This document shows, piece by piece, positions 1 to 64,000 of a stretch of DNA of 64,000 bases. The notes beneath the pieces are model-generated. The model searched no databases, had not been told where the DNA came from, and was given only the letters and a program-made list of their open reading frames with translations. The stretch covers positions 5,518,001 to 5,582,000 of the forward strand of contig OY740804.1 in assembly GCA_963514005.1 (NCBI GenBank). The letters run 5' to 3'. The stretch is from Raja brachyura. Its lineage: Eukaryota. The position numbers and the translations under genes are program-made. Position 1 is the stretch's first letter. Every line of letters starts with the position of its first letter.

Positions 1-225
1 GATTACGTGCCCTCCACGCCCAACCCTCTCTCATAAAGATCATCTGGTAGTTCTCGAGTCACGCACCTTATGTCACTTCCGTAATTGTTATTTGTGATTT
101 CATACCGCTGCTTTGAAGATTGACGCGCATGCGCACTGGCGGGGTTCTTCACTTAATCACCAACGTAACTCCTCATAAAATCAAGATCAAACTTCAAACT
201 ATAAATTCTCATTTAATCTTACTAT
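1..225 (+). mobile_element. 3' terminus of a second DIRS-like copy
   Basis: Collinear with 32005-32230 (gatcatctggtagttct, gctttgaagattgacgc, aactcctcataaaat, ttaatcttactat). Confidence 0.8.
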
Positions 226-547
226 TGTTGCATATAGACTCAGTGGGTTTCTATGCATGATATACACATTATGTTTCCATGGGCAATAGACAATAGGTGC
301 AGGAGTAGGCCATTCGGCCCTTCGAGTCAGCACCACCATTCACTGTGATCATGGCAGATCATCCACAATTAGTACTCCGTTCCTTTGAAATAATCATCTG
401 ATCTGTATGCATAAAATAACCTTGATGGACATTGACACATTTGATAATAAAGGAACCATAGAATCATTGAAGCAGATTAGTGACGTTGAATTACAGAATT
501 TTGTAAGTTCTCAAGTACTCGGAGAATTCACACTGTGCCGTCTTTAC

Positions 548-594
548 CTGCATTTCATTGTTATATGCTCTGGGAGGTTTGTTCCCCTCTGATT
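548..594 (-). CDS. Receptor A first cytoplasmic exon (KSEGNKPPRAYNNEMQ); last exon lies beyond the window start
   Basis: 47 nt, phase 1-0, ttttccag|AATC...CAG|GTAAA. Same size and ends as the receptor B exon at 16048-16094. Confidence 0.8.
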
Positions 595-2065
595 CTGGAA
601 AACACAATGTTAACATTGAAAGGAGCATGTCAGGGACATTTTTAATCAGCCATCTTGCTGCATATAGAGTAGGAAGGAACTGCAGATGCTGGTTTAAACT
701 GAAGATGGACACAAAATGCTGGTGTAACTCAGTGGAACAGGCAGAACTCTGGAGAGAAGGAATTGATGACGTTTCAGGTTGAGACCCATCTTCAGACCGT
801 TCTCTCCAGAGATGCCTGTCCCGCTGATTTACTCCAGCATCTTGAGTCTATCTTTGGTGTATAACCAGCATCTGCAGTTCCTTCCTACTCTTTGATTCAT
901 GAGAACCACAGGGGCACCACAGGCCCAGTTCACCGCAAGCAGCACAATTCTGGTCAGGTTACTGCACTGAAAGTTCAAAAAGGATCAGATACAACCCTTC
1001 TTGATTAGTAGGGGCTTCCAAGTTTATGGGGAGATGGCAGGAGAATGGAGTTGAGAGGTAAAAAGTGAACACCCACGATTGATTAGCTCATTAATCAATA
1101 ACCCATCAATCTATGCTTTATATACTCAATGGCTTGATCTCCACAACTGTCTGTGACAATAAATTCCATGTGATTCACCACCCTCTGGCTAAAGAAATTC
1201 ATCCTCCACTCATTTCTATCATTCCACCTTTTTATCTGAGGCAATGCCCTCTGGTCCTAGTCTCTCTCACAGGTAGAACAAACCTCTCCACATCCGTTCT
1301 ATCTCATCCTTTCTATATTCCGTAAGTTTCAATGAGGTTCACCTCATCCTTCTAAACTCCAGTGAGTACAGGCCCAGTGCTGTATTTGACTAACTACAGC
1401 AGATTTTTGAGAAATCCTAATCCACACTTTCAAACACAACAGCTAATTTACTGAGATGTGTAGAAAGGAACTGCAGATGCTGACATTTACCGAAGATAGG
1501 CACAAAGTGCTGGAGTAACTCAGAATGAAGAAGGGTCCCAACCCGAAACTTCACTATTCCTTCTTCTCCAGAGATGCCACCTGACCTGTTTTTTACTCCA
1601 GCATTGTGTTTATCTAGCTAATTAGCCAAATTCCAGTTTTTGATAACTGGGAGGGTGGGGTGCAAGTAAATCTCACGTCTCCTCAACCTCTTCGTTCTAG
1701 TGCCATGGATCACGGACAAGTATTCACATACAAGGAATTTGCCTTGGTGCTCTGCCCGCAAGTGACAACGACAAACAGTGACAGTTAGGAATGACTGTTA
1801 AGAATGATAGTTTACACCAAAGATAGATACAAAGTAATAACTCAGTGGATCAGGCAGCATCTCTGGACGAAAAGGGTGGGTGACATTTCAGGCCGGGTCC
1901 CTTCTTCAGACTGGATAAGATTATTGTCGGACTAGAATAAAGAGATGGTTGATAATCAGCATGAAGTCGATGAGCCAAAGGGCCTGTTTCCGTGCTGTAT
2001 CTCCCACTCTCTGCAGGAAATTATCACATACATCATGAAAGGATGAAGGCAACATAGAAACTCAC

Positions 2066-2151
2066 TCCTTTGTCTACACTTTAGGCACCAAAGTAGACCA
2101 GCAACGATCACCAGGAGAAGAACTCCGGCAATACCGAGCCAAATTATGGGT
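2066..2151 (-). CDS. Receptor A transmembrane exon (PIIWLGIAGVLLLVIVAGLLWCLKCRQR), uncharged TM
   Basis: Phase 2-1, hydrophobic run then basic stop-transfer residues, donor GTGAGT. Confidence 0.88.
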
Positions 2152-2829
2152 CTATGGGACAGAAAAAGCAAAAAGGTTACACGTGTTTCATCATTGATTC
2201 TTATCCTTTGGTAAAGAACAAAAGTCTAACATCTGCAAGGTATCTTTCATGAGCTCAGGATAAGTCAAGCCCAGTGAATGGAGTGCAGACATTGCTATAA
2301 TGTGGTAAACACCAAAGCCAATCTACCCACAGCAAGTTCCACAAACAACAGTGCGATAACGACCAATGATTGTTTATGTTGGATAAAGAATAAACCCAAC
2401 TCAACCCAACAGTAGGGCAGCATGGAGTTGCTGCCTTACAGCTCCAGAGACCCAGGTTCAATCCAGACGACAGGTGCTATCTGTAAGGAGTTTTCATATT
2501 CTCCCTGTGATGAAGTGGGTTTACTCCAGTTGCTCCGGTTTTCTCCCTTATCACAAAAACGTGCGGGTTTGTGGGTTAATTGGCCTTGGTAAATTGCCCT
2601 TAATTTGTCGCGAGTGGATGAAAAAGCGGGATAACATAGATCTAATATGAAAGGATTTGTTTCCATGCTGTATCTCGAAACTAAAGTACAACTAAACTAA
2701 TTGTGTGTGAGATCTGGCCAGTGGCAATGTCAGTGGTAGATATATCTGCCGATTGGTTTACAAATACTCACAGCTTACAGATTTACAAAGGAAACACCCC
2801 TTGTTCAAAACCAGTGGACAGTCAATAAG

Positions 2830-3670
2830 TGTAGGAAGGAACTACAGATGCTGGTTTAAATCAAAGATAGACACAACATGCTGGAGTAACTCAACGGGGG
2901 AGGCAGCATCTCTGGAGAGAAGGAGTGGATGATGTTTGGGATTGAGACCCTTCTTCAGGGGAGAAGGAGAGACAGAGATAAGGAAGTGTAAGGTGTGAAA
3001 ATGAAACAAAGGGGGTGGTGATCACGGAAAATGTAGAATCGATCAGTGTTAGCTGGGAGACAGTAACAACAAAGTAAACAACGATAAAATATAATCGGGC
3101 ACAGTCAGACTGGTCGGAGTACTGGAAAAGGAGTGGGATCGAGAGTCAGAGAAAGCAAAGGTTACTTGTAGTTGGAGAAGTCAATATTCATACAGCTGGG
3201 GTGTAAGCTGCCCAATATGAGGTGCTGTTGCCCCTAATTTGCGCTGGGCCTCACTCTGATAAAGGAGGAGGCCCAGGACAGAAATGTAAGCGTGGGAATG
3301 GGAGGGGGAGTTAAAGTGTTTCCCACTGGGCGATCAGGTAGGTTTAGGCGGACTGAGCGAAGGAGGTCAGTGAAACGATCGGCAAGCCTGTGCTTGTTCT
3401 TGCCGATATATAGGAGTCCACACCTGCAACTGTAGATGAGGAGCTGCAAGTGAACATCTGCCTCACCTGAAAAAACTGTCAGGATCCTTGGACGGATTCG
3501 TGGGGGGAGATATATGGACATGTGTTGCATCTCCTGCAGCTGCAGGTGAAAGTACCTGGGGAGGGGTAGTTTGGGTGAGAAGGGATGAGTTAACCAGGGA
3601 GATGCAGAGGCAACGGTCTCTGCAGGAAGCAGAAAAGGGTGGAGATGGGAAGATGTGGCTAGTGGTGGGT
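2830..3670 (-). mobile_element. Penelope-like element 3' fragment (GIY-YIG endonuclease and terminal repeat)
   Basis: LIYSCRCGLLYIGKNKHRLADRF, followed by a hammerhead-type terminal repeat. Confidence 0.82.
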
Positions 3671-4189
3671 GTCAATGTCCTGCCAAGTTTAACACTGTTT
3701 TGAGCATTGACTGTTGTTTCTTTAATTTAGTTTAGTTTATTATTGTCACGTGTATCGAGGTACAGTGGAAAGCTTTTTGTTGTGTGTTATCCGGTCAGCG
3801 GAAAGACTATACACGATTACAATCAAGCTGTCACAGCATACAGATTCGGATAAAGGGTATAATGTTTAGTGCAAGATAGAGTCCAATAAAGTCTGATTAA
3901 AGATAGTTGGAAAGTCTCCAATGAGGTAGATGGGAGGTGAGGATCGCTCTCTAGCTGGTGAGAGGATGGTTCAGTTGCTTGATAACTGCTGGGAAGAAAA
4001 TGTCCCTGACCTCCATACTTCTTGCCTGATGGGAGAGGGGAGAAGAGGGAGTGACCGGTGTGAGTGGTCCTTGATTATGCCTCTCAGACATTGTAAGACA
4101 GCAACTCTACTGCTGCACCACCATTCCACCCTCGACAACCTAGAGTTACTCCAGTACTTTGTATTGTGCTCAAGGTTGAAGCATCCAGC

Positions 4190-4690
4190 GAGGTTAATTC
4201 CCGGCGTGGCGGGACTGTCATATGATGAAAGAATGGAGCAACTGGGCTTGTAGTCACAGGAATTTAGAACAATGAGAAGGAATCGTATAGACACATATAA
4301 AATTATTAAGGGATTGGACACGCGAGATGCAAGAAACATGTTCCCGATGTTGGGGGTGTCCAGAACTAGGGTCCACAGTTTAAGAATAAGGGGTAGGTCA
4401 TTTAGAACTGAGATGAGGAAAACCTTTTCACCCAGAGAGGTGTGAATCTGTGGAATTCTTTGCCTCAGAAGGCAGAGCAAGCCGATTCACTGGATATATT
4501 CAAAAGAGAGTTAGATAGGGCGAGCGGAATCAAGGGATATTAGGACAAGGCAGGAACAGGGACAAGGCAGGAACAGGGAACATTGGGGATGACAGGCCAT
4601 GATCACATTGAATGGTGATGCTGGTTCGAAGGGCTGAATGGCCTACTCCTGCACCTATTGTCTATCTATCTATGTATCTATGTATGTATC
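4190..4690 (+). mobile_element. CR1 3' fragment
   Basis: RLIPGVAGLSYDERM, conserved CR1 3' UTR, (tatc/tatg)n tail. Confidence 0.88.
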
Positions 4691-4764
4691 AACAATTCCT
4701 TGTGTCTCCACCTCTCATATTGAAAAGCAAGGCCAATGAAAACTTGAGCAAGTGAAAATTATAC

Positions 4765-4867
4765 CTGTTAGGGAAACTGGGCGCAGTGGTTTCCGGATGA
4801 TTGGGTGTTACTTTTGTATTTGAAGTAAATGCTACTGTTGTAAACAATCCTGGATTAGATTTACGTT
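4765..4867 (-). CDS. Receptor A Ser/Thr/Pro-rich stalk exon (ERKSNPGLFTTVAFTSNTKVTPNHPETTAPSFPNR)
   Basis: Pyrimidine-rich acceptor, donor AG|GTATAA. Phase 1-2 joins V to TM in frame. Confidence 0.82.
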
Positions 4868-5982
4868 CTGTTGAGAAAAGGAAATAAAAGACAATTAAAG
4901 AGAGACAAAATATGCTGGAGTGACTCAGCGGGACAGGCAGCATCTCTGGAGAGAAGGAATGGGTGAAGTTTCGGGTCTGAGGATGGGTCTCGGGCCGAAA
5001 TGTCACCCATTCCTTCCCTCCAGAGACGCTGCCTGTCCCGCTGAGTTACTCCAGCATTTCAAGTTCAAGTTCAAGTCCAATTAAGATACAGTGATATTTG
5101 AGTTATCATACAGCCATACAAGTTTAAAAAAATAACGCAATACACAACAGTTTTACCATAAACATCCACCACAGTGGAATCAACATTCCTCACTGTGATG
5201 GAAGGCAATAAAGTTCAGTCATCTTCCTCTTTTGTTCACCCGTGGTGGTCGGGGCCTTGAACGCTCAGCACTGCCTCTGCCGACGGCCCGATGTTCAAGC
5301 CTTCTCATCGGGATGATGGAGACTCCGGCGTCAGGGCGGAACGGAAACACTCTGCATCATGGATCTACCGAGTCGGCCTTTTCTTACCGGAGACCGCGGC
5401 TTCACGGTGTTAAAGTCCACAAGCCCCACGGTCGGAGAGCATCCACAGCGATCCTCGGCAAAGGATCGCAGCTGCGCGATGTTAAAGTCCGCGCCGCGCT
5501 TGCGGCTTGAAGCTCCAGGCCGGCCTCCAGGAAAGGCCGCATCCATCCAGTTGTAGACCGCGTGGAGGGGACGGAGACGCGACACGGGGAAAGATCACAT
5601 CTGCGTTGTGGTAAGTGACTGAAAACGGTTTCCCCCTATTTCCCCCCTCCCCCCACATAAAAAGATACCGAGAAACATTGAAACATACATTTCAGACACA
5701 CTAATGATAACAAAAAAGTCAAAATAACACATAGGCTTTGGCGAGGTTGCCATCTCGGCGCCACCCAGTGAGCCATCTATCTTCTCTATCGATTTTGTGT
5801 CTCTCTTCGATTAAAACAGCATCGGCAGTTCTTTCCTACACAATAAAAGACAATTCCCTGTTTGCCGTTTCGATATTATTCAAGATCTGGGGCATCATCT
5901 GTAAACTGCCAGGAGGGGTAAGAATGTAATTCGGCCAAAGTCATAGGGATCCCGGCACTGATCCCTATGGTACATCATTTAG

Positions 5983-6180
5983 GGCGGCACGGTGGCGCAA
6001 CTGTAGAATTGCTGCCTTACAGCGCCAGGGAACCGGGTTCGATCCTGACCATGGGGGCTTGTGTGTCTGGAGTTTGTACGTTCTCCCCGTAACCTGCGTG
6101 GGTTTTCACTGAAAACTTCGGTTTCGTCCCACACTCCAAAGACGTACAGGTTTACAGGTTAATTGGCTTGGTATAAATGT
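5983..6180 (+). mobile_element. tRNA-derived V-SINE (HE1-like)
   Basis: A box ggtggcgcaa, B box ggttcgatcc, core gagtttgtacgttctccccgt. Other copies near 2415, 7408, 9445, 11270, 12215, 12600 and 18780. Confidence 0.8.
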
Positions 6181-6189
6181 AAAACGTAC

Positions 6190-6510
6190 CTTCAGATACT
6201 TGGAGATGAACGTTAAACAATGTATCAAAGCCAGAGGTAGCAATTCCACAGCTGTACCATCCTGTATCTCCAGAGTGAAGATCCTCCACAGTCACCGTAA
6301 ATGTTCTTCGTGTCGAGTTATCTGTGATTAACACTCTTCCCTTCCGTCTGTGTTGTCCAATTGTTTTTACTACAATTGAACACCAGTGACTCCACCCATG
6401 ACACAAGTATTTTGTGTGTGAGTGGTACCGTGATTCATAGTGACAATCGATTGTGATATTTTTTCCCACAACTCCTCTTACAGATTTCTTTGCCCACAGA
6501 GCACCTGAAA
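6190..6510 (-). CDS. Receptor A V-set Ig exon (CD300/pIgR-like)
   Basis: 321 nt, phase 1-1. Motifs IDCHY, KYLC-x6-C (extra C-C' cysteines), FTVTVEDL, DTGWYSC. AG/GT ends. Confidence 0.93.
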
Positions 6511-8064
6511 CTGAGAGGAAAAATCGTCAGAAAATGTACAGGACAAATCTACTGAACGCAGCGTTTGCTGGCCCACCCACTCTTCCTCTAACCAACGATG
6601 GGCCGAATGGTCCAACCCGTGTGTGGACATTCACTTACCCTTGAGCCAAACACAAAGTGCCGGTGTAACTCACTAGATCTGCCAGCATCTGTGGAGGGAA
6701 TGGTCTGGCGACGTGACGGGTTGGGACCCTTCTTCAGACTGATTAATGAAGGGTGGGGAAAGCTGGCAGAGAGGTGGAGATGGGATAAAGCCTGGCAAGT
6801 GACAGGTGGAAGGTAGACGCAAAATGCTGGAGTAACTCAGTGGGACAGGCAGCACAACAAGTGGATACAGATGAGGGGGAATTTTGACTGGTTCACGAGT
6901 GGACAAAGACTGGAGGTGAAAAGCGTTCAAAAGGTTGTCAGATAAGGAGAGAAGAGAAGCGAAATTTAAAGACAGAGGGAGGGATATATTTGGTAGGGGA
7001 CAGGGGGGAAAGGGAGGTAGAGGCATGGGTGAAATGGCTGCACATCTGGGTGGGGCCGGCACAGAAAAGTGAGAGAGGGTAGTGTTATGTACAATTGGAG
7101 AATTCAATGATCATAAGGCTTTTTTATTGATTGAAAAATACAGCATGGAAACACTCACTTTTGCCCACCGAGTCCACACTGACCACCTCTTCACACTAAA
7201 GATAGACACAAGATGCTGGAGTAACTCAACGGGTCAGGCAGCATCTCTGGAGAAATAGAATACGTGATGTTTCGGGATTGGGACCCTTCTTCAGACACCC
7301 TTCTCCAGAGTTGCTGCCTGACCCGCTGAGTTACTCCAGCACTTTGTTTCTATATTTGGTACAAACCAGCACCTGCAGTTCTTTGGCCCTAACTGTTTAC
7401 ACTAGTTGGGCAGCACAGTAGCGCAGCAGAAGAGTGGCTGAGACCCGGGTTTGATCCTGACTACGGATGCTGCCTGTACAGAATTTGTACGTTCTCCCTG
7501 TGACAGCATGGGTTTTGCCTGGGTGCTCTGGTTTCCTCGTTAATTGGCTTCTGTAAATTAACCCAAGGGTGTAGGATAGAAATGGTGCACGGGTAATCAT
7601 TGGTCGGCTTGGACATAGTGGGCCGAAGGGCCTGTTCCTGGCTGTATCTCTAAAACTAACTAATTGTCTGTTGCATTTAATGAGCTGTTAGAATATTCTC
7701 CAAGGTCCTTCTGTTCCTCCACACTCCCTCAACATCCATTTATTAATGTCTTATTTAGATCGCTTTGTCAAATGTAATTCCTCTCACTTCTCTGGATTAA
7801 ACTGTCTTTGCCACTTTTCTGCCCTACTGATTTGTCCATCCATATCATAGAATCATAGAAAATAGATGCAGGAGGAGGCCATTCGGCCCTTCAAGCCTGC
7901 ACCGCCATTCAATATGATCATGGCTGATCATCCACCCTGTGGTCAAAAGCCTTCTCCTCCCTGACAACCATACAGGTGACCATAGTCTCATCTGCAGAGG
8001 ACTTCACCATGCCCCCTACATTATCTACATAGATAATTCTTGCTATTGAGGCATGTCGGTTTCC

Positions 8065-8497
8065 AAGGTTAATTCCCGGGATGGCGGGACTGTCATATGC
8101 TGAGAGAATGCAGCGGCTGGTCTTGTATGCTCTGGAATTTAGAAGGATGAGAGGGGATCTTATTGAAACATGTAAGATTATGAAGGGTTTGGACATGCTA
8201 GAGGCAGGAAACATGTTCCCGATGTTTGGGGAGTCCAGAACCAGGGGCCACAGTTTAAGAATTAGGGGTAAGCCAGTTAGAACGGAGACGAGGAAACACA
8301 GAGAGTTGTGCGTATGTGGAATTCTCTGCCTCAGAGGGCGTTGGAGGCCCATTCTCTGGAAACTTTCAAGAGAGTCAGGGGATATGGGGAGAAGGCAGGA
8401 ACGGGATACTAATTGGGGATGATCAAGCATGATCACATTCAATGGCGGTGCTGGCTCGAAGGGCCGAATAGCCTTTTCCTGCACCTGTTGTCTATTG
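8065..8497 (+). mobile_element. CR1 3' fragment
   Basis: GLSYAERM...RRMRGDLIE...RTRGHSL, followed by CR1 3' UTR. Confidence 0.88.
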
Positions 8498-10819
8498 ATG
8501 AGTTCTGAGGCATGTGGATCCCTACAACAACCTTATCCCCCAAATGCACGTGTATTGTGGGCCTGTTTTAAGGAGGGTAAACCTTATTTATGGGTAATAT
8601 TTGCCATCTTCCCAATCTATAAACTAGGAAATAATCACCTACACTTCACGCTGCCTTGCAAGGCCACCAGCATAATCATGGAGCAGTTTCATCCCAGTCA
8701 CTCCTTCTTTACCTGTCTACCATTAGGCATGGGGGACAGAAGTTTAACCCAATGCTCTAGATTCAGAGACAGTTTTCTTCCCAACTGTTATCACCCAACT
8801 GACCCATCCTCTCACTAGCCAGAACGCAGTCCTGACCTCCTATTTACCCCCTGGAACGAACAATAATTGGACTTCATTGGACTAAACTAAACTAAACTAG
8901 TAAAGCAATGATCCTAGATTACCTGTTAAAGAAGGAACTGCAGATGCTGGAGAATCGAGGGTTACACAAAAAGCTGCAGAAACTCAGCGGGTGCAGCAGC
9001 ATCTAAGGGGCGAAGGAGATAGGCGACGTTTCGGGTCGAGACCCTTCTTCAGACTGGTCCAAGATTACCTGAAGTGACCTTGTGAATGAAGACAGTCAAT
9101 GTTGGCCTTCACCCATGCATCTAAGCATCAGCGGTAATATTTTTTAAAAAATAACTTGGTAACAAGAAATTATTAATATTGCATGCTGATGACTTTGACA
9201 AATATGCATAGTTGAAGTCCAAGAACAAGAAGGAAATGGCTACTTTTTGCAAGAGCAACCCTCAGCCCAAGAGGAACTGAGACATCAACTAATTTAATAT
9301 CTGAACTTTAAATAAGAGGAACTGTTGTAAAATGGAAACAATTGTTTTGGCATTATTGCTTGGCTGCTGTTAGTGAGTGCAAGCAAGCAATGAAACAATG
9401 TTTTATGAATAGAAAGGATGCCTTTGCACTTTGACACTGTTACTTTAGTTTAGTTTAGATTTAGATAGTATAAGATAGAGCATGGAAACTGGCCCTTTAG
9501 CCGAACGTGACCGTTCTGACCTGTTATCTTGCACACTAGGGACAATTTACATGGTCCTTATTCCCTATTTATAGAGGCCAATTAACCTACAAACCTGTGC
9601 GTCTTTGGGAAACCAGAGGACTGGGAAAAAACCCATGCGGTCACAGGGAGAAAGTCCAAACTCCGTACAGACAGACCCCTTAGTCAGGATCGAACCCAGG
9701 TCTCTGGAACTGTGAGGCACTGCTGTGTCACTGTCCCTCCCACTTGTAATTGACCCTGTTCTTCCATTCACAGTCGGTTTGTGCTTTCAGATACATTGGC
9801 GGCCATGATTTATGTGTGGCACAGTGATAGAGACAGGAGGAGATTGGAAGACCACACTTTAATATTGAGGCAAAAGAGATTGCAGATGCTGGAATCTGGA
9901 ACAACAAACAGCACACTGGAAGGAATCAATGGGTTATGGAGGTTTGAAGGCAAAAAAGTGCAAGTCGTTCTTTCAGATCGAGAACCTGCATCAGGACTGA
10001 GAGAAGACAGAGATGTTTGTCAGCTTATAGATGTACTAAAGGGTGGGAGGGTCAGGGCTGGTTGAGGAAGATGGAACTGGATGAAGGGGATGTGTTTGAT
10101 AGAGAATACATAAGCAGAACATGAGATGTTGATTGATAGTTCAAAACTCAATGGTACAAACATTACATTTTCCAATTTGGGGTAATTCACACCCTCTGGT
10201 GGTCTCCTCCCACACAAGCCCACCTGCCGATCCTGATTCAACCTTTCCTGCCTCCCTTCTCAGTCCCAATATAGGGTCCTCTTCGCATTCACAGATACTG
10301 ACTGACCCGCTGAGTTCTTCTTTCTTGTTCCAACCCCAATATGTTCAGTTATCTTTACATCTGCAAGCATTTAACTATTTGCACTGCAGAAATGGTGCAC
10401 AAGACCCAAGTGAATTCTGATCACCAAAATGAAAATCAAAATAAAACTACGAAGGTTAAAAAATCAAACACAAAAACAAAAAAGTAATCAGATGGTCAGG
10501 CTGCATCTGTGGGGAGAGAGGTTTTAGGTCAAAGGATCTCTGATCTGAAAGGATAACTCTTTTTCACTGCACACCTGCTAAGTATTTCCAGCATATGTAA
10601 AGGAAGTAACTGCAGATGCTGGTTTACACCGAAGATAGACACAAAATGCTGGAGTAACTCGGAGGGACAGGCAGCATCTCTGGATAGAAGGTATAGGTGA
10701 CATTTCGGGTTGAGACTTTCCTTCAGCATGTCCCGCTGAGTTACTCCAGCACTTTGTGACTATCTCGTACTTCCCGTAGAGTCTGGTCACATGAACGTCC
10801 AAATCAAGCTGTTACTTAC

Positions 10820-10856
10820 CGGGCAGGGAATAAATGAGTAGAATTGGAATCCACAT
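10820..10856 (-). CDS. Receptor A exon 1, leader peptide MWIPILLIYSLP
   Basis: ATG at 10856, 37 nt, donor CCG|GTAAGT, phase 1. Homologous to three other leader exons in the window. Confidence 0.9.
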
Positions 10857-13800
10857 CGTCTTATCCAAGGAGACCATGTTAGCACTGATCTGCTGCTCAG
10901 CTCTTAGTCCCCAGACTGAACGGTCTGACAAATATGACATGTATTAAGAATGAGGAAGCAGGGAACAGGGAGCCTGATTGTGAAACCAGAATGAGACTGC
11001 TGATAAAATCTGAAACTTTAGAATTTGAAGTTGTCTCAGTTAAATTTAGTTCTGTTTAGTTTAGTAAACAGGCCCTTCGGCCCACCGACTCCATGCCGAT
11101 CAGCAATCCTCGCACATTAACGCTATCCTACACACACCAGGGACAATTTTTTACGTTCACCAAGCCAATTTACCTACATACCTGTATGTCTTTGGAGTGT
11201 AAAATAAAAGTAATCCAATTTTCATTGACTGATGAAAATAGTCCAGCCTTTTATTAATTTATTTTTTACTTTTAGAGATACAGTGTGGAAACAGGGCCTT
11301 CAACCCACCGAGTCCGCACCGACCAGCAATCACCCCGTATACACTAGCACTATCCTACACTTTAGACACAATTTACAATTTTTCTTACCAAAGTCAATCA
11401 ACCTACAAACCTGTTCGTCTTTGGGATGTGGGAGGAAACCAGAGCACCGGGAGGAAACCCATGTAGTCACAGGGAGAACGTACCAACTCTGCAGACAGCA
11501 ACCGTAGTCAGCATCGAATCCAGGTCTCTGGCGCTGTGAGGCAGCAGCTCTACCGCTGCTCCACTGTCCCACCCTAACAGTCAAGCCAAGCCAAGCCAAA
11601 TTTATTGTGATGTGCACAAGAACAGCGAGGCACAGGTACAATGAAAATCTTACTTTCAGCGACATCACAGGCACATATCAAAAAAATGTTTTAAAAAAAG
11701 CTAAATTCAACATAAATTCACTCTTGCTGTTGTTAATCTCGCAGCAATTAATCGCATGCTTACTGCAGGTACAGCTCTGTGGAATGTCAGTAAACCAGAC
11801 TACATAAAGCTTGGATAGACACAAAATGCTGGAGTAACTCAGCAGGACAGGCAGCAACTCTGGAGAGAAGGAATCTCCAGAGCTGCTGCCGGTCCTGCTG
11901 AGTTACTCCAGCATGTTGTGTCTATCTTTGATTAAAACCATCATCTGCAGTTCCTTTATACACATAAAGCTTGGATTATATTTAACTCGTGGCTGAAGGC
12001 CTGTGCTAACGATCCTTCTCATATTTAAGACAGTCTCCCATGTATTATTCTTTCATCACACTGTCTCATCCTATCTGTTACTGAAATTCATATCGAGTGT
12101 GTTGGCTGTTCCAGTGGTCTCTCGTGTAAGTTATCATCTTCCTCCCACCAAAAATTTAAGATCATCCAAATATCAGAATGCACACTAAACTGCACTCGGT
12201 AAACTCATTTATGGGGCGATACAGCATGGAAAAGGCCCTTCGGAACACAGAGTCCACAGCAGCCACTTTCGCATCCGCTCCCTACACACAAGGATGAATT
12301 TGCAGAGAGCCAATTTCCCTACAAACCCACACATCGTAGGGATGTGGGAGGAAATCCGTGCATCCAAAAGAAACGAACATTGTCACAGGGAGAACGTGCT
12401 AACTCCACACAGATAGCACCCAAGGTCAGGATCGAACCCGGAACTCCGATGCTATGAGGCAGCGGCTCTACCTGCTGTGCTAACGTGTGATTGTCTGACA
12501 TATCCTTCAACTTACCTTGCTGGCATGAACAAGGATTGAACCCTGGTTAGCAGCATGGGAGCTGCATGCTTGCAACCTGGCAAGCATGGAAACAGGCTTT
12601 TCGGCCCATACAGCATGGAAACAGGCTTTTCGGCCCACTGAGACTGCTCCAACCAGTGTTCACCCCATATACAATTTACCGTGCAAATTAACCTACAAAC
12701 CTGGAATGTGGGAGGAAACCGGAGCACCCAGAGAAAACCCATGCGGACACAGGGAGAACATACAAACTCCATACAGACAGCACCTGTCAGCATCAAACCT
12801 GGGTCTCTGGCGCTTTAAGGCAACAACTCTACCGCTGTGCCACTGTGTTCTACCTGAAACCCACTGACTTGCCAAGGCAAGGTGCTCTCCCTGAGCTAAC
12901 ATTCTTATACATGTTCTTACTGAATACTTCAGAACCAGGGAACATAGTTCGAGAACCAGAGGACATTGGTTTAAGGTGAGGGGAAAGATTTAATAGGAAC
13001 CTGAGGGAATCTGGACAGGATAGGTTTACAGAGATAATGGCCAAATTTCTTTAGTCAGAGGGTGGTGAATTTGTGGAATTTATTTCAACAGACGGCAGTG
13101 GAAGCCAAGTCAATTAATATTTTTTAGGCAGTGATTGACAGATTCCTGATTAGTGGGAGTGTCAGAGGTTACGGGGGGGAAGGCAGGAGAAGATAGATCA
13201 GCCATGATTGAATGGCAAACTTGATGGGCCGAAAGGTCTAATTCTGCACTTAGAACTTATTTACTTATGAACATTATATGTTTGTGGGTTTCTGTTGCAG
13301 TCATATTCTGAGAAAAGTAACACCAGTCTGAAGTAGGGTCATGACCTGAAATGTCATCTGTCCATTTCCTTTCCCAGACGTTGTTTGAAGGTTTTTTTTT
13401 GTGTTTAGCTCAACTGCTCATATTAACAGGAAGCACGTTGAGCACAGCCAGATGCAGCTCACACTCAATGTTTCATTCCATCGCAAGTTGGCCTTTGATG
13501 TGTTTGTACATTGACTGGAAATGTGTTCAAAACAAATAAATGTGTATTGTTGGGTGAACAAGTTAATGAACAAATATATCAGGCCCCATTCGGTCCTTCA
13601 AAACCACACCATGCATTAAAATCATAGCTTATCCTTTATCATGTCAATATCCAGTAATAGTTCTATTTCCATAGATCCTTTAATATCTAAGAAACAATTG
13701 TTCCCAGGCTAGATTGTATTGGAGTCATAGAGTCAAACAATGCAGAAACAGGCCCTTCGGACCAACTTACCCCTCCTCACTGCGCCTGGACAATTGAGCC

Positions 13801-15355
13801 AAGGAAAACCTCATCCCTTCACCTGCACTCTCCTGCTCAGTAAGAACTTTACATATTTCGAACATAGTACATCTAGAGTTGAGAAGACCATCTGTAGCAA
13901 TGCTGCTAAGACCAGCATTTCCAATCAAACTTTCTTCTGCTACAGAAATTGCCTTCTTTGTGGGGGGTTTCTGTGGTCACGATGGTTGAATCTTCTTGGT
14001 TTAGGATCTCACCCAGAAATTTGCAGTTCAGGCAGTGATGTACTCTACCAGTTGGCACTGAGGTGCTCGTAGGTCATGTGCTCATGTACTGGGGAGGGAC
14101 GTTGTAGACGGGAACATTTCACGGTGACTCTGGGCTTGTTTTCAGAAAAAATATTTTAATTTCAAATTGGCCAACTTTGGTTACACATGTCCTGGGGAAG
14201 ATGCCCTCAGATACAAAGCATTCAGTGCCTTTTACACAACCACATTTACATTACCTTCCTCTCGTTCCTCCAACTTGCATTCTCAGTGAGTATAAAAGAT
14301 AAAGGAATTCATGTATATTGCTCTGTTGTGCTGCAGCAAGTACATACTGTATGACAATACAACACACCTTACTCACTTCTTGCACTGTAATAGGCTATAA
14401 AAGCTATGAATAGTTCTGCAGTTCCACGCTACATTACTCCCCTTCCTTTGCCCATTTCCCCTTGGCTGCGCAGTATCTAGGGATCAGCTCACGTATGAAC
14501 ATTTTATTTGCAACTGGTCACTGAGGAAGTTAAAATCCAGTCTTGACCAAGTTTCAGTGAAGCCCCTTACCCAGGCTTGAGGATCATTTTACATCTTGGC
14601 CTTACCTTAGCCCACTGTCCACTTGAACCCATTTTGTTGCTTGATCCATTGCCCCTTTACGGACTTGAACCCACAGACAATGGGTTGTGGTGTGCTTAGA
14701 CAGACCCTTTGCAACAAATGATGATGGGAGGGTTGGGGAACTTGTGGATGGAGGGAATGAGAGTGGGTATGACAAGAATGGGAAGCAGTGCCAATTTATC
14801 ATTTGTATGCATGATCTAGGCTCATTCATTATACTGGCGGATGAAAGAGATTGGTGATGGTAGTGGAATTCATTAGGTCATTAGTGAAAGAAACAGACAA
14901 TTTGGCCCATCAAGGCTACTCCACCATTCTTTCATCGCTAATCTACCTCTCCCTCCTAACACCACTCTCCTGCCTTCTCCCCATCATCCCTGACACCTGA
15001 TGAATTGAACAAAACCGCTCAGAAAGAGCTGCACAAAGTATAGCTATAAAAAGATGCTGGTTTATACCAAAGACCAACCCAAAATGTTGGAGGAACTCGG
15101 ATGGTCAAGAAACATCTCTGGTGAAAATCGATTGGTATCAGTTTAGGTCAGGACCTTTCTACAGACCATCTGAAGAAGGGTTCCAACCTCAAAGGCCACC
15201 TGTCCATTTTCTCCAGAGTGGAGCGTGACTTGCTGAGTTACTCCAGTACTTTGTGCCCATCTTTAACAAAGTATAAAGCAGATTAATGCAGTGTAATCGG
15301 AACAGAGTGGTAAAGCAAGTATTGCCAAAAACTCACACCGAATTAAAAATCTCTC

Positions 15356-15631
15356 CTAAGAAACAACAGAGGCATAAATTGTCTCAGAGTTCTCTGGAGT
15401 CCCAGTAGATTGGGGTTTCCGATTTCCCTTTGGGCAGTTGCGATGAAAATTGACATCTGCATAGACTACAGCATTGTCAGTCACATGGTGCCTTGACCTC
15501 GACTTCCTTTGACAATTCACCACTGCATACGCGAGTTCACCTTCATTGTTATCCAAATGGTCAACTGCCCTGTTGTTTTCAAGTTGCTGCAGATTTGCAT
15601 AAACGTGGTTCCCTTCCAACACAGCCATTTC
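15356..15631 (-). CDS. Receptor B terminal cytoplasmic exon with ITIM/ITSM motifs
   Basis: Acceptor ttttag|GAA, phase 0. Motifs HVYANL, LAYAVV, VVYADV (ITIM-type) and TIYASV (ITSM). Stop at 15356-15358. Confidence 0.92.
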   Translation of the reverse strand, partial: EMAVLEGNHVYANLQQLENNRAVDHLDNNEGELAYAVVNCQRKSRSRHHVTDNAVVYADVNFHRNCPKGNRKPQSTGTPENSETIYASVVS

Positions 15632-16047
15632 CTAAAATATAACAACATTCAATTTTACAACCTAATATATCTGATAGGTCCTCAACAGATGTCTATTGCA
15701 AAATAGGTCTCAAAGTGTTCAGTGTACAGAACAAGCCATTGCTGTTGTTTACAACACAAAGATAGTGTAACACGGTGGAGCAACGATAGAGTTGCTGCTT
15801 AACAGTGCCTGCTACAGGTTTGTAGGTTAATTGGTTGGCATAATAGCAAATTGCCCCTAGTGTGAGCAGGAGAGTTTAGTGTGCGGGGATCACTGGTCGG
15901 CGTGGAGTCGGTGGGCCCAAGATCTTGTTTCTGCAATGGATCTCTTAAATGGTGTGGACTGGTGTTGCTAAATGGTCTGTGTCTACACATATAATTCAAT
16001 ATTATATATTCTTCATCACTCAGATAATTTATATTTCACATTTTTAC

Positions 16048-16094
16048 CTGGATGTCATTGTTCTCTTCACCGTGTGATGTATTGCAATTGGATT
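16048..16094 (-). CDS. Receptor B first cytoplasmic exon (ESNCNTSHGEENNDIQ)
   Basis: 47 nt, phase 1-0, canonical splice sites, links TM to ITIM exon in frame. Confidence 0.87.
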
Positions 16095-18028
16095 CTGGAA
16101 AATATGTTGTCGATAGGGCCATATTAGGAACAGGTTTAAACATCATTCATTCATATATTTCATTCATTTGTTCTATGTACCTTCTATATCTCTCATTTCT
16201 CGTTCCCCTGACTCTCAGTCTGAAGAAGGGGCTCAATTCTAAAAGTTACCCGTTCCTTTTCTGCAGAGATGCACCCTGACCCGCTGAATTGCTGGAGCAT
16301 TTTGTGTTTATCTTCAGTATAAACCACCATCTGCAGTTCCTTCCAATATACTGAAACATCTATGAGTTTTGTGCAAGACCTTATATTTAGGAGAACCCCA
16401 AAAGTACTGCTGTATATTTGGATGAACGGAGCAAAAATCTGCCCTGTTGTTCTGGTTACTGTACATATGTTCAGAATGGATCATATTCCCTGTGCTCTAC
16501 CCATCCCTCCTGAAAGCTGCCTAAACCTACTTGATCTCCCGGGTTTCTCAACCCTTTAACTACCATTCTCATTCCCACACTAACATTATTATCCTGGGCC
16601 TCCTCCGTTGTCAGAATGAGGCCCAGTGCAATTTGGAGGAAGAGCACCTCATATTTCGCTTGGGCAATTACACCCCAGCGGTATGAACATTGACTTCTCT
16701 AACTTCAAGTAGCCCTTGCTTTCCCTCTCTCTCCATTCCCTCCCCATTCCCAGTTCTTTGTCCAGTCTTACTGTCTCCGACTACATTCTATCTGTGTACC
16801 ATCCACTCCCCTGACATCTGTCTGAAAAAGTGTCTTGACTCGAAATGTCACACATTCCTTCTCTCCAGAGATACTGCTTGTTCCACTGAGTTACTCCAGC
16901 ATTTTTGTCTATCGTCCAAAACGTATCTGCTCCAGCAGGTTTTCATAAGTTCAGTAAGTGATAGGAGCAAAATTATGCTATTTGGCCCATCCATCTACTC
17001 ATTCACTCATGGCTGATCTATCTCTCCCTCCTAACCTCTTTCTCCTGCCTTCTCTCCACAATCCAGGACACCTGTACTAATCAAGAATCTAACTATCCAT
17101 CTATGCCATAAAAATATCTATTGACAGCCTCCATAGCATTCTGTGGCGAAACATTCCACAGATTCATCACCCTCTGACAAAATAAATTCTTCCTCATCTC
17201 CATCCTAAAGGAATGTCCTTTAATTCAGAGGTTATGACCTCTGGTCCTGGACAGTCCCACTAGTGGAAACATCCATTCTACATCTACTCTATCCAGGACT
17301 TTCACTATTTGATGTTTCAATGAGGTTCCCCCCTCTTTTCCCTCTTACCCTGTTGTAATGGGTCTTGGATCTGAAATGTTTACTGTTTACTTTCCACTAA
17401 TGCTCTCTGACTGAGAAACAGCTCAGTGAACTTTCACATTTTCATCGGCGATGGAGATAGTTGGCAGCTTCAAGTTCATGGGCGTTCACATCTTGGGTTA
17501 CCTGTCCAGGCTAAACCTGCCCTGCCTCAACTACCTCCTCTGGCAGCTCCTGCCATATACCCACCACCCTCTGTGTGAGGCAGGTATGTTGTACGTTGTC
17601 TATGTCCCTGTGAGGCTGCAGGCGTGATCTTCATTGTAACAGTACTTCACCGTGCTTGTGCATGTGGCAATAAACAAGACTTAACCCGATTCGAAATACA
17701 ACAGCTAATCACACAAAGCATATTCTAACAGCTGAGAGGATGAGAGTATCAATGTAAATCTTACTTCTACCCAGCCTCTTAGTTCTCTACCATGTCTGCC
17801 ATTTCACACTGAGACAGTTTCTGTACAATGATGTTCTAAGAACAGTTTTGTCACCGAATCACCATGATAGCATCAAATATGATAGCATTATTGATCAATT
17901 ATGCTTCCTCCTACATTTATTATTTTAATACAGTGCATTTGTTGATTAGAACAGAATAAAATCTCTTGCATTCTGCAAGTAACTGAGACATATATTGTGA
18001 AATTATTTAAGGGAAATCAGGAACTCAC

Positions 18029-18117
18029 CCTTGGTTTTACGCTTTCGGTACCAACAGAAGGCAATGATGAGAATCAGGAAAAGCACAGTGACACCAGGCG
18101 CAAATATGTAAGTGATC
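18029..18117 (-). CDS. Receptor B transmembrane exon (ITYIFAPGVTVLFLILIIAFCWYRKRKTK), uncharged TM
   Basis: 89 nt, phase 2-1, donor GG|GTGAGT. Not in the ORF track; translated by hand. Confidence 0.9.
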
Positions 18118-18379
18118 CTGTCAGACAGAGAATAGGGAAGGGTGAGACATGGCTCATCATTGATTCTTGGCCTTCAGTAAAGAACAAAAGTCAAGCGTTA
18201 ATATGGCACCTTTCATGATTTTTCTGAAGTGTGCAGCAAAGGAAATGAAGTGTAGAGTCTGTTTCAGTGGATAATGCAACATATAATTGCTCACAGTAAG
18301 GTGACATTGACCAACGATCATGAAACCTGTTGAAGAGCAATTGGGTCCAACCATTAAGGAGCAATGCATGGGAACTGCA

Positions 18380-18752
18380 CGGGAAGATTGCACGGGAAGA
18401 TTGTTCCCGATGTTGGGGGAGTCCAGAACAAGGGGTCACAGTCTAAGGATAAGAGGGAATTCCTTTAGGGCCGAGATGAGGAAAACATTCGTTACACAGA
18501 GAGTGGTGAGTCTCTGGAATTCTCTGCCACAGAAGGTAGTTGAGGCCAGTTCATTGGCTATATTTAAGAGGGCGTTAGATGTGGCACTTGTGGCTAAAGG
18601 GATCAGGGGGTATGGAGAGAAGGCAGGTACGGGATACTGAGTTGGATGATCAGCCATGATCACATTGAATGGCGGTGCAGGCTCGAAGGGCCGAATGGCC
18701 TACTCCTGCACCTATTTTTCTATGTTTCTATGTTTCTATGTTTCTATGTTCT
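18380..18752 (+). mobile_element. CR1 3' fragment
   Basis: RTRGHSL...TQRVVSLWNSLP, 3' UTR, (ttctatgt)n tail. Confidence 0.9.
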
Positions 18753-20273
18753 AACTGTTACAACTTTTGCAATGATTAGTTTAGTTTAGTTCAGCTGAGT
18801 TTGGTTTAGTTTAGTTTAGAGATACAGCATGGAAACAGGCTTTTCGGCACACCAAGTGTTCAACGGCCAGCAATCCCCATACACTAGATCTACCCTAAAC
18901 ATTAGAGACAATTTTATAGAAGCCAAGTAACCTACAAACCTCCACGTCTTTGGAATGTGGGAGAAAACTGGACCGTTTGGAGAAAACCCACGTGGTCACT
19001 GAGAGAACGAACAAACTCCATACAGACAGCAATCATAGTCAGGATCGATCACAAGTCTCTGGGGCAGTACAGCAGCAACTCTACCACTGTGCCACATGCC
19101 AAAGAGAGAACAATGCACTTGGTTCACAACAAATCCCACCCCAATGACATTCACAACTCCATCTCCACAAATATTGGTTTGGACGGTGACTGTTCGCTTA
19201 GAGCTGTCTGGAATATGGAACATCATCAACATATCCAGAAGGCGGCTCATCATGACCATCTCAAGGTCAACAGTGTGACCTAACGTGCCTACCACCCAGG
19301 CTCACGTTCTAAGTGGAGACACTTCCTGCTGTTGGAGTGACTGGCATTGAGCCTTTGACCAACTCTACAAGGTGTTGCCATACGTGATATCAAATGTGGT
19401 GTTTTAGCCCATAATTCACTATGCATTTTCCTATCAATACCACACCAGAGCAAGGCAAAGCGACAATACTTGGGTTTGGCAACTATACTCATTTCACACC
19501 ATGGGATGAGGTTAGTGATGGAGAAGTCATGGTGAATACTGAAGGGAAGCCCTCTGAAGGGCAACAAATGGAGGAACTTGTTCTTATCACCCAAGCATAT
19601 ACACAACACAATGAGATGTAAACCAGTGCAATTTCCCTTCTGACGTGTTAAGTACTATCTGGTTTGCAAGTTATATACTTATATTATTTTAGAATAAAGT
19701 AATAAGAAATAGGAGTCGAATTAAGCCAATTGGCCCATCAAGTGTACCGTGCCATTCAAACATGACTGATCTATCTCTCCATTCTCCTGTCTTCTCCCCA
19801 TAACCTCTGACACCTTGATCATCGTAACTTTTTTGCATATCTTTCATTCATTCTTTTATATATTTCTGTATCACCGTTAATATCACTCTCGTTTCTCTTT
19901 CCCCTGACTCTCACTCTGAAGAAGGGTCTCAACCCGAAACGTTACCTATCCCTTTTCTCTAGAGGTGTTGGCTGACCCGCCAAGTGACTCCAGGTCTTTA
20001 TTCCTATATTCAGTTGAAACCAGCATCTGCAGTTCCTTCCTACACAATGAAAGCAAACTATGCAGACCAAACATAGATGGCACCTAAGTTCAGGGTCTTG
20101 GCATTGTGAGGCTGTGGTTCCACTGGCTGTGTCACTGTGTATTCAGATCATTACTCCAACTGGACTTTAATGCCAGTGAACGGAAGACTCAACTTTCTCC
20201 CAATTGAAGCAACCCCACTCATAACACCAGCAATTAGTACATGGCACCTTTCATTGGAAACAGAGTAGTTTAC

Positions 20274-20322
20274 CATGAAGAATCATTGGATCCTTTCGAA
20301 GTTTCACAAGAATATCCATGTC
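20274..20322 (-). CDS. Receptor B stalk exon (GHGYSCETSKGSNDSSW)
   Basis: 49 nt, phase 1-2, acceptor ttccttattccaacag, donor GTAAAC. Bridges C2 to TM in frame. Confidence 0.8.
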
Positions 20323-21091
20323 CTGTTGGAATAAGGAAATAAAAATCAGTTTCACTGCTTTTCACTTGCAGTTGAACAAGAGAGCATGCTTGTCCGATGT
20401 AAGGATTTTATAGGCTTAATAGAAAGGGCAATGGTTCTTCATTGAAATTTGCAGCAGATGGGAGATGTTGTCATGATAAGCTGATGGATGACAACTCAGG
20501 TCACCAACAATACGGCAGCACAGTGGTAGAGTTGCTGCCAATGAATGCAGCCCGAGTTAGATCACGGCTATGGGATGGTGTTAATGTGCAGGGATGGCTC
20601 GCTGGTCGGCGGGCCCTCGCTGGACGGCGCGGACACGGTGGGCCGAAGAGCTTGTTTCCGCATTGTATCTCTAAACTAAAGGCGTGCAGTTTTGTAGGTT
20701 AATTGGTTTCTGTAATTTGTCCATTAATTTAGAATTGTCCCTAATTGTAGAATTGGTGTACCGGTGAAAGGCAGCTGCTTCCACGCTGGATCTCTAAACT
20801 AAACTGGATAGATGGGGTTTTTATTCCACACAGGAGAGGAATGAGGAAGCTATTGCAGGTGTGCAAATCTATGAGGAACATAGATAGGGAACTTCGTGGG
20901 AAATCAGCACAGCAGATGTGCGTAGAAGTGGAGAACATTGGGTTGGATTAAGGAGTAGAATATTTGGATGGTATCTGACCAAGAAATATTTTTAAACCTA
21001 GATGGTGGAGGCACTTGAATTGTCAAGTCTGAGAAGACTATGGATGAGGGGCTGGTAAAAATGGGATAAGTATCGATGGTAACACATTAAT

Positions 21092-22125
21092 TAGGTATGT
21101 TACAAAACTTACCTTGACCAGTGCTGCAGTTCTGCCGCTCCCCGTGTGCGCGACTTTGGCGCCTTTCAGAGGGGGACGGGCTTAAAGTGCCGTTTTTCCA
21201 CAGGCAGGAAAAATCGATGAATGTCGGGCGATTTCGTTGCAGAAGAAAAATCGTTCCGACATTTCATGAATGAAGGTATTTTTAAATTACTCTAAATTAT
21301 TTGTTAACTAGAGTAATTTAAAAATCACCTTCAAAAGCCGTGAGAACCGACAACCGGTAGGATTTTGCGTAGGGGAGAAAAATTGGTAAATAGTTTATTT
21401 TTATATTAAAAGTTGGTTTTTCGGGAGGCTTTAATAATATTTTCATGTTGCGAAATGAGGTCCAAAAAAATGTATGAACCAACAGTATTTTTCCTCATGA
21501 CTTCACCGCTAACCACAATGTTCCAATCCACCGCATTCCACTAAAACCCACTCGCTAGTTGATTTAAATGGCCATTCATTTACAGGCATTAAACACTAAA
21601 TTCCTTCCATTTGGCCCAGAAATTCATGAAAATTAGATTTAAAAATTATGTTATATTGTGGATTATTGTGTGAATGTTATTTGGACACTTAGGCAATTAA
21701 AAAAAAGTTTATCTTTTCTTAAGAAATGGATAGATGTTTAGATCTACTCATTGAATTTTGTAATTAGCTACAATTAGATAACTAACTAATTATATGCTTT
21801 AATTTCAGGTCATCCAAGTAAGATTGTTTCATATTTATTTCAGAATGCATCAATCTATAATAAGTGAAAATTTCATTGAGTTCTATTAATTTTGAAGAAA
21901 GTTATGGGCTTTTAACTGATCCAGATCGCAGCTTTTGAGTTAAGTCTATTGAAAGGCAATGGGGAACAAGATGCTAATTTCCGAGTATGAAAATGGCCAT
22001 AACTTTCTTAATACTGAAGATATGAAAGTGAATTAGGTGTCAAATTAAACTTATTTTTATGCTTTATCTGATGGGATAAATTGCAGACTTGATTTTTAAA
22101 ATCTCAAAATTTTGTAACATTGCTA
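21092..22125. mobile_element. Non-autonomous DNA transposon (about 1 kb, hAT-like)
   Basis: Terminal inverted repeats TAGgtATGTTACAAAA / TTTTGTAACATtgCTA, flanked by the direct repeat cattaat. No ORF. Confidence 0.75.
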
Positions 22126-22583
22126 CATTAATTGTAACACAGTGGACCAAAGCTGATAGTGTCTAGGAGTTAACTGTGGCCACATTTACGGATAATTTCT
22201 GTTCACTTCCCATATTTGAGCGTCGGTCATGTGGAGATGATGGAAAGTGAAAGTGCTTGGACTGATGTCACTTCAAACCTAGTTTAAAGCTGTGTAAACA
22301 TAAGAGGAAGTTCTAGGCAGGAAGCTGGCCTACACCAGCACTGGGAAATCTATTTCTGGAGCTCAGCAACCAAGTATGGACAAATAGGCCATAATTCCAC
22401 CATATTAATCTTGATAAGTTAATTAAATAATGTGCATGGATTTCAGGGTGTTGGGGGTTAGGGGGTGAAGAGGGGAAGATAGATCAGCCATGATAGAATG
22501 GTCTATTTCTGCTTTATCACATGATCCTATGAACCACCCCACGCCCACTTCCCCTTCTTCTCCTCATTCCCACCACTACTTAC

Positions 22584-22904
22584 CAGTGCCGTTGATTTTC
22601 ACTAAGAAACTGCAGCGAACATCACTGCTGGAGATGGACACGTTGACCATTTCACTGGATTTTGCTCCATTATTATTTGAGGCTGTGCAATAATATTGAT
22701 GGTGCTGGTGTTTGAAGGATTGACAATGTAGATCCAGGGAATTGTTGTCTGAGATATTTGAATCCACTGATGGGGTCTTTTCATACCAGGTGTAGCTAAT
22801 TGGAAGGGAACCCCTGACCGACTCACAGGACAGGGTCACTGAGCCCACGTGACAGGAGACATTGGCTAGTGACAGAAATCCAAGCACAGGAACAGACACG
22901 GGGT
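22584..22904 (-). CDS. Receptor B membrane-proximal C2-type Ig exon (type b)
   Basis: 321 nt, phase 1-1. SVTLSCESVRGSLPISYTWY...QYYCTASN is an FcR/FCRL/PECAM-like pattern. Confidence 0.92.
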
Positions 22905-23596
22905 CTGTGGAAAGGAGCAAACAATCAGATACTGAGTGAACATTTGATAATCAAACACTCGCCAACAACCACCTTCTGTGTATCTTAGCCAGAGCCGGCA
23001 GGTTGGAATCTGACCCATCCTTCTACGTAGAGTTAGAGTCATCCAGCGTAGAAACAGGCCCTTCGGTCTAAGTTGACCATGCTGACAAATATGCCCTATC
23101 TGCATTAGTTGCACCGGCCCTTGCTTGGCCCCTCTAAACGTACCCTACTCATGTACCTGCCCAAATATTTCTTAAATGTTGCGAAAGTACCTGCCATAGC
23201 TACTTCTGTCGGCAGTACATTTCATATACCTACCAACCTTGTGTAAAAACGTTACTCCCCAGATTCTTAAATCCATCCATAAAACTATGTCCTCAGGTTC
23301 TCGATTCCCCCACTCTGGACTAAAGGCTCTGCATTTACTCGATCAATTCACCGCATGATTTTTGTTTACCTGCCAGAAGATCATCCCTCATCCTCCTGCG
23401 CTCCAAGAAATAAAGTCATCGAACCCTCCCTCAACCCGTCCCTGTAGGTCGGGCCCTCAAGTCATTGCAATATCCTTGTAAGTCTTCTCTGCGCCCTATC
23501 CAACTTGTCAGCATCGTTCCTATAACATGGTGATTAAAACTGACCACAAAACAGACAAATCATCAGACAAATCTTGGATTCTCTTTTACATTTCAG

Positions 23597-23850
23597 GAAT
23601 TACCAGCTGAAAGGGAAGCATTGTTTATGCAACAGTGTTGGATATTCAAAGCAACAAGGAAGCTGCCCATATGTCTAATGAGAATCAAACTGTGTATGGA
23701 GTGCAATTTCAAAGGAAATCGACATGGACACACTCCAGTACAGATGAGGACAAGGTCAGCTACTCAAAGCAACAGCCAAATTGCCCATCAGAAAGCTCCT
23801 TCTCCTCACAATCCATTTACCAGATTTATACATCTCCGTGTCTCTCCATC
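23597..23850 (+). pseudogene. Inverted, frameshifted ITIM-tail exon relic (copy 1)
   Basis: Acceptor ctcttttacatttcag|GAA. IVYATV...NQTVYG.QFQRKS...DEDKVSYS aligns with the receptor B terminal exon. Confidence 0.8.
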
Positions 23851-24162
23851 CTCCTAGTTGCCAAAACTACCATGTCTGCCACTGTACCAGTACACAGCAG
23901 CACCATCTCTCTTTGTTTTATATTTCTAGCATCTGCAGTTAATCTTCTTTTAATCTGAAACTCTGCCACAATTCGACAAAACCAACATTCAATCACCTCA
24001 TTAGTGCAACTATCAACAACTTTTTAATTAGTGTATAAACTTGTTGATAGTGATAGTGTTGCACGAATGAGGTGTGTGAATGGCGGTATTGTAGAATTGT
24101 GTGCAGGGAGCGAATGGGAAAGAGGAATTACATAGAACTAGTGTGACTGGTGATCGCTAGTC

Positions 24163-27100
24163 AATAGACAATAGACAATCAACAACAGGTCCATTCGGCC
24201 CTTCAAGCCAGCATCGCCATTCAATGTGATCAAGGCTGACCATTCCCAATCAGTACCTCGTTCCTGCCTTCTCCCCATATCCCCTGACTCCATCAACTTT
24301 AAGAGCCCTATCTACCTCTCTCTTGAAAGTATCCAGAGAACCGGCCTCCACCGCCCACTAAGGCCGAGAATTCCACAATCACAACTCTCTGTGAGAAAAA
24401 GTGTTTCCTCGTTTCCGTTCTAAATGGTTTAGCACATATTCTTAAACTGTGGCCCCTGGTTCTGGACTGCCCCAATATCGGGAACATGTTTCCTGCCTCT
24501 AGTGTGTCCAAACCTTTAACTATTTTATATGTTTCAATAAGAATCCCTCTCATCCTTCTAAGCTCAAGAGTGTACAAGCCCAGCTGCTCCATTCTCTCAG
24601 CACATGGCTGTCCTGCCATCCCGAGAATTAAATTTGTATACGTACACTGCACTCCCCCACTAGCAAGAATGTCCTTCCTCAAATTAGGGAACCAAAACTG
24701 CAGATAATACTCCAGGTACAGTCTCACTAGGGCCCTGTACAACCGCAGAAGGACCCCTTTGCTCCTGTACTCAACCCCTCTTGTTGTAAAGGCCAACATG
24801 CCAATCGCCTTCTTCACTGCCTGTTGTACCTGCATGGTTGCTTTCATAGACTGATGTACAAGGACCCCCAGATCCCATTGTACTTCCCCTTTTCCCAACT
24901 TGACGCCATTTAGATAGTAATCTGCCTTCCTGTTTTTTATACCGAAGTGGATAACCTCACATTTATCCATATTAAACTTCATCTGCCAAGCATCTGCCCA
25001 CTCCCCCAACCTGTCCAAGTCACCCTGCAACGTCATAGCATCCTCCTCACAGTTCACACTGCCACCCAGCTTTGTGTCATCCGCAAATTTGTTAATGTTA
25101 CTTTGAATCCCTTCACCCAAATCATTGATGTATATTGTAAATAGCAGCGGTCCCAGCACTGAGCCTTGCGGTATCACACTTGTCACTGCCTTCCATTCTG
25201 AAAGGGACCCGTTAATCCCTACTCTTTGTTTCCTGTCTGCCAACCAATTTTCTATCCATGTCAACACTCTGCCCCCAATACCATGTGCCCTAATTTTGGC
25301 CCACTAATCCCCTATGTGGGACCTTAACAAATGCATTTTGAAAGTCCAAGTTAACTACATCCATTGGCTCTCCCTTGTCCATTTTCCTAGTTACATCCAC
25401 AAAAAATTTCAGAAGATTAGTCAAGCATGATTTCCCCTTCGTACATCCATGATGACTCGGACCGATCCTGTTACTGCTATCCAAACGTGCGGCTATCTCA
25501 TCTTTTATAATTGACTCCAGCATCTTCCCCACCACCGGTCAGGCTAACTGGTCTATAAATCCCTGTTTTCTCTCTCCCGCCGTCCTTAAAAAAGTGGGAT
25601 AACATTAACTACCCTCCAATCCACAGGAACTGTTCCTGAATTTATAGAACATTGGAAAATGATCACCAATGCATCCACAATTTCTAGAGCCACTTCCTTA
25701 CGTACCCTGGGATGCAGACCATCAGGCCCTGGGGATTTATGAGCCTTCAGTCCCATCAGTGTACCCAACACCATTTCCTGCCTAATGTGAATCTCCTTCA
25801 ATTCCTCCGTCACCCCAGATCCTCTGGCCACTGCTATATCAGAAAGATTGTTTGTGTCCTCCTCAGTGAAGATGGATCCAAAGTAGCTGTTCAACTCACC
25901 TGCCATTTCCTTTTTTCACCTTTTTCAGTCTTCAAAGGTCCAATTTTGGTCTTAACTAATTTTTTCCTCTTCACATACCTAAAAACGCTTTTACTATCCT
26001 CCATTATATTCTTGGCTAGCTTAACTTTGTACCAAATCTTTTCTCCCCGTAGTGTCTTTTGAATTATCTTCTGTTGCTCTTTAAACATTACCCAATACTC
26101 TTGCTTCCCGCTCATCTTTGCTACATTCTCCTTTATTTTTATACTGTCCCTGACGTCCCTTGTCAGCCATGGTCGCCCTTTACTCTCCTTGGAATCTTTC
26201 TTCCTCTTTGGAATGAACTGATCCTGCACCTTCTGTATTATTCCAAGAAATACCTGCTATTGTTGTTCCACTGTCATCCCAGCCAGGGTATCTTTCCAGT
26301 CAACCTTGGCCAGCTCCTCCCGCATGGCTCCATAGTCCCTTTATTCAACTGTAACACTGACACCTCCGATCTACCCTTCTCCCTCTCCAATTGTAGATTA
26401 AGCCTGACCATATTATGGTCACTACCTCCTAATGGCTCTTTAACCTCAAGTTCCTTTATCAAATCCTGTTCATTACATAACACTAAATCCAGAATTGCCT
26501 TCTCCCTGGTAGGCTCCAGTTCAAGCTGCCCTAAGAATCCACCATGAAGGCACTCCACAACCTCCCTTTCTTGGGGTCCAGTACCAACCTGATTTTCCCA
26601 GTCTACTTGCATGTTGAAATCTCCCATAACAACCGTAGCATTACCTTTACTACATGCCAATTTTAACTCATGATTCAACTTGCACCATATACGCAGGCTA
26701 CTGTTTGGTATTTTTAATTAGGGTCTTTTTACCCTTACAATTCCTTAGTTCTATCCATACTGACTCCACATCTCCTGTTTCAATGTCACCCCTTGCAAGG
26801 TACTGAATTTAATTCCTCACCAACAGAGCTACCCCACCCACTCTGCCCACCTGTCTGTCTTTTTGATGGGAGGTATACCCTTGGATATTCAGTTCCCAGC
26901 CCTGGCTCTCTTGCAGCCATGTCCCTGTAATTCGCACAACATCATACTTGCCAATTTCTAACTGAGCCTCAAGCTCGTCCACTTTATTTCTTATACTTCG
27001 CGCATTTATATACAACACTTTCACCTCCGTATTCACCACCCCTCTTGCAGCGCTCGCAATTGGCCCTGACCCTATTGTTATATTCCGTCTCGAACTTTCC

Positions 27101-28392
27101 TTCCCAATAATTCGAGAATCTTTTGTAATTTTTCCTGTCCTCACTTCCCCTTCAACTCCATCCATATACTCCCAATTTGCCAATCCCTCCCCCCCACTAT
27201 TTAGTTTAATCCTACATGTGTAGCCCTAGCAAACCGGCCTGCCAGTACGTCGGTCCCCCTCCAGTTAAGGTGTAATCCGTCCCTTTTGTGCAGGTTACCC
27301 CTACCCAAGAAGAGATCCCAGTAGTTTATCAATCTAAATCCTTGTTCCCTGCACCAGGCCCTCAGCCACACATTCAGGTCCACGATCTCCCTGTTAGAGT
27401 CCTCACTAGCACGAGGTAATGGAAGCAATCCAGAGATAACTACCCTAGAAGTCCTGCTTTTCAGTCTTCTTCCTAACTCTCTGAACTCACTTTGGAGAAC
27501 CTCCTTCCTCTTCTTCCCGATGTCGTTTGTGCCTACATGCACAACTACTGCTGGCTGTTCACCTTCTCTCTATCTCTATCTCATCTCTAAGAGTGGAGCC
27601 ACCAATGTGTCTGTCGCTTGGACTGGAAGCATCGTCTCCCCCGATAGTTCCCAAGAGAGCGTACCTGTTTTCATTAGGCACAGCCACCTGGGTATCCTGC
27701 ACTCCACGGTTACCACCTTTTCTCTCAGTCACACACCTTTGTTCTTCCCGTATCCTCGGCATGACAACCTCACTGTAGGTCCCGTCCAGGAAACTCTCGT
27801 TTTCCCGGATGGCCCTGATGTCATCCAGCTGCTTCTCCAGTGCCCCAACACGATCCTTCAGGAGCTGAACCTGAACACACTTGCCACAATTGTAGCAGCC
27901 AGAGGCTCCATCCGTGTCCTTGGGCTCTCACAAACATCACCCTGCCTCATCTTACCCGTCATGTGTTCACCGCGCCCCGTCCTCTCCAGCTTCTTGCGTA
28001 GCCTCCTCTCCTCAGCCTCCTCGAAGACACTTGAGCCAAAGACTCACACTTTACTCACAAGGCCGCTCCCTCACTGCCACTCCCCGAGAGCAGCCTTGCT
28101 TATATTGACTGATAAATTGCCTAATTTGCCAATTTACAAACTAAATTCCTCAGATTTAAACATTTTTTTCCCTGTGACTGACACTTTTCCCACGGGCTTC
28201 AGTCAATAAGCTCTTCTCCCTGCTTCTCTTGATTACTGGTTCTCCAAGATCCACATAAGCTCTGAGCTAACACTGGATTTTTGGCAGTCCTTTTAAGCTG
28301 TTTTTCCCCTCTGCTTCAACTTTCCCACAGGTTTCAGCCAATAAGCTCTTCTCCCTGCTCCTCTTGATTGCTGCTTCTCCAAGCACTGGGCT
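24163..28392 (-). mobile_element. Older near-full-length CR1 LINE in the receptor B V-C2 intron
   Basis: Fragmented esterase ORF1 (HVGTND, DGLH) and APE-RT ORF2 (NARS, GDFN, FADD). (aatagac)n tail. Empty site in the paralog near 39086. Confidence 0.93.
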
Positions 28393-28606
28393 CGTTGTGG
28401 ACTCGGTGGGCCAAAGGATCCGTTTCCATGTTGCATTTGTAAACTACAACTAAATATCCGGGTGAACCTCTTCTGCATCCTCTCCAAACCTTTGACATCT
28501 TTTGTTTTATAACGCGGCGACCAGAACTGTGCACCAGACTCCCACCCAACAAATGTTTTGTCCGTTGCCAAAGTGGAGAAATAAAGTCACTCATTGAGAA
28601 ACTTAC

Positions 28607-28924
28607 CTTCGGATACTTGGAGATGTACTTTAAATGTTGGTTTGCCAGGTGTAGTAATTCCACAACTGTACCATCCTGTATCTCCAGAGTGAAGATCCTC
28701 CACAGTCACAGTAAATATTCCTCGCGCCAAGTTATCTGTTATTGACACTCTTCCGCTCGGTCCATATTTCCCATTTGTTTCCACTACATGTGTACACTGG
28801 GGACTTGTCCCAGCGCACCAGTATTTTGTGTCTGAGCGGTAAACTGCTGCATAGTGACAATCGATTGTGATCGTTCTTCCCACAACCCCGCTTACTTCGC
28901 TCTCAGCCCACAGTGCACCTGAAA
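28607..28924 (-). CDS. Receptor B V-set Ig exon (V2 type)
   Basis: 318 nt, phase 1-1. IDCHY, KYWC-x6-C, DTGWYSC. Donor AAG|GTAAGT. Confidence 0.93.
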
Positions 28925-29572
28925 CTGAAAGAAACATCTTTCATAAATTGGTGCAAAATTAGCCTTTCACAGACATATACATTAGCGTATACATCAATGT
29001 GTATAGGGGAGTCCACCCAATGATTTTCTTAACTCTGTTGAATTCCACCTAGATTGCGATGAGAGACAGATACTGTACACCGTCCCTCACCACCTGCACA
29101 GTTCGTTCCAAAGCGCTTCCCAGCCAATGTGGGTGTGAATGGTGAAGAATGATGCAATGAACACGGAGCCTGTTGCATTTGGAAGGCGCTGTCTAGGAAG
29201 TCTTGGTGAGTTGCTGCAGTGCATTGTGGAGATGGTGCAAAGTGCTGCTGCACCAGCGGGGGAGGTTGAGGATGGGGTGTCTATCAAGCGCGATTCTGGG
29301 TCATGACAGACCAAGCACAAGTGTTCAGTTAAACTGTGGCCCAGACCAGTGCTTCTTAAACTGATGAATGGTTCATCCAAGGGTGAATGAAATTATTTTG
29401 GGTTGAATGAGTTAATTTATGTTTTTTGCTCATGTGACAAAATAAATTAAATATAAAATTATACACAAGGGAGAATAAGACGAAAATTACCAAAAAAACA
29501 TAAGAACATGTACTCAAGGGTGAATTAAATGTTGTGATAAAGACTCAAGGGTGAATGACACTGAAATTGTTT

Positions 29573-30260
29573 TAGAAACATAGAAACATGGAAAATAGGT
29601 GCAGGAGTAGGCCATTCGGCCCTTCGAGCCTGCACCGCCATTCAATATGATCATGGCTGATCATCCAACTCAGTATCCTGTACGTGCCTTCTCTCCATAC
29701 CCCCTGATCCCTTTAGCCACAAGTGCCACATCTAACTCCCTCTTAAATATAGCCAATGAACTGGCCTCAACTACCTTCTGTGGCAGAGAATTCCACAGGT
29801 TCATCACTCTCTGTGTGAAAAACATTTTACTCATCTCGGTCCTAAAAGACTTCCCCCTTATCCTTAAACTGTGACCCCTTGTTCTGGACTTCCCCAACAT
29901 CGCGAACAATCTTCCTGCATCTAGCCTCTCCAACCCCTTAAGAATTTTATAAGTTTCTGTAAGATCCCCCCTCAATCTTCTAAATTCTAGCGAGTACAAG
30001 CCGAGTCTATCCAGTCTTTCTTCATATGAAAGTCCTGCCATCCCAGGAATCAGTCTGGTGAACCTTCTCTGTACTCCCTCTATGGCAACAATGTCTTTAC
30101 TCAGATTAGGAGACCAAAACTGTACGCAATACTCCAGGTGTGGTCTCACCAAGACCCTGTACAACTGCAGCAGAACCTCCCTGCTCTTATACTCAAATCC
30201 TTTTGCTATGAATGCTAACATACCATTTGTTTTCTTCACTGCCTGCTGCACCTGCACCTG
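29573..30260 (-). mobile_element. CR1 3' fragment, resuming at about 32231-32345 beyond the nested insertions
   Basis: LVRPHLEYCVQFWSP...FFTQRVMNLWNSLP. Upstream RT piece DTKLGG at about 32330. Confidence 0.9.
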
Positions 30261-30263
30261 CAA

Positions 30264-30720
30264 CAGGCACGTGCCGTCAGGGTAGGCAAGGTAGGCACTG
30301 CCTACCCTGACTAAAATTATGAAATGGCAATTATTAAATATAAATAGTAAAGGCATGGGAGAATTATGCCTATCTAAGAGATCAATCTCCTAGGTAGACA
30401 TAATTCTCCGTGCCTTTCATCTGCAGCACTTGTAACATGTGAAGGTCTGTGCAGCCCACCTGCCGTCAGCGCTGCCTGAGCCATCAGTTTCAAGGGGAGC
30501 AGAAGGCAGCAGAAATTTGCAGCACAGCGCATGCGCAGCATCATACTGCGCATTCGCAGCGTGAGTTTCTTGGCGGGATTTTCAAATATGGATTGCCATT
30601 ATTTTAATAGTATCTCAGGAAACAAAAAGTGAAGAATGGACTTATGGTACCAATAACGTGGTAAGTGCATTTCTTGGCGCTTAATTTTTATAAATACTGT
30701 ATTTCCCGGGGTGGGGGAGA
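30264..30720. mobile_element. DNA transposon terminus, hAT-like
   Basis: Starts CAGGCACGTG with the subterminal hairpin gtcagggtaggca...tgcctaccctgac. No second end found. Confidence 0.45.
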
Positions 30721-31099
30721 GCTCCGTTCACAGTGTTTGGGGAGTCTGGCATTGTGAAGGGGGGGATTGGGGCCAATAACCCACTTGCCACGCTCCGGTC
30801 TGAGTGCAGGTAAATGGGACTAGGTGAGAGTAAGTGTTCGGCACAGACTGAAAGGGCCGAGATGGCCTGTTTCCATGCTGTAATTGCTGTATGGTTTTAT
30901 TGTGGCCGGGGAGTGAATTAGCTTGGGTGGCTGCCGCAGCACTCTGCGCACGAACGGCAGAACTGGCCACCACTTCCGAGGAAGGAAGCAGCTTGGGTGA
31001 CTGACTTTGAGCGGCCACCGGGACTCGACAGCAGAACCGGCTGCCACTTCAGCCCCTTCTGCTGGTCCCCACTCACCTCTGGCAGTGCTCTCCGTCTGA

Positions 31100-32230
31100 A
31101 CATCTCTCAACTGCCGTACTTGGAATGTGTGTGAAGCTCTTATGCTTCTTCGCCAATGGGCTCCTGTTGCAAGCCTATCTCTAGCCAAATTAACCATGAA
31201 TGTGGTCATGCTTATGGCGTTGGTTTTAGCCCAGCGTGTGCAAACATTGCAAAAGCTTCGGCTAGACAGAATGCATGTGTCGGCAGATGCCATTATATTT
31301 TATGTCTATGATTTGCTTAAACTTAGTAGGATAGGCATGACAGGATGTAAGATTGTGTTTTCAGCATACCCCACAGATGATCGCCTGTGTGTAGTTTCAC
31401 ATTTATCTTGTTACATTGAGGCTACCAGAGTCATATGAGGAACAGAGTCTGCATTATTTATTAGCCTAAAAAAACCACACAGTAAGGTGTCGGTGCAAAC
31501 AATCTCAAGGTGGCTAAAGCAGGTTCTGGGAATTGCTGGGATTGCTACTGATAAATTCAAATCTCATTCCACCAGTGCGGCATCAATTTCCGCGGCAAGG
31601 GCGATGGACGTACCGATAGACCATATCCTCGCGGCCGCAGGATGGTCCAGTGCGCTGACCTTTCAAAGGTTTTTATCACAAGCCGATTTCAAGGCTGGGG
31701 GTGTTTGCTGATTCTGTTTTGAGTTCTGTTACAGTTTCCCCCTGAGTTAGAGGGGTTTGTTATGGTTTCGTTAGTAAATAAACTGTTATTCATTTAACAA
31801 ATGTTATTATTGATGCATTATTAATTGTTAACGACTTTTGAGTCAATCGATGCAGTGTGAACGCCGGGTTTGGGTCTGCGGCTGAAATCACAGTGCTTTG
31901 AAGTCTTCACGTAGTCATTCGTGACTCCGAAATAAAATAGTAAGATTAAATGTGAATTTACCAGTTTGAAGTTTGATCTTTATTTTATGAGGAGTTGCAA
32001 TGAGGGATTAGTGCCCTCTGCTCCCAGCCCTCATTGATCTCATCTGGTAGTTCTAGTCTTTGTTATCTTACCATTATACTTCAGTCATTGTTACCAGTGA
32101 GTTCACTCCGCTGCTTTGAAGATTGACGCACCAACGGCTGTACGGGGTTCTTCACATAGTTCCTCATCGCAACTCCTCATAAAATAAAGATCCAACTTCA
32201 AACTGGTAAGTTCTCGTTTAATCTTACTAT
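31100..32230 (+). mobile_element. DIRS-like tyrosine-recombinase retroelement, 3' portion
   Basis: Decayed recombinase: AQRVQTL, ISRWLK, KSHSTS(R)AAS, AAGWSS..TFQRF. Inverted pair at about 31935-32005 and 32160-32230. Confidence 0.85.
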
Positions 32231-32960
32231 TATACTGCATCTGCCATGCATTTGCCCACTCACTCAACCAATCCAAGTAACCCTGCTGCCTCCTAACATC
32301 CTCCTCACAGCGAACACTGCCCCCCAGCTTCGTGTCATACGCAACCTTTGAGAAGGACTGGCCTTGGCTGCGCTTGGTCTCGCTGTTGTAAACCATTCAC
32401 ACTCTCTTCATCACTTCCAATCTGAACATCTCCACACCTACTGGGAGTTTGATAAAGTAAGGGTTATACATGATGGAGTGACGGTCAAGGAGATTCCACT
32501 TTAATTTTGTGAGATTACTGGAATTCCAGTGATTCACACAAATTAACAGAGTTAAAATCATGAACATTATCATGAAATTGTACGTCCTTAGTTATAAATG
32601 TTCATGGATCCAAATAGAATGCATTTGGTGCTTTCTCTGTCTCAAATTGACTGTGAGACCTTAAGCGGCATCCAGAAAATCATATTTAAGGCAGAATGCG
32701 GAAATTTGATGGAATGCACACAACCCGTTGTGATAAGTGCAGTTTGTTCTCTCCTTTCGAAGCTCAACACCTCCCAGGTGAATTATTTGCCAGTCCCCAA
32801 ACAAACTCTCGCAATTTACGCCATGTGCTCATGGTGGCTGCAAAGATGCAGCCTGCAAATACTTAGAAACCCATGAACATCACCACAAGTTGAAAAGCAG
32901 CTGCTCCAAGAACACGAGAGGAATTGTGAAACAGTATTCCCACGGGAAAATAACACTCAC

Positions 32961-33281
32961 CTGTATTGTTGATTTCTGTCACATAACTGCACGTTCCTGC
33001 TCCTTTGAAGACTTTCACGTTGAGTATTTCACTGGGTTTTGTCCCACCATTATTTGAGGCTGTGCAGAAATATTGATTTATTTGACCTCCGAGGATTTCA
33101 CAACTCAGATCCAGTTGATTGCCAGAGGAGATCTGTGACCACCCATACTTGTTCTTCTCACACCATGTGTAATGGATGGGAAGGGATCCACGGACAGACT
33201 CACACGACACTGACACTGAGCCTCCGAGACGTGAGGCATTTGCTGGTGACAGAAATCTGAGCACAGGAGCAGACATGGGTT
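32961..33281 (-). CDS. Receptor B distal C2-type Ig exon (type a)
   Basis: 321 nt, phase 1-1, open frame. SVSCESVRGSLPIHYTWC...QYFCTASN. Donor CAG|GTGAGT. Confidence 0.88.
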
Positions 33282-33859
33282 CTATAGGAATGGAACAAAC
33301 TTTAAGTCACCTGCATGAACAGTTAAAACCCAAACACATGCTAAATCTCAGCAACCCTTTATCTCAGCCCGAACCGTCCGGTTGATATCTCACCGGCTCA
33401 TCTACATCTCTGTGAGTGTGCGAAACCCAGAAACCGAAGAAGGTTAGAGTTATAGAGAACCGAAAGAGGCCCATCACAACAGCTCATTCATGGCGACATT
33501 TCCATATGTCCACGTTTCTCCCTTATCACTCGCAATGATCCCAATCTATGCAACTGTCCAAAATGTATTTTAAATGCTGTTATTCTAACTGCCTCTTCAA
33601 CTTCCTCTGGCAGCAGGTTCCATACACATATCACCCAATGTGTGGAGAATGTTGTCCCTCAGAACAGAAGATGGGATGTTATGTGTCAGTTGTACATATG
33701 TTATTGAGGTCGAACTTGGGCGAATTGTGTTCAGCTTCGGCCACTCATCTGTACAAAACATGCCATTACAGTAAATTACACCGAACTACTCCCCCCTCTT
33801 TAAACAATTCCCATTACGTCTGTTCTCCACTTTCCCATCCCACACAGCTGAAGGCAAGG

Positions 33860-34570
33860 TGACAACGAGGTATATAATCAGTAAAATATAATCATGAGGA
33901 CAGCGAAACTAAATGGCAAACTTGGACGGGGTGGGATGGAGACAGGAGTAAAGCAAGGGTTACTGTAGTTAGAGAAGTCAATATCCAAACCTCTGAGTTG
34001 TAAGCTGCCCAAGCGAAATATGAGGTGCTGTTCATCCAATTTGCGTTTGGCCACACTCTGGCAGTGGAGGTGGTCCAGGCCAGAAAGGTGAGTTTGGGAA
34101 TGGGAGGGGGAGTTGGTGTTTACCAATCGAGAAGTAGCGTACGCTGAGGCAGACTGAGTGGAGTTGTTCAGCGAAACGATCGACGAGTCTGCACTTGGTC
34201 TCCCATCTACTGTATCCGCTTGTTCACACCTGGAAAAGCGGATAGAGTAGATGACATTGGAGGAGATGCAAGTGAACCTCTGCCTCACCCAAAAAGACTG
34301 TTGGAGTCCTTGGACGGAGTGGACGGAGGAGGTATAGGGACAGGTGTTGCATCTGCTGCAGTTGTAGGGGAAGCTATCTGGGGAGGGGGTGGTTTTGTTG
34401 GGAAATGACGAGTTGACCAGGGAATTGCGGAGGGAACGGTCTCTTCGGAAAGCAGAAAGCGGCAAAGATGGAAAGATGTGGCTTATGTGGGATCCCATTG
34501 TAGGTGTTGAAAATGTCGGAGGATTATATGCTGTGTGCGACGGCTGATGGGATGAAAGATGAGTTTATTC
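33860..34570 (-). mobile_element. Penelope-like fragment
   Basis: AFRRDRSLRNSLV, CSRCNTC, FTCISSNVIYSIR, EQHLIFRLG. Paralogous to 41905-42200 and 60500-61590. Confidence 0.8.
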
Positions 34571-35264
34571 TGCTTACCACCGGGGAAATGTCCGGGTGGA
34601 GAGGCTGGCTGCCTGCCAGGCGGTGGGTGGACAGTGGCCGCTGGGGGTGGGGGCGTATTAACGGGACAGAGGGGGAGAGAGAGAGAGCGCGCGGGACTGA
34701 CTGATGCATGAGCTGTGGGTGGGAAACGGGCTGGCCTGCCCCGGGAGGACTGAACGTAGAAGAAGGGTCTCGACCCGAAACGTCGCGTATCTCCTTCGCT
34801 CCTTAGATACTGCTGCACCCGCTGAGTTTCTCCAGTTTTTTGTGCAACCCTCGATTCTCCAGCATCTGCAGTTCCTTCTTGTAACACTGTAGTCTGTTGA
34901 GCTCTGGGGACTGATGCCCTGTTTATTATTCTACGGGTATTCAGACCGCGAGCAAAACTTATATCTCATTGTCGGATTATTAGTTTGAGTGGGAATGCAA
35001 ACCTCTGACAGGGTGACATTTCATACAGTTCAGAGGCAGGGAAATGTGCTGAGCGTCGCACTTGAAGTGGGTGGCCGCTCAGTGGGACAGAGCCCGCACT
35101 GGGTGAGAGCAACATGAGTGGGGTTTCCCGACCCCCGCCCGCTCCCCGCAGGTCTCTGCACTGCTGCGGAGCCGCGGGATATCGGTGCTGCCCTGACCCT
35201 TCCCGGAGAAAACATGGATCAGGCGTTTCAGTGGAGACGTCAAGTCAATCGCTGCGAAACGTAC

Positions 35265-35313
35265 CGTCAGATACTTGGAGATGTACAGAAAATATTGGAT
35301 GGTCGGCAGATGT
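35265..35313 (-). pseudogene. Remnant 3' end of receptor B first V exon (TSADHPIFSVHLQVSD); acceptor and most of the exon deleted
   Basis: Matches the 3' end and donor of the V exon at 62159. At 35314 it jumps to sequence matching the paralogous intron near 43615. Confidence 0.88.
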
Positions 35314-35740
35314 GACTTTACCTTACACTAAACGTTTCCTTTTCGTGTATCTATGCACTGTATGAGGATCGATTGTAATCATGTGTAGTCTTTATGCTGC
35401 TGGTTAGCACGCAACCAAAAAGCGTGTTGCTGCAACTGGGTCCACGTGACAATAAACTATGCTGAACTGGGAGCCAAATGTCCCGCTGCTCATCGGGGAC
35501 AGTTTCTATTCTCAATTTGAACTATCATCATGATTCAATTAGACCACGTGTCAACAGTGGTTAAACTACGAATATAGTCTAGATAATCAAATGTGATTTC
35601 AGATCCATCAACATAACGCACTGGCTTTCATTTCTCCCATTACATGTCTACACATAACTAACCATCTCTGCTGTGGAAAGGGTGCACGGAACCCCAACTA
35701 ACATTGATCATTGGACTATCAACATCTGGTTTTCACTCAC

Positions 35741-35777
35741 CGGGCAGCGAGGAGATGAGAAGAATGGGAAACCACAT
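35741..35777 (-). CDS. Receptor B leader exon MWFPILLISSLP
   Basis: 37 nt, ATG at 35777, donor CCG|GTGAGT. Confidence 0.85.
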
Positions 35778-36164
35778 TGTTTTATCCATAGTTACAAGGC
35801 CAGCACTTGTCTGCCTGTCACTCATCTTTGAGCTCTCAGATACAACCGCATCTCTCAATTAGCAATGAGAAAGAAAGGAACAGGAGGTCAGATCGTGAAC
35901 CACAGCGAGCCAGCAGCAGCTCGACACGTTTTAGTGTGAAAGGCTCAGGGTTATATTTCGCAAATGGTTGGGTCAGATGATCACAGAATCACACAGCACG
36001 GAAACAGGCCCTTCTCCCCGACTCGTTAGACCAATATGCTCATCTAAGTTAGTCAAATTTGTCCACGTTCGACCCATATCTCCACAAACCTTCCCTATCA
36101 ATGAACCCGTCCAAGTGCCCATTACATGTCGTTATTGCATCTGCTTCAACCACTTCGTCAAGTC

Positions 36165-36632
36165 TGATGGCGGGACTGTCATATGCTGAGAGAATGGAGC
36201 AGCTGGGCTTGTACACTCTGGAGTTTTGAAGGATGAGAGGGGATCTCATTGAAACATATAAGATTGTTAAGGGTTTGGGCACGCTGGAGGCAGCAAACAT
36301 GTTCCCGAAGTCGGGGGAGTCCAGAACCAGGGGCCACAGTTTAAGAATAAGGAGTAAACCATTCAGAACGGAGACGAGGATATACTTTTTCTCACAGAGA
36401 GTGGTGAGTCTGTGGAATTCTCTGCAGGGCGGTGGAGGTAGGTTGTCTGGATGCTTTCAAGAGAGAGCTAGATAGGGCTCTTAAAATAGTGGAGTCAGGG
36501 GATATGGGGAGAAGGCAGGAACGGGGTACTGATTGGGGATTGGGGATGATCAGCCATGATCACATTGAATGGCGGTGCTGGCTCGAAGGGCCAAATTGAC
36601 TACTCCTGCACCTATTGTCTATTGTCTATAGT
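36165..36632 (+). mobile_element. CR1 3' fragment inserted about 390 bp upstream of the receptor B ATG
   Basis: RGDLIETYKI...RTRGHSL, (ctattgt)n tail. Absent at the paralogous sites near 44625 and 63293. Confidence 0.9.
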
Positions 36633-37689
36633 CTATCCGTAAGGATGGAGCGGCGGTTATCTCTGGAGTCGGCGACTGTAAACACTGAATGCATTTTTAA
36701 TGCATTTCGTTGTCTCTGTACTGTACACTGACAATGACAATTAAAATTGAATCTGAATCTGAATCTGAATCTGAACAGTGGTAGACAAAAAAAATGCAGG
36801 AGCAACTCTGCGGGCCAGGCAGCTCCTCTGGAGAAAGTGGATAGGTGACGTTTCGGGTCGGGACCCCTCGTGTAATCAATGATACTTTGGATAAAATATA
36901 ATATTTAGAAGAGTAGAAACGTCTAAGCTGTGTACACATCCGGTCATTCCCTCTTGATGATTTTGTAAATGGACCGCAGATCAAAAATGTAATCATTGGA
37001 ACTTTTGTTTTGGTATATTACTGTTGACAAGGGGCAAAACAGGAAGCTGGTGTTAGGAAGTAGGGGCTTTTCACCTGAAACCAGCTGAGGTTAATTGGAG
37101 TATTACACTCTCCTCTATGCTTCAACTCATTAATTCAAACTTTGAAACACTATTGTCGTGATATTCACATTTTGAAATTAACAATAAATGTTGCAGTGGA
37201 CTGTGAAGAAGTATGTCTAGAATTACCACAGGGTGGAGATCAGCTGGGAAAGCGGGAGGTGAAATGTAACTGACGTGTGTAATGTTACTTAAACAAGGGC
37301 AAAGTGATACACTTAGTGAAGTTAAAGCAAGGTAGAATATGCACGGTGAATTGAATTGTTAACTTTGAATAATATTGAATTGTTAATATTGCCATACAGA
37401 GTTAATAAATTAGCAGAGTTGTGTTCATGTACATTCTATTGGTTGATTTTGTACATCTGCTTGCATCGATTTCATTCTGTAGACAACTAGTTGCATTATA
37501 TTATAACCTAATATCTGCTGCTGGCTATCGTTCTGCATGTGTAACTCTCAGGGGAACAGTGCAGTTGAACATATTAGATTAAAGTAAATTGCAAGCCAAA
37601 ACCCACCACTAAAAACAACAGTAGCATCGACCTGAAATGTCACCCATTCTTTCCCTCCAGTGATGCTGCCCGTCCCGCTGAGTTGCATT

Positions 37690-37920
37690 TACTGGATTTT
37701 GTCTAATAATATTGATGATGTTCGCGTTTGAAGGAATGACAATGTAGATCCAAGGCATAGTTGTCTGAGACCTTTGTGTCCACAGGTGGGTTATTTTCAT
37801 ACCAGGTGTGGTTAATGGGAAGGGATCCCCGGAAAGACTCACAGGACACAGTCACTGAGCCCCCGAGACAGGAGACATTGGCTGGTGACAGAAATCCAAG
37901 CACAGAAACAGACAGGGGTT
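37690..37920 (-). pseudogene. Receptor C inactivated C2 (type b) exon
   Basis: Acceptor AG changed to AA. A deletion removes the F-strand Cys, giving QYY-stop. The 3' part is replaced by a repeat. Confidence 0.88.
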
Positions 37921-38496
37921 TTACGGGAAAGGAGCAGATAGTCAGGCACTGAGTGAACATCTGAAAAAGGGACACTTCATCTTCCACCTCATCTGTATCT
38001 CAGCCTCAGGCGCCAGGTTGGAATCTTTCATATGGTCACAGAGCCATATAGCGTAGAAACTGGCCCTTCCCCCCAAATTTCCCGCGCTGACCAACACACC
38101 CAATCGACACTCGTCTTACCAGCCCGTGCTTGGCTCATAACCATCTAAACCTATACTATTCATGTTCTTGTCCAAACGTTTCAGAAACGTTGCGATTTTA
38201 CCGGCCTCAACTACCTCCGTCAGTAGCTCATATACCAAGCACCCATTGTGTAAAAAAAGTTACTCCCCAGGATCTTGTTACATCATTACCCCCTCAACTT
38301 AAAACAATGTCCTCTGGTTCTCGATTCACCTACTCCAGGCAAAAGGCTGTGTGCATTGACTTGATTTATTCCTCGTATGATTGTATACACTTCTATAAGA
38401 TCACCACTCACTATCTTTCCTATAACATGTTGACTAAAACTGATCACAAATCAGACAAATCATGAGATAAACCTTGGTTTCTCTTTTATATGTCAG

Positions 38497-38765
38497 GAAT
38501 TGCCTGCAGGAAAAGGAACATTGGTTATGCAACACTGTCGGACATTCTAAGCAACAAGGAAGCTGCCCATTTGTCTTATCAAAATCAAACTGTGTATGCA
38601 GCAGTGCAATTATGAAGGAAATCGACAGGGACACTCCAGTACAGATGAGGACAATGTCAGCTACTCGGATGTTACATTTCAAAGTGACAGTCAAATTGCC
38701 CGTCAGAAAGCTCCTTCTCCTCACAATCCATTTACCAGATTTACACTTCTCTGGGTCTCTCCATC
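38497..38765 (+). pseudogene. Inverted, decayed ITIM-tail exon relic (copy 2)
   Basis: IGYATL...QTVYAAVQL*RKS...DNVSYSDVTF, with a stop and frameshifts. Paralogous to copy 1. Confidence 0.8.
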
Positions 38766-39300
38766 CTCCCAGCTGCCAGCACTACCATGTCTGCCACTGT
38801 ACCAGTACACAGCAGCACCATCTCTCCTTGTTTTACAATGCCAGCATCTGCAGTTAATCATCTTTTAATCTGAAATTTTGCCACAATCTACAATGCCAAC
38901 ATTCAAACACCTCATTAGTGCAACAGTATCACTATCAACAACTTTTTAATTTCCTTGTATAAAATTGTTGATGGTGATACTGTTGCACTAATGAGGTGAA
39001 CGATTGGTGGTATTGTAGAATGGTGTGTCGGGAGAGAATGGGAAAGTGGAATAACATAGAACTAGTGTGACTGGTGATCGCTAGTCGGTGTGGACTCCAT
39101 GGGCCGAAGAATCCGTTTCCATGTTGCATTTGTAAACTACAACCAAATATCCGGGTGAACCTTTTCTGTAACCTCTCCAAACCTTTCACATCTTTTGATT
39201 TATAAAGCGGCGCCTAGAACGGTGCACCAGACTCCCACCTAACAAATGTTTTGTGCGGACACCAAAGTGGAGACATAAAGTATCTAATTGAGAAAGCTAC

Positions 39301-39618
39301 CTTCAGATACTTGGAGATGTACTTTAAATGTTGGTTCGCCAGGTGCAGTAATTCCACAACGGTACCATCCTGTATCACCAGAGTGAAGATCCTCCACGGT
39401 CACAGTAAATATTCCTCTTGCCGGGTTATCTGTGATTGACACTCCTCCGCTCTCTCCATGTTTCCCATTTGTTTCCACTACATGTGTACACTGGCGACTT
39501 GTCCCAGGGCACCAGTATTTTGTGTGTGAGTGGTACACTGCTGCATAGTGACAATCGATTGCGATCGCTCTTCCCACAACCCCGCTTACTTCGCTCTCTG
39601 CCCACAGTGCACCTGAAA
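39301..39618 (-). CDS. Receptor C second V exon (V2 type)
   Basis: 318 nt, open, close paralog of 28607-28924. Donor weakened to AAG|GTAGCT. Confidence 0.82.
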
Positions 39619-40649
39619 CTGAAGGAAAATTCTTTCATAAATTGAAGAGCAAAATTAGCCTTTCACAAACATATACATTATAGTGTACATCAATGTGTAC
39701 AGGGGAGTCTGCCCAATCATTTACTTAACTCTATTGAATTCTCGTAGATTGCGATGAGAGACAGATACTGCACACCGTCCCTCACCAACTGCACAGGACG
39801 TTCCAAAGCACTTCCCAGCCAATGAATGGTGAAGATGGACACGGAGCCTTTTGCAATTGGAAGGCGCTGTCCAGGGAGTCTTGGTGAGTTGCTGCAGTGC
39901 ATCGTGCAGATGGTGCAAAGTGCTGCTGCTCTGCATCAGCTGAGAAGGTTGAGGATGCGGTGTCTATCAAGCGCTATTCTGGATCAAGACGAACCAAGCG
40001 CAAGTGTTCAGCGAAACTGTGGCCTAGGCTTTGCTTGGCCTTGCTGGTCTAAACCATTCACACTCTCTTCTGGACTTCCCCCCTGACCATCTCCACAGCT
40101 ACTGAGAGCTACATTTCAAAACTCACTTTGACAAAAGTAAGGGTTATAATTTATGTAGTGACGGCCAATTCACTTTAATTTTGTGACATTACTGGAGTTC
40201 CTTCACAGATTCACACAAATGAACACGTTTTTAACCCTGTCATGATCATGAAATTGTTGATCCTTGGTTATAAATGATGATGGATCCAAATAGAATGCAT
40301 TTGGTGCTTTCTCTGTCTCAAAGTGACTGTGAGATCTTAAGAGGAAGCCAGAAAATGAGTGTTATGGCAGAAGGCATACATTTGGTGGAATGCACTCCAC
40401 CTGTTGTGATAAGTGCAGGTCTTTCTCTCCTTTCGAAGCTCAACACCTCACAGGTGAAAGCAACAGGCAATTATTTTCCAGTCCTCCAAGTAAACTATCG
40501 CATTTTACACCATGGGCTCGCGGTGACTGCAATGATGCCGTCTGCAAATACCAAGAAAGCCATGAACATCACCACAAGGTGAAAAACAGCAGCTAGAAGG
40601 ACTGGGGAGGAATTGTGAAACAGTATTCCCACGGGCAGATAACACTCAC

Positions 40650-40970
40650 CTGCATTGTTCATTTCTGTCACATAACTGCACGTTCCTGCTCCTTTTAAAA
40701 CTTTCACGTTGAGTATTTCACTGGGTTTTGTCCCACCATTATTTGACGCTGTGCAGTAATATTGACGGTTTTGACCTCCGAGGATTTCACAACTCAGATC
40801 CAGTTGATTGCCCGAGGAGATCTGTGACCACCCATACTTGTTCTTCTCACACCATGTGTAGTGGATGGGAAGGGATCCACGGACAGACTCACACGACACT
40901 GACACTGAGCCTCCGAGACGTGAGGCATTTGCTGGTGACAGATATCTGAGCACAGGAGCAGACACGGGTT
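40650..40970 (-). CDS. Receptor C C2 exon (type a)
   Basis: 321 nt, open, phase 1-1, close paralog of 32961-33281. Confidence 0.88.
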
Positions 40971-42656
40971 CTGTGGGAATGGAGCAAACATTCAGTCACC
41001 TGTATGAACAGTTCAAAACCAAACACATGCTAAATCTCAGCAGCCCTTTATCTCAGCCCGAACCGTCCGGTTGATATCTCACCGGCTCATCTACATCTCT
41101 GTGAGTGTGCGAAGCCCAGAAACTGAAGAAGGTTAGCGTTACAGAGAACCCAGTGGCATTAGAGTTATAGAGAACAACATGTGTTTCTAGGCAGTAGCCA
41201 TATGTCCACGGTTCTCCCTTATCACTCGCAATAATCCCAATCTACGTAAATGTCCAAAATGTATTTTAAATGCTGTTATTCTGACTGCCTCAACAACCTC
41301 CTCTGGCAGCAGGTTCTATACAAATATCACCCAATGTGTGGAGAATGTTGTCCCTCAGAACAGAAGATGGGATGTTATCTTTCAGTTGTACATATGTTGT
41401 TGAGGTCGAACGTTGGCGAATTATGTTCAGCTTCAGCAACTCATCTATACAAAACATGCCATTACGGTCAATGGCACCTTATTATTCCACCCTCTTTAAA
41501 TATCTCCCTTCACCCATGTTCTCTACTTTCACATCCCACACATCGTGGGAAAATGAACATGCTTGTCGTGATTGATATATTTCTATAAGTTTCTCGCCGA
41601 ATCATTTCCACACCAAGGAATGACGTCTGAGTTTTTCCAATCGCTCCCTGCGTCAATCAAATCCTGTCCAGGCAACGTCGCCCTAAAACCTCTCTGCACG
41701 CTGTCCTCTTCAACTGCACTTTTCGTGAAGCTGAGGGATTAAAGCGGAACACAATTCCCAGAATGTGGAATCAACATCTGCACGTCTGAAGCAGATCATC
41801 TCAAATTATGTTCTGAATGTTCTCACTGATGAAGACCAGCGTGCCAAAAAACATGTTGAATGCCTTGGAATTCTAAGACGAAGGGAAGGTGACAACGAGG
41901 CATGCAAGCAAACCTCTGCCTCACCCGAAAAGACTGTTGGAGTCCTTATGCGGAGCGGACGGGGGAGGTATAGGGACAGATGTTGCATCTGCTGCAGTTG
42001 CAGGGGAAGGTACATGGGGACGGGGTGTTTTGGGTGGGAAAGGACGAGTTGATCAGAGAGTTGCAGAGGGAACGGTCTCTTCGGAAAGCAGAAAGCTGCG
42101 ATGGAAAGATGTGGCTAGTTGGGGCATCCCGATGGAAGTGGCGAAAACGTCGAGGATGATGCGCTGTGAGCGACGGCTGATGGGGCGAAAGATGAGTTTA
42201 TTCTGCTTACCACCAGGGATATGCCCGGTGGGGAGACCTGTTGACTGCCGGCGGTGGGTGGACAATGGCTGCTGGGGGTGGGGGCGCATTGACGGGGCAG
42301 AGGGAGAGAGAGAGAGCGCGGGGTGGGGAGGAAGTGACTGATGCCTGAGCTGGGGGCGGGAAGCGGGCTGGCCTGCCCCGGGAGGACTTAACGCAGTCTG
42401 CTGAGTTCTGAGGACTGATTCCATGTTTAATGTCCTCTGGGTATTCGGACCACGAGGAACACTTGTTTCTCACTGATCTGTTCCTGTCGGATTATTAGTT
42501 TGAGTGGGAATGGAAATCTCTGACAGGGTGACAATTTTTTTTACAGTTCAGAGACAGGGAGATGTGCTGAGCATTCCACTTGATGTGACACTTCCCGGAT
42601 AAAACATGGAACAGGCATTTCAGTGGAGACATCAAGTCAATCGCTGCGAAACGTAC

Positions 42657-42977
42657 CGTCAGATACTTGCAGATTGAGTTTAATCATTGGATCCCAGCCA
42701 GATTTATAAATTCCACAGCTGTACCGCCCTGCATCTCCAGAGCGAAGATCCACCACAGTCACAGTAAATATTCCTCGTGCCGGGTTATCTGTGATTGACA
42801 CTCTTCCATTCCGTCCGTATTGCCTATTTGTTTCCACTAAAACGCTACACAGGTCAGTCCGCACACGGCACCAGTATTTTGTGTGTGAGTGGTACTCTGC
42901 TGCATAGTGACAATCGATTGTGATCGCTCTTCCCACAACTCCTCTTACATCCTTCTCTCCCCACACTGCACCTGAAA
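42657..42977 (-). CDS. Receptor C first V exon (V1 type)
   Basis: 321 nt, open. IDCHY, KYWC-x6-C, DAGRYSCGIYKSGWDPM. Confidence 0.92.
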
Positions 42978-44172
42978 CTGAGGGGATAAACTTTCAGATG
43001 GAGTGCAAAAGAACTGTTTAATGGAAATAGATACATTTTGAAGATTACCAAGAAAAAAATAATTAAATCGTTCCATGATGTGTCATATTACTTCCCGGCC
43101 AATGTATCAGGTCTGAAGTGCAGGCAGTGCTGTTATTGCACCAGTTGTGTCAGTGTTCTGTCCCCGGGTCCGTACAATTAGGGTTCAATTCCCACTCCAG
43201 TTCCCTCAGCAGAAATTGGGCTGGGATCGCAGTGCGGTACTGAGGGAGCGCGTCAGTTTTGCAGGAGCTGCCTTTCAACAATCCCAGGCGGTGCCCGGCC
43301 TCTCACCCTACAGAAATACCCCACTTTGCTATTTCATTGGCGGTGCCGCCGGCTGCGCTGCCAACATTCATCTCTCAAACGACACTGGGCCGGACCCGTG
43401 TTTAGACATTCACTGCCTTTACAACGCCCAGACTGAGGACAGAGGACGGACGGGTTACAATAAAGCGGGTCCTTCACTGGAGAGTGTTACTAGCGTGAAA
43501 ACGCACACCGCCAGATTCAGGGACAGTTTCATCCCAGGTGTAATCAGGCATCTGAATCATCATATCTTCTACTTCTCTGATGATCCTCGGACTACCCTTG
43601 ATCGGACTTTGCTGGCTTTACCTTACACTAAACGTTATTTCCATTTCATGTATTTATGCACTGTAAGAGGATCGATAACAATCACGGATTGTCTTTTTGC
43701 TGGCGAGTTAGCTCGCTACAAAAACAAACTGTTCACTCTACCTCGGTACACGTGGCAATAAACTAAACTGAATTTGGAACACGCTGCTCATCTTGGACAT
43801 GTTCTATTCCCAATGACCCCGGCTCACCTTGGACCTTTCAGCGCGACTGGGCCGCGGATTGGAGAGAGAATGGAGAGAGCGTTGGGAGTGGGTGGATAGA
43901 GCGAGGACAGTGGTTCAGTTTCAGACTCCAGGGAATGGATGGTTTTACGACAGAGTTGAGTTGGACAACTGCAGGGAATATTTGAACTGACACAATGAGT
44001 CCACAAGAGTCTCGATATGCAAATATGATTTCAGATCCATCTCCACAATGCACTGAGTTCCATCTCCCCCATTACACGTCTACACATACTTAACCATCTC
44101 TACTGTGGAAAGGGTGCACGGGACCCCAACTAACATTGATCATTGGAATATCTAGATCTGGCTTTCACTCAC

Positions 44173-44209
44173 CGGGCAGCGAGGAGATGAGAAGAATGGG
44201 GATCCACAT
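44173..44209 (-). CDS. Receptor C leader exon MWIPILLISSLP
   Basis: 37 nt, ATG at 44209, donor CCG|GTGAGT. Confidence 0.9.
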
Positions 44210-44400
44210 TGTTTATCCTTAATGACAAGCCCAGCACTTTTCTGCCTGTCGATCAGCTCTGAGCTCTCAGATACAACCGCATCTCTCAATTAGCAATGAG
44301 GAAGAAGGGAACAGGAAGTCACATTGCGAACCAGAGCGAGCCAGTAGCAGCTCGACACGATGTAGTGTGAAAGGCTCAGGGTTATATTTAGCAAATCGTT
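44210..44400 (-). promoter_or_regulatory. Proximal promoter of receptor C (paralogs at 35778-35960, 62907-63095, and more diverged 10857-11000)
   Basis: Immediately 5' of the leader. Purine box aatgaggaag...gggaacaggaagt (ETS/PU.1-like) is retained even in the divergent gene A. RUNX-like aaccaca in B and D. Confidence 0.55.
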
Positions 44401-45600
44401 GAGTCAGACATAGTCATACAGCAGGAAACAGGCCCTTCTCCCCAAGCGTTGAGCCAACATGCTCATCTAAGGTACACAAAAGGCTAGAGAAACTCAGCGG
44501 GTGCAGCAGCATCTAAGGAGCGAAGGAGATAGGCGACGTTTCGGGTCGAGACCCTTCTTCAGACTAAGTTCAAGGGCCAGATACACGTTGGTATTGCAGC
44601 TGCTTCAATCACTTCGTCAAGTATGATGTTTCCGTAAGGTTGGAGCGGCGGTTATCAATGTTCCCAGAGTCTGTTAACTCTCAACAGTGGCAGACCAAAA
44701 AAAATGCAGGAACAACTCTGCGGGCCAGACAGCACCTCTGGGGCAAATGGATAGGTGACGTTTCGGGTCTGGACCGTTCATGCAAACAATGATACGTTGG
44801 TTAAAATATGACATTTAGAGGAGTAGAAACGTCTAAGATGTGTACACTTCCTGATCATTCCCTCTTGATGATTTTCTAAGTGGACCGGCAGATCAAAAAT
44901 ATAAGAATTGGATACTTTGTTGTGGCATATTGCTGTTGACAAGGGGCAAAACAGGAAGCTGGCGTGAGGAAGTAGGGGCTTTTGATCTGAAATCAGCTGA
45001 GGTTAATTGAAGTTTGGGCCTCTTCTCTATGTTTCAACTATTTAATTCAAACTTTGAAACACTATTGTTATGATATTCATGTTTTGAAAATGACAATTAA
45101 TGGTGTGGACTGTGAAGACGTTTGTCTAGAATTACCACAGGATGGAGATCTGCTGGGAAAGCGGGATGTGGAGTATAACTGACGTGTGGAATGTAACTCA
45201 AACAAGGGCGAAGTGATACACTTGGTGAAGTTCAGGCAAGGTAGAATATGCACGGTGAATTGAATTGTTAACTTGTCTTCTTTGCAATGCGGAGCTAATA
45301 CATTATCAGATTTGTGTTCATGTACATTCTATTGGCTGATTCTGTACATCTGCCTGCAACGATTTCATTCCGCACGCAACCAGTTGCATTATAATATAAC
45401 CTAATATCTGCTGCGGGCTATCGTTCTGGGTGTGTCACTTTCAGTGGAACAGTGCAGTTTACTCGGGTTGTGTACATCAGTGGCAGTGTTATGCATCACG
45501 TGGTATCGGTGTCACACACAGACGTGTTCACCACTGATCTTACTTGAGCGTTGACGAGCCTCAGTGAAGGATATTTCGTTGCGAGCTATTTCCTCTTTAC

Positions 45601-47530
45601 TTGCCCAACTAAAAACACTGCATAGAGGAACCGACGATGCAGCAAAAGAATTTAATTCTGTCTTCATTCGCCTTTTACCCATGACTTCTGCAAACACTGC
45701 TCAGCAAAGAGTGTTACAACGAGCTGCTCGCAAGATGCGATTCTGAGATACGAATCTACACACCCTTGTTTCAGCAGCGCGAGCAAAATGTCACCACTGC
45801 AGAACATTTCAGTGTAAAGAAATAAATTACTGTTTAAACATATTTGATTAAAGTACATTCCACGTCAGCACCCACCATTAAAAGCAGCAGTGGCATCGAC
45901 GCAAAAGGTCACCCATTCTTTCCATCCGGTGTTGCTGCCTGTCCCGCTGAGTTGCTCCAGTATTTTGTGTCTATCTGTAGCATCTCAGACCGTTTATCTC
46001 TCACTATCTGTGACGCACATTGGGGTGTCTTGCAGTGGGGAAAAGCTAAAATTCAAGAGCATTCCTCCCGTTAGATCATTAACAAGCTCCACTTGAACAG
46101 GCCATACGTCATCAGTGTGACCACATAATTTACAAGTCTCTCTGGCTATTCAGCACCCCTCAGATATTCCTGACCTAGGGGTTTGTGAGTTCAAAGCACC
46201 CTCGGGTCTAAGTTCCTTGTCTCCCCGCTTACTGTGTGGGGAATATTTATCTTTGTCAGTGGGACATTTTACCCAAAGCAATCCTTGAGTCTTTCCGAAC
46301 TTTATGGTGGTTAGTCCGTTATTGCAGGTCACCATTTTTTTAATTTTCAAACAACATCCTTCATAGTTCTTTCATGGGCGGGGTTATAGTCACAAGTCAG
46401 ACTGAGGAATGCAACACAATGTATTTGCAGTTTCACACCCCGGTCTTTGCAAGCTGCAACTCAAACATTGTGTCCTGCACAAGAATAGACTTTCCACTAG
46501 TTTAGTTTAGTTTATAGACAGAGCGCGGAAACAAGCCCTTCGGCCCACCGAGTCTGCACTTGTCCAACTAAAAACACTGCACAGAGGAACCGACGATGCA
46601 GCAAAACAATTTAATTCTGTCTTCATTCGCCTTTGACCCATGACTTCTGCAAACACTGCTCAGCAAACAATGTTTCAACGAGCTGCTCGATAGATGCGAT
46701 TCTGAGATACGAATCTACACACCCTTGTTTCAGCAGCGCGAGCAAAGTGTCAGCACTGCAGAACAATTCAGTGTAAAGAAAAAAATGACTGTTTGAACAT
46801 ATTAGATTAAAGTACATTGCAAGTCAGCACCCACCGCTAATAACAACAGTGGCATCGACCCGAAATGTCACCCATTGTTTCCCTCAAATGAAGCTGTCCG
46901 TCCCGCAGAGTTGCTCCAGTATTTTATGTCTATTTGTGCCATCTCTGACCGTTTACCTCTCACTATCTGTGAGGCACTTTGGGATATCTTGCAGTGGGGA
47001 AATGCTCCAATTCATGATCGTTCCTCACATTAGATTATTAACAAGCTCCATTTGAACGGGCCAGGCAGCATCAGTATGACCACAGAATCTGCAAGTATCT
47101 CTAGCTATTCAGCACCCCTCTGATATCCCTGTCCTGGGGGTTTGTGAGTTCAAAGCAGCCTCTGGTCTCATTTCCTCGCCCCCCCCCCCCCCCCCGCTTA
47201 CTGTGTGACAATATTTATCTTTGTCAGTGGAACATTTACCCAACGCAATCCTTGACTCTTTCCGAACTTTATGGCGGTTCCTCCGTTATTGCAGGTCACC
47301 ATTTCTTATTTCCAAACACCATCCTTCATAGTTCTTTCATGGGCGGGGTTACAGTCACAAGTCAGGCTGAGGAAAGCAACACAATGTACTTGCAGTTTCA
47401 CGCCCCGCGCTTTGCAAGCTGCAACTCAATCATTTTGTTCTGCACAAGAATAGACTCTCCACTAGTTTAGTTAGTTTAGTTTAGTTTGGAGATACAGCGC
47501 GGAAACAGGCCATTCGGCCCACCGAGTCCA
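45601..47530. repeat. Direct tandem duplication of about 960 bp, upstream of receptor C
   Basis: 45601-46560 is collinear with 46560-47530; both begin ttg(c/t)ccaactaaaaacactgca. Confidence 0.92.
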
Positions 47531-47785
47531 CGCTGACCAGCAATCCCCGCACATTACACTACCCCACACACGCTGGGGACAATTTACATTTATAGCAAGC
47601 CAATTAACCTACACACCTGTATGTCTATGGAGTGTGGTAGGAAACGGAAGATCTCGAAGAAAACCCACGCGGTCACGGTAGAACGTACAAACTCCGTACA
47701 GACAGCTCCCGTAATCGGGATCGAACCTGGGTCTCCGGCGCGGCAAGCGCTGTAATGCAGCAACTCTACCGTTGCGCCACCGTGG
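47465..47785 (-). mobile_element. Complete tRNA-derived V-SINE with (aaact)n tail
   Basis: A and B boxes, V core, 3' end gggccgaatggcctgtttcc, tail reading (tttag)n on +. Confidence 0.85.
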
Positions 47786-48009
47786 CCACTATTTGTAGTC
47801 ATTTAACGCATTTGTGCGGTGGACAAAATGAATCACTCGTTGCAGCATTAATATGTTTATCAATATTACGGTACTTCAAAGACGCGAAAGTGGGGTGATG
47901 TAGAACCAGTGTGAAAGGGTTGATACTGGTTGACGTGGACTCGGTGGGCCAAATGGTCTGTATCCAAGCTGTATCTTTCAATCACTTAATCGAAAAATAG
48001 TTGTATGAC

Positions 48010-48695
48010 ATGCTGGAGTAACTCGGCGAGACAAGGGGCATCTCTGGATGAAAGGAACGGGTGACGTTTCGCGTCGAGACCCTGCTTCAGACTGAAGTCA
48101 GGGGAGAGGGAGATACTTGGATAAGGATCCGTGGTGTGGAAACGTGACAAAGGGGATGGAGGTCAAGGACAATGTAGAATATATCATTGATAGCTGCGAG
48201 AAGGTAACAACAAAGCAATTAGAGATAAAATGTAGTCGGAGACTGTCAGACTATCGGAGAACTAGCAAGAGGGTGGGGTGGATTGAGACGGAAAGCGAGG
48301 GTTACTTGATGTTAGATAAATCAATAATCACACCACGGGGATGTAAGCTGCCCAATCAAAATATGAGGTGCTCTTCCTCCAATTTGCGCTGAGACTCACT
48401 CTGACAACGGAGGATGCCCAGGACAGAAATGACAGTGTGGGAATGGTAGGGGGGAGATAAAGTGTTTAGCAAGCGGGATATCAGGGAGGTTTAAGCAGAC
48501 TGAGCGGAGGTGTTCAGCGAAACGATCGCCGAGAAACGAGAACAAGCGCAGGCTCGGCGATCAATTCGCTGAACACCGCCTCTCAGTCCGCCTAAACCTA
48601 CCTGAACTATCTACTGATGTCGCCTGTCACGCTGAGTTACCCCAGCAATTTATGTCTATCTTCAGTTGAAACCAGCATCTGGAGTTCCTTCCAAC
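48010..48695. mobile_element. Penelope-like fragment with a terminal inversion
   Basis: 48483-48533 and 48553-48604 are inverted copies. Terminal-repeat sequence faces outward at both ends. Confidence 0.7.
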
Positions 48696-48933
48696 CTAAA
48701 AAGTAGTTGCATATTGGAAATGAAATCTGCAGATGTTGGATGTGCTTTGTGCGTCAGTCCGCGTCTGTGGAGAGAAAAATAAGGCTAATCGTGTGAACAA
48801 TTTCGTAGCATAATTTTGTTCTGATGGTATAGCATGGTCTGAAATATTAATTGATTGCCTCTCCTAAACGCCTTTAACGTTTGGCAACAAGAGGAATATC
48901 CAGCAGTCTAATCAAAACAAATGAGACAACCCA

Positions 48934-48953
48934 TTTATTGACAACCATTTATT
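48934..48953 (-). terminator. Two AATAAA polyadenylation signals, probable original 3' end of receptor D
   Basis: tttatt at 48934-48939 and 48948-48953, with a GT/T-rich element downstream on the minus strand. About 200 nt past the D stop once the L1 insertion is removed. Confidence 0.55.
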
Positions 48954-49387
48954 AAGAAGCGTTCCGTTTCATTATTATCAATTAATCTGTGAAAAAAAAA
49001 ACATGAAATTGTATGCATATAATATAGTTTAACTGGACTATACTCATAGAATTCAAAGAAGACATTTGTGCAAACACAAAGAATTTGGTTGATGGAACAC
49101 TCCCTAATTGTTTGTATTATTATTGGGCAGCAAACGTCAAAAATGTGATTCACCTGTGGGACAACTGCCCAGCGGGTGGATTGGATAGTAATGGAGAGAG
49201 AGGATTGCACCCCATTTAATATAGGAGCGATCCTTGTCTCACCAACAAAACTGAAAAATACAATATATAGTAAAAATCAAATTATTCATAGTACTATTAA
49301 CCATATAACCATATAACCATATAACAATTACAGCACGGAAACAGGCCATCTCGGCCCTTCAAGTCCGTGCCGAACAACTTTTTTCCC

Positions 49388-52300
49388 TTAGTCCCACCTG
49401 CCTGCACTCATACCATAACCCTCCATACCCTTCTCATCCATATGCCTATCCAATTTATTTTTAAATGATACCAACGAACCCGCCGCCACCACTTCCACTG
49501 GAAGCTCATTCCACACTGCTACCACTCTCTGAGTAAAGAAGTTCCCCCTCATGTTACCCCTAAACCTCTGTCCCTTAATTCTAAAGTCATGTCCTCGTGT
49601 TTGAATCTTCCCTATTCTCAAAGGGAAAAGCTTGTCCACATTAACTCTGTCTATCCCTCTCATCATTTTAAAGACCTCTATCAAGTCCCCCCTTAACCTT
49701 CTGCGCTCCAGAGAATAAAGACGTAACTTATTTAACCTATCTCTCTAACTTAGCTGTTGAAACCCAGGCAACATTCTAGTAAATCTCCTCTGTACCCTCT
49801 CTATTTTGTTGACATCCTTCCTATAATTGGGTGACCAAAACTGCACACCATACTCCAGATTTGGTCTCACCAACGCCTTGTACAATTTTAACATTACATC
49901 CCAGCTTCTATACTCAATGCTCTGATTTATAAAGGCTAGCATACCAAAAGCTTTCTTTACCACCCTATCTATATGAGATTCCACCTTCAAGGAACTATGC
50001 ACAATTATTCCCAGATCCCTCTGTTCAACTGTATTCTTCAATTCCCTACCGTTTACCATGTACGTCCTATTTTGATTTGTCCTGCCAAGGTGTAGCACCT
50101 CACATTTATCAGCATTAAACTCCATGTGCCATCTTTCAGCCCATTTTTCCAACTGGCCTAAATCACTCTGTAGACTTTGGAAATCCTCTTCATTATCCAC
50201 AACACCCCCTATCTTGGTATCGTCTGCATACTTACTAATCCAATTTACCACCCCTTCATCCAGATCATTGATGTACATGACAAATAACAAAGGACCCAAC
50301 ACAGATCCCTGAGGCACCCCACTAGTCACCTGCCTCCAACCCGACAAACAGCCATCCACCATTACTCTCTGGCTTCTCCCATTCAGCCACTGTTGAATCC
50401 ATCTTGCTATTCCTGCATTTATACCCAACAGTTGAACCTTCTTAACCAACCTTCCATGAGGAACCTTGTCAAAGGCCTTACTGAAGTCCATATAGACAAC
50501 ATCCACTGCTTTACCCTCGTCAATTTCCCTAGTAACCTCTTCAAAAAATTCAAGAAGATTAGTCAAACATGACCTTCCAGGCATAAATCCATGTTGACTG
50601 TTCCTAATTAGACCCTCTTTATCCAGATACTTATATATATTATCTCTAAGTATCTTTTCCATTAATTTGCCCACCACTGAAGTCAAACTAACCGGTCTAT
50701 AATTGCTAGGTTTACTTTTAGAGCCCTTTTTAAACAATGGAACAACATGCGCAGTACGCCAATCCTCGGGGACTATTCCCGTTTCTAATGACATTTGAAA
50801 TATTTCTGTCATAGCCCCGGCTATTTCTACACTAACTTCCCTCAATGTCCTAGGGAATATCCTGTCAGGACCTGGAGACTTATCCACTTTTATATTTTTC
50901 AAAAGTGCCAATACTTCTTTTACTTTGAAACTCATAGTATCCATAGCTACTCTACTAGTTTCCCTTACCTCACATAATTCAATATCCTTCTCCTTGGTGA
51001 ATACCGAAGAAAAGAAATTGTTCAATATCTCCCCCATCTCTTTTGGCTCTGCAGATAGCTGTCCACTCGGTCTCTCCAATGGACCAATTTTATCCCTTGT
51101 TATCCTTTTGCTATTAATATAGCTGTAGAAACCCTTTGGATTTACTTTCACCTTACTTGCCAAAGCAACCTCATATCTTCTTTTAGCTTTTCTAATTTCT
51201 TTCTTAAGATTCTTTTTACATTCCTTATACTCCTCAAGCACCTCATTTGCTTCATGCTGCTTATAATTATTGTAGATCTCCCTCTTTTTCCGAACAAGAT
51301 GTCCAATTTCCCTTGAAAACCAGGGCTCTTTCCAATTTTTACTGGTTCCTTTCAACCGAACAGGAACATAAAGATTTTGTACTCTTAAAATTTCCCCTTT
51401 AAATGTCCTCCATTTCTCCTCTACATCTTTCCCATAAAACAAAATGTCCCAGTTCACTCCTTTTAAATCATCTCGCATCTCGTTAAAGTTAGCCTTTCTC
51501 CAATCAAAAATCTCAACACTTGGCCCAGTTCTGTCCTTCTCCATAATTATATTGAAACTAATGGTATTGTGATCACTGGACCCGAAGTGCTCCCCTACGC
51601 ATACCTCCGCCACCTGTCCCGTCTCATTTCCTAACAGGAGGTCCAGCACTGCCCCTCCTCTAGTAGGCACCTCTATGTATTGCTGCAAAAAACTATCCTG
51701 CACACATTTTACAAACTCCAAACCATCCAGCCCATTTACAGAATGTGTTTCCCAGTCTATGTGTGGAAAGTTGAAATCTCCCACAATCACTACCTTGTGC
51801 TTACTACTAATATCTGCTATCTCTTTACATATTTGCTCTTCCAATTCTCGTTCCCCATTTGGCGGTCTATAATATACCCCTATAAGTGTTGCTACACCTT
51901 TCCCACTTCTAAGTTCCACCCAAATAGCCTCCCTAGATGAGCCCTCCAATCTATCCTGCCAAAGCACTGCTGTAATATCTTCCCTGACTAGCAATGCAAC
52001 ACCTCCACCTCTTGCCCCTCCAATTCTATCACACCTGAAGCAACGAAATCCTGGAATATTTATTTTCCAATCACAGCCCTCCTGCAACCATGTTTCACTG
52101 ATCGCCACAACATCATACTTCCAGGTGTCTATCCAGACTCTAAGCTCATCCACCTTTCTGACAATGCTCCTAGCATTAAAATATGCACATTTAAGAAACC
52201 CCCCATCTCTTGTTCTCTGTTTATTTCCTTTTTTTTCTTTCTCCTCTTGTGTCCGAGTGCTTCCCTTTTCTGCTTCCTGCCTCCCATTCTGTCTACTAGC

Positions 52301-52432
52301 TTTTGCTATTTGCATCCCTCGCCCCAACCATTCTAGTTTAAAGTCTCCCCAGTGGCCTTTGCAAATTTCCCCGCCAGGATATTGGTCTCCCTCGGGTTCA
52401 AGTGCAACCCATCCTTTCTGTACAGGTCCCAC
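49388..52432 (-). pseudogene. CR1 ORF2: APE endonuclease and reverse transcriptase, with a single in-frame TAG at 49745-49747
   Basis: NARS, SETW, GDFN, SDH; PGPD, NYRPVSL, GVPQGSVLGP, YADD. The frame continues after the stop to 49388. Confidence 0.95.
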
Positions 52433-53269
52433 CTACCCCAAAAGAAGTCCCAATGATCCAGAAACTTGAATCCCTGCCCTCTGCACCAGTCTTTCAGCCA
52501 AGCATTTATCCTCCACCTTGCTCCATTTCTACTCTCACTGTCACGTGGCACAGGCAGTAATCCTGAGATTATTACCTTTTTGGTCCTTTTCCTCAACTCT
52601 CCTCCCAAGTCCTTAAATCCTCCCTTCAGGACCTCTTCCCTTTTTTTACCTATGTCATTGGTACCTATATGTACCACGACCTCAGGCTCCTCTCCCTCTG
52701 ATTTGAGGATATCTTGGACACGTTTAGACACGTCCAAGACCTTGGCACCAGGGAGGCAGACCACCATCCTGGTCTCCCGACTGCGTCCACAGAATCGCCT
52801 ATCCGACCCCCTAACAATAGAGTCCCCAATTACTATTGCCCTCCTCTTTTTCCCCCTACCTTTCGGAGCAACAGGGCCGGTCTCTGTGCTGAAGGCCCGT
52901 CCGCTGTCGCTACCCCCGGGTAGGCTGTCACCCCCATCCGTACTCAAACAGGAGTACTTATTTGCCAGGTGTACTGACATTGGAGTACTCACTCGTTCAT
53001 GCCTCTGCCCCTTGCCCTTCCTTAGCGTGACCCACATGTCTCCACTCCTGTGGTTTTGGAGTGACCACCTCCCTATAACTCTCCTCTATCACCTTTTCAC
53101 TCTCCCTGACCAGGCAGAGGTCATCGAGCTGCTGCTCCAGGATCCTAATACGGTCCCTTAGGAGCCCCATCTCTCTGCACCTGATGCAGACGTGGACGTC
53201 AAGAGGGCCATCCGACACCATGACCTCCCACATCTGACATGCAGTACAGTACACTGCTCTGGCTGACAT
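52333..53269 (-). pseudogene. CR1 ORF1: Cys-rich zinc finger, coiled coil and SGNH esterase, with one frameshift near 53040
   Basis: CTAC...HVCIRC, LEQQLDDL, then IGDS, HIGTND, DGLH in a shifted frame. Confidence 0.9.
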
Positions 53270-53544
53270 TCTCTCGCCTTACCCTGGATCGATATCAGTA
53301 TAATATAATGGAAACTGCTAGGAGAAATCAGCAGGTATCTGACTCAAACAGCTGCTCCCACTGCACCTCTACTAACCCCCTGTACCTTTACTCACCCACT
53401 GTACTTTTAACCAGAAAGCAGAAATACTAACCAGAGGCTCCACCCAATCAGCTGCTTCCTCTAGTCTGCTTCCACCAATCAGCGGCTTCCACCAGAAACC
53501 TCCCTATTCAGAATGGCATGTTCCGGATTTCGGTAAAAACAAGC

Positions 53545-54542
53545 CCCTGACCCTCCTCCACTCGCTCCAACGGTCCCGGGCCTCTGCCTGAACAAGCCCC
53601 GCGCTGGATTTATCTACTCACCGCCCCTGACCCTCCTCCACTCGCTCCAACGGTCCCGGGCCTCTGCCTGAGCAAGCCCCGCGCTGGGTTTATGTACTCA
53701 CCGCTCCTGACCCTCCTCCACTCGCTCCAACAGTCCCGGGCCTCTGCCTGAGCAAGCCCCGCGCTGGGTTTATGTACTCACTGCTCCTGACCCTCCTTCA
53801 CTCGCTCCAACGGTCCCGGGCCTCTGCCTGAGCAAGCCCCGCGCTGGATTTATCTACTCGCCGCTCCTGACCCTCCTCCACTCGCACCAACGGTCCCGGG
53901 CCTCTGCCTGAACAAGCCCCGCGCTGGGTTTATGTACTCACCGCTCCTGACCCTCCTCCACTCGCACCAACGGTCCCGGGCCTCTGCCTGAACAAGCCCC
54001 GCGCTGGGTTTATGTACTCACCGCTCCTGACCCTCCTCCACTCGCACCAACGGTCCCGGGCCTCTGCCTGAACAAGCCCCGCGCTGGGTTTATGTACTCA
54101 CCGCTCCTGACCCTCCTCCACTCGCACCAACGGTCCCGGGCCTCTGCCTGAACAAGCCCCGCGCTGGGTTTATGCACTCACCGCTCCTGACCCTCCTCCA
54201 CTCGCTCCAACGGTCCCGGGCCTCTGCCTGAGCAAGCCCCGCACTGGATTTATCTACTCACCGCTCCTGACCCTCCTCCACTCGCTCCAACGGTCCCGGG
54301 CCTCTGCCTGAGGAAGCCCCGCGCTGGATTTATCTACTCACCGCTCCTGACCCTCCTCCACTCGCACCAACGGTCCCGGGCCTCTGCCTGAACAAGGCCC
54401 GCGCTGGGTTTATGTACTCACCGCTCCTGACCCTCCTCCACTTGCACCAACGGTCCCGGGCCTCTGCCTGAACAAGCCCCGCGCTGGGTTTATGTACTCA
54501 CCGCTCCTGACCCTCCTCCACTCGCACCAACGGTCCCGGGCC
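53545..54542. repeat. Tandem array of about 12.5 x 80-bp GC-rich monomers forming the CR1 5' end
   Basis: ccctcctcca (ccctccttca at 53791) recurs every 80 bp from 53551 to 54511 (13 occurrences), with few substitutions. Confidence 0.97.
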
Positions 54543-55997
54543 TTAGAATTTGGAAACAAATAAAATGAACCCTTAAATTACGAAATTTATCACTTCTCAC
54601 CCCTATAGTCAATAATCCGTCCTTTAAACTTTCTAGTATTGATAACTCATTTACATATTGGGAAAGAATAGGAATTAAAACGTTCGGAGACATGTATGAA
54701 AATGGAAATTTCTTATCATTCCAACAACTACAACTTAAATACAACCTGAGAAGTAATCAATATTTTAAATATTTTCAGGTTCGTGATTACTTGAGAAAAA
54801 ATATACACTTGAATATCAAAATTTGTCTCCAGACTTATTAGACGAAGCAATTAATATAAAGGCAGATTCAACTAATTTAATATCATATTTGTATAATATT
54901 ATCCTAAATATAGAAATACCATCATCTGATAGAATTAGAAGAGATTGGAAACACGAACTAGCTATAAAAATCTCGAAAGAGTGTTGGGATAAACACTTGC
55001 TATATGTGCACAAATGCTCGATCAATGTAAGACATATTTTAATCCAATTTAAAACTTTACATAGACTATTATTCCAAAACTCAAATAAGTAATTTTTTTC
55101 CAAATGTCTCCCCAATTTGTGATAAATGTCTATCCAAAGAAGCAACCATAACCCATTCCTTTGTTTTTTGCATACAAATCCAAAAATTCTGGAATGAAAT
55201 CGTTGAAATTTTTACAAAATTATTCAAAATAAAATTGAAACTGAATGCAGATTTGATTATTTTTGGAACAATGGAAGCCAGCTTTGAGCTGACTTCGTTC
55301 CAAAAGAGCTTCCTTAATTATGGCTTAATAATGGCAAAAACCTTATACTTAAATTCTGGAAAAAAGCTCCCACACCAACGATAAAAATGTGGTTTTCAAA
55401 CATGTCCGAAATGTTACACCTAGAAGATATGAGATTCCTCCTAGCAGGCAAATCATACCATTTCCAAAAGATTTGGTCTCCATTTATCGACTTATTACAA
55501 GCACAGGGTGCAACACAACTCTGAAAATGAATGGTATCAGGACCTGGTGAGGGGGGTGTAAAGATACGAAGTAGGTACATCCCTTTTACCTTAGCTTATT
55601 TTACTTTCTTATATTTTCTGTCTTCTATTTTTTTAATCTTTCTTTTCCTTTATTTTTCTTTTTTAGTCTTTCTTGTGTCTTATGCTTCTATGGGTTCTTC
55701 CTGATCACTCTTTCACGCACTTACTATCCTGTCTAATTCTCTCTATTCTTCTTCTTATTCTTCTACTTCTTAAAGTATAAAATAAGTAGTGGTACAGGAA
55801 ATGTATTATGTTATTTTTGGCTTGTATCATTGTAATGTACATTACTTCTAATAAAGAAAATTAAAACTAATAATAATAATATAGTTTAACTGAATATAAA
55901 ACTCGGCAACAGCAGAAACCACGCAAAGGTTAAAACAATAGTTCGAAGCAGACGAAAGAAACCTTGGAAGGGGTGACAAAAATTAAGATGGTGCAAG

Positions 55998-56055
55998 CTA
56001 GGAGTCTTCATTGTAATTCGGGGGACGAGTGGCGAGGTTCTGATTCATCGCGTCT
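55998..56055 (-). CDS. Receptor D probable last coding exon (RDAMNQNLATRPPNYNEDS*)
   Basis: Acceptor ttctcattgtctattgcag. Phase 2 matches the previous exon. TAG at 55998-56000. Confidence 0.6.
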
Positions 56056-56212
56056 CTGCAATAGACAATGAGAAGTCATCAGACTCACTGACAGTGGGAA
56101 CCACGCTTTATTTGTCCCGGCCCCTCCCAACACATTGCTGTCTGGAAGATGGACCCCAAGGAATCCACACCAGGCACAGAAATCCACCCTGCACACGTAC
56201 AACCTGACATAC

Positions 56213-56280
56213 CTCGTGATATTATCTACATGGACATTTGGTTTAACTTCAGGATATGAAAACGTGCACGGTTTTTGTTT
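56213..56280 (-). CDS. Receptor D probable cytoplasmic exon (KQKPCTFSYPEVKPNVHVDNIT)
   Basis: 68 nt, open in phase 0 after the TM exon, donor GAG|GTATGT. Confidence 0.62.
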
Positions 56281-56671
56281 CTATCAATGGACAGGATATT
56301 TGAAAGCATTAATGGAAACTATTTGGAAAACTTCGGCGAAGAGATGGGATTGCTTTGGGCAGAGCGTGGTGAATCTATGGATTGCATTGCCACAGGAGGC
56401 AGTGGAGGCCAAGTCAATTCAAACAGGAGATGCTGCCTGTCCCACTGAGTTACTCCAGCATTTTTGTACCTATCCAAATCAATTGATATTTTTAAGGCGA
56501 AGATTTTCATATTCTTGATAAATAAGGATGTCTTGGGTTTTGGGGTGAAGCCAGGATAATGGGATCGAGAGGGAAGGATAGATGTCGTGATTGGGGGCGG
56601 ATTGGATATGATGGGCTGAATGCCCTAATTCTGCTCCTATAATTTATGAACATGATGACAATCAAACCTAC

Positions 56672-56762
56672 CTTAGAGCCTCTTGTGAACACCGCGGTTG
56701 AGATGCTCCAGATCACAAGCAGGAGAAAGAACAGCCAGCGCTCCACTCTCCATGAGATGTAA
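56672..56762 (-). CDS. Receptor D transmembrane exon with Arg (YISWRVERWLFFLLLVIWSISTAVFTRGSK)
   Basis: 91 nt, phase 2-0, strong acceptor, donor AAG|GTAGGT. Arg at the N-terminal end of the hydrophobic run. Confidence 0.82.
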
Positions 56763-56830
56763 CTGGGCAAAGGGCAAGAGATACAGAATCACTGGGAGGA
56801 AACGAGACGGTTTATCTTTGAAACATTTAC

Positions 56831-56864
56831 CTGTTATTTGCTTCATAGTTTTGGTGAAGTGGAG
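56831..56864 (-). CDS. Receptor D short stalk exon (APLHQNYEANNS)
   Basis: 34 nt, phase 1-2, donor CAG|GTAAAT. Joins C2 to TM in frame. The following intron is only 68 nt. Confidence 0.6.
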
Positions 56865-57927
56865 CTGGGCGAAGCAGCAGAATCAATGGAGATCATATTG
56901 GAGAAAGAACGGGTGTTGGACTGGGGGGTGGGGGGCAACTCATGGTCACCAATTACTGACCTCATTGCTGGAGCATGGCTACAAGACTGGGACTGAGAGA
57001 TTACACGCTAAAATGGATTCGGAGAAGAAAGATAAATCAGTCATGACACGGAGCAGTGAATACAGTGAATGCAGAGTAGATAAACAAAAAATGCTGGGGA
57101 AACAGCGGGAGAGGCAGCAATTCCGGAGAGAAGGAATGGGTGACGTTTTGGGTCGAGACCTTCTTCAGACTGGGATTCACGGGAGAGTGAAACTGTGGAT
57201 GTGGAAGGATACAAAGAACAGTGTAATACCCTGGAAGAAAGAAAATGCAGTTGCAAGGAATATAAAATCCATATGGATAGACAGGAATAATAAAAAAAGA
57301 TAAAGTCTAATGATGGAAGGGAGATGGGGCAATAAAAATGGAAACAGAGAGGCCAATTAATAAAATACATTAAAAATGACAATGCTTAATCTCACATCCT
57401 CGATATTACTTGGTTTAACGCAGTAGGCGTGAGGATGGAGGAATCGTGTTCGAAAATCGGTTAAAAGTTCGCTCATATCGGCGTGACTTTTATTATCGTT
57501 CTTATTTCCTAACGCAAGTATTACACAAGATCGCGATAATAGGCACATCTATTTCAATTGTAATAAGAAAAATAAAAAGTGTTCCCACTTTCATGACTAT
57601 ATTATGATGAAATATTCAGGGATAATTTTTTTTAATGGTTTCAATGTTCAATGTGTCAGAGAGCGTCAGTTAACTCAGTTCGCTGTTTTCGGTCTGATTC
57701 AAGATTATTTTCTCACATTCTGCGCCAGCGAATTTTTGGTGCATGACCCCATCAATGGCAAGGTATCGGGGGGGGGGGGGGGGGGGGTCTTCGCCCATAA
57801 TTCACAATGCATTTACCTAGCAGCACAACACCAGAGCAGGTCACACCAAAGCTAAACTGCAAGACTTGGGTTTGGCAACGATACGCATCTCACAGAATGG
57901 GATGAGGCTAGTGATGGAGAAGACTGG

Positions 57928-58022
57928 AGTCTGAAGAAGGGTCTCGACCCGAAACGTCGCCTATCTCCTTCGCTCCTTAGATGCTGCTGCACCCGCTGAG
58001 TTTCTCCAGCTTTTTGTGTAAC
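57928..58022 (+). ncRNA. Minimal hammerhead-ribozyme-like motif in a short Penelope-derived repeat (representative copy)
   Basis: CTGAAGA-A-GGGTCtcGACCC-GAAAC-GTC. Near-identical copies at 8930-9053 (-), 34758-34885 (+) and 44472-44563 (-). Confidence 0.6.
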
Positions 58023-59506
58023 CCACAATGAGATGTAAACCTAGTGTGATTCCGCTTCTGACGAGTTAAGTAATAACTGGTTTGCAAGTTATGTACGTAT
58101 TATTAAAGAATATTTAATAGATACATTTATATTTGGTGTCAGGCTTGCAACATGTACAAAAAGTGATTATACTTTCTGACATTTGCGAGCATTGGATCAA
58201 AGACGCATAGAGACACTCAGTATAGAACCAGGGCAATTGGCCCTTCAGGTCTGTGCCGACAGTCAACTGCATTCACATAAATCCTGTGTCAATCCCATTT
58301 TTATTTCGCCCACTTTCTCATCAACTACCACTACCGCCCAACACCCTCCCCCTCCCCCGCCCCACACCCTATCCACCCTGTACACATGGGCCAATTTACA
58401 ATTGGCACCTCATTGGGAGCTGTGAGAAAACTGGAGCACTTCCCCCTGCATTCCAAAGTCGTGCAGGTTTGTAGGTTAATTGGCTTATGTTAACTGTCCC
58501 CATGGAACTAGTGTATTGGTGATTACTGGACGGTGTGCCTCAGTGGGCCAAAAAGTTTGTTTCTGTGCTATATCCATATACTAATCTTAAGGGTGTAATA
58601 ACACTTGAGATGAGTATTGCTTGGAATGTAACATTACAATTATGGGGAGGGGCTGGATAGAGGTTTTATAAAAGTCGATTCAGGACAGGCGAGGAAGGGA
58701 GAATCTATTACAGGGGTGCAAAACTGTGAGCAGCATAGATCGGGTATTATTGGGACATTTTGCACGGCAGATATTTGTAAGACCTATATTTTATTTGTCG
58801 ATTAAGTTATGATAGCGGATGGAAGTTGCAAACCAAATCTCGTTGCACTTATGTGTAATGACAATTAAATATATTATTATTATTATTATTATTGCCACAA
58901 TGGACGAGGTGCTGGTAAATGGGATTAGTTTCGATGGTACTGAATGGTCAACATTAACACAGAGGACCAAATCAGATACCGTCGTCAAGGTGTTATCTGT
59001 GGCCACATTTACTTATCATTTCTGATCCCTTCCCATATCTGAGGGCCGGTTATGTGCAGATGATGGTGGGAAAGTGAAAGTGCTTGGACTGATGTCACTG
59101 CAAACCTAGTCTTAAAGCTGTGTAAACATAAGAGAAAGTTGTAGCCGGGAGGCTGTCCTACACTGAGAAATCTATGCCTGGAGCCCAGCAACCAAGTATT
59201 GACAAATAGGACATAATTCCATAATTTTAATCTTGATAAGTTAATTACATAACGTGCATGAAATTCAGGGTATCGAGGGTTATGGGGAGAAGGCAGGAGA
59301 ATGGGGTGAAGGGAAGATTGATCAGCCACGATTGAAAGGTCTACTTCTCTTGTGATCTTATGAACCACCACACTCCCACTTCCTAATTGGAAGGGATCCC
59401 CGCATCGACTCACAGGACACTGTGATCTCTGCTACTATCTCTTGTGATCTTATGAACCACCACACTCCCACTTCCCCTTCTTCTCCTCATTTTCTCCACG
59501 ACTTAC

Positions 59507-59827
59507 CAGTGCCGATGATTTTCACTAGAAAACTGCAGGGCACGCCACTGCTGGAGATGGACACGTTGACGATTTCACTGGATTTTGATCCATCAATATT
59601 GGAGGCTGTGCAATAATATTGATGGTGCAGGTGTTTGAAGGATTGACAATGTAGATCCAGGGCATTGTTGTCTGAGATCTTTGAATTCACAGATGTGGCA
59701 TTTTCATACCAGCTGTAGCTAATTGGAAGGGATCCCCGCATCGACTCACAGGACACTGTCAATGACCCACCGAGACAGGATAAATTGGCTGGTGACAGAA
59801 ATCTAAGCACAGGAGCAGACACGGGTT
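59507..59827 (-). CDS. Receptor D C2 exon (type b)
   Basis: 321 nt, open, phase 1-1, paralog of 22584-22904, donor GTAAGT. Confidence 0.92.
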
Positions 59828-60499
59828 CTGTGGGAAAGGGGCAAACAGACAGACACTGAGTGAACATCTGAAAATCAAACACTCGCCAATATCCACCATC
59901 TCCGTATCTTAGCCAGGGCTGCCAGGTTGGAGTCTGATCCATCCATCTACAGAGTCATACGGTGAAACACCATAGAAACAGGCCCTTCGGTTTCAGATGT
60001 TCATATGTTATTGAGGTTGAACTTGGGCGAATTATGTTCAGCTTCAGCCACTCAGCTGTACCAATCATCCCACTACAGTCAATGACACTTTACTATCCCC
60101 CTCTTTAAATAATTCCCATTACCTCTGTCCTCCACTTCCTCATCCCACACTTCGTGGGAAAATGAATATGCTTCGCGTGATTACTACATTTCCATACTAC
60201 CTCGCTCAATCATTTCCACAGCAAGGAATGAAGTCTGTAACAATCTGTCCCTGCGTTAATCGCACCCTGTCCAGGCAGCCCTAAAACCTTTCTGCACGCT
60301 GTCCACCTTAACGGCACTTTACTTGGAGCTGAGGGACTAAAGCTGAACACAATTCCCAAAATGTGGACTCAACATCTGAAGCATATTGTCTCAAATTCTG
60401 TTCTGAATGTTCTCACTGATGAAGACCAGCGTGCCAAAACGTCTACTTAATGCCTTTGAATTTAAAGCCGAAAATTAATTACAATCCCTTTAAGATAGA

Positions 60500-61590
60500 C
60501 AAAAAAAAAGCTGGAGTAATTCAACGGAGCAGGCAGCATCTCTCGACAGAAGGAATGGGTGACGTTTCGGGTCGAGACCCTTCTTCAGTCTGAGAGTCAT
60601 GGGAAAGGGAAACAGAAGCGAAATGGAAGGGTAAGGTGTGAAAACAAATGAACAAAGGTGAAAATGTAAAAATAAAATGTAGAGTGGATCATTGTCAGCT
60701 GAATGGAAGGTGAAAACGAGGCATACAATCAGTAAAATATAATCAGAAAGACAGTGAAACTAAATGGCACACTAGGACGGGGCGGGATGCCGACAGGAGT
60801 AAAGCAAGGGCTACTTGAAGATAGAGAAGTCAATATTCTAACCGCTGGGTGTCAGCTGCCCAAGCGAAATATGAGGTACTGTTCCTCCAATTTGCGTTTG
60901 GCCTTCCTCTGACAATGGAGGAGGTCCAGGACAGAAAGGTCAGTTTGGGAATGGGAGGGGGAGTTAGTGTTTAACAATCGGGAAGTAGCGTAGGCCGAGG
61001 CAGACTGGGCGGAGTTGATCAGCGAAACGATCGCCGAGCCCGAGATATAGTCTCCCCTCTACTATATCCGCTTGTTCACACCTGGAACAGCGGACAGAGT
61101 AAATGAGGTTCGACGAGATGCAAGTGAACCTCTGCCTCACCCGAAAAGACTGTTGGACTCCTTTGACGGAGTGGACGGGGGAGGTATAGGGACAGGTGTT
61201 GCATCTGCTGCAGTTGTAGGGGAAGGTACCTGGGGACGGGGTGGTGACCAGGGATTTACGGAAGGAAAGGTCTCTTCGGAAGCAGAAGGCAGTGGAGATG
61301 GAAAGATGTGGCCTCACACGAAAAGACTGTTGGAAACCTTGGGCGGAGTAGACGGAGGAGGTATGGAGACAGATGATGCATCTCCTGCAGTTGTTAGGGA
61401 AGGTACCTGGGAGGGGGTGGTTTGGATGGGAAAGGGCGAGTTGACCAGGGAGTTACGGGGGGAACGGTCTCTTCGGAAAGTAGAATGTGGTGGAGATGGA
61501 AAGATGAGGTCAGTTGTGGGATCCTATTAGAGGTGGCAAAAATGTAGGAGGATTATGTGCTCTGTGCGAATGGAGCGAAAGATGAATTTA
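60500..61590 (-). mobile_element. Penelope-like fragment with an internal tandem duplication of about 180 bp
   Basis: CSRCNTC...FTCISSNLIYSVRCSRC. 61135-61312 is repeated at 61312-61507. Terminal repeat at 60500-60590. Confidence 0.8.
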
Positions 61591-62158
61591 TTCTGCTTAC
61601 CTCCGGGGAAATGGCCGGGTGGAGAGGCTGGATGACTACCGAGCGGTGGGTGGACAGTGGCTGCTGGGGGTGGGGGCGCATTGACGGGGCAGAGGGAGAG
61701 AGAGAGAACGCGGGGTGGGGAGGGAGTGACTGATCCCTGAGGTGGGGGCGGGGAGCGGCCTCGCCTGCCCCCGGAGGACTGAACGAAGTCTGTTGAGCTC
61801 TGGGGACTGATTCCCTGTTTATTATTCTCCGGGTATTCAGATCCCGAGCACCACTTGTTTCTCACTGATCTGTCGGATTATTAGTTTGAGTCGGAATGCA
61901 AACCCCTGACAGGGTGATATTTCATACAGTTCAGAGGGAGGGAAATGTGCTGAGCATCCCACTTGAAGTGGGTGGCCGCTCAGTGGGACAGAGCCCGCAC
62001 TGGGTGAGAGCAACATGAGTGGGGTTTCCCGACCCCCGCCCGCTCCCCGCAGGTATCTGCACTTATGCGGAGATATCGGTGCTGCCCTGACCCTTCCCGG
62101 AGAAAACATGGATCAGGCATTTCAGCGGAGACGTGAAGTCAATCACTGCGAAACGTAC

Positions 62159-62473
62159 CGTAAGCTACTTGGAGATGTACGGAAAATATTGGATTGGTGG
62201 CAGATGTTGTAATTCCACAGCTGTACCATCCTGTATCTCTGGAGTGAAGATCCTCCACACTCACAGTAAATATTCCTCGTGCCGTGTTGTCTGTGATTGA
62301 CACTCTTCTTCTCCGTCCGTATTGCCCATTTGTTTCCACCATATCTGTACATTGGCGAGTCCGCACACGGCACCAGTATTTTGTGTATGAGTGGTACTCT
62401 GCTGCATAGTGACAATCGATTGTGATCGCTCTTCCCACAACTCCTCTTACATACGTCTCTCCCCACACTGTAT
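62159..62473 (-). CDS. Receptor D V exon (V1 type)
   Basis: 315 nt, open. The upstream AG seen in paralogs is lost; the in-frame tttcag acceptor 6 nt on remains. KYWC-x6-C, DTGWYSC. Confidence 0.9.
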
Positions 62474-62869
62474 CTGAAATGGAGGGGAGAAACTTTCAGA
62501 TGGAGAGCAAATAAACTGTTTAATGGAAATAGATACATTTTAAAGATTACATGAAAGAAAACTTAAATCGTTCCATGATGTGTCATATTGCTTCACGGCC
62601 AACGTCTCCGGTCTGAGTGCAGGCAGTGCTGTTGTTGTACCAGTTGTGTCAGTGTTCTGTCCCCGGGTCAGTACAACTTGGGTTCACTTCCCACTCCAGA
62701 TTCCTGAGCAGAAACTGGGCTGGGATCGCAGTGCGGTACTGAGGGAGCGCGGCTGTGTTGCAGGAGCTGCCTTTCAGCAATCCCAGGCGGTGCCCGGCCT
62801 CACACAAATACCTCACTTTGCTATTTCATACATTGATCATTGGAATATCTAGATCTGGCTTTCACTCAC

Positions 62870-62906
62870 CGGGGAGCAAGGAGATTAAAAGAATGGGAAT
62901 CCACAT
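62870..62906 (-). CDS. Receptor D leader exon MWIPILLISLLP
   Basis: 37 nt, ATG at 62906, donor CCG|GTGAGT. Confidence 0.9.
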
Positions 62907-64000
62907 TGTTTTATCCATAGTGACAAGGCCAGCACTTGTCTGCCTGTCGCTCGGGTTTGAGCTGTCAGATTAAACCGTATCTCTCAATTAGCAATGAGGA
63001 GGAAGGGAACTGGACGTCAGATCCTGAACCACAGCGAGCCAGCAGCAGCTCGACACGTTACAGTGTGAAAGGCTCATGGTTATATTTCGCAAATGTTTGG
63101 GTCAGATAATCACAGTCATACAACAAGGAAACAGGCCCTTGTCCCAAACTCGTTAGACCAATATGCTCATCTAAGTTTTTCAAAATTGCCCCCGTTCGAC
63201 CCATATCTCCCCAAACCTTCCCCATCCATGGGCCTGTCCAAGTGTCCGTTACATGTCGTTATTGCAGGTGCTTCAACCACTTCGTCAAGTGTGATGTATT
63301 CGTAAAGATGGAGCGGCGGTTATCTCTGTACTGAGAGTCTGTTAACAGTGGGAGACTAAAAAATGCAGGAGCAACTCAGCGGGCCAGTCAGCACCTCTGG
63401 AGAAAGTGGATTGGTGACGTTTCGGGTCGGGACCCCTCATGTGAACTATAATAGTTTGGATCAATTATGATACTTAGAAGAGTAGAAACGCATAAGATGT
63501 GTACACCCCCGGATCATTCCCGCTTGATGATTTTGTAAATGGACTGGCAGATCAAAAATATAATCATTGGAACTTTTGTTTTGGCATATTACTGTTGACA
63601 AGGAGCAAAACAGGAAGCTGGCGTTAGAAAGTAGGGGCTTTTCACCTGAAATCAGCTGAGGTTAATTGGAGTTTGACCCTCTCCTCTCTGCTTCAACTCT
63701 TCAATTCAAACTTTGAAACACTATTGTCATGATATTCACATATTGAAAATGACAATTAATGGTGTAGTGGACTGTGAAGGACTTTGTCTAAAATTACCAC
63801 AGGATGGAGATGAGCTGGGAAAGCGGGATGTGGAATGTGACTGACACGTGTAATGTAACTTAAACAAGCGCGAAGTGATACACTCAGTGAAATTAAAGCA
63901 AGGAAGAATATGTATGGTGAATTGAATTTTTAACCTGTCTTCTTTGCCATTCAGAGCTAATAAATTAGCAAAGTTGTGTTCATGTACATTCTATTGGATG

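Follow-up and report, generated by a model that had tools for sequence, protein, structure and literature searches.

The 64-kb stretch of Raja brachyura DNA analysed here, called the window below, is very probably a section of a larger skate cluster of MDIR (modular domain immune-type receptor) genes, with a CD300-like gene (A), a tandem-duplicated ITIM receptor (units C and B) and a possibly activating gene (D). All genes are located on the minus strand, with four homologous leader exons (D, C, B and A; Table 1), and on the basis of exon-wise identity and domain trees the genes are members of the already known MDIR family. The layouts of the window, which comprise one, two or three domains and six when C and B are read jointly, stem from one recent tandem segmental duplication followed by exon deletion and decay, while the free swapping of modules proposed in the initial annotation is not supported.

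The intact Ig exons of the window are five V exons of the CD300/pIgR type and four FCRL-like C2 exons, of 312-321 nt each, bounded by AG/GT sites and all of phase 1-1; phase 1 had already been recognized for the leader, V and C2 exons shared by the four minus-strand units. They fall into five subfamilies (A-type V, N-terminal V, internal V, C2b and C2a), with V and C2 alternating strictly along the locus, and thereby show the MDIR trait of ectodomains that vary in number and are built from a small set of domain subfamilies. K-Y-W/L-C-x6-C is present in 5/5 V exons, and the PDB sequences matched are pIgR as the best solved structure (E 4e-46 summed over five domains), CD300f (E 3e-19), NKp44 (E 8e-7) and TREM2 (E about 1e-6 to 2e-6), with all four cysteines in register in the alignment to pIgR/CD300/TREM, so that the placement of the V domains in the CD300/pIgR/TREM group is upheld. 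The best solved relative of the two C2 subtypes is FCRL5 (E 2e-46 and 5e-44 over six domains). Within ectodomains in which they alternate with FCRL-like C2 domains, the pIgR/CD300-type V domains are the likely ligand-binding parts. A resemblance of the MDIR Ig domain to CD300, pIgR and TREM/TLT has been described (PMC3031540).

Table 1. Exons and exon relics of the four units, in window coordinates
Unit	Feature	Position	Strand	Remarks
D	leader exon	62870..62918	-	MDKTMWIPILLISLLP; phase-1 donor GTGAGT
D	V exon	62159..62473	-	CD300/pIgR type, 315 nt, phase 1-1
D	C2 exon	59507..59827	-	C2a subtype, FCRL-like, 321 nt, phase 1-1
D	candidate mini-exon	56831..56864	-	34 nt, phase 1 to 2; predicted only, not above chance
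D	TM exon	56672..56762	-	basic, YISWRVERWLFFLLLVIWSISTAVFTRGSK; phase 2 to 0; 90% identity to MDIR5
D	last coding exon	56008..56055	-	RRDESEPRHSSPELQ then stop; without Tyr; 75% identity to MDIR5 tail
C	leader exon	44173..44209	-	MWIPILLISSLP; upstream ATG of MDKT form gone
C	first V exon	42657..42977	-	phase 1-1; two acceptors in tandem, 6 nt apart
C	C2 exon	40650..40970	-	C2b subtype, phase 1-1
C	second V exon	39301..39618	-	internal V subtype; 90% identity to MDIR3 domain 4
C	dead C2a relic (fifth C2 exon), end of unit	37706..37930	-	at duplication boundary
B	leader exon	35741..35789	-	MDKTMWFPILLISSLP; intact
B	remnant of first V exon	35265..35321	-	57 nt; donor kept, without credible acceptor
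B	first C2 exon	32961..33281	-	C2b subtype; 92% protein identity to that of C, exon only
B	V exon	28607..28924	-	internal V subtype
B	second C2 exon	22584..22904	-	C2a subtype
B	stalk exon	20274..20322	-	GHGYSCETSKGSNDSSW; 49 nt, phase 1 to 2
B	TM exon	18029..18117	-	ITYIFAPGVTVLFLILIIAFCWYRKRKTK; uncharged, phase 2 to 1
B	cytoplasmic exon 1	16048..16094	-	ESNCNTSHGEENNDIQ; 93% identity to MDIR3
B	last exon	15359..15631	-	YANL, ITIMs LAYAVV and VVYADV, C-terminal ITSM-like TIYASV, stop
A	leader exon	10820..10877	-	MVSLDKTMWIPILLIYSLP
A	V exon	6190..6510	-	own V subtype, common to skate 'CMRF35-like' models
A	stalk exon	4765..4867	-	Ser/Thr/Pro-rich, 103 nt, phase 1 to 2
A	TM exon	2066..2151	-	uncharged, phase 2 to 1
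A	cytoplasmic exon 1	548..594	-	ESEGNKPPRAYNNEMQ

Exon-wise identity to MDIR3, MDIR5 and MDIR2 of Rostroraja eglanteria and to RefSeq models of Amblyraja, Leucoraja and Rhinoraja is 75-93%, and the suspected kinship with skate MDIRs is borne out by the presence of MDIR2, MDIR3 and MDIR5 among the closest named proteins. The comparison with chondrichthyan MDIRs (77-93% exon-wise identity to MDIR3 and MDIR5) and the per-domain phylogenies are in line with this kinship, as the V and C2 domains of the window fall in MDIR3/MDIR5 subclades and the internal V, C2b and C2a exons group with the respective domain subfamilies. The family was reportedly first described in 2006, from skates, and RefSeq annotation of its genes exists for at least four skates and rays, so that the members, presented initially as possibly uncharacterised, are so with respect to Raja brachyura and to function, while the family is not. 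Related genes in other skates carry the RefSeq names "pIgR-like", "FCRL5-like" and "CMRF35-like".

Three better known receptor families resemble the cluster in part. Mammalian CD300 (CMRF35-like) proteins have the V domain bearing an additional C-C' disulfide, the single V, stalk and TM of gene A and paired ITIM and charged-TM members, but are not known to carry C2 domains, and the single-V feature is found in gene A alone, as B, C and D have C2. Gene A is a CD300-like receptor in which a single V domain is followed by a stalk and an uncharged TM; the description of A as V only is superseded by the stalk, neutral TM and cytoplasmic exon 1 found, and its tail, with the last exon, lies beyond the window edge. 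The cysteine pattern of the V exons is that of pIgR, which consists of tandem V-type domains only, without C2, and has a tail with sorting signals, not ITIMs; with V and C2 alternating and ITIMs in the tail of B, membership is rejected and the RefSeq label 'pIgR-like' mirrors domain similarity only. FCRL tails also have ITIMs, but FCRL ectodomains are without CD300/pIgR-type V, of which each unit of the window has at least one exon, and FCRL membership is likewise rejected.

The duplicated segments extend over 22689-37566 and 37705-45459 and are 85-88% identical, introns included, with C and B collinear over their full length. The 5' regions of B, C and D are homologous, whereby the flank of the B leader shares 86-89% identity with its counterparts in C and D. 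As judged from these alignments, C and B are the two copies left when a V-C2b-V-C2a gene was duplicated once in tandem, and the duplicated stretch would have begun at the promoter and ended midway in the C2a exon of an MDIR3-type V-C2b-V-C2a-stalk-TM-ITIM gene. In the C2a relic at the end of C, the acceptor AG is gone, the F-strand Cys codon has become TAG and a repeat, without a donor, takes the place of the 3' part. This relic and the 57-nt V remnant of B indicate that C2-V-C2 in B and V-C2-V in C, which correctly describe the order of the intact exons, both derive from V-C2b-V-C2a. The upstream copy C, its shortened C2a no longer spliceable, has neither membrane nor tail exons, and the downstream copy B, with most of the first V gone, has kept all parts for an inhibitory receptor.

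The neutral TM and the four Tyr motifs ascribed to B from the beginning are confirmed, the first of these motifs, YANL, not being kept in relatives, and once Tyr-phosphorylated the two ITIMs and the one ITSM-like motif would recruit SHP/SHIP phosphatases. MDIR3 (Rostroraja eglanteria, UniRef, P0157, 701 aa) resembles B and C in the leader, the internal V (88-90%), C2b (77-79%) and C2a (82%) and in their order, and B also in the stalk, the uncharged TM (86%), cytoplasmic exon 1 (93%) and the ITIM tail (77%) with three conserved Tyr motifs. It differs from B in having five domains, V-V-C2b-V-C2a, whereas B is without the first V and preceded by the partial copy C, and belongs to another species, the genes not being identical.

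With respect to the products of the locus, the 'polymeric immunoglobulin receptor-like' protein XP_078277138.1 of Rhinoraja longicauda (P0003, 809 aa), with V-C2b-V-C2b-V-C2a-stalk-TM-ITIM tail, has exactly the layout of C plus B, and by analogy with this model C and B may be readable jointly as a single ITIM receptor of six domains. In the C2 domain tree the two Rhinoraja C2b are mutual nearest relatives and so are the two of the window, so that the duplications are independent or were homogenised per species. As all intact exons are of phase 1-1, the B locus should be able to give two products, a predicted six-domain V-C2b-V-C2b-V-C2a ITIM receptor starting from the leader of C and a predicted three-domain C2b-V-C2a form starting from the leader of B. 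The B leader joined to C2b seems, judged by eye rather than computed, a poor signal-peptide cleavage context (...SSLP/EP...).

Alternatively, C and B are separate genes without a C-to-B transcript, C giving a soluble or non-functional V-C2-V and B a C2-V-C2 from its own leader, which we regard as a tangible though lesser possibility. The intact B leader exon argues for it, as does the 5' flank shared with C and D, on account of which a promoter copy is probably present at B; also, behind every V exon a short open read-through is followed by a stop, so that polyadenylation in the intron after the second V of C might give a soluble V-C2b-V. On the other hand, none of the three named clearnose-skate MDIRs retrieved (MDIR2, MDIR3, MDIR5) starts with C2, and the two RefSeq models that begin within or close to C2b are one partial model and one TRIM fusion (P0199, P0040). 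A joint transcript is further favoured by the relics between C and B, which are without exactly those sites that would disturb it, and by the six-domain layout known in Rhinoraja, while a 49-nt leader could survive intact by chance at ~12% neutral divergence.

Gene D is predicted to combine a V-C2a ectodomain with an MDIR5-type TM, with the conserved basic W-x-V-x-R-W, and a 15-residue tail. The Arg TM without ITIM reported earlier is retained, as the TM exon has Arg (SYISWRVERWLFF..., basic "WRVERW") and the short tail is free of Tyr. MDIR5 (Rostroraja eglanteria, P0171, 501 aa) shares with D the basic TM exon (SYISWKVGRWLLF..., 90%) and the short tail (...HELQ, 75%), and the basic TM motif is in frame in 39 of the 247 family proteins fetched. 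The ectodomain of MDIR5, V-C2b-V-C2a, is the presumed ancestral layout of C and B, whereas D has V-C2a only; in MDIR5 a 16-residue stalk, GHEYSCENPITSSYSA, closes the frame, a counterpart of which was not detected in D. In the 2006 MDIR paper, MDIR5 was reportedly not placed among the activating forms. In D the basic residues border the hydrophobic stretch on its outer side and could flank the membrane rather than sit inside it.

The C2 exon of D ends in phase 1 and the TM exon begins in phase 2, and protein, DNA and motif searches between 59506 and 56763 did not find a stalk-like exon. The only phase-correcting candidate is the mini-exon at 56864-56831, of a type expected by chance at ~1.25 per kb (for ~11% of positions such a candidate occurs 40-150 nt upstream), and the TM would be in frame only if this candidate is used, D otherwise being secreted. 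If in frame, D would be the activating partner, coupled to an acidic ITAM adaptor. The proposal of a paired inhibitory/activating locus holds in that a clear ITIM member, B, adjoins a member with an intact basic-TM exon; the activating role of D is unproven, since its C2-TM frame is closed by the candidate exon only and in-frame use is a prediction.

A contender that deserves serious thought, while being the less probable one, is that D is not activating but has lost the stalk exon, so that C2 spliced to TM is frameshifted into a secreted V-C2 ending VTSHGEWSAGCSFSCL, either a soluble decoy or a decaying gene. Consistent with this are the missing stalk-like exon, the chance-level kind of the sole candidate and the RefSeq models P0004 and P0179 (Leucoraja) and P0005 (Amblyraja), in which a D-type TM exon is read out of frame with the same end peptide, VTSHGKWGAGCSFSCL; P0005 and P0179 are the nearest relatives of D in the V tree. 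While the absent stalk exon and these models suggest that D may be soluble, its TM exon has no stop in the TM frame, at 90% identity to MDIR5, and its tail exon keeps the acceptor, frame and stop position of MDIR5, an upkeep unlikely to last long were translation to end within the TM exon. Moreover, exons of 34-49 nt are often missed by gene predictors, and two other models use the third frame of the TM exon, suggesting a problem of annotation and not of biology.

Phase 1-1 symmetry is a general rule for Ig exons; it allows changes of layout such as those of the window but does not demonstrate shuffling. True exon shuffling, in which non-homologous recombination united V and C2 exons of different genes, is improbable: D does look mosaic, with the intron upstream of its C2 matching that upstream of the C2b exons (59991-60472 vs 41380-41882) and its C2 exon and downstream intron matching C2a of B (59445-59999 vs 22522-23075), and inverted A-type tail-exon relics lie within the introns that separate V from C2a in B and C, but unequal homologous recombination of C2b with C2a in a V-C2b-V-C2a gene, deleting C2b-V, would also give the D pattern, C and B are collinear throughout, and the V-C2-V-C2 order is kept from chimaera to skates.

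A wider and more speculative scenario, rather unlikely as a whole, would have the C/B duplication, comprising a promoter, a leader and four Ig exons, trimmed to phase 1-1 exons and thereby turned into a six-domain ITIM receptor, a layout that would have arisen independently in Rhinoraja, while D and its Leucoraja/Amblyraja relatives may have turned into soluble decoys when the 49-nt stalk exon was lost. Loss of the acceptor in the C2a relic and of the 5' half in the V relic would have left in-frame exons only in C/B, and the missing 49-nt stalk exon would frameshift the TM exon of D. If this scenario is true, the C/B pair would represent growth of domain number caught under way.

The locus is a genuine, well-preserved part of a cluster of modular domain immune-type receptor (MDIR) genes. 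The 64-kb window is free of N runs, has a GC content of 40-53% and carries numerous retroelement fragments in the manner of a vertebrate genome. In a six-frame search of the window with the exons of the initial annotation as queries, five V-type and five C2-type Ig exons were recovered, all on the minus strand and in strict alternation, which belong to four units termed, from 5' to 3' on that strand, D, C, B and A. All five V exons and four C2 exons possess an AG acceptor and a GT donor, measure 312-321 nt and are of phase 1-1. Four of the five V exons, D's being the exception, have an extra acceptor 6 nt upstream, which explains why 'VSG' precedes every V domain of the MDIR proteins that have been cloned. 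The leaders of the four units are mutually homologous, and none was found upstream of the V exons at 39.6k and 28.9k. The leader, V and C2 exons of phase 1 initially described hold. Stalk, transmembrane (TM) and tail exons were located by mapping database relatives onto the window and by local alignment.

Exons of the four MDIR-type units and associated open segments (window positions; k, thousands)
Unit	Feature	Position	Strand	Remarks
D	leader exon	62918-62870	minus	
D	V exon	62.4k	minus	
D	C2 exon	59.8k	minus	
D	TM exon	56762-56672	minus	YISWRVERWLFF..., phase 2->0
D	last coding exon	56055-56008	minus	RRDESEPRHSSPELQ, then stop
C	leader exon	44209-44173	minus	
C	V exons	42.9k, 39.6k	minus	
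C	C2 exons	40.9k, 37.9k	minus	
C	post-C2b open read-through	40498-40649	minus	about 50 codons, hydrophobic
B	leader exon	35789-35741	minus	
B	V fragment	35.3k	minus	
B	V exon	28.9k	minus	
B	C2 exons	33.2k, 22.9k	minus	
B	post-C2b open read-through	32866-32960	minus	shortened
B	stalk exon	20322-20274	minus	49 nt, phase 1->2
B	TM exon	18117-18029	minus	uncharged, phase 2->1
B	cytoplasmic exon 1	16094-16048	minus	
B	last exon	15631-15359	minus	
A	leader exon	10877-10820	minus	
A	V exon	6.5k	minus	
A	stalk exon	4867-4765	minus	phase 1->2
A	TM exon	2151-2066	minus	uncharged
A	cytoplasmic exon 1	594-548	minus	last exon outside window

With respect to family membership, MDIR features were drawn from PMC3031540 and UniRef names, and searches were run exon by exon or with database proteins as queries. 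The V exons are assigned to the Pfam V-set (E 1e-8 to 1e-13) and the C2 exons fall marginally below the thresholds for Ig_3/Ig_2. The placement of the V domains in the CD300/pIgR/TREM group is borne out, as their best solved relative is pIgR (E 4e-46 across several domains, the four cysteines all aligning), followed by CD300f (E 3e-19) and NKp44, TLT-1 and TREM2 (E about 1e-6). The two C2 subtypes, C2a and C2b, both find their best match of solved structure in FCRL5 (E 2e-46 and 5e-44). When D's V exon served as query in a full HMMER scan, 2260 proteins were retrieved at E<=0.001, with skate and ray proteins at the head of the list. MDIR3, MDIR2 and MDIR5 of the clearnose skate, retrieved by name, are among the best matches; name searches of database proteins did not retrieve MDIR1 and MDIR4. 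Compared exon by exon with the named MDIR proteins, the matched exons of the window are 77-93% identical to MDIR3 (internal V, the subtype of C's second V and B's V, 88-90%; TM 86%; cytoplasmic exon 1 93%; tail 77%), and two exons of D match MDIR5 (TM exon 90%, tail 75%). Apart from C's 12-residue leader, which is identical in several fetched proteins, no fetched protein exceeds 93% identity to any exon of the window over at least 80% of its length, so that the species seems to be without annotated proteins in the searched libraries.

The initial annotation explained the layouts by swappable modules, an origin to be replaced by duplication and exon loss. When the window is compared with itself, 22689-37566 and 37705-45459 emerge as collinear copies of each other with 85-88% identity through introns. 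The 5' regions at 35.3-37.6k, 42.4-45.5k and 61.8-64.0k are mutually homologous, and one duplication boundary falls within a C2a exon. Between the intact Ig exons of C and B lie two relics. In the C2a exon at 37930-37706 the acceptor is gone (CACAG to CGTAA), the F-strand Cys codon is replaced by TAG and the sequence continues into a repeat without a donor. Behind B's leader, 35321-35265 represents the final 57 nt of a V exon, which retains its donor and is preceded by a purine-rich stretch, a poor acceptor. Consequently, the layouts V-C2-V of C and C2-V-C2 of B both go back to a V-C2b-V-C2a gene. V-C2b-V-C2a is the layout of cloned MDIR5 and is also found in chimaera, catshark, sawfish and stingray models. 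With a DNA difference of 12-15% between them, the copies are not an assembly artefact. Short DNA contigs from two organisms match unique parts of 33000-38999 at 99-100%; among those placed on this region none is shown to bridge the breakpoints 35313 or 37705.

Also by self-comparison, B's C2a is the counterpart of D's C2 exon together with the intron that follows it, while the intron ahead of D's exon matches the one upstream of C2b exons, a mosaic such as unequal recombination of C2b with C2a would produce. Within the intron that follows D's C2 exon, about 75 nt beyond the exon, part of the exon's interior (ITVSCESMRGSLPI) recurs as a 48-nt copy (59385-59432, minus). In the introns between V and C2a of B and its duplicate C, an ITIM tail exon of the A type has left inverted relics on the opposite strand (23611-23815 and 38365-38769, plus; ...SIVYATV...NQTVYGVQFQRKST...). 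They contain a frameshift and are a 70-83% match to the tail in the A-like portion of Rhinoraja P0001. B's V-to-C2a intron harbours in addition a degraded retrotransposon with broken reverse transcriptase and endonuclease ORFs (24308-27542, minus), to which much of the length difference between the two copies, B and C, is due. It is of the same kind as the long non-LTR element at 49388-53269 (minus), situated downstream of the last coding exon of D. The ORF2 of this long element, which encodes endonuclease and reverse transcriptase, is apparently open over 895 aa, and its ORF1 has a GDSL esterase-like domain; an 80-bp tandem repeat in 12.5 copies that are 96% alike follows the element (53546-54543).

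The two relics between the intact Ig exons of C and B bear on whether these are one gene or two. C lacks TM and tail exons ahead of B's 5' region and, as the intervening relics have lost their acceptors, the next usable acceptor after C's second V exon (phase 1 donor) is B's C2b exon, a splice that is in frame. Read jointly, C and B would encode V-C2b-V-C2b-V-C2a-stalk-TM-ITIM, exactly the layout of the Rhinoraja longicauda protein XP_078277138.1 (P0003). In the C2 tree the two C2b exons of the window are sisters (SH-aLRT 95), as are those of the Rhinoraja protein (SH-aLRT 89), which indicates that the duplications were independent or have been homogenised in each species. B could also be transcribed from its own leader exon, which is intact. 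The hydrophobic read-through into the post-C2b intron, considered and rejected as an alternative anchor, is probably noise, as a canonical GTGAGT donor precedes it, B's copy is interrupted and none of 247 fetched relatives has it.

Whether D encodes a membrane or a secreted protein depends on exon phases. Stalk exons of MDIR-type genes are of phase 1->2 and TM exons begin in phase 2, so that joining an Ig exon directly to the TM exon shifts the frame. Between D's C2 and TM exons no stalk-exon homologue was found by tblastn, local alignment, blastn or motif. An open 34-nt AG...GT segment at 56864-56831, 66 nt upstream of the TM exon, would close the frame, although such candidates arise by chance about 1.25 times per kb and approximately 11% of positions have one equally close. 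If spliced directly, D would encode a secreted V-C2 protein with the C-terminus VTSHGEWSAGCSFSCL, an ending present in three RefSeq models, P0004 and P0179 (Leucoraja) and P0005 (Amblyraja), the latter two being D's nearest V relatives. Against secretion, both the TM exon and the tail exon of D are intact when read in the TM frame, the tail stops at the MDIR5 position and the W-x-V-x-R-W motif is in frame in 39 of the 247 fetched relatives. On balance we rate the membrane form slightly more likely.

Automatic annotation of MDIR-type genes is unreliable. The basic TM exon is read in all three frames across models of Leucoraja, Amblyraja, Pristis and Rhinoraja (P0004, P0005, P0179, P0046, P0195), and neighbouring genes are fused in several models, in P0040 with a TRIM gene. 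RefSeq names of relatives range from pIgR-like, FCRL5, CMRF35-like and CXADR-like to a TRIM69 fusion and reflect domain matches and fused models. Between B's end and A's leader, 14570-14649 (minus) matches the N-terminus of Amblyraja P0005 (MDQA..WVQVD.GLR) and may represent a non-coding exon situated upstream or a repeat read through by that model.

A, initially thought to consist of V only, has stalk, TM and first cytoplasmic exons and is a CD300-like single-V membrane receptor gene extending past the window edge. The neutral TM and four Tyr motifs reported for B are present: its last exon contains YANL, the ITIMs LAYAVV and VVYADV and a C-terminal TIYASV matching the ITSM consensus, all but YANL being kept in relatives. 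For the signalling of B, D and A as a whole we infer the following scheme. Upon ligand binding by the V domains of B, with or without C's exons, the ITIM/ITSM tyrosines would be phosphorylated and would recruit phosphatases, leading to inhibition. D, if in frame, would associate with an ITAM adaptor through a pair of basic and acidic residues, the basic partner lying at the outer end of D's TM helix and the acidic one in the adaptor; this is the mode of FcR-gamma-coupled receptors established for mammalian paired receptors. A is probably inhibitory by analogy, as its Rhinoraja counterpart has ITIM-like motifs.

Between paralogous exons, dN/dS, which samples about 100 codons per exon, ranges from 0.5 to 1.4 and is mostly 0.5-0.8, reaching about 1.0-1.1 for A-V versus D-V and for C's first versus second V and its highest value, 1.39, when the N-terminal V exons of D and C are compared. 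Such values are in line with a rapidly evolving ligand-binding domain, but are only suggestive.

Of the paired innate receptors uniting CD300/pIgR-type and FcR-like domains, MDIRs rank with the oldest known, and knowledge of them is mostly derived from cDNA. The practical gain is precise, testable gene models rather than a new principle. The locus provides an exon-level view of how 'modular' MDIR layouts arise, from symmetric phase-1 Ig exons, asymmetric stalk (1->2) and TM (2->1 or 2->0) exons, which serve as a frame lock, and recent tandem duplication with relic exons.

Follow-up and report, generated by a model that had tools for sequence, protein, structure and literature searches.

The closest described counterpart of the locus analysed here is MDIR3 of Rostroraja eglanteria (P0166), which, like our gene B, joins V- and C2-type immunoglobulin (Ig) modules to a stalk, an uncharged transmembrane segment (TM) and an ITIM/ITSM tail. 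MDIR3 was obtained as V-V-C2a-V2-C2b from a single cDNA, whereas gene B is without the outer V and the sole V1 sits in the neighbouring gene C. The family is that of the skate modular domain immune-type receptors (MDIR), for which the original paper reportedly described cDNAs with one to six domains. V exons of the type found here (DCxY...YWC...DxGxYxC) also occur in mammalian CD300 and pIgR, but CD300 has one V domain and pIgR five tandem V-like domains with no interleaved C2, so that the alternation of V and C2 is seen in neither. This alternation sets the locus apart from the polymeric immunoglobulin receptor, and the NCBI name 'pIgR-like' carried by its relatives is an annotation label only. 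Similarity between MDIR, CD300 and pIgR has been stated previously (PMC3031540).

Two annotated proteins show the domain order that a fusion of genes C and B would give. In Leucoraja erinacea this order is found in isoform X1 of a 'polymeric immunoglobulin receptor-like' gene (P0153, 803 aa). Its isoform X2 (P0169, 593 aa) is identical over residues 1-334 and then continues with differing copies of C2b, stalk, cytoplasmic part and tail. Because the two share the head and differ thereafter, one L-V1-C2a-V2 head has been annotated onto two tandem bodies, both isoforms being predicted models from another species. The V1 of gene C clusters with the V1 of this Leucoraja gene. Its first unit has a complete C2b, stalk, TM and tail of its own (isoform X2), whereas gene C has none. 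The second protein, from Rhinoraja longicauda (XP_078277138.1; P0002, 809 aa), consists of six Ig domains, V1-C2a-V2-C2a-V2-C2b, followed by an MDIR3-type tail, and its C2a copies are mutual sisters, as are the two in our sequence.

In vertebrates, conjoined (read-through) genes are formed when the transcript of an upstream gene is spliced to exons of a downstream neighbour on the same strand. Such genes usually comprise two complete partners, whereas here each gene would supply the part that the other is missing.

The window analysed is a stretch of 64,000 nt of Raja brachyura (contig OY740804.1, GCA_963514005.1), in which all features of genes B and C lie on the minus strand. It holds four receptor units, A to D, in a cluster rich in repeat insertions and rearranged units. 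Unit A consists of a single V, stalk and TM, and unit D of V-C2b with an MDIR5-like TM at 56779-56672. As in MDIR clusters, inhibitory, activating-type and anchorless forms are mixed across the four units. Exons were compared individually with database proteins, giving 77-90% identity per exon to MDIR3 and MDIR5 and no more than 93% to any protein in the database; the gene C leader is 100% identical to the MDIR leaders of Leucoraja, Amblyraja and Rostroraja. Pfam assigns the V exons to V-set and the C2 exons to Ig_2/Ig_3/Ig_C17orf99. The ectodomains are thus those of MDIR, a variable number of Ig modules that are either CD300/pIgR-like V-type or C2/I-type and are each encoded by a single exon. 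An uncharged TM and an ITIM tail homologous to MDIR3 place gene B in the inhibitory class.

Gene C begins with a leader exon whose coding part (MWIPILLISSLP plus 1 base) lies at 44173-44209, with the ATG at 44209 and a phase-1 donor GTGAGT. It is followed by V1 (V-set, 42657-42977, phase 1 at both ends, donor GTACGT), C2a (C2/I-type, 40650-40970, phase 1, donor GTGAGT) and V2 (V-set, 39301-39618, phase 1), all of them open. The V2 donor (AAG|GTAGCT) is weak and mismatches the consensus donor of gene B V2 at +4 and +5; if left unspliced, the frame reads on into the intron as GSFLN and then meets a stop. The fourth Ig exon, C2b (37685-37930), is dead. Its acceptor is destroyed (CACAG to CGTAA), its F-strand Cys codon is TAG and it carries a 22-bp deletion. 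It breaks off near 37685 with the 3' end and donor absent, and alignment to the C2b exons of B and D stops at 37705. Using tblastn with full-length relatives, we found no stalk, TM or tail for gene C. As a unit it does not read as a pseudogene, since only C2b is dead and the leader, V1, C2a and V2 exons each retain an open frame and their splice sites.

Gene B has the complementary anatomy, an inhibitory body without the outer V. Its leader exon (35741-35851) has the ATG at 35777, 35741 as last base and a GTGAGT donor, and a TATA-like AAATATAA lies ~170 nt 5' of the ATG. The box, 5'UTR, ATG and donor are conserved as well as in C and D. V1 is reduced to its final 49 nt (35265-35313) and the donor GTACGT, without an acceptor, owing to a deletion of ~0.9 kb relative to C (43613-42700) and D. 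The C2a (32961-33281), V2 (28607-28924, consensus donor GTAAGT) and C2b (22584-22904) exons are open and in phase 1. Downstream are a stalk exon beginning GHGYSCETSKGSNDSS (20274-20322, phase 1 in, phase 2 out), which matches GLEYSCETSKRPNNPSW of P0002, a transmembrane exon (ITYIFAPGVTVLFLILIIAFCWYRKRKTK, 18029-18117) whose membrane span has no charged residue, and a small cytoplasmic exon (ESNCNTSHGEENNDIQ, 16048-16094, phase 1 in, phase 0 out). The tail exon, through the stop codon, lies at 15356-15631 and contains LAYAVV and VVYADV (both ITIM), TIYASV (ITSM) and HVYANL. Anchor and tail are of the MDIR3 type, with 86% (TM), 77% (tail) and 89% (V2) identity to MDIR3; the tail is 82% identical to that of Leucoraja P0169. 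The features that the initial annotation had placed were all found at, or a few bases from, the positions it gave, and the stalk, TM, cytoplasmic and tail exons of gene B were located in the present analysis. It had also described gene C as having lost its last C2 and being without stalk, TM and tail, gene B as having lost its first V, the C-V2 donor as weak (G|GTAGCT) and every surviving Ig exon as open and in phase 1, and an exon-by-exon check bore this out.

The arrangement suggests that B and C are adjacent incomplete MDIR units, remnants of a partial tandem duplication with breakpoints inside a C2b exon and ~1.8 kb 5' of a leader. A stretch upstream of B (36770-37566) marks where the duplicated unit ends; it shares homology with the corresponding upstream stretches of C (44679-45459) and D (63344-64000), and this homology starts at 37566, past the broken gene C C2b. 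Tandem paralogues at 85-95% identity are vulnerable to misassembly, and a misassembled array would account for the layout. Four sequencing runs were placed on 35150-41100, and their even depth across introns and exons identifies them as DNA contigs. Contigs from two independent studies cross both the point of the V1 deletion (35315) and the junction of gene C C2b with the region upstream of B (37336-37684, 37657-37816) with 0-2 differences; within the exons, the paralogous gene B is >95% identical and can map onto C. Since both the deletion point and the meeting point of C and B are bridged in this way, we rejected an assembly artefact, which is exceedingly improbable.

In the proposed mechanism an mRNA would begin at the gene C promoter and read through into B, and gene C V2 (39301) would be spliced to gene B C2a (33281), giving a six-Ig inhibitory receptor. 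As the initial annotation had held, this join is in frame, restoring a codon (G+AA) between phase-1 Ig exons, and the fused order would be L-V1-C2a-V2-C2a-V2-C2b-stalk-TM-ITIM with V and C2 alternating. Its account of gene elongation by duplication and then read-through held in part: the duplication geometry fits, while we infer the read-through and the splice itself. The six-domain product it had derived is likewise qualified. Its frame is real, but the clean form would be one outcome among several because a read-through RNA meets an acceptor at 35851 before it reaches C2a. This candidate phase-1 acceptor in the gene B leader exon is followed by a frame that is open to the donor after 35741, so the route through the leader is open as well. 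It is a good acceptor, which would draw the leader exon into the read-through mRNA and add 37 residues to the protein. A short B-only form from the gene B promoter probably also exists.

No RNA run with the locus was found among the six runs matched by an 8.1-kb query reaching from gene B C2a to gene C C2a, at a threshold of one-twentieth of the words, below which a weakly expressed RNA could drop with so long a query. A word search with the gene B C2a exon alone gave 0 matches in a database without short transcript-derived fragments for this species. Among annotated proteins, V-C2-V-C2-V-C2-TM-ITIM receptors are already present in L. erinacea, R. longicauda, rays and sharks. VCVCVC ranks second among the architectures by frequency, with 15 of 88 elasmobranch relatives. 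CVC occurs in this set only as a TRIM fusion and as one model with a doubtful N-terminus. The six-domain precedents may themselves be artefacts, because NCBI models in such clusters often merge neighbours, as in P0003, P0004, P0005, P0152 and P0154. In the Amblyraja models P0164 and P0165 an upstream C2b exon is spliced into a leader exon equivalent to that of gene B. A search with P0002 yielded no protein from the window's own genome among the matches. The C2a pair are sisters in this genome and in Rhinoraja, not in Leucoraja; since the copies are sisters within each of the first two, C2a duplication or homogenisation took place separately per lineage.

Judged from sequence comparison, the gene C exons look selected rather than decayed. 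Their 987 coding nt contain 0 stops and 0 indels, whereas B and C differ outside exons by 12.9% with 8.5 indels per kb, and the joint neutral probability of such intactness is ~0.001-0.004. Lineage-specific amino-acid changes in C versus B number 1.7 versus 4.4 in C2a and 4.4 versus 5.8 in V2, and the C2a terminal branch is 0.012 for gene C versus 0.085 for gene B. Gene C keeps 20/20 (V1), 26/26 (C2a) and 19/20 (V2) of the family-conserved residues. Decay is visible where selection is absent, as the unusable C2b has gathered three lesions in ~250 nt. The comparison of exon with intron divergence is only partly usable as proof of selection because the high B-C identity at C2a runs ~400 bp on into the upstream intron. 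The V2 exon (92.8% identity) stands slightly above its flanks. Gene conversion, not selection, may lie behind part of the exon conservation.

From these data we tentatively regard read-through fusion into a six-Ig inhibitory receptor as the best reading, at a probability somewhat short of even. In its favour, gene C is without an anchor or tail of its own, and a C2-first receptor, as B alone would be, has no clean counterpart among the 88 relatives. Against it count the retention of the gene B promoter and leader and four AATAAA/ATTAAA hexamers between 39301 and 35851, upstream of the gene B leader, a number compatible with chance; a splice maintained by selection would also not be expected to have so weak a V2 donor. 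The same observations can be read as two independent genes, with C giving a secreted V-C2-V protein from an unspliced V2 donor and the promoter of B driving a short inhibitory receptor of C2-V-C2 type. We consider this somewhat unlikely, as we do the secreted route itself, in which translation would stop after GSFLN and the RNA be polyadenylated downstream. The weak donor, the stop five codons into the intron and hexamers at 38950, 38869 and 38370 would suit such a transcript, although hexamers at this density are at chance frequency for 3.5 kb. The constraint on the gene C exons would be explained equally by a secreted product or by the fusion. Anchorless models are found in Leucoraja (second half of P0003; P0206) and VCV forms in rays, and soluble relatives are known from carp (PMC3031540). 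The intact promoter and leader of gene B would also suit two genes. Yet 0 clean C2-first receptors are annotated among the 88, and the gene B signal peptide would be without the usual VSGA end, which normally comes from the V exon.

Alternatively, both units may be decaying relics of birth-and-death evolution, C truncated and B a damaged pseudogene, their openness resulting from gene conversion by intact paralogues or from short time. The break in gene C C2b, the missing V1 of B, the degraded V2 donor and a cluster packed with repeat insertions and rearranged units would all be expected of relics. The conversion-like C2a tract that enters the intron and a V2 identity barely over that of its flanks fit as well. 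However, B and C together retain eleven coding exons, all open and, save for one weak donor, with intact splice sites, and for C by itself the probability under neutrality is very low. In protein, the gene C lineage is slower than that of B, and the damage to its unusable C2b indicates how decay would look. We therefore hold this reading to be quite unlikely.

Without a real join, the locus would be an ordinary part of a birth-and-death receptor cluster and a warning for annotation, as gene predictors and readers readily merge neighbouring units in such clusters. The fusion architecture itself is already known, and the locus would add a new case. Should the read-through fusion be real, it would explain selection on an anchor-free gene fragment and give a base-resolution view of domain gain in modular immune receptors, by partial tandem duplication, read-through transcription and loss of exons that no longer fit. 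That an anchorless 5' fragment is kept by selection through splicing onto a damaged neighbour, a receptor gene caught mid-elongation, seems to us a doubtful proposition. If true, it would mean that six-domain MDIRs arose repeatedly in skates through the joining of tandem units.

Four receptor units (A, B, C and D) lie in the window, all on the minus strand. By Pfam, the V exons are V-set domains, and the remaining Ig exons fall under Ig_2/Ig_3/Ig_C17orf99. Unit C begins with an ATG at 44209 and a leader (MWIPILLISSLP) with a GTGAGT donor after 44173, followed by V1 (42977-42657), C2a (40970-40650) and V2 (39618-39301), each open and phase 1 on both sides. Its fourth Ig exon, at about 37930-37685, is dead: the acceptor CACAG reads CGTAA, the F-strand Cys codon is TAG and 22 bp are lost. 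In the alignment, C2b homology with B and D stops at 37705, and the sequence from 37566 downward has its homologues upstream of C (44679-45459) and of D (63344-64000); unit C therefore terminates within its fourth Ig exon. A tblastn search of the window with full-length relatives found no stalk, transmembrane (TM) segment or tail for C. The initial annotation, which had C without its last C2, stalk, TM and tail, is confirmed. When the C2a donor of C is left unspliced, the frame stays open for 51 more codons (40495-40650, minus strand) with a hydrophobic stretch VLLAAVFHLVVMFMAFLVFADGIIAV, while in B the same frame stops sooner; this opening is probably due to chance.

Unit B has an intact leader (ATG 35777, last base 35741, donor GTGAGT). 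The 250 nt upstream of its ATG share 92% mean column identity with the C and D counterparts, and an aligned AAATATAA box is common to all three ~170 nt upstream of the ATG. Judged from sequence, B thus seems to retain a promoter and a leader of its own in undamaged form. As previously proposed, B lacks its first V: the alignment leaves a V1 stump of the last 49 nt plus donor (35313-35265), and ~0.9 kb of C (43613-42700) is deleted in this region of B. The surviving Ig exons, C2a (33281-32961), V2 (28924-28607) and C2b (22904-22584), are open and phase 1 like those of C, again in line with the earlier reading. Using P0002, a six-Ig protein from Rhinoraja longicauda, as a guide, we located four exons absent from the initial annotation: a stalk (20322-20274, phase 1 to 2), a TM exon without charged residue (18117-18029, phase 2 to 1), a cytoplasmic exon of 47 nt (16094-16048, phase 1 to 0) and a tail (15631-15356). 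The tail carries the motifs LAYAVV and VVYADV (ITIM), TIYASV (ITSM) and HVYANL.

Inserted in the V2-C2b intron of B is a LINE (24191-28390), with ORFs for endonuclease and reverse transcriptase, that is missing in C, and further insertions at 29344-32359 lengthen the C2a-V2 intron of B. A very high-copy repeat at 36145-36740, where all four DNA runs show a summed contig depth of ~2 million, is related to LINE copy ends at 18402-18747, 24191-24631 and 29573-30050. Elsewhere, 53543-54543 is a tandem array of an 80-bp repeat with ~95% identity between copies. The V2-C2b introns of B (23611-23815) and C (38365-38769) both contain an inverted, plus-strand fossil of an ITIM-tail exon, which therefore predates the B/C duplication; the C copy carries stops. 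Its homologue is the tail (..SQIARQKAPSPHNP..) belonging to the single-V unit with which the Rhinoraja protein P0154 ends.

A splice from C V2 at 39301 to B C2a at 33281 creates the junction codon G+AA and stays in frame, as had been predicted. The C V2 donor AAG|GTAGCT differs from the B copy AAG|GTAAGT at +4 and +5, and scores ~2 bits against ~8 on a rough weight matrix, which bears out its earlier description as weak. Since the presumably functional V1 donors of C and D (ACG|GTACGT) reach only ~3 bits on the same rough matrix, the C V2 donor is weak without being disqualifying. DNA contigs of two studies cover both rearrangement points, and misassembly of the B/C arrangement was rejected on this basis.

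The acceptor of the B leader exon at 35851 is pyrimidine-rich, phase 1 and open up to the exon donor; read-through RNA may therefore carry a 37-residue insert, DAVVSESSKMSDRQTSAGLVTMDKTMWFPILLISSLP, between V2 and C2a. Amblyraja models use the equivalent site, and in gene models of Amblyraja and Leucoraja the upstream unit is read or spliced through it. The pyrimidine tract followed by AG is conserved in the 5'UTR of all three leaders (B 35851, C about 44283, and D), and translation from 35851 is in frame with the B leader.

Exons were compared with databases one by one, and the highest identity of any database protein to a window exon is 93%. When the B C2a exon was searched against the full library, elasmobranch proteins alone were matched, and a word search started from the best six-domain match gave the same outcome. 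The matches include two cDNA-derived clearnose skate proteins of the modular domain immune-type receptor group (MDIRs), a multigene family of skates with relatedness to CD300, TREM and pIgR (PMC3031540): MDIR3 (P0166; V-V-C2a-V2-C2b-TM-ITIM) and MDIR5 (P0186; V-C2a-V2-C2b). B is 86% identical to MDIR3 in the TM, 77% in the tail and 89% in V2. Of 88 relatives, 30 have the domain order VCVC, the most frequent, and 15 have VCVCVC, the next most frequent; several VCVCVC proteins from skates, rays and sharks have a TM and ITIM-like motifs. CVC, the order that B alone would give, occurs in only two models, one a TRIM fusion and the other of doubtful start. P0002 (XP_078277138.1, 809 aa) shares with P0153 (isoform X1 of Leucoraja erinacea, 803 aa) the order L-V1-C2a-V2-C2a-V2-C2b-stalk-TM-cytoplasmic exon-ITIM tail, L being the leader. 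P0153 equals isoform X2 (P0169) over residues 1-334 (L-V1-C2a-V2), and beyond 334 the two differ in the copy they use for C2b, stalk, cytoplasmic exon and tail; in the Leucoraja annotation a single head is thus joined to one or the other of two tandem bodies. The six-domain precedents are predicted models and need caution because NCBI models often merge neighbours in such clusters (P0003, P0004, P0005, P0152, P0154). The Amblyraja models P0164 and P0165 start inside an upstream C2b exon and are spliced into the next leader exon.

The collinear blocks are compatible with a partial tandem duplication, which would have set a block [upstream region-L-V1-C2a-V2-part of C2b] before a complete unit; B would have lost V1 afterwards. 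Deletion of the 3' half of C is an alternative origin that would be expected to leave the same picture. In the tree, C2a pairs are sisters in this genome (99/97; branches 0.012 for C and 0.085 for B) and in each Rhinoraja protein but not in Leucoraja P0153, and therefore doubling or homogenisation occurred more than once.

The anatomy agrees in full with the initial annotation. From these data, a C-B fusion could work and is paralleled by annotated models elsewhere, and we favour it tentatively as the best single reading, at somewhat under an even chance. Against a clean fusion stand the weak C V2 donor, the intact-looking promoter and leader of B, the acceptor at 35851, and four poly(A) hexamers between the units (38950, 38869, 38370 and 36701), a number that chance could also give. 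A search of sequencing runs with 8.1 kb from B C2a to C C2a matched six runs, none recorded as RNA, and the four runs aligned to the locus were DNA; this does not argue that the locus is silent. Two independent products, a secreted C and a short B, are a possible but rather unlikely outcome. That both are relics we consider improbable. Outside the exons, 4.1 kb of aligned B and C sequence shows 12.9% divergence and 8.5 indel events per kb; the C2a and V2 exons diverge by 4.4% and 7.2% and are indel-free. When C drifted neutrally in simulations over its half of the non-exon divergence, its 987 coding nt stayed stop-free in ~6% and frameshift-free in 1.5-6% of runs, jointly roughly 0.001-0.004. 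Measured against 19 outgroup domains, lineage-specific changes average 1.7 in C versus 4.4 in B for C2a, and 4.4 versus 5.8 for V2. Of the conserved residues, C retains all 20 in V1, 19 of 20 in V2 and all 26 in C2a; its sole unusable exon has three lesions in ~250 nt. The high B-C identity at C2a reaches ~400 bp into the upstream intron, and gene conversion may explain part of the conservation signal. The dN/dS of 1.4 for C V1 versus D V1 is what a rapidly evolving outer domain would show, and says nothing about decay.

Unit A, with a leader near 10856 (about 10821-10856), one V (6523-6182), stalk (4901-4716), TM (2222-2067) and cytoplasmic piece (706-548), looks like a single-V receptor resembling the last unit of P0154. 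Unit D comprises a V (62473-62160), a C2b-type exon (59827-59508), a TM (56779-56672, SYISWRVERWLFFLLLVIWSISTAVFTRGSK) and a short tail (56011-56058, QRRDESEPRHSSPELQ); anchor and tail are MDIR5-like and carry no ITIM. The D intron before C2b (59990-60150, 59445-59999) is a chimera of the V1-C2a (33683-33845) and V2-C2b (22522-23075) introns of B, which places D (V-C2b) one intron-to-intron recombination from the four-domain form, with C2a and V2 removed; here the loss or gain of modules can be followed directly. For B and C, the MDIR family and its six-domain form are already known, and the interest lies in the possible mechanism.

What the first reader, a model, noticed from the sequence alone, without database searches (positions are those of the whole stretch)
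23597..23850. Fossil ITIM-tail exon lying inverted in the V-C2 intron of receptor B
Seen: a plus-strand acceptor is followed by IVYATV / NKEAAHM / TVY..QFQRKS / DEDKVSYS / QIYTS. This aligns motif for motif with B's minus-strand terminal exon (HVYANL / NNRAVDHL / LAYAVVNCQRKS / DNAVVYADV / TIYASV) but is frameshifted. Inference: remnant of an inhibitory paralog in the opposite orientation, captured by an inversion. Such an event could uncouple ectodomains from their signalling tails.
Basis: partly seen in the sequence, partly recalled or inferred. Interest (0 to 1): 0.75.

Follow-up and report, generated by a model that had tools for sequence, protein, structure and literature searches.

The report
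Inverted dead tail-exon copies in skate
Two broken, back-to-front copies of a signalling-tail exon sit in introns of a skate immune-receptor gene cluster; they likely came from the neighbouring receptor type and are likely inert leftovers of gene shuffling, since the host gene keeps its own complete tail.

Summary
The window is a skate MDIR (modular domain immune-type receptor) cluster with every exon on the minus strand. At about 23550-23815 (+) lies an inverted piece: 47 bp of intron, an acceptor and the first 219 bp of a tyrosine-motif tail exon. It is not a copy of B's tail (27/74 residues identical; a clade with B is rejected, p-AU 0.0002). It matches the tail of the single-V 'A-type' receptor (55/72; E 3e-10), whose other exons lie next door at 10.9-0.5 kb. 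Both are cut short and carry frameshifts. QIYTS lies past the breakpoint and is likely chance. Both junctions occur in contigs of three differently labelled organisms. Gene B assembles into a complete 489-residue frame, so nothing is uncoupled. No other plus-strand MDIR exon exists in the window. The best reading is an old, short inverted insertion that was duplicated with its module and is decaying neutrally. It is ordinary for such clusters and useful mainly as an evolutionary marker.

The parts
23550..23596 (+). Relic 1: remnant of the donor's last intron with acceptor AG (23595-23596)
   Evidence: LINE-like contigs diverge behind 23549 (table 7); only other match in the window is 38447-38499
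23597..23815 (+). Relic 1: inverted, 3'-truncated copy of the A-type tail exon, with 1-nt, 3-nt and 14-nt losses
   Evidence: 55/72 residues identical to the P0012 tail, score 225 against a shuffle max of 59 in 60; phmmer E 3.2e-10; tree
23816..23960 (.). Low-copy segment past the breakpoint; holds the QIYTS motif and a worn piece of a common short repeat (23894-23940, minus)
   Evidence: profile hit E 2.6e-4; origin of 23816-23893 not established
23960..24108 (.). Palindrome of about 140 bp beside relic 1 (arms 84-89% complementary)
   Evidence: (z -9.4, 0 of 200 shuffles)
23030..23549 (-). Old LINE 3' fragment next to the C2 exon, interrupted by the relic
   Evidence: matches the 49.3-49.8 kb LINE end, and LINE pieces sit at the like place in all 5 C2 introns aligned; loose ends
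24163..28391 (-). LINE insertion present only in copy 1 of the intron
   Evidence: homology to copy 2 stops at 24162 and resumes at 28392; RVT_1
38450..38730 (+). Relic 2: second inverted copy (exon from 38497), with a 1-nt loss near 38518-38525, TGA at 38613 and a 2-nt loss near 38631
38878..39027 (.). Palindrome beside relic 2 (65-nt arms, 85%)
   Evidence: z -13.4
15356..35789 (-). Host gene B (MDIR3-like): leader 35789-35741, C2 33281-32961, V 28924-28607, C2 22904-22584, hinge 20322-20274, TM 18117-18029, cytoplasmic exon 16094-16048, tail 15631-15356
   Evidence: predicted model, no RNA seen
37690..44212 (-). Partial duplicate of B (leader, V, C2, V, truncated C2) that hosts relic 2; no TM or tail found
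548..10868 (-). Gene A (leader, single V, stalk, TM, cytoplasmic exon 594-548), the likely donor type; its tail exon would lie left of position 1
   Evidence: V 70%, stalk 59%, TM 71%, cytoplasmic exon 14/16 to the last module of P0012, which continues into the relic's first residues

Best explanation
The feature is a broken, inverted copy of about 265 bp of an A-type MDIR tail exon, present twice in the window, which likely entered the membrane-proximal V-C2 intron of an ancestral B-type gene as a short templated insertion from the neighbouring gene and is likely inert. Shown: identity, orientation, limits, the second copy, the lesions, and an intact host frame. Inferred: a repair or replication template switch copied the 3' end of the neighbouring A-type gene, in reverse, into an old LINE fragment in the intron, and the adjacent palindrome may be a fold-back scar of the same event. 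The V-relic-C2 module was then duplicated, and each copy decayed separately. Because it lies antisense, the host's splicing would ignore it.
For: Donor type: best of 1.84 billion representatives is P0012, 73%, E 3.2e-10; relics group with P0012 at 100/99, and a clade with B's tail is rejected, p-AU 0.0002. Gene A matches the last module of P0012 exon by exon, and its cytoplasmic exon ends in phase 0, as the relic's acceptor needs. Short and sharp-ended: 23550-23815; no other plus-strand MDIR exon. The LINE reads on through the junction position in the relic-free intron at 60.1-60.35 kb. Duplicated with its module: relic exon 89.8%, flanking intron blocks 88-90%, against V 92.6% and C2 95.6%. 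Dead: frameshifts in both copies, a stop in one, both truncated; 7 of 21 differences synonymous against 4.8 expected under neutrality, P 0.18. Old and real: listed contigs bridge both junctions in 3 of 4 runs laid (X1, X12, X13). Host frame complete.
Against: The intact donor exon was not seen as DNA: it lies outside the window and no genome is held. The donor assignment rests on one automated model, P0012, which fuses two genes; the other searches found no further skate A-type tail. Junction microhomology could not be tested. The origin of 23816-23893 is unknown and could be donor 3' UTR, which would lengthen the piece. Raw dN/dS between the copies is 0.44, similar to the V and C2 exons (0.55-0.68), so the neutrality test has little power. 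A template switch and a trimmed larger inversion leave similar traces.
Confidence: 0.62

Rival explanations
1. The relic is the last trace of a larger inversion, or of a whole A-type gene in opposite orientation, later trimmed by deletions.
For: Inversions between paralogous receptor subclusters are described for CEACAM loci (PMC2832619, passages). This cluster deletes readily: B's first V exon is a 25-codon stub.
Against: No plus-strand leader, V, C2, stalk, TM or cytoplasmic exon in 64 kb. The LINE at the left end is the intron's own. The same two junctions occur in three organisms, with no longer version among the 30 listed pieces.
Confidence: 0.25
2. A small DNA transposon, of which the palindrome is a remnant, captured the exon fragment and carried it into the intron.
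For: A strong palindrome sits 145 bp from the breakpoint in both copies. Its right arm is covered by more contigs in X13 (12-13 per site).
Against: It occurs only beside the two relics in the window. Its depth in X1 resembles the flanking low-copy segment and is far below the SINE. No matching terminal repeat encloses the relic.
Confidence: 0.08
3. The element is functional: B-type intron RNA would carry about 220 nt antisense to A-type mRNA beside a hairpin and would tune A-type receptor levels.
For: The geometry allows it. The element is retained in several versions across three organisms. The hairpin is stable. Raw dN/dS is 0.44.
Against: It diverges at the rate of flanking intron. In 64 ungapped arm columns, 0 show a change fixed in both arms of one copy, so there is no sign of compensation. 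All 12 Rfam matches are far below gathering score.
Confidence: 0.04
4. The feature is an assembly artefact or a chance resemblance.
For: The match to B's tail alone is weak and depends on the search settings.
Against: The match to the A-type tail is strong. There are two copies 10% apart, and contigs of other organisms bridge the junctions.
Confidence: 0.01

Closest known systems
Modular domain immune-type receptors (MDIR; MDIR3 of clearnose skate, ABC86797.1 = P0004)
   Same: Gene B is collinear with MDIR3 exon by exon; tail 77% identical, E 2.8e-36.
   Different: B has lost its N-terminal V domains. The relic belongs to a different tail lineage. The original MDIR paper (Cannon et al. 2006, PMID 16738934) was not held, so whether it treats such relics is unknown.
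Rhinoraja longicauda pIgR-like model XP_078277136.1 (P0012), last module
   Same: Closest intact tail: 55/72 residues to relic 1 and 59/90 to relic 2; its other exons match gene A.
   Different: It is intact and runs 13 residues further to a last tyrosine motif. It lacks the third tyrosine that both relics keep. It is an automated model that fuses a B-like and an A-like gene.
Inversions and tail-exon exchange in paired-receptor clusters (CEACAM family; PMC2832619, passages read)
   Same: Rearrangement among receptor paralogs that moves cytoplasmic signalling exons.
   Different: There, exon swaps gave new working receptors and inversions span whole subclusters. Here a 265-bp piece landed antisense in an intron and changes no protein.
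Short inverted templated insertions from replication or repair template switching (recalled; one search gave search listings only)
   Same: Short, inverted, copied from nearby DNA, with a fold-back-like palindrome next to it.
   Different: Junction microhomology, the usual signature, could not be tested without donor DNA.

Membership tests
MDIR (host gene B) | CD300/pIgR-like V domains with C2 domains in modular array, TM and tyrosine-motif tail (likeness to CD300/pIgR from PMC3031540 passage; the rest recalled) | tested here: met
   V-set E 1e-13, Ig hits below curated cut-offs on the C2 exons; collinear with MDIR3 at 71-93% per matched exon; full model
MDIR (host gene B) | Expressed, spliced transcript | not testable with these tools
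   No RNA run was offered
Copy of B's own tail exon | Groups with B-type tails | tested here: not met
   p-AU 0.0002; 27/74 against 55/72 residues
A-type MDIR tail exon | Groups with the A-type tail and starts in phase 0 after an AG | tested here: met
A-type MDIR tail exon | DNA match to gene A's own tail in this genome | not testable with these tools
   The exon is outside the window and no genome is held; two contigs fit an intact exon but are not proof
ITIM-bearing tail | [SIVL]xYxx[ILV] consensus (recalled) | tested here: met
   IVYATV in relic 1; P0012 has 2 ITIM-like and 1 ITSM-like motifs. Sequence only, and out of frame with the acceptor in the relic.
Pseudogene fragment | Frameshifts, stop or truncation | tested here: met
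Pseudogene fragment | Neutral substitution pattern | tested here: inconclusive
   7 of 21 synonymous, 4.8 expected, P 0.18; raw dN/dS 0.44; low power
Processed retrocopy | Introns removed, upstream exon joined, poly(A) end | tested here: not met
   Keeps the acceptor and about 47 bp of intron, has no upstream exon and stops inside the exon
Dispersed repeat | High copy number with varied flanks | tested here: not met
   2 copies in the window with the same flanks; depth contrast of hundreds-fold with the LINE and SINE
Opposite-orientation paralog (CEACAM-style) | Other exons of the paralog on the opposite strand | tested here: not met
   the window only
MITE (the palindrome) | Terminal inverted repeats | tested here: met
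MITE (the palindrome) | Many dispersed copies | tested here: inconclusive
   Low in X1, higher on one arm in X13; 2 in the window
MITE (the palindrome) | Target-site duplication | not tested
   The right end abuts a SINE at 24099
Known RNA family (the palindrome) | Rfam gathering score | tested here: not met
   0 of 12 matches reach it; best 33.9 against 110 bits

The most novel reading that the evidence does not exclude
Skate B-type inhibitory receptor genes carry, in a shared intron, a captured antisense copy of the neighbouring A-type receptor's tail next to a long hairpin, so that B transcription yields an RNA that silences or tunes A-type receptors: cross-regulation between receptor subfamilies built from an inverted exon fragment.
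Probability: 0.04. Interest if true: 0.7.

Novelty: new member of a known kind. Interest (0 to 1): 0.2.

Why it matters
On the likely reading it changes no protein and answers no open question. Its value is as a marker. It tags one V-C2 intron lineage through module duplications, is shared by at least three differently labelled organisms, and preserves an older state of the A-type tail, including a third tyrosine lost in the one intact relative found. It also shows that skate MDIRs have two deeply split tail lineages side by side. It would matter more only if the antisense piece and hairpin proved to make a regulatory RNA.

Tried and rejected
Whole-genome search: no genome held. Word-index protein search with the relic frame: no candidate; the exhaustive HMMER search found it. 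Of its 3 hits, P0013 and P0014 were dropped as repetitive microbial proteins matching by chance. Search for shorter A-type proteins: 1 of 99 candidates passed, a sawfish protein; A-type tails in proteins of 478 residues or more were not searched again. Expression: no RNA holder listed, which is no evidence either way. Run X14 has no listed piece bridging either junction, but its cover is thin. Rfam hairpin matches rejected as shape only. QIYTS as the homolog of TIYASV rejected; a mangled remnant of the exon end is not fully excluded. Processed retrocopy, dispersed repeat and assembly artefact rejected (see membership tests). Whether the two 1-nt losses near the acceptor are one event could not be settled; contigs with one extra letter there in X1, X12 and X13 lean towards separate events. 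Earlier-findings look-ups by place, words and sequence returned nothing. Literature: 7 searches found no description of this relic; the library lacks most subscription papers, including the MDIR paper. No supplements were read.

Full report
Context. No whole genome is held, so the work rests on the window, protein collections and public contigs. The window is a cartilaginous-fish immune receptor cluster. The tail exon at 15356-15631 finds 11 proteins among 20 candidates: 9 from skates at 73-82% and 2 from sawfish at 48%, including clearnose skate MDIR3. MDIRs are described as CD300/TREM/pIgR-like receptors of skate (PMC3031540, passages). Mapping these proteins on the window gives leaders at 62.9, 44.2, 35.8 and 10.8 kb, with every V, C2, hinge, TM and cytoplasmic exon on the minus strand.

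The observation. The acceptor ends at 23596 and the five motifs are there, all in one open frame, 23611-23958. The match to B's tail is above chance: score 77 against a maximum of 45 in 60 shuffles, and 68.6% over 121 nt. It is weak, though. tblastn showed it at one cut-off and not at a stricter one, and only 2 of 9 B-type skate tails hit either relic at E 0.5 or better. A second copy lies at 38497-38730 in the matching intron of a partial duplicate of B.

The donor. An exhaustive search of 1.84 billion representatives with the relic frame gave 3 hits. The best is P0012, a Rhinoraja longicauda model, 73% identical, E 3.2e-10; the other two were dropped as chance. With frameshifts allowed, relic 1 matches this tail at 55/72 residues (score 225, shuffle maximum 59 of 60) and B's tail at 27/74. 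In a tree of 14 tails, the relics and P0012 form a clade at 100/99, and holding the relics with B's tail is rejected, p-AU 0.0002 (P0006, P0011, P0013 and P0014 left out; relics read with X at breaks). The last module of P0012 matches gene A in the window exon by exon: V 70% (the other V exons 60-63%), stalk 59%, TM 71%, cytoplasmic exon 14 of 16. P0012 then continues into the relic's first residues. Gene A's tail exon would lie left of position 1 and was not seen. That gene A carries this tail is therefore inferred from one automated, fused model.

Limits and lesions. On the left, LINE-like contigs diverge behind 23549, leaving about 47 bp of donor intron. On the right, protein homology stops at 23815, 13 residues short of the intact end. 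One X14 contig matches 23763-23815 with 3 differences and then runs on for 27 unaligned letters, and one X12 contig starts at 23555 after 52 unaligned letters; both fit an intact exon with its native flanks but do not prove it. Relic 1 has losses of 1, 3 and 14 nt; relic 2 has losses of 1 and 2 nt and a TGA. After the 14-nt loss the true frame is not the frame of QIYTS, which also lies beyond 23815, so that fifth match is likely chance. Beyond the breakpoint come a low-copy segment with a worn repeat piece, a palindrome of about 140 bp and a SINE from 24099.

Age and decay. The two relic exons are 89.8% identical, like flanking intron blocks (88-90%) and below the V (92.6%) and C2 (95.6%) exons of the same duplication. 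Of 21 differences in 192 aligned coding positions, 7 are synonymous; a neutral simulation expects 4.8, P 0.18. Raw dN/dS is 0.44, and the Ig exons give 0.55-0.68, so this test has little power; the frameshifts are the stronger sign. I laid 4 of the 21 listed runs on 23500-24160. Among the 30 pieces shown (2,446 more not shown), contigs bridge the right junction in X1, X12 and X13 and the left junction in the same three. X1 may be the window's own source. X12 and X13 carry other organism and study codes and match at about 86-92%. X1 holds at least three versions with different indels. The stretch laid did not include the C2 exon, so the intron position in those organisms is inferred from shared flanks.

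Effect on the host. B assembles from 8 exons with GT-AG at all 7 introns into one 489-residue frame ending in its own tail, with 2 ITIM-like and 1 ITSM-like motifs (predicted, no RNA seen). The relic is antisense to B and cannot join this mRNA. The units at 62.9 and 44.2 kb have no TM or tail in the window. The 62.9-kb unit has no relic, and its intron looks like a recombinant between two C2 intron types. Loss of tails here follows partial tandem duplication, not the inversion.

Mechanism. LINE pieces sit next to the C2 acceptor in all 5 introns aligned, and in the relic-free intron at 60.1-60.35 kb the LINE reads on through the point where the relic starts. The simplest account is a short inverted insertion copied from the neighbouring gene type into that LINE remnant. 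The palindrome arms differ at 4 of 64 columns in both copies, at 17 privately, and at 0 in a concerted way. This fits a palindrome that arose not long before the duplication and then decayed without compensation. Linking it to the same event is inference. A trimmed larger inversion remains possible (0.25); such inversions are described for CEACAM clusters (PMC2832619, passages). Transposon capture (0.08) and a regulatory antisense RNA (0.04) are less likely.

Literature seen. PMC3031540: passages. PMC2832619: passages. PMC6795676: passages, no mention of MDIR. Other papers: search listings and abstract openings only. Cannon et al. 2006: not held, reference line only. Seven searches found no account of this relic, within a library that lacks most subscription journals. 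The ITIM consensus and the template-switch signature are recalled. The labels 'A-type' and 'B-type' are mine.

Verdict. A real, well-defined pseudo-exon with a corrected donor and a second copy. It is ordinary debris of a fast-changing receptor cluster, of modest use as a marker. Interest 0.2.

Noticed in passing
window 35248-35322 (-): B's first V exon survives only as a 25-codon 3' stub; the leader can splice past it to C2 in frame, giving a C2-V-C2 ectodomain.
   Followed up: partly
window 59505-62918 (-): Unit of leader, V and a membrane-proximal-type C2, whose intron switches near 59990 from the 22.8-kb C2 type to the 33/41-kb type; likely an unequal crossover that removed a C2-V-relic block. 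No hinge, TM or tail found downstream.
   Followed up: partly
window 37690-44212 (-): Partial duplicate of B whose last C2 exon is cut off near 37690 by a stop and repeat-like sequence; B's leader follows 1.9 kb later.
   Followed up: partly
window 59385-59435 (-): A 17-codon duplicate of part of the C2 exon just downstream of the 59.7-kb C2.
   Followed up: no
window 53546-54543: GC-rich tandem array, period 80, 12.5 copies, 96% matches, at the 5' end of a LINE.
   Followed up: no
window 49745-52432 (-): Open LINE frame of 895 residues with endonuclease and reverse transcriptase domains.
   Followed up: partly
window 31439-31711 (+): Frame that by recall resembles a tyrosine-recombinase fragment of a DIRS-type element; Pfam gave no hit, so unconfirmed.
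   Followed up: partly
proteins P0001-P0015: Skate MDIR tails fall into two long-branch lineages with the sawfish tails between them. Several B-type paralogs have lost the first tyrosine motif, and P0012 the third.
   Followed up: partly
P0012: The model fuses a B-like gene to an A-like gene, which suggests the same B-then-A order and orientation in that species.
   Followed up: no
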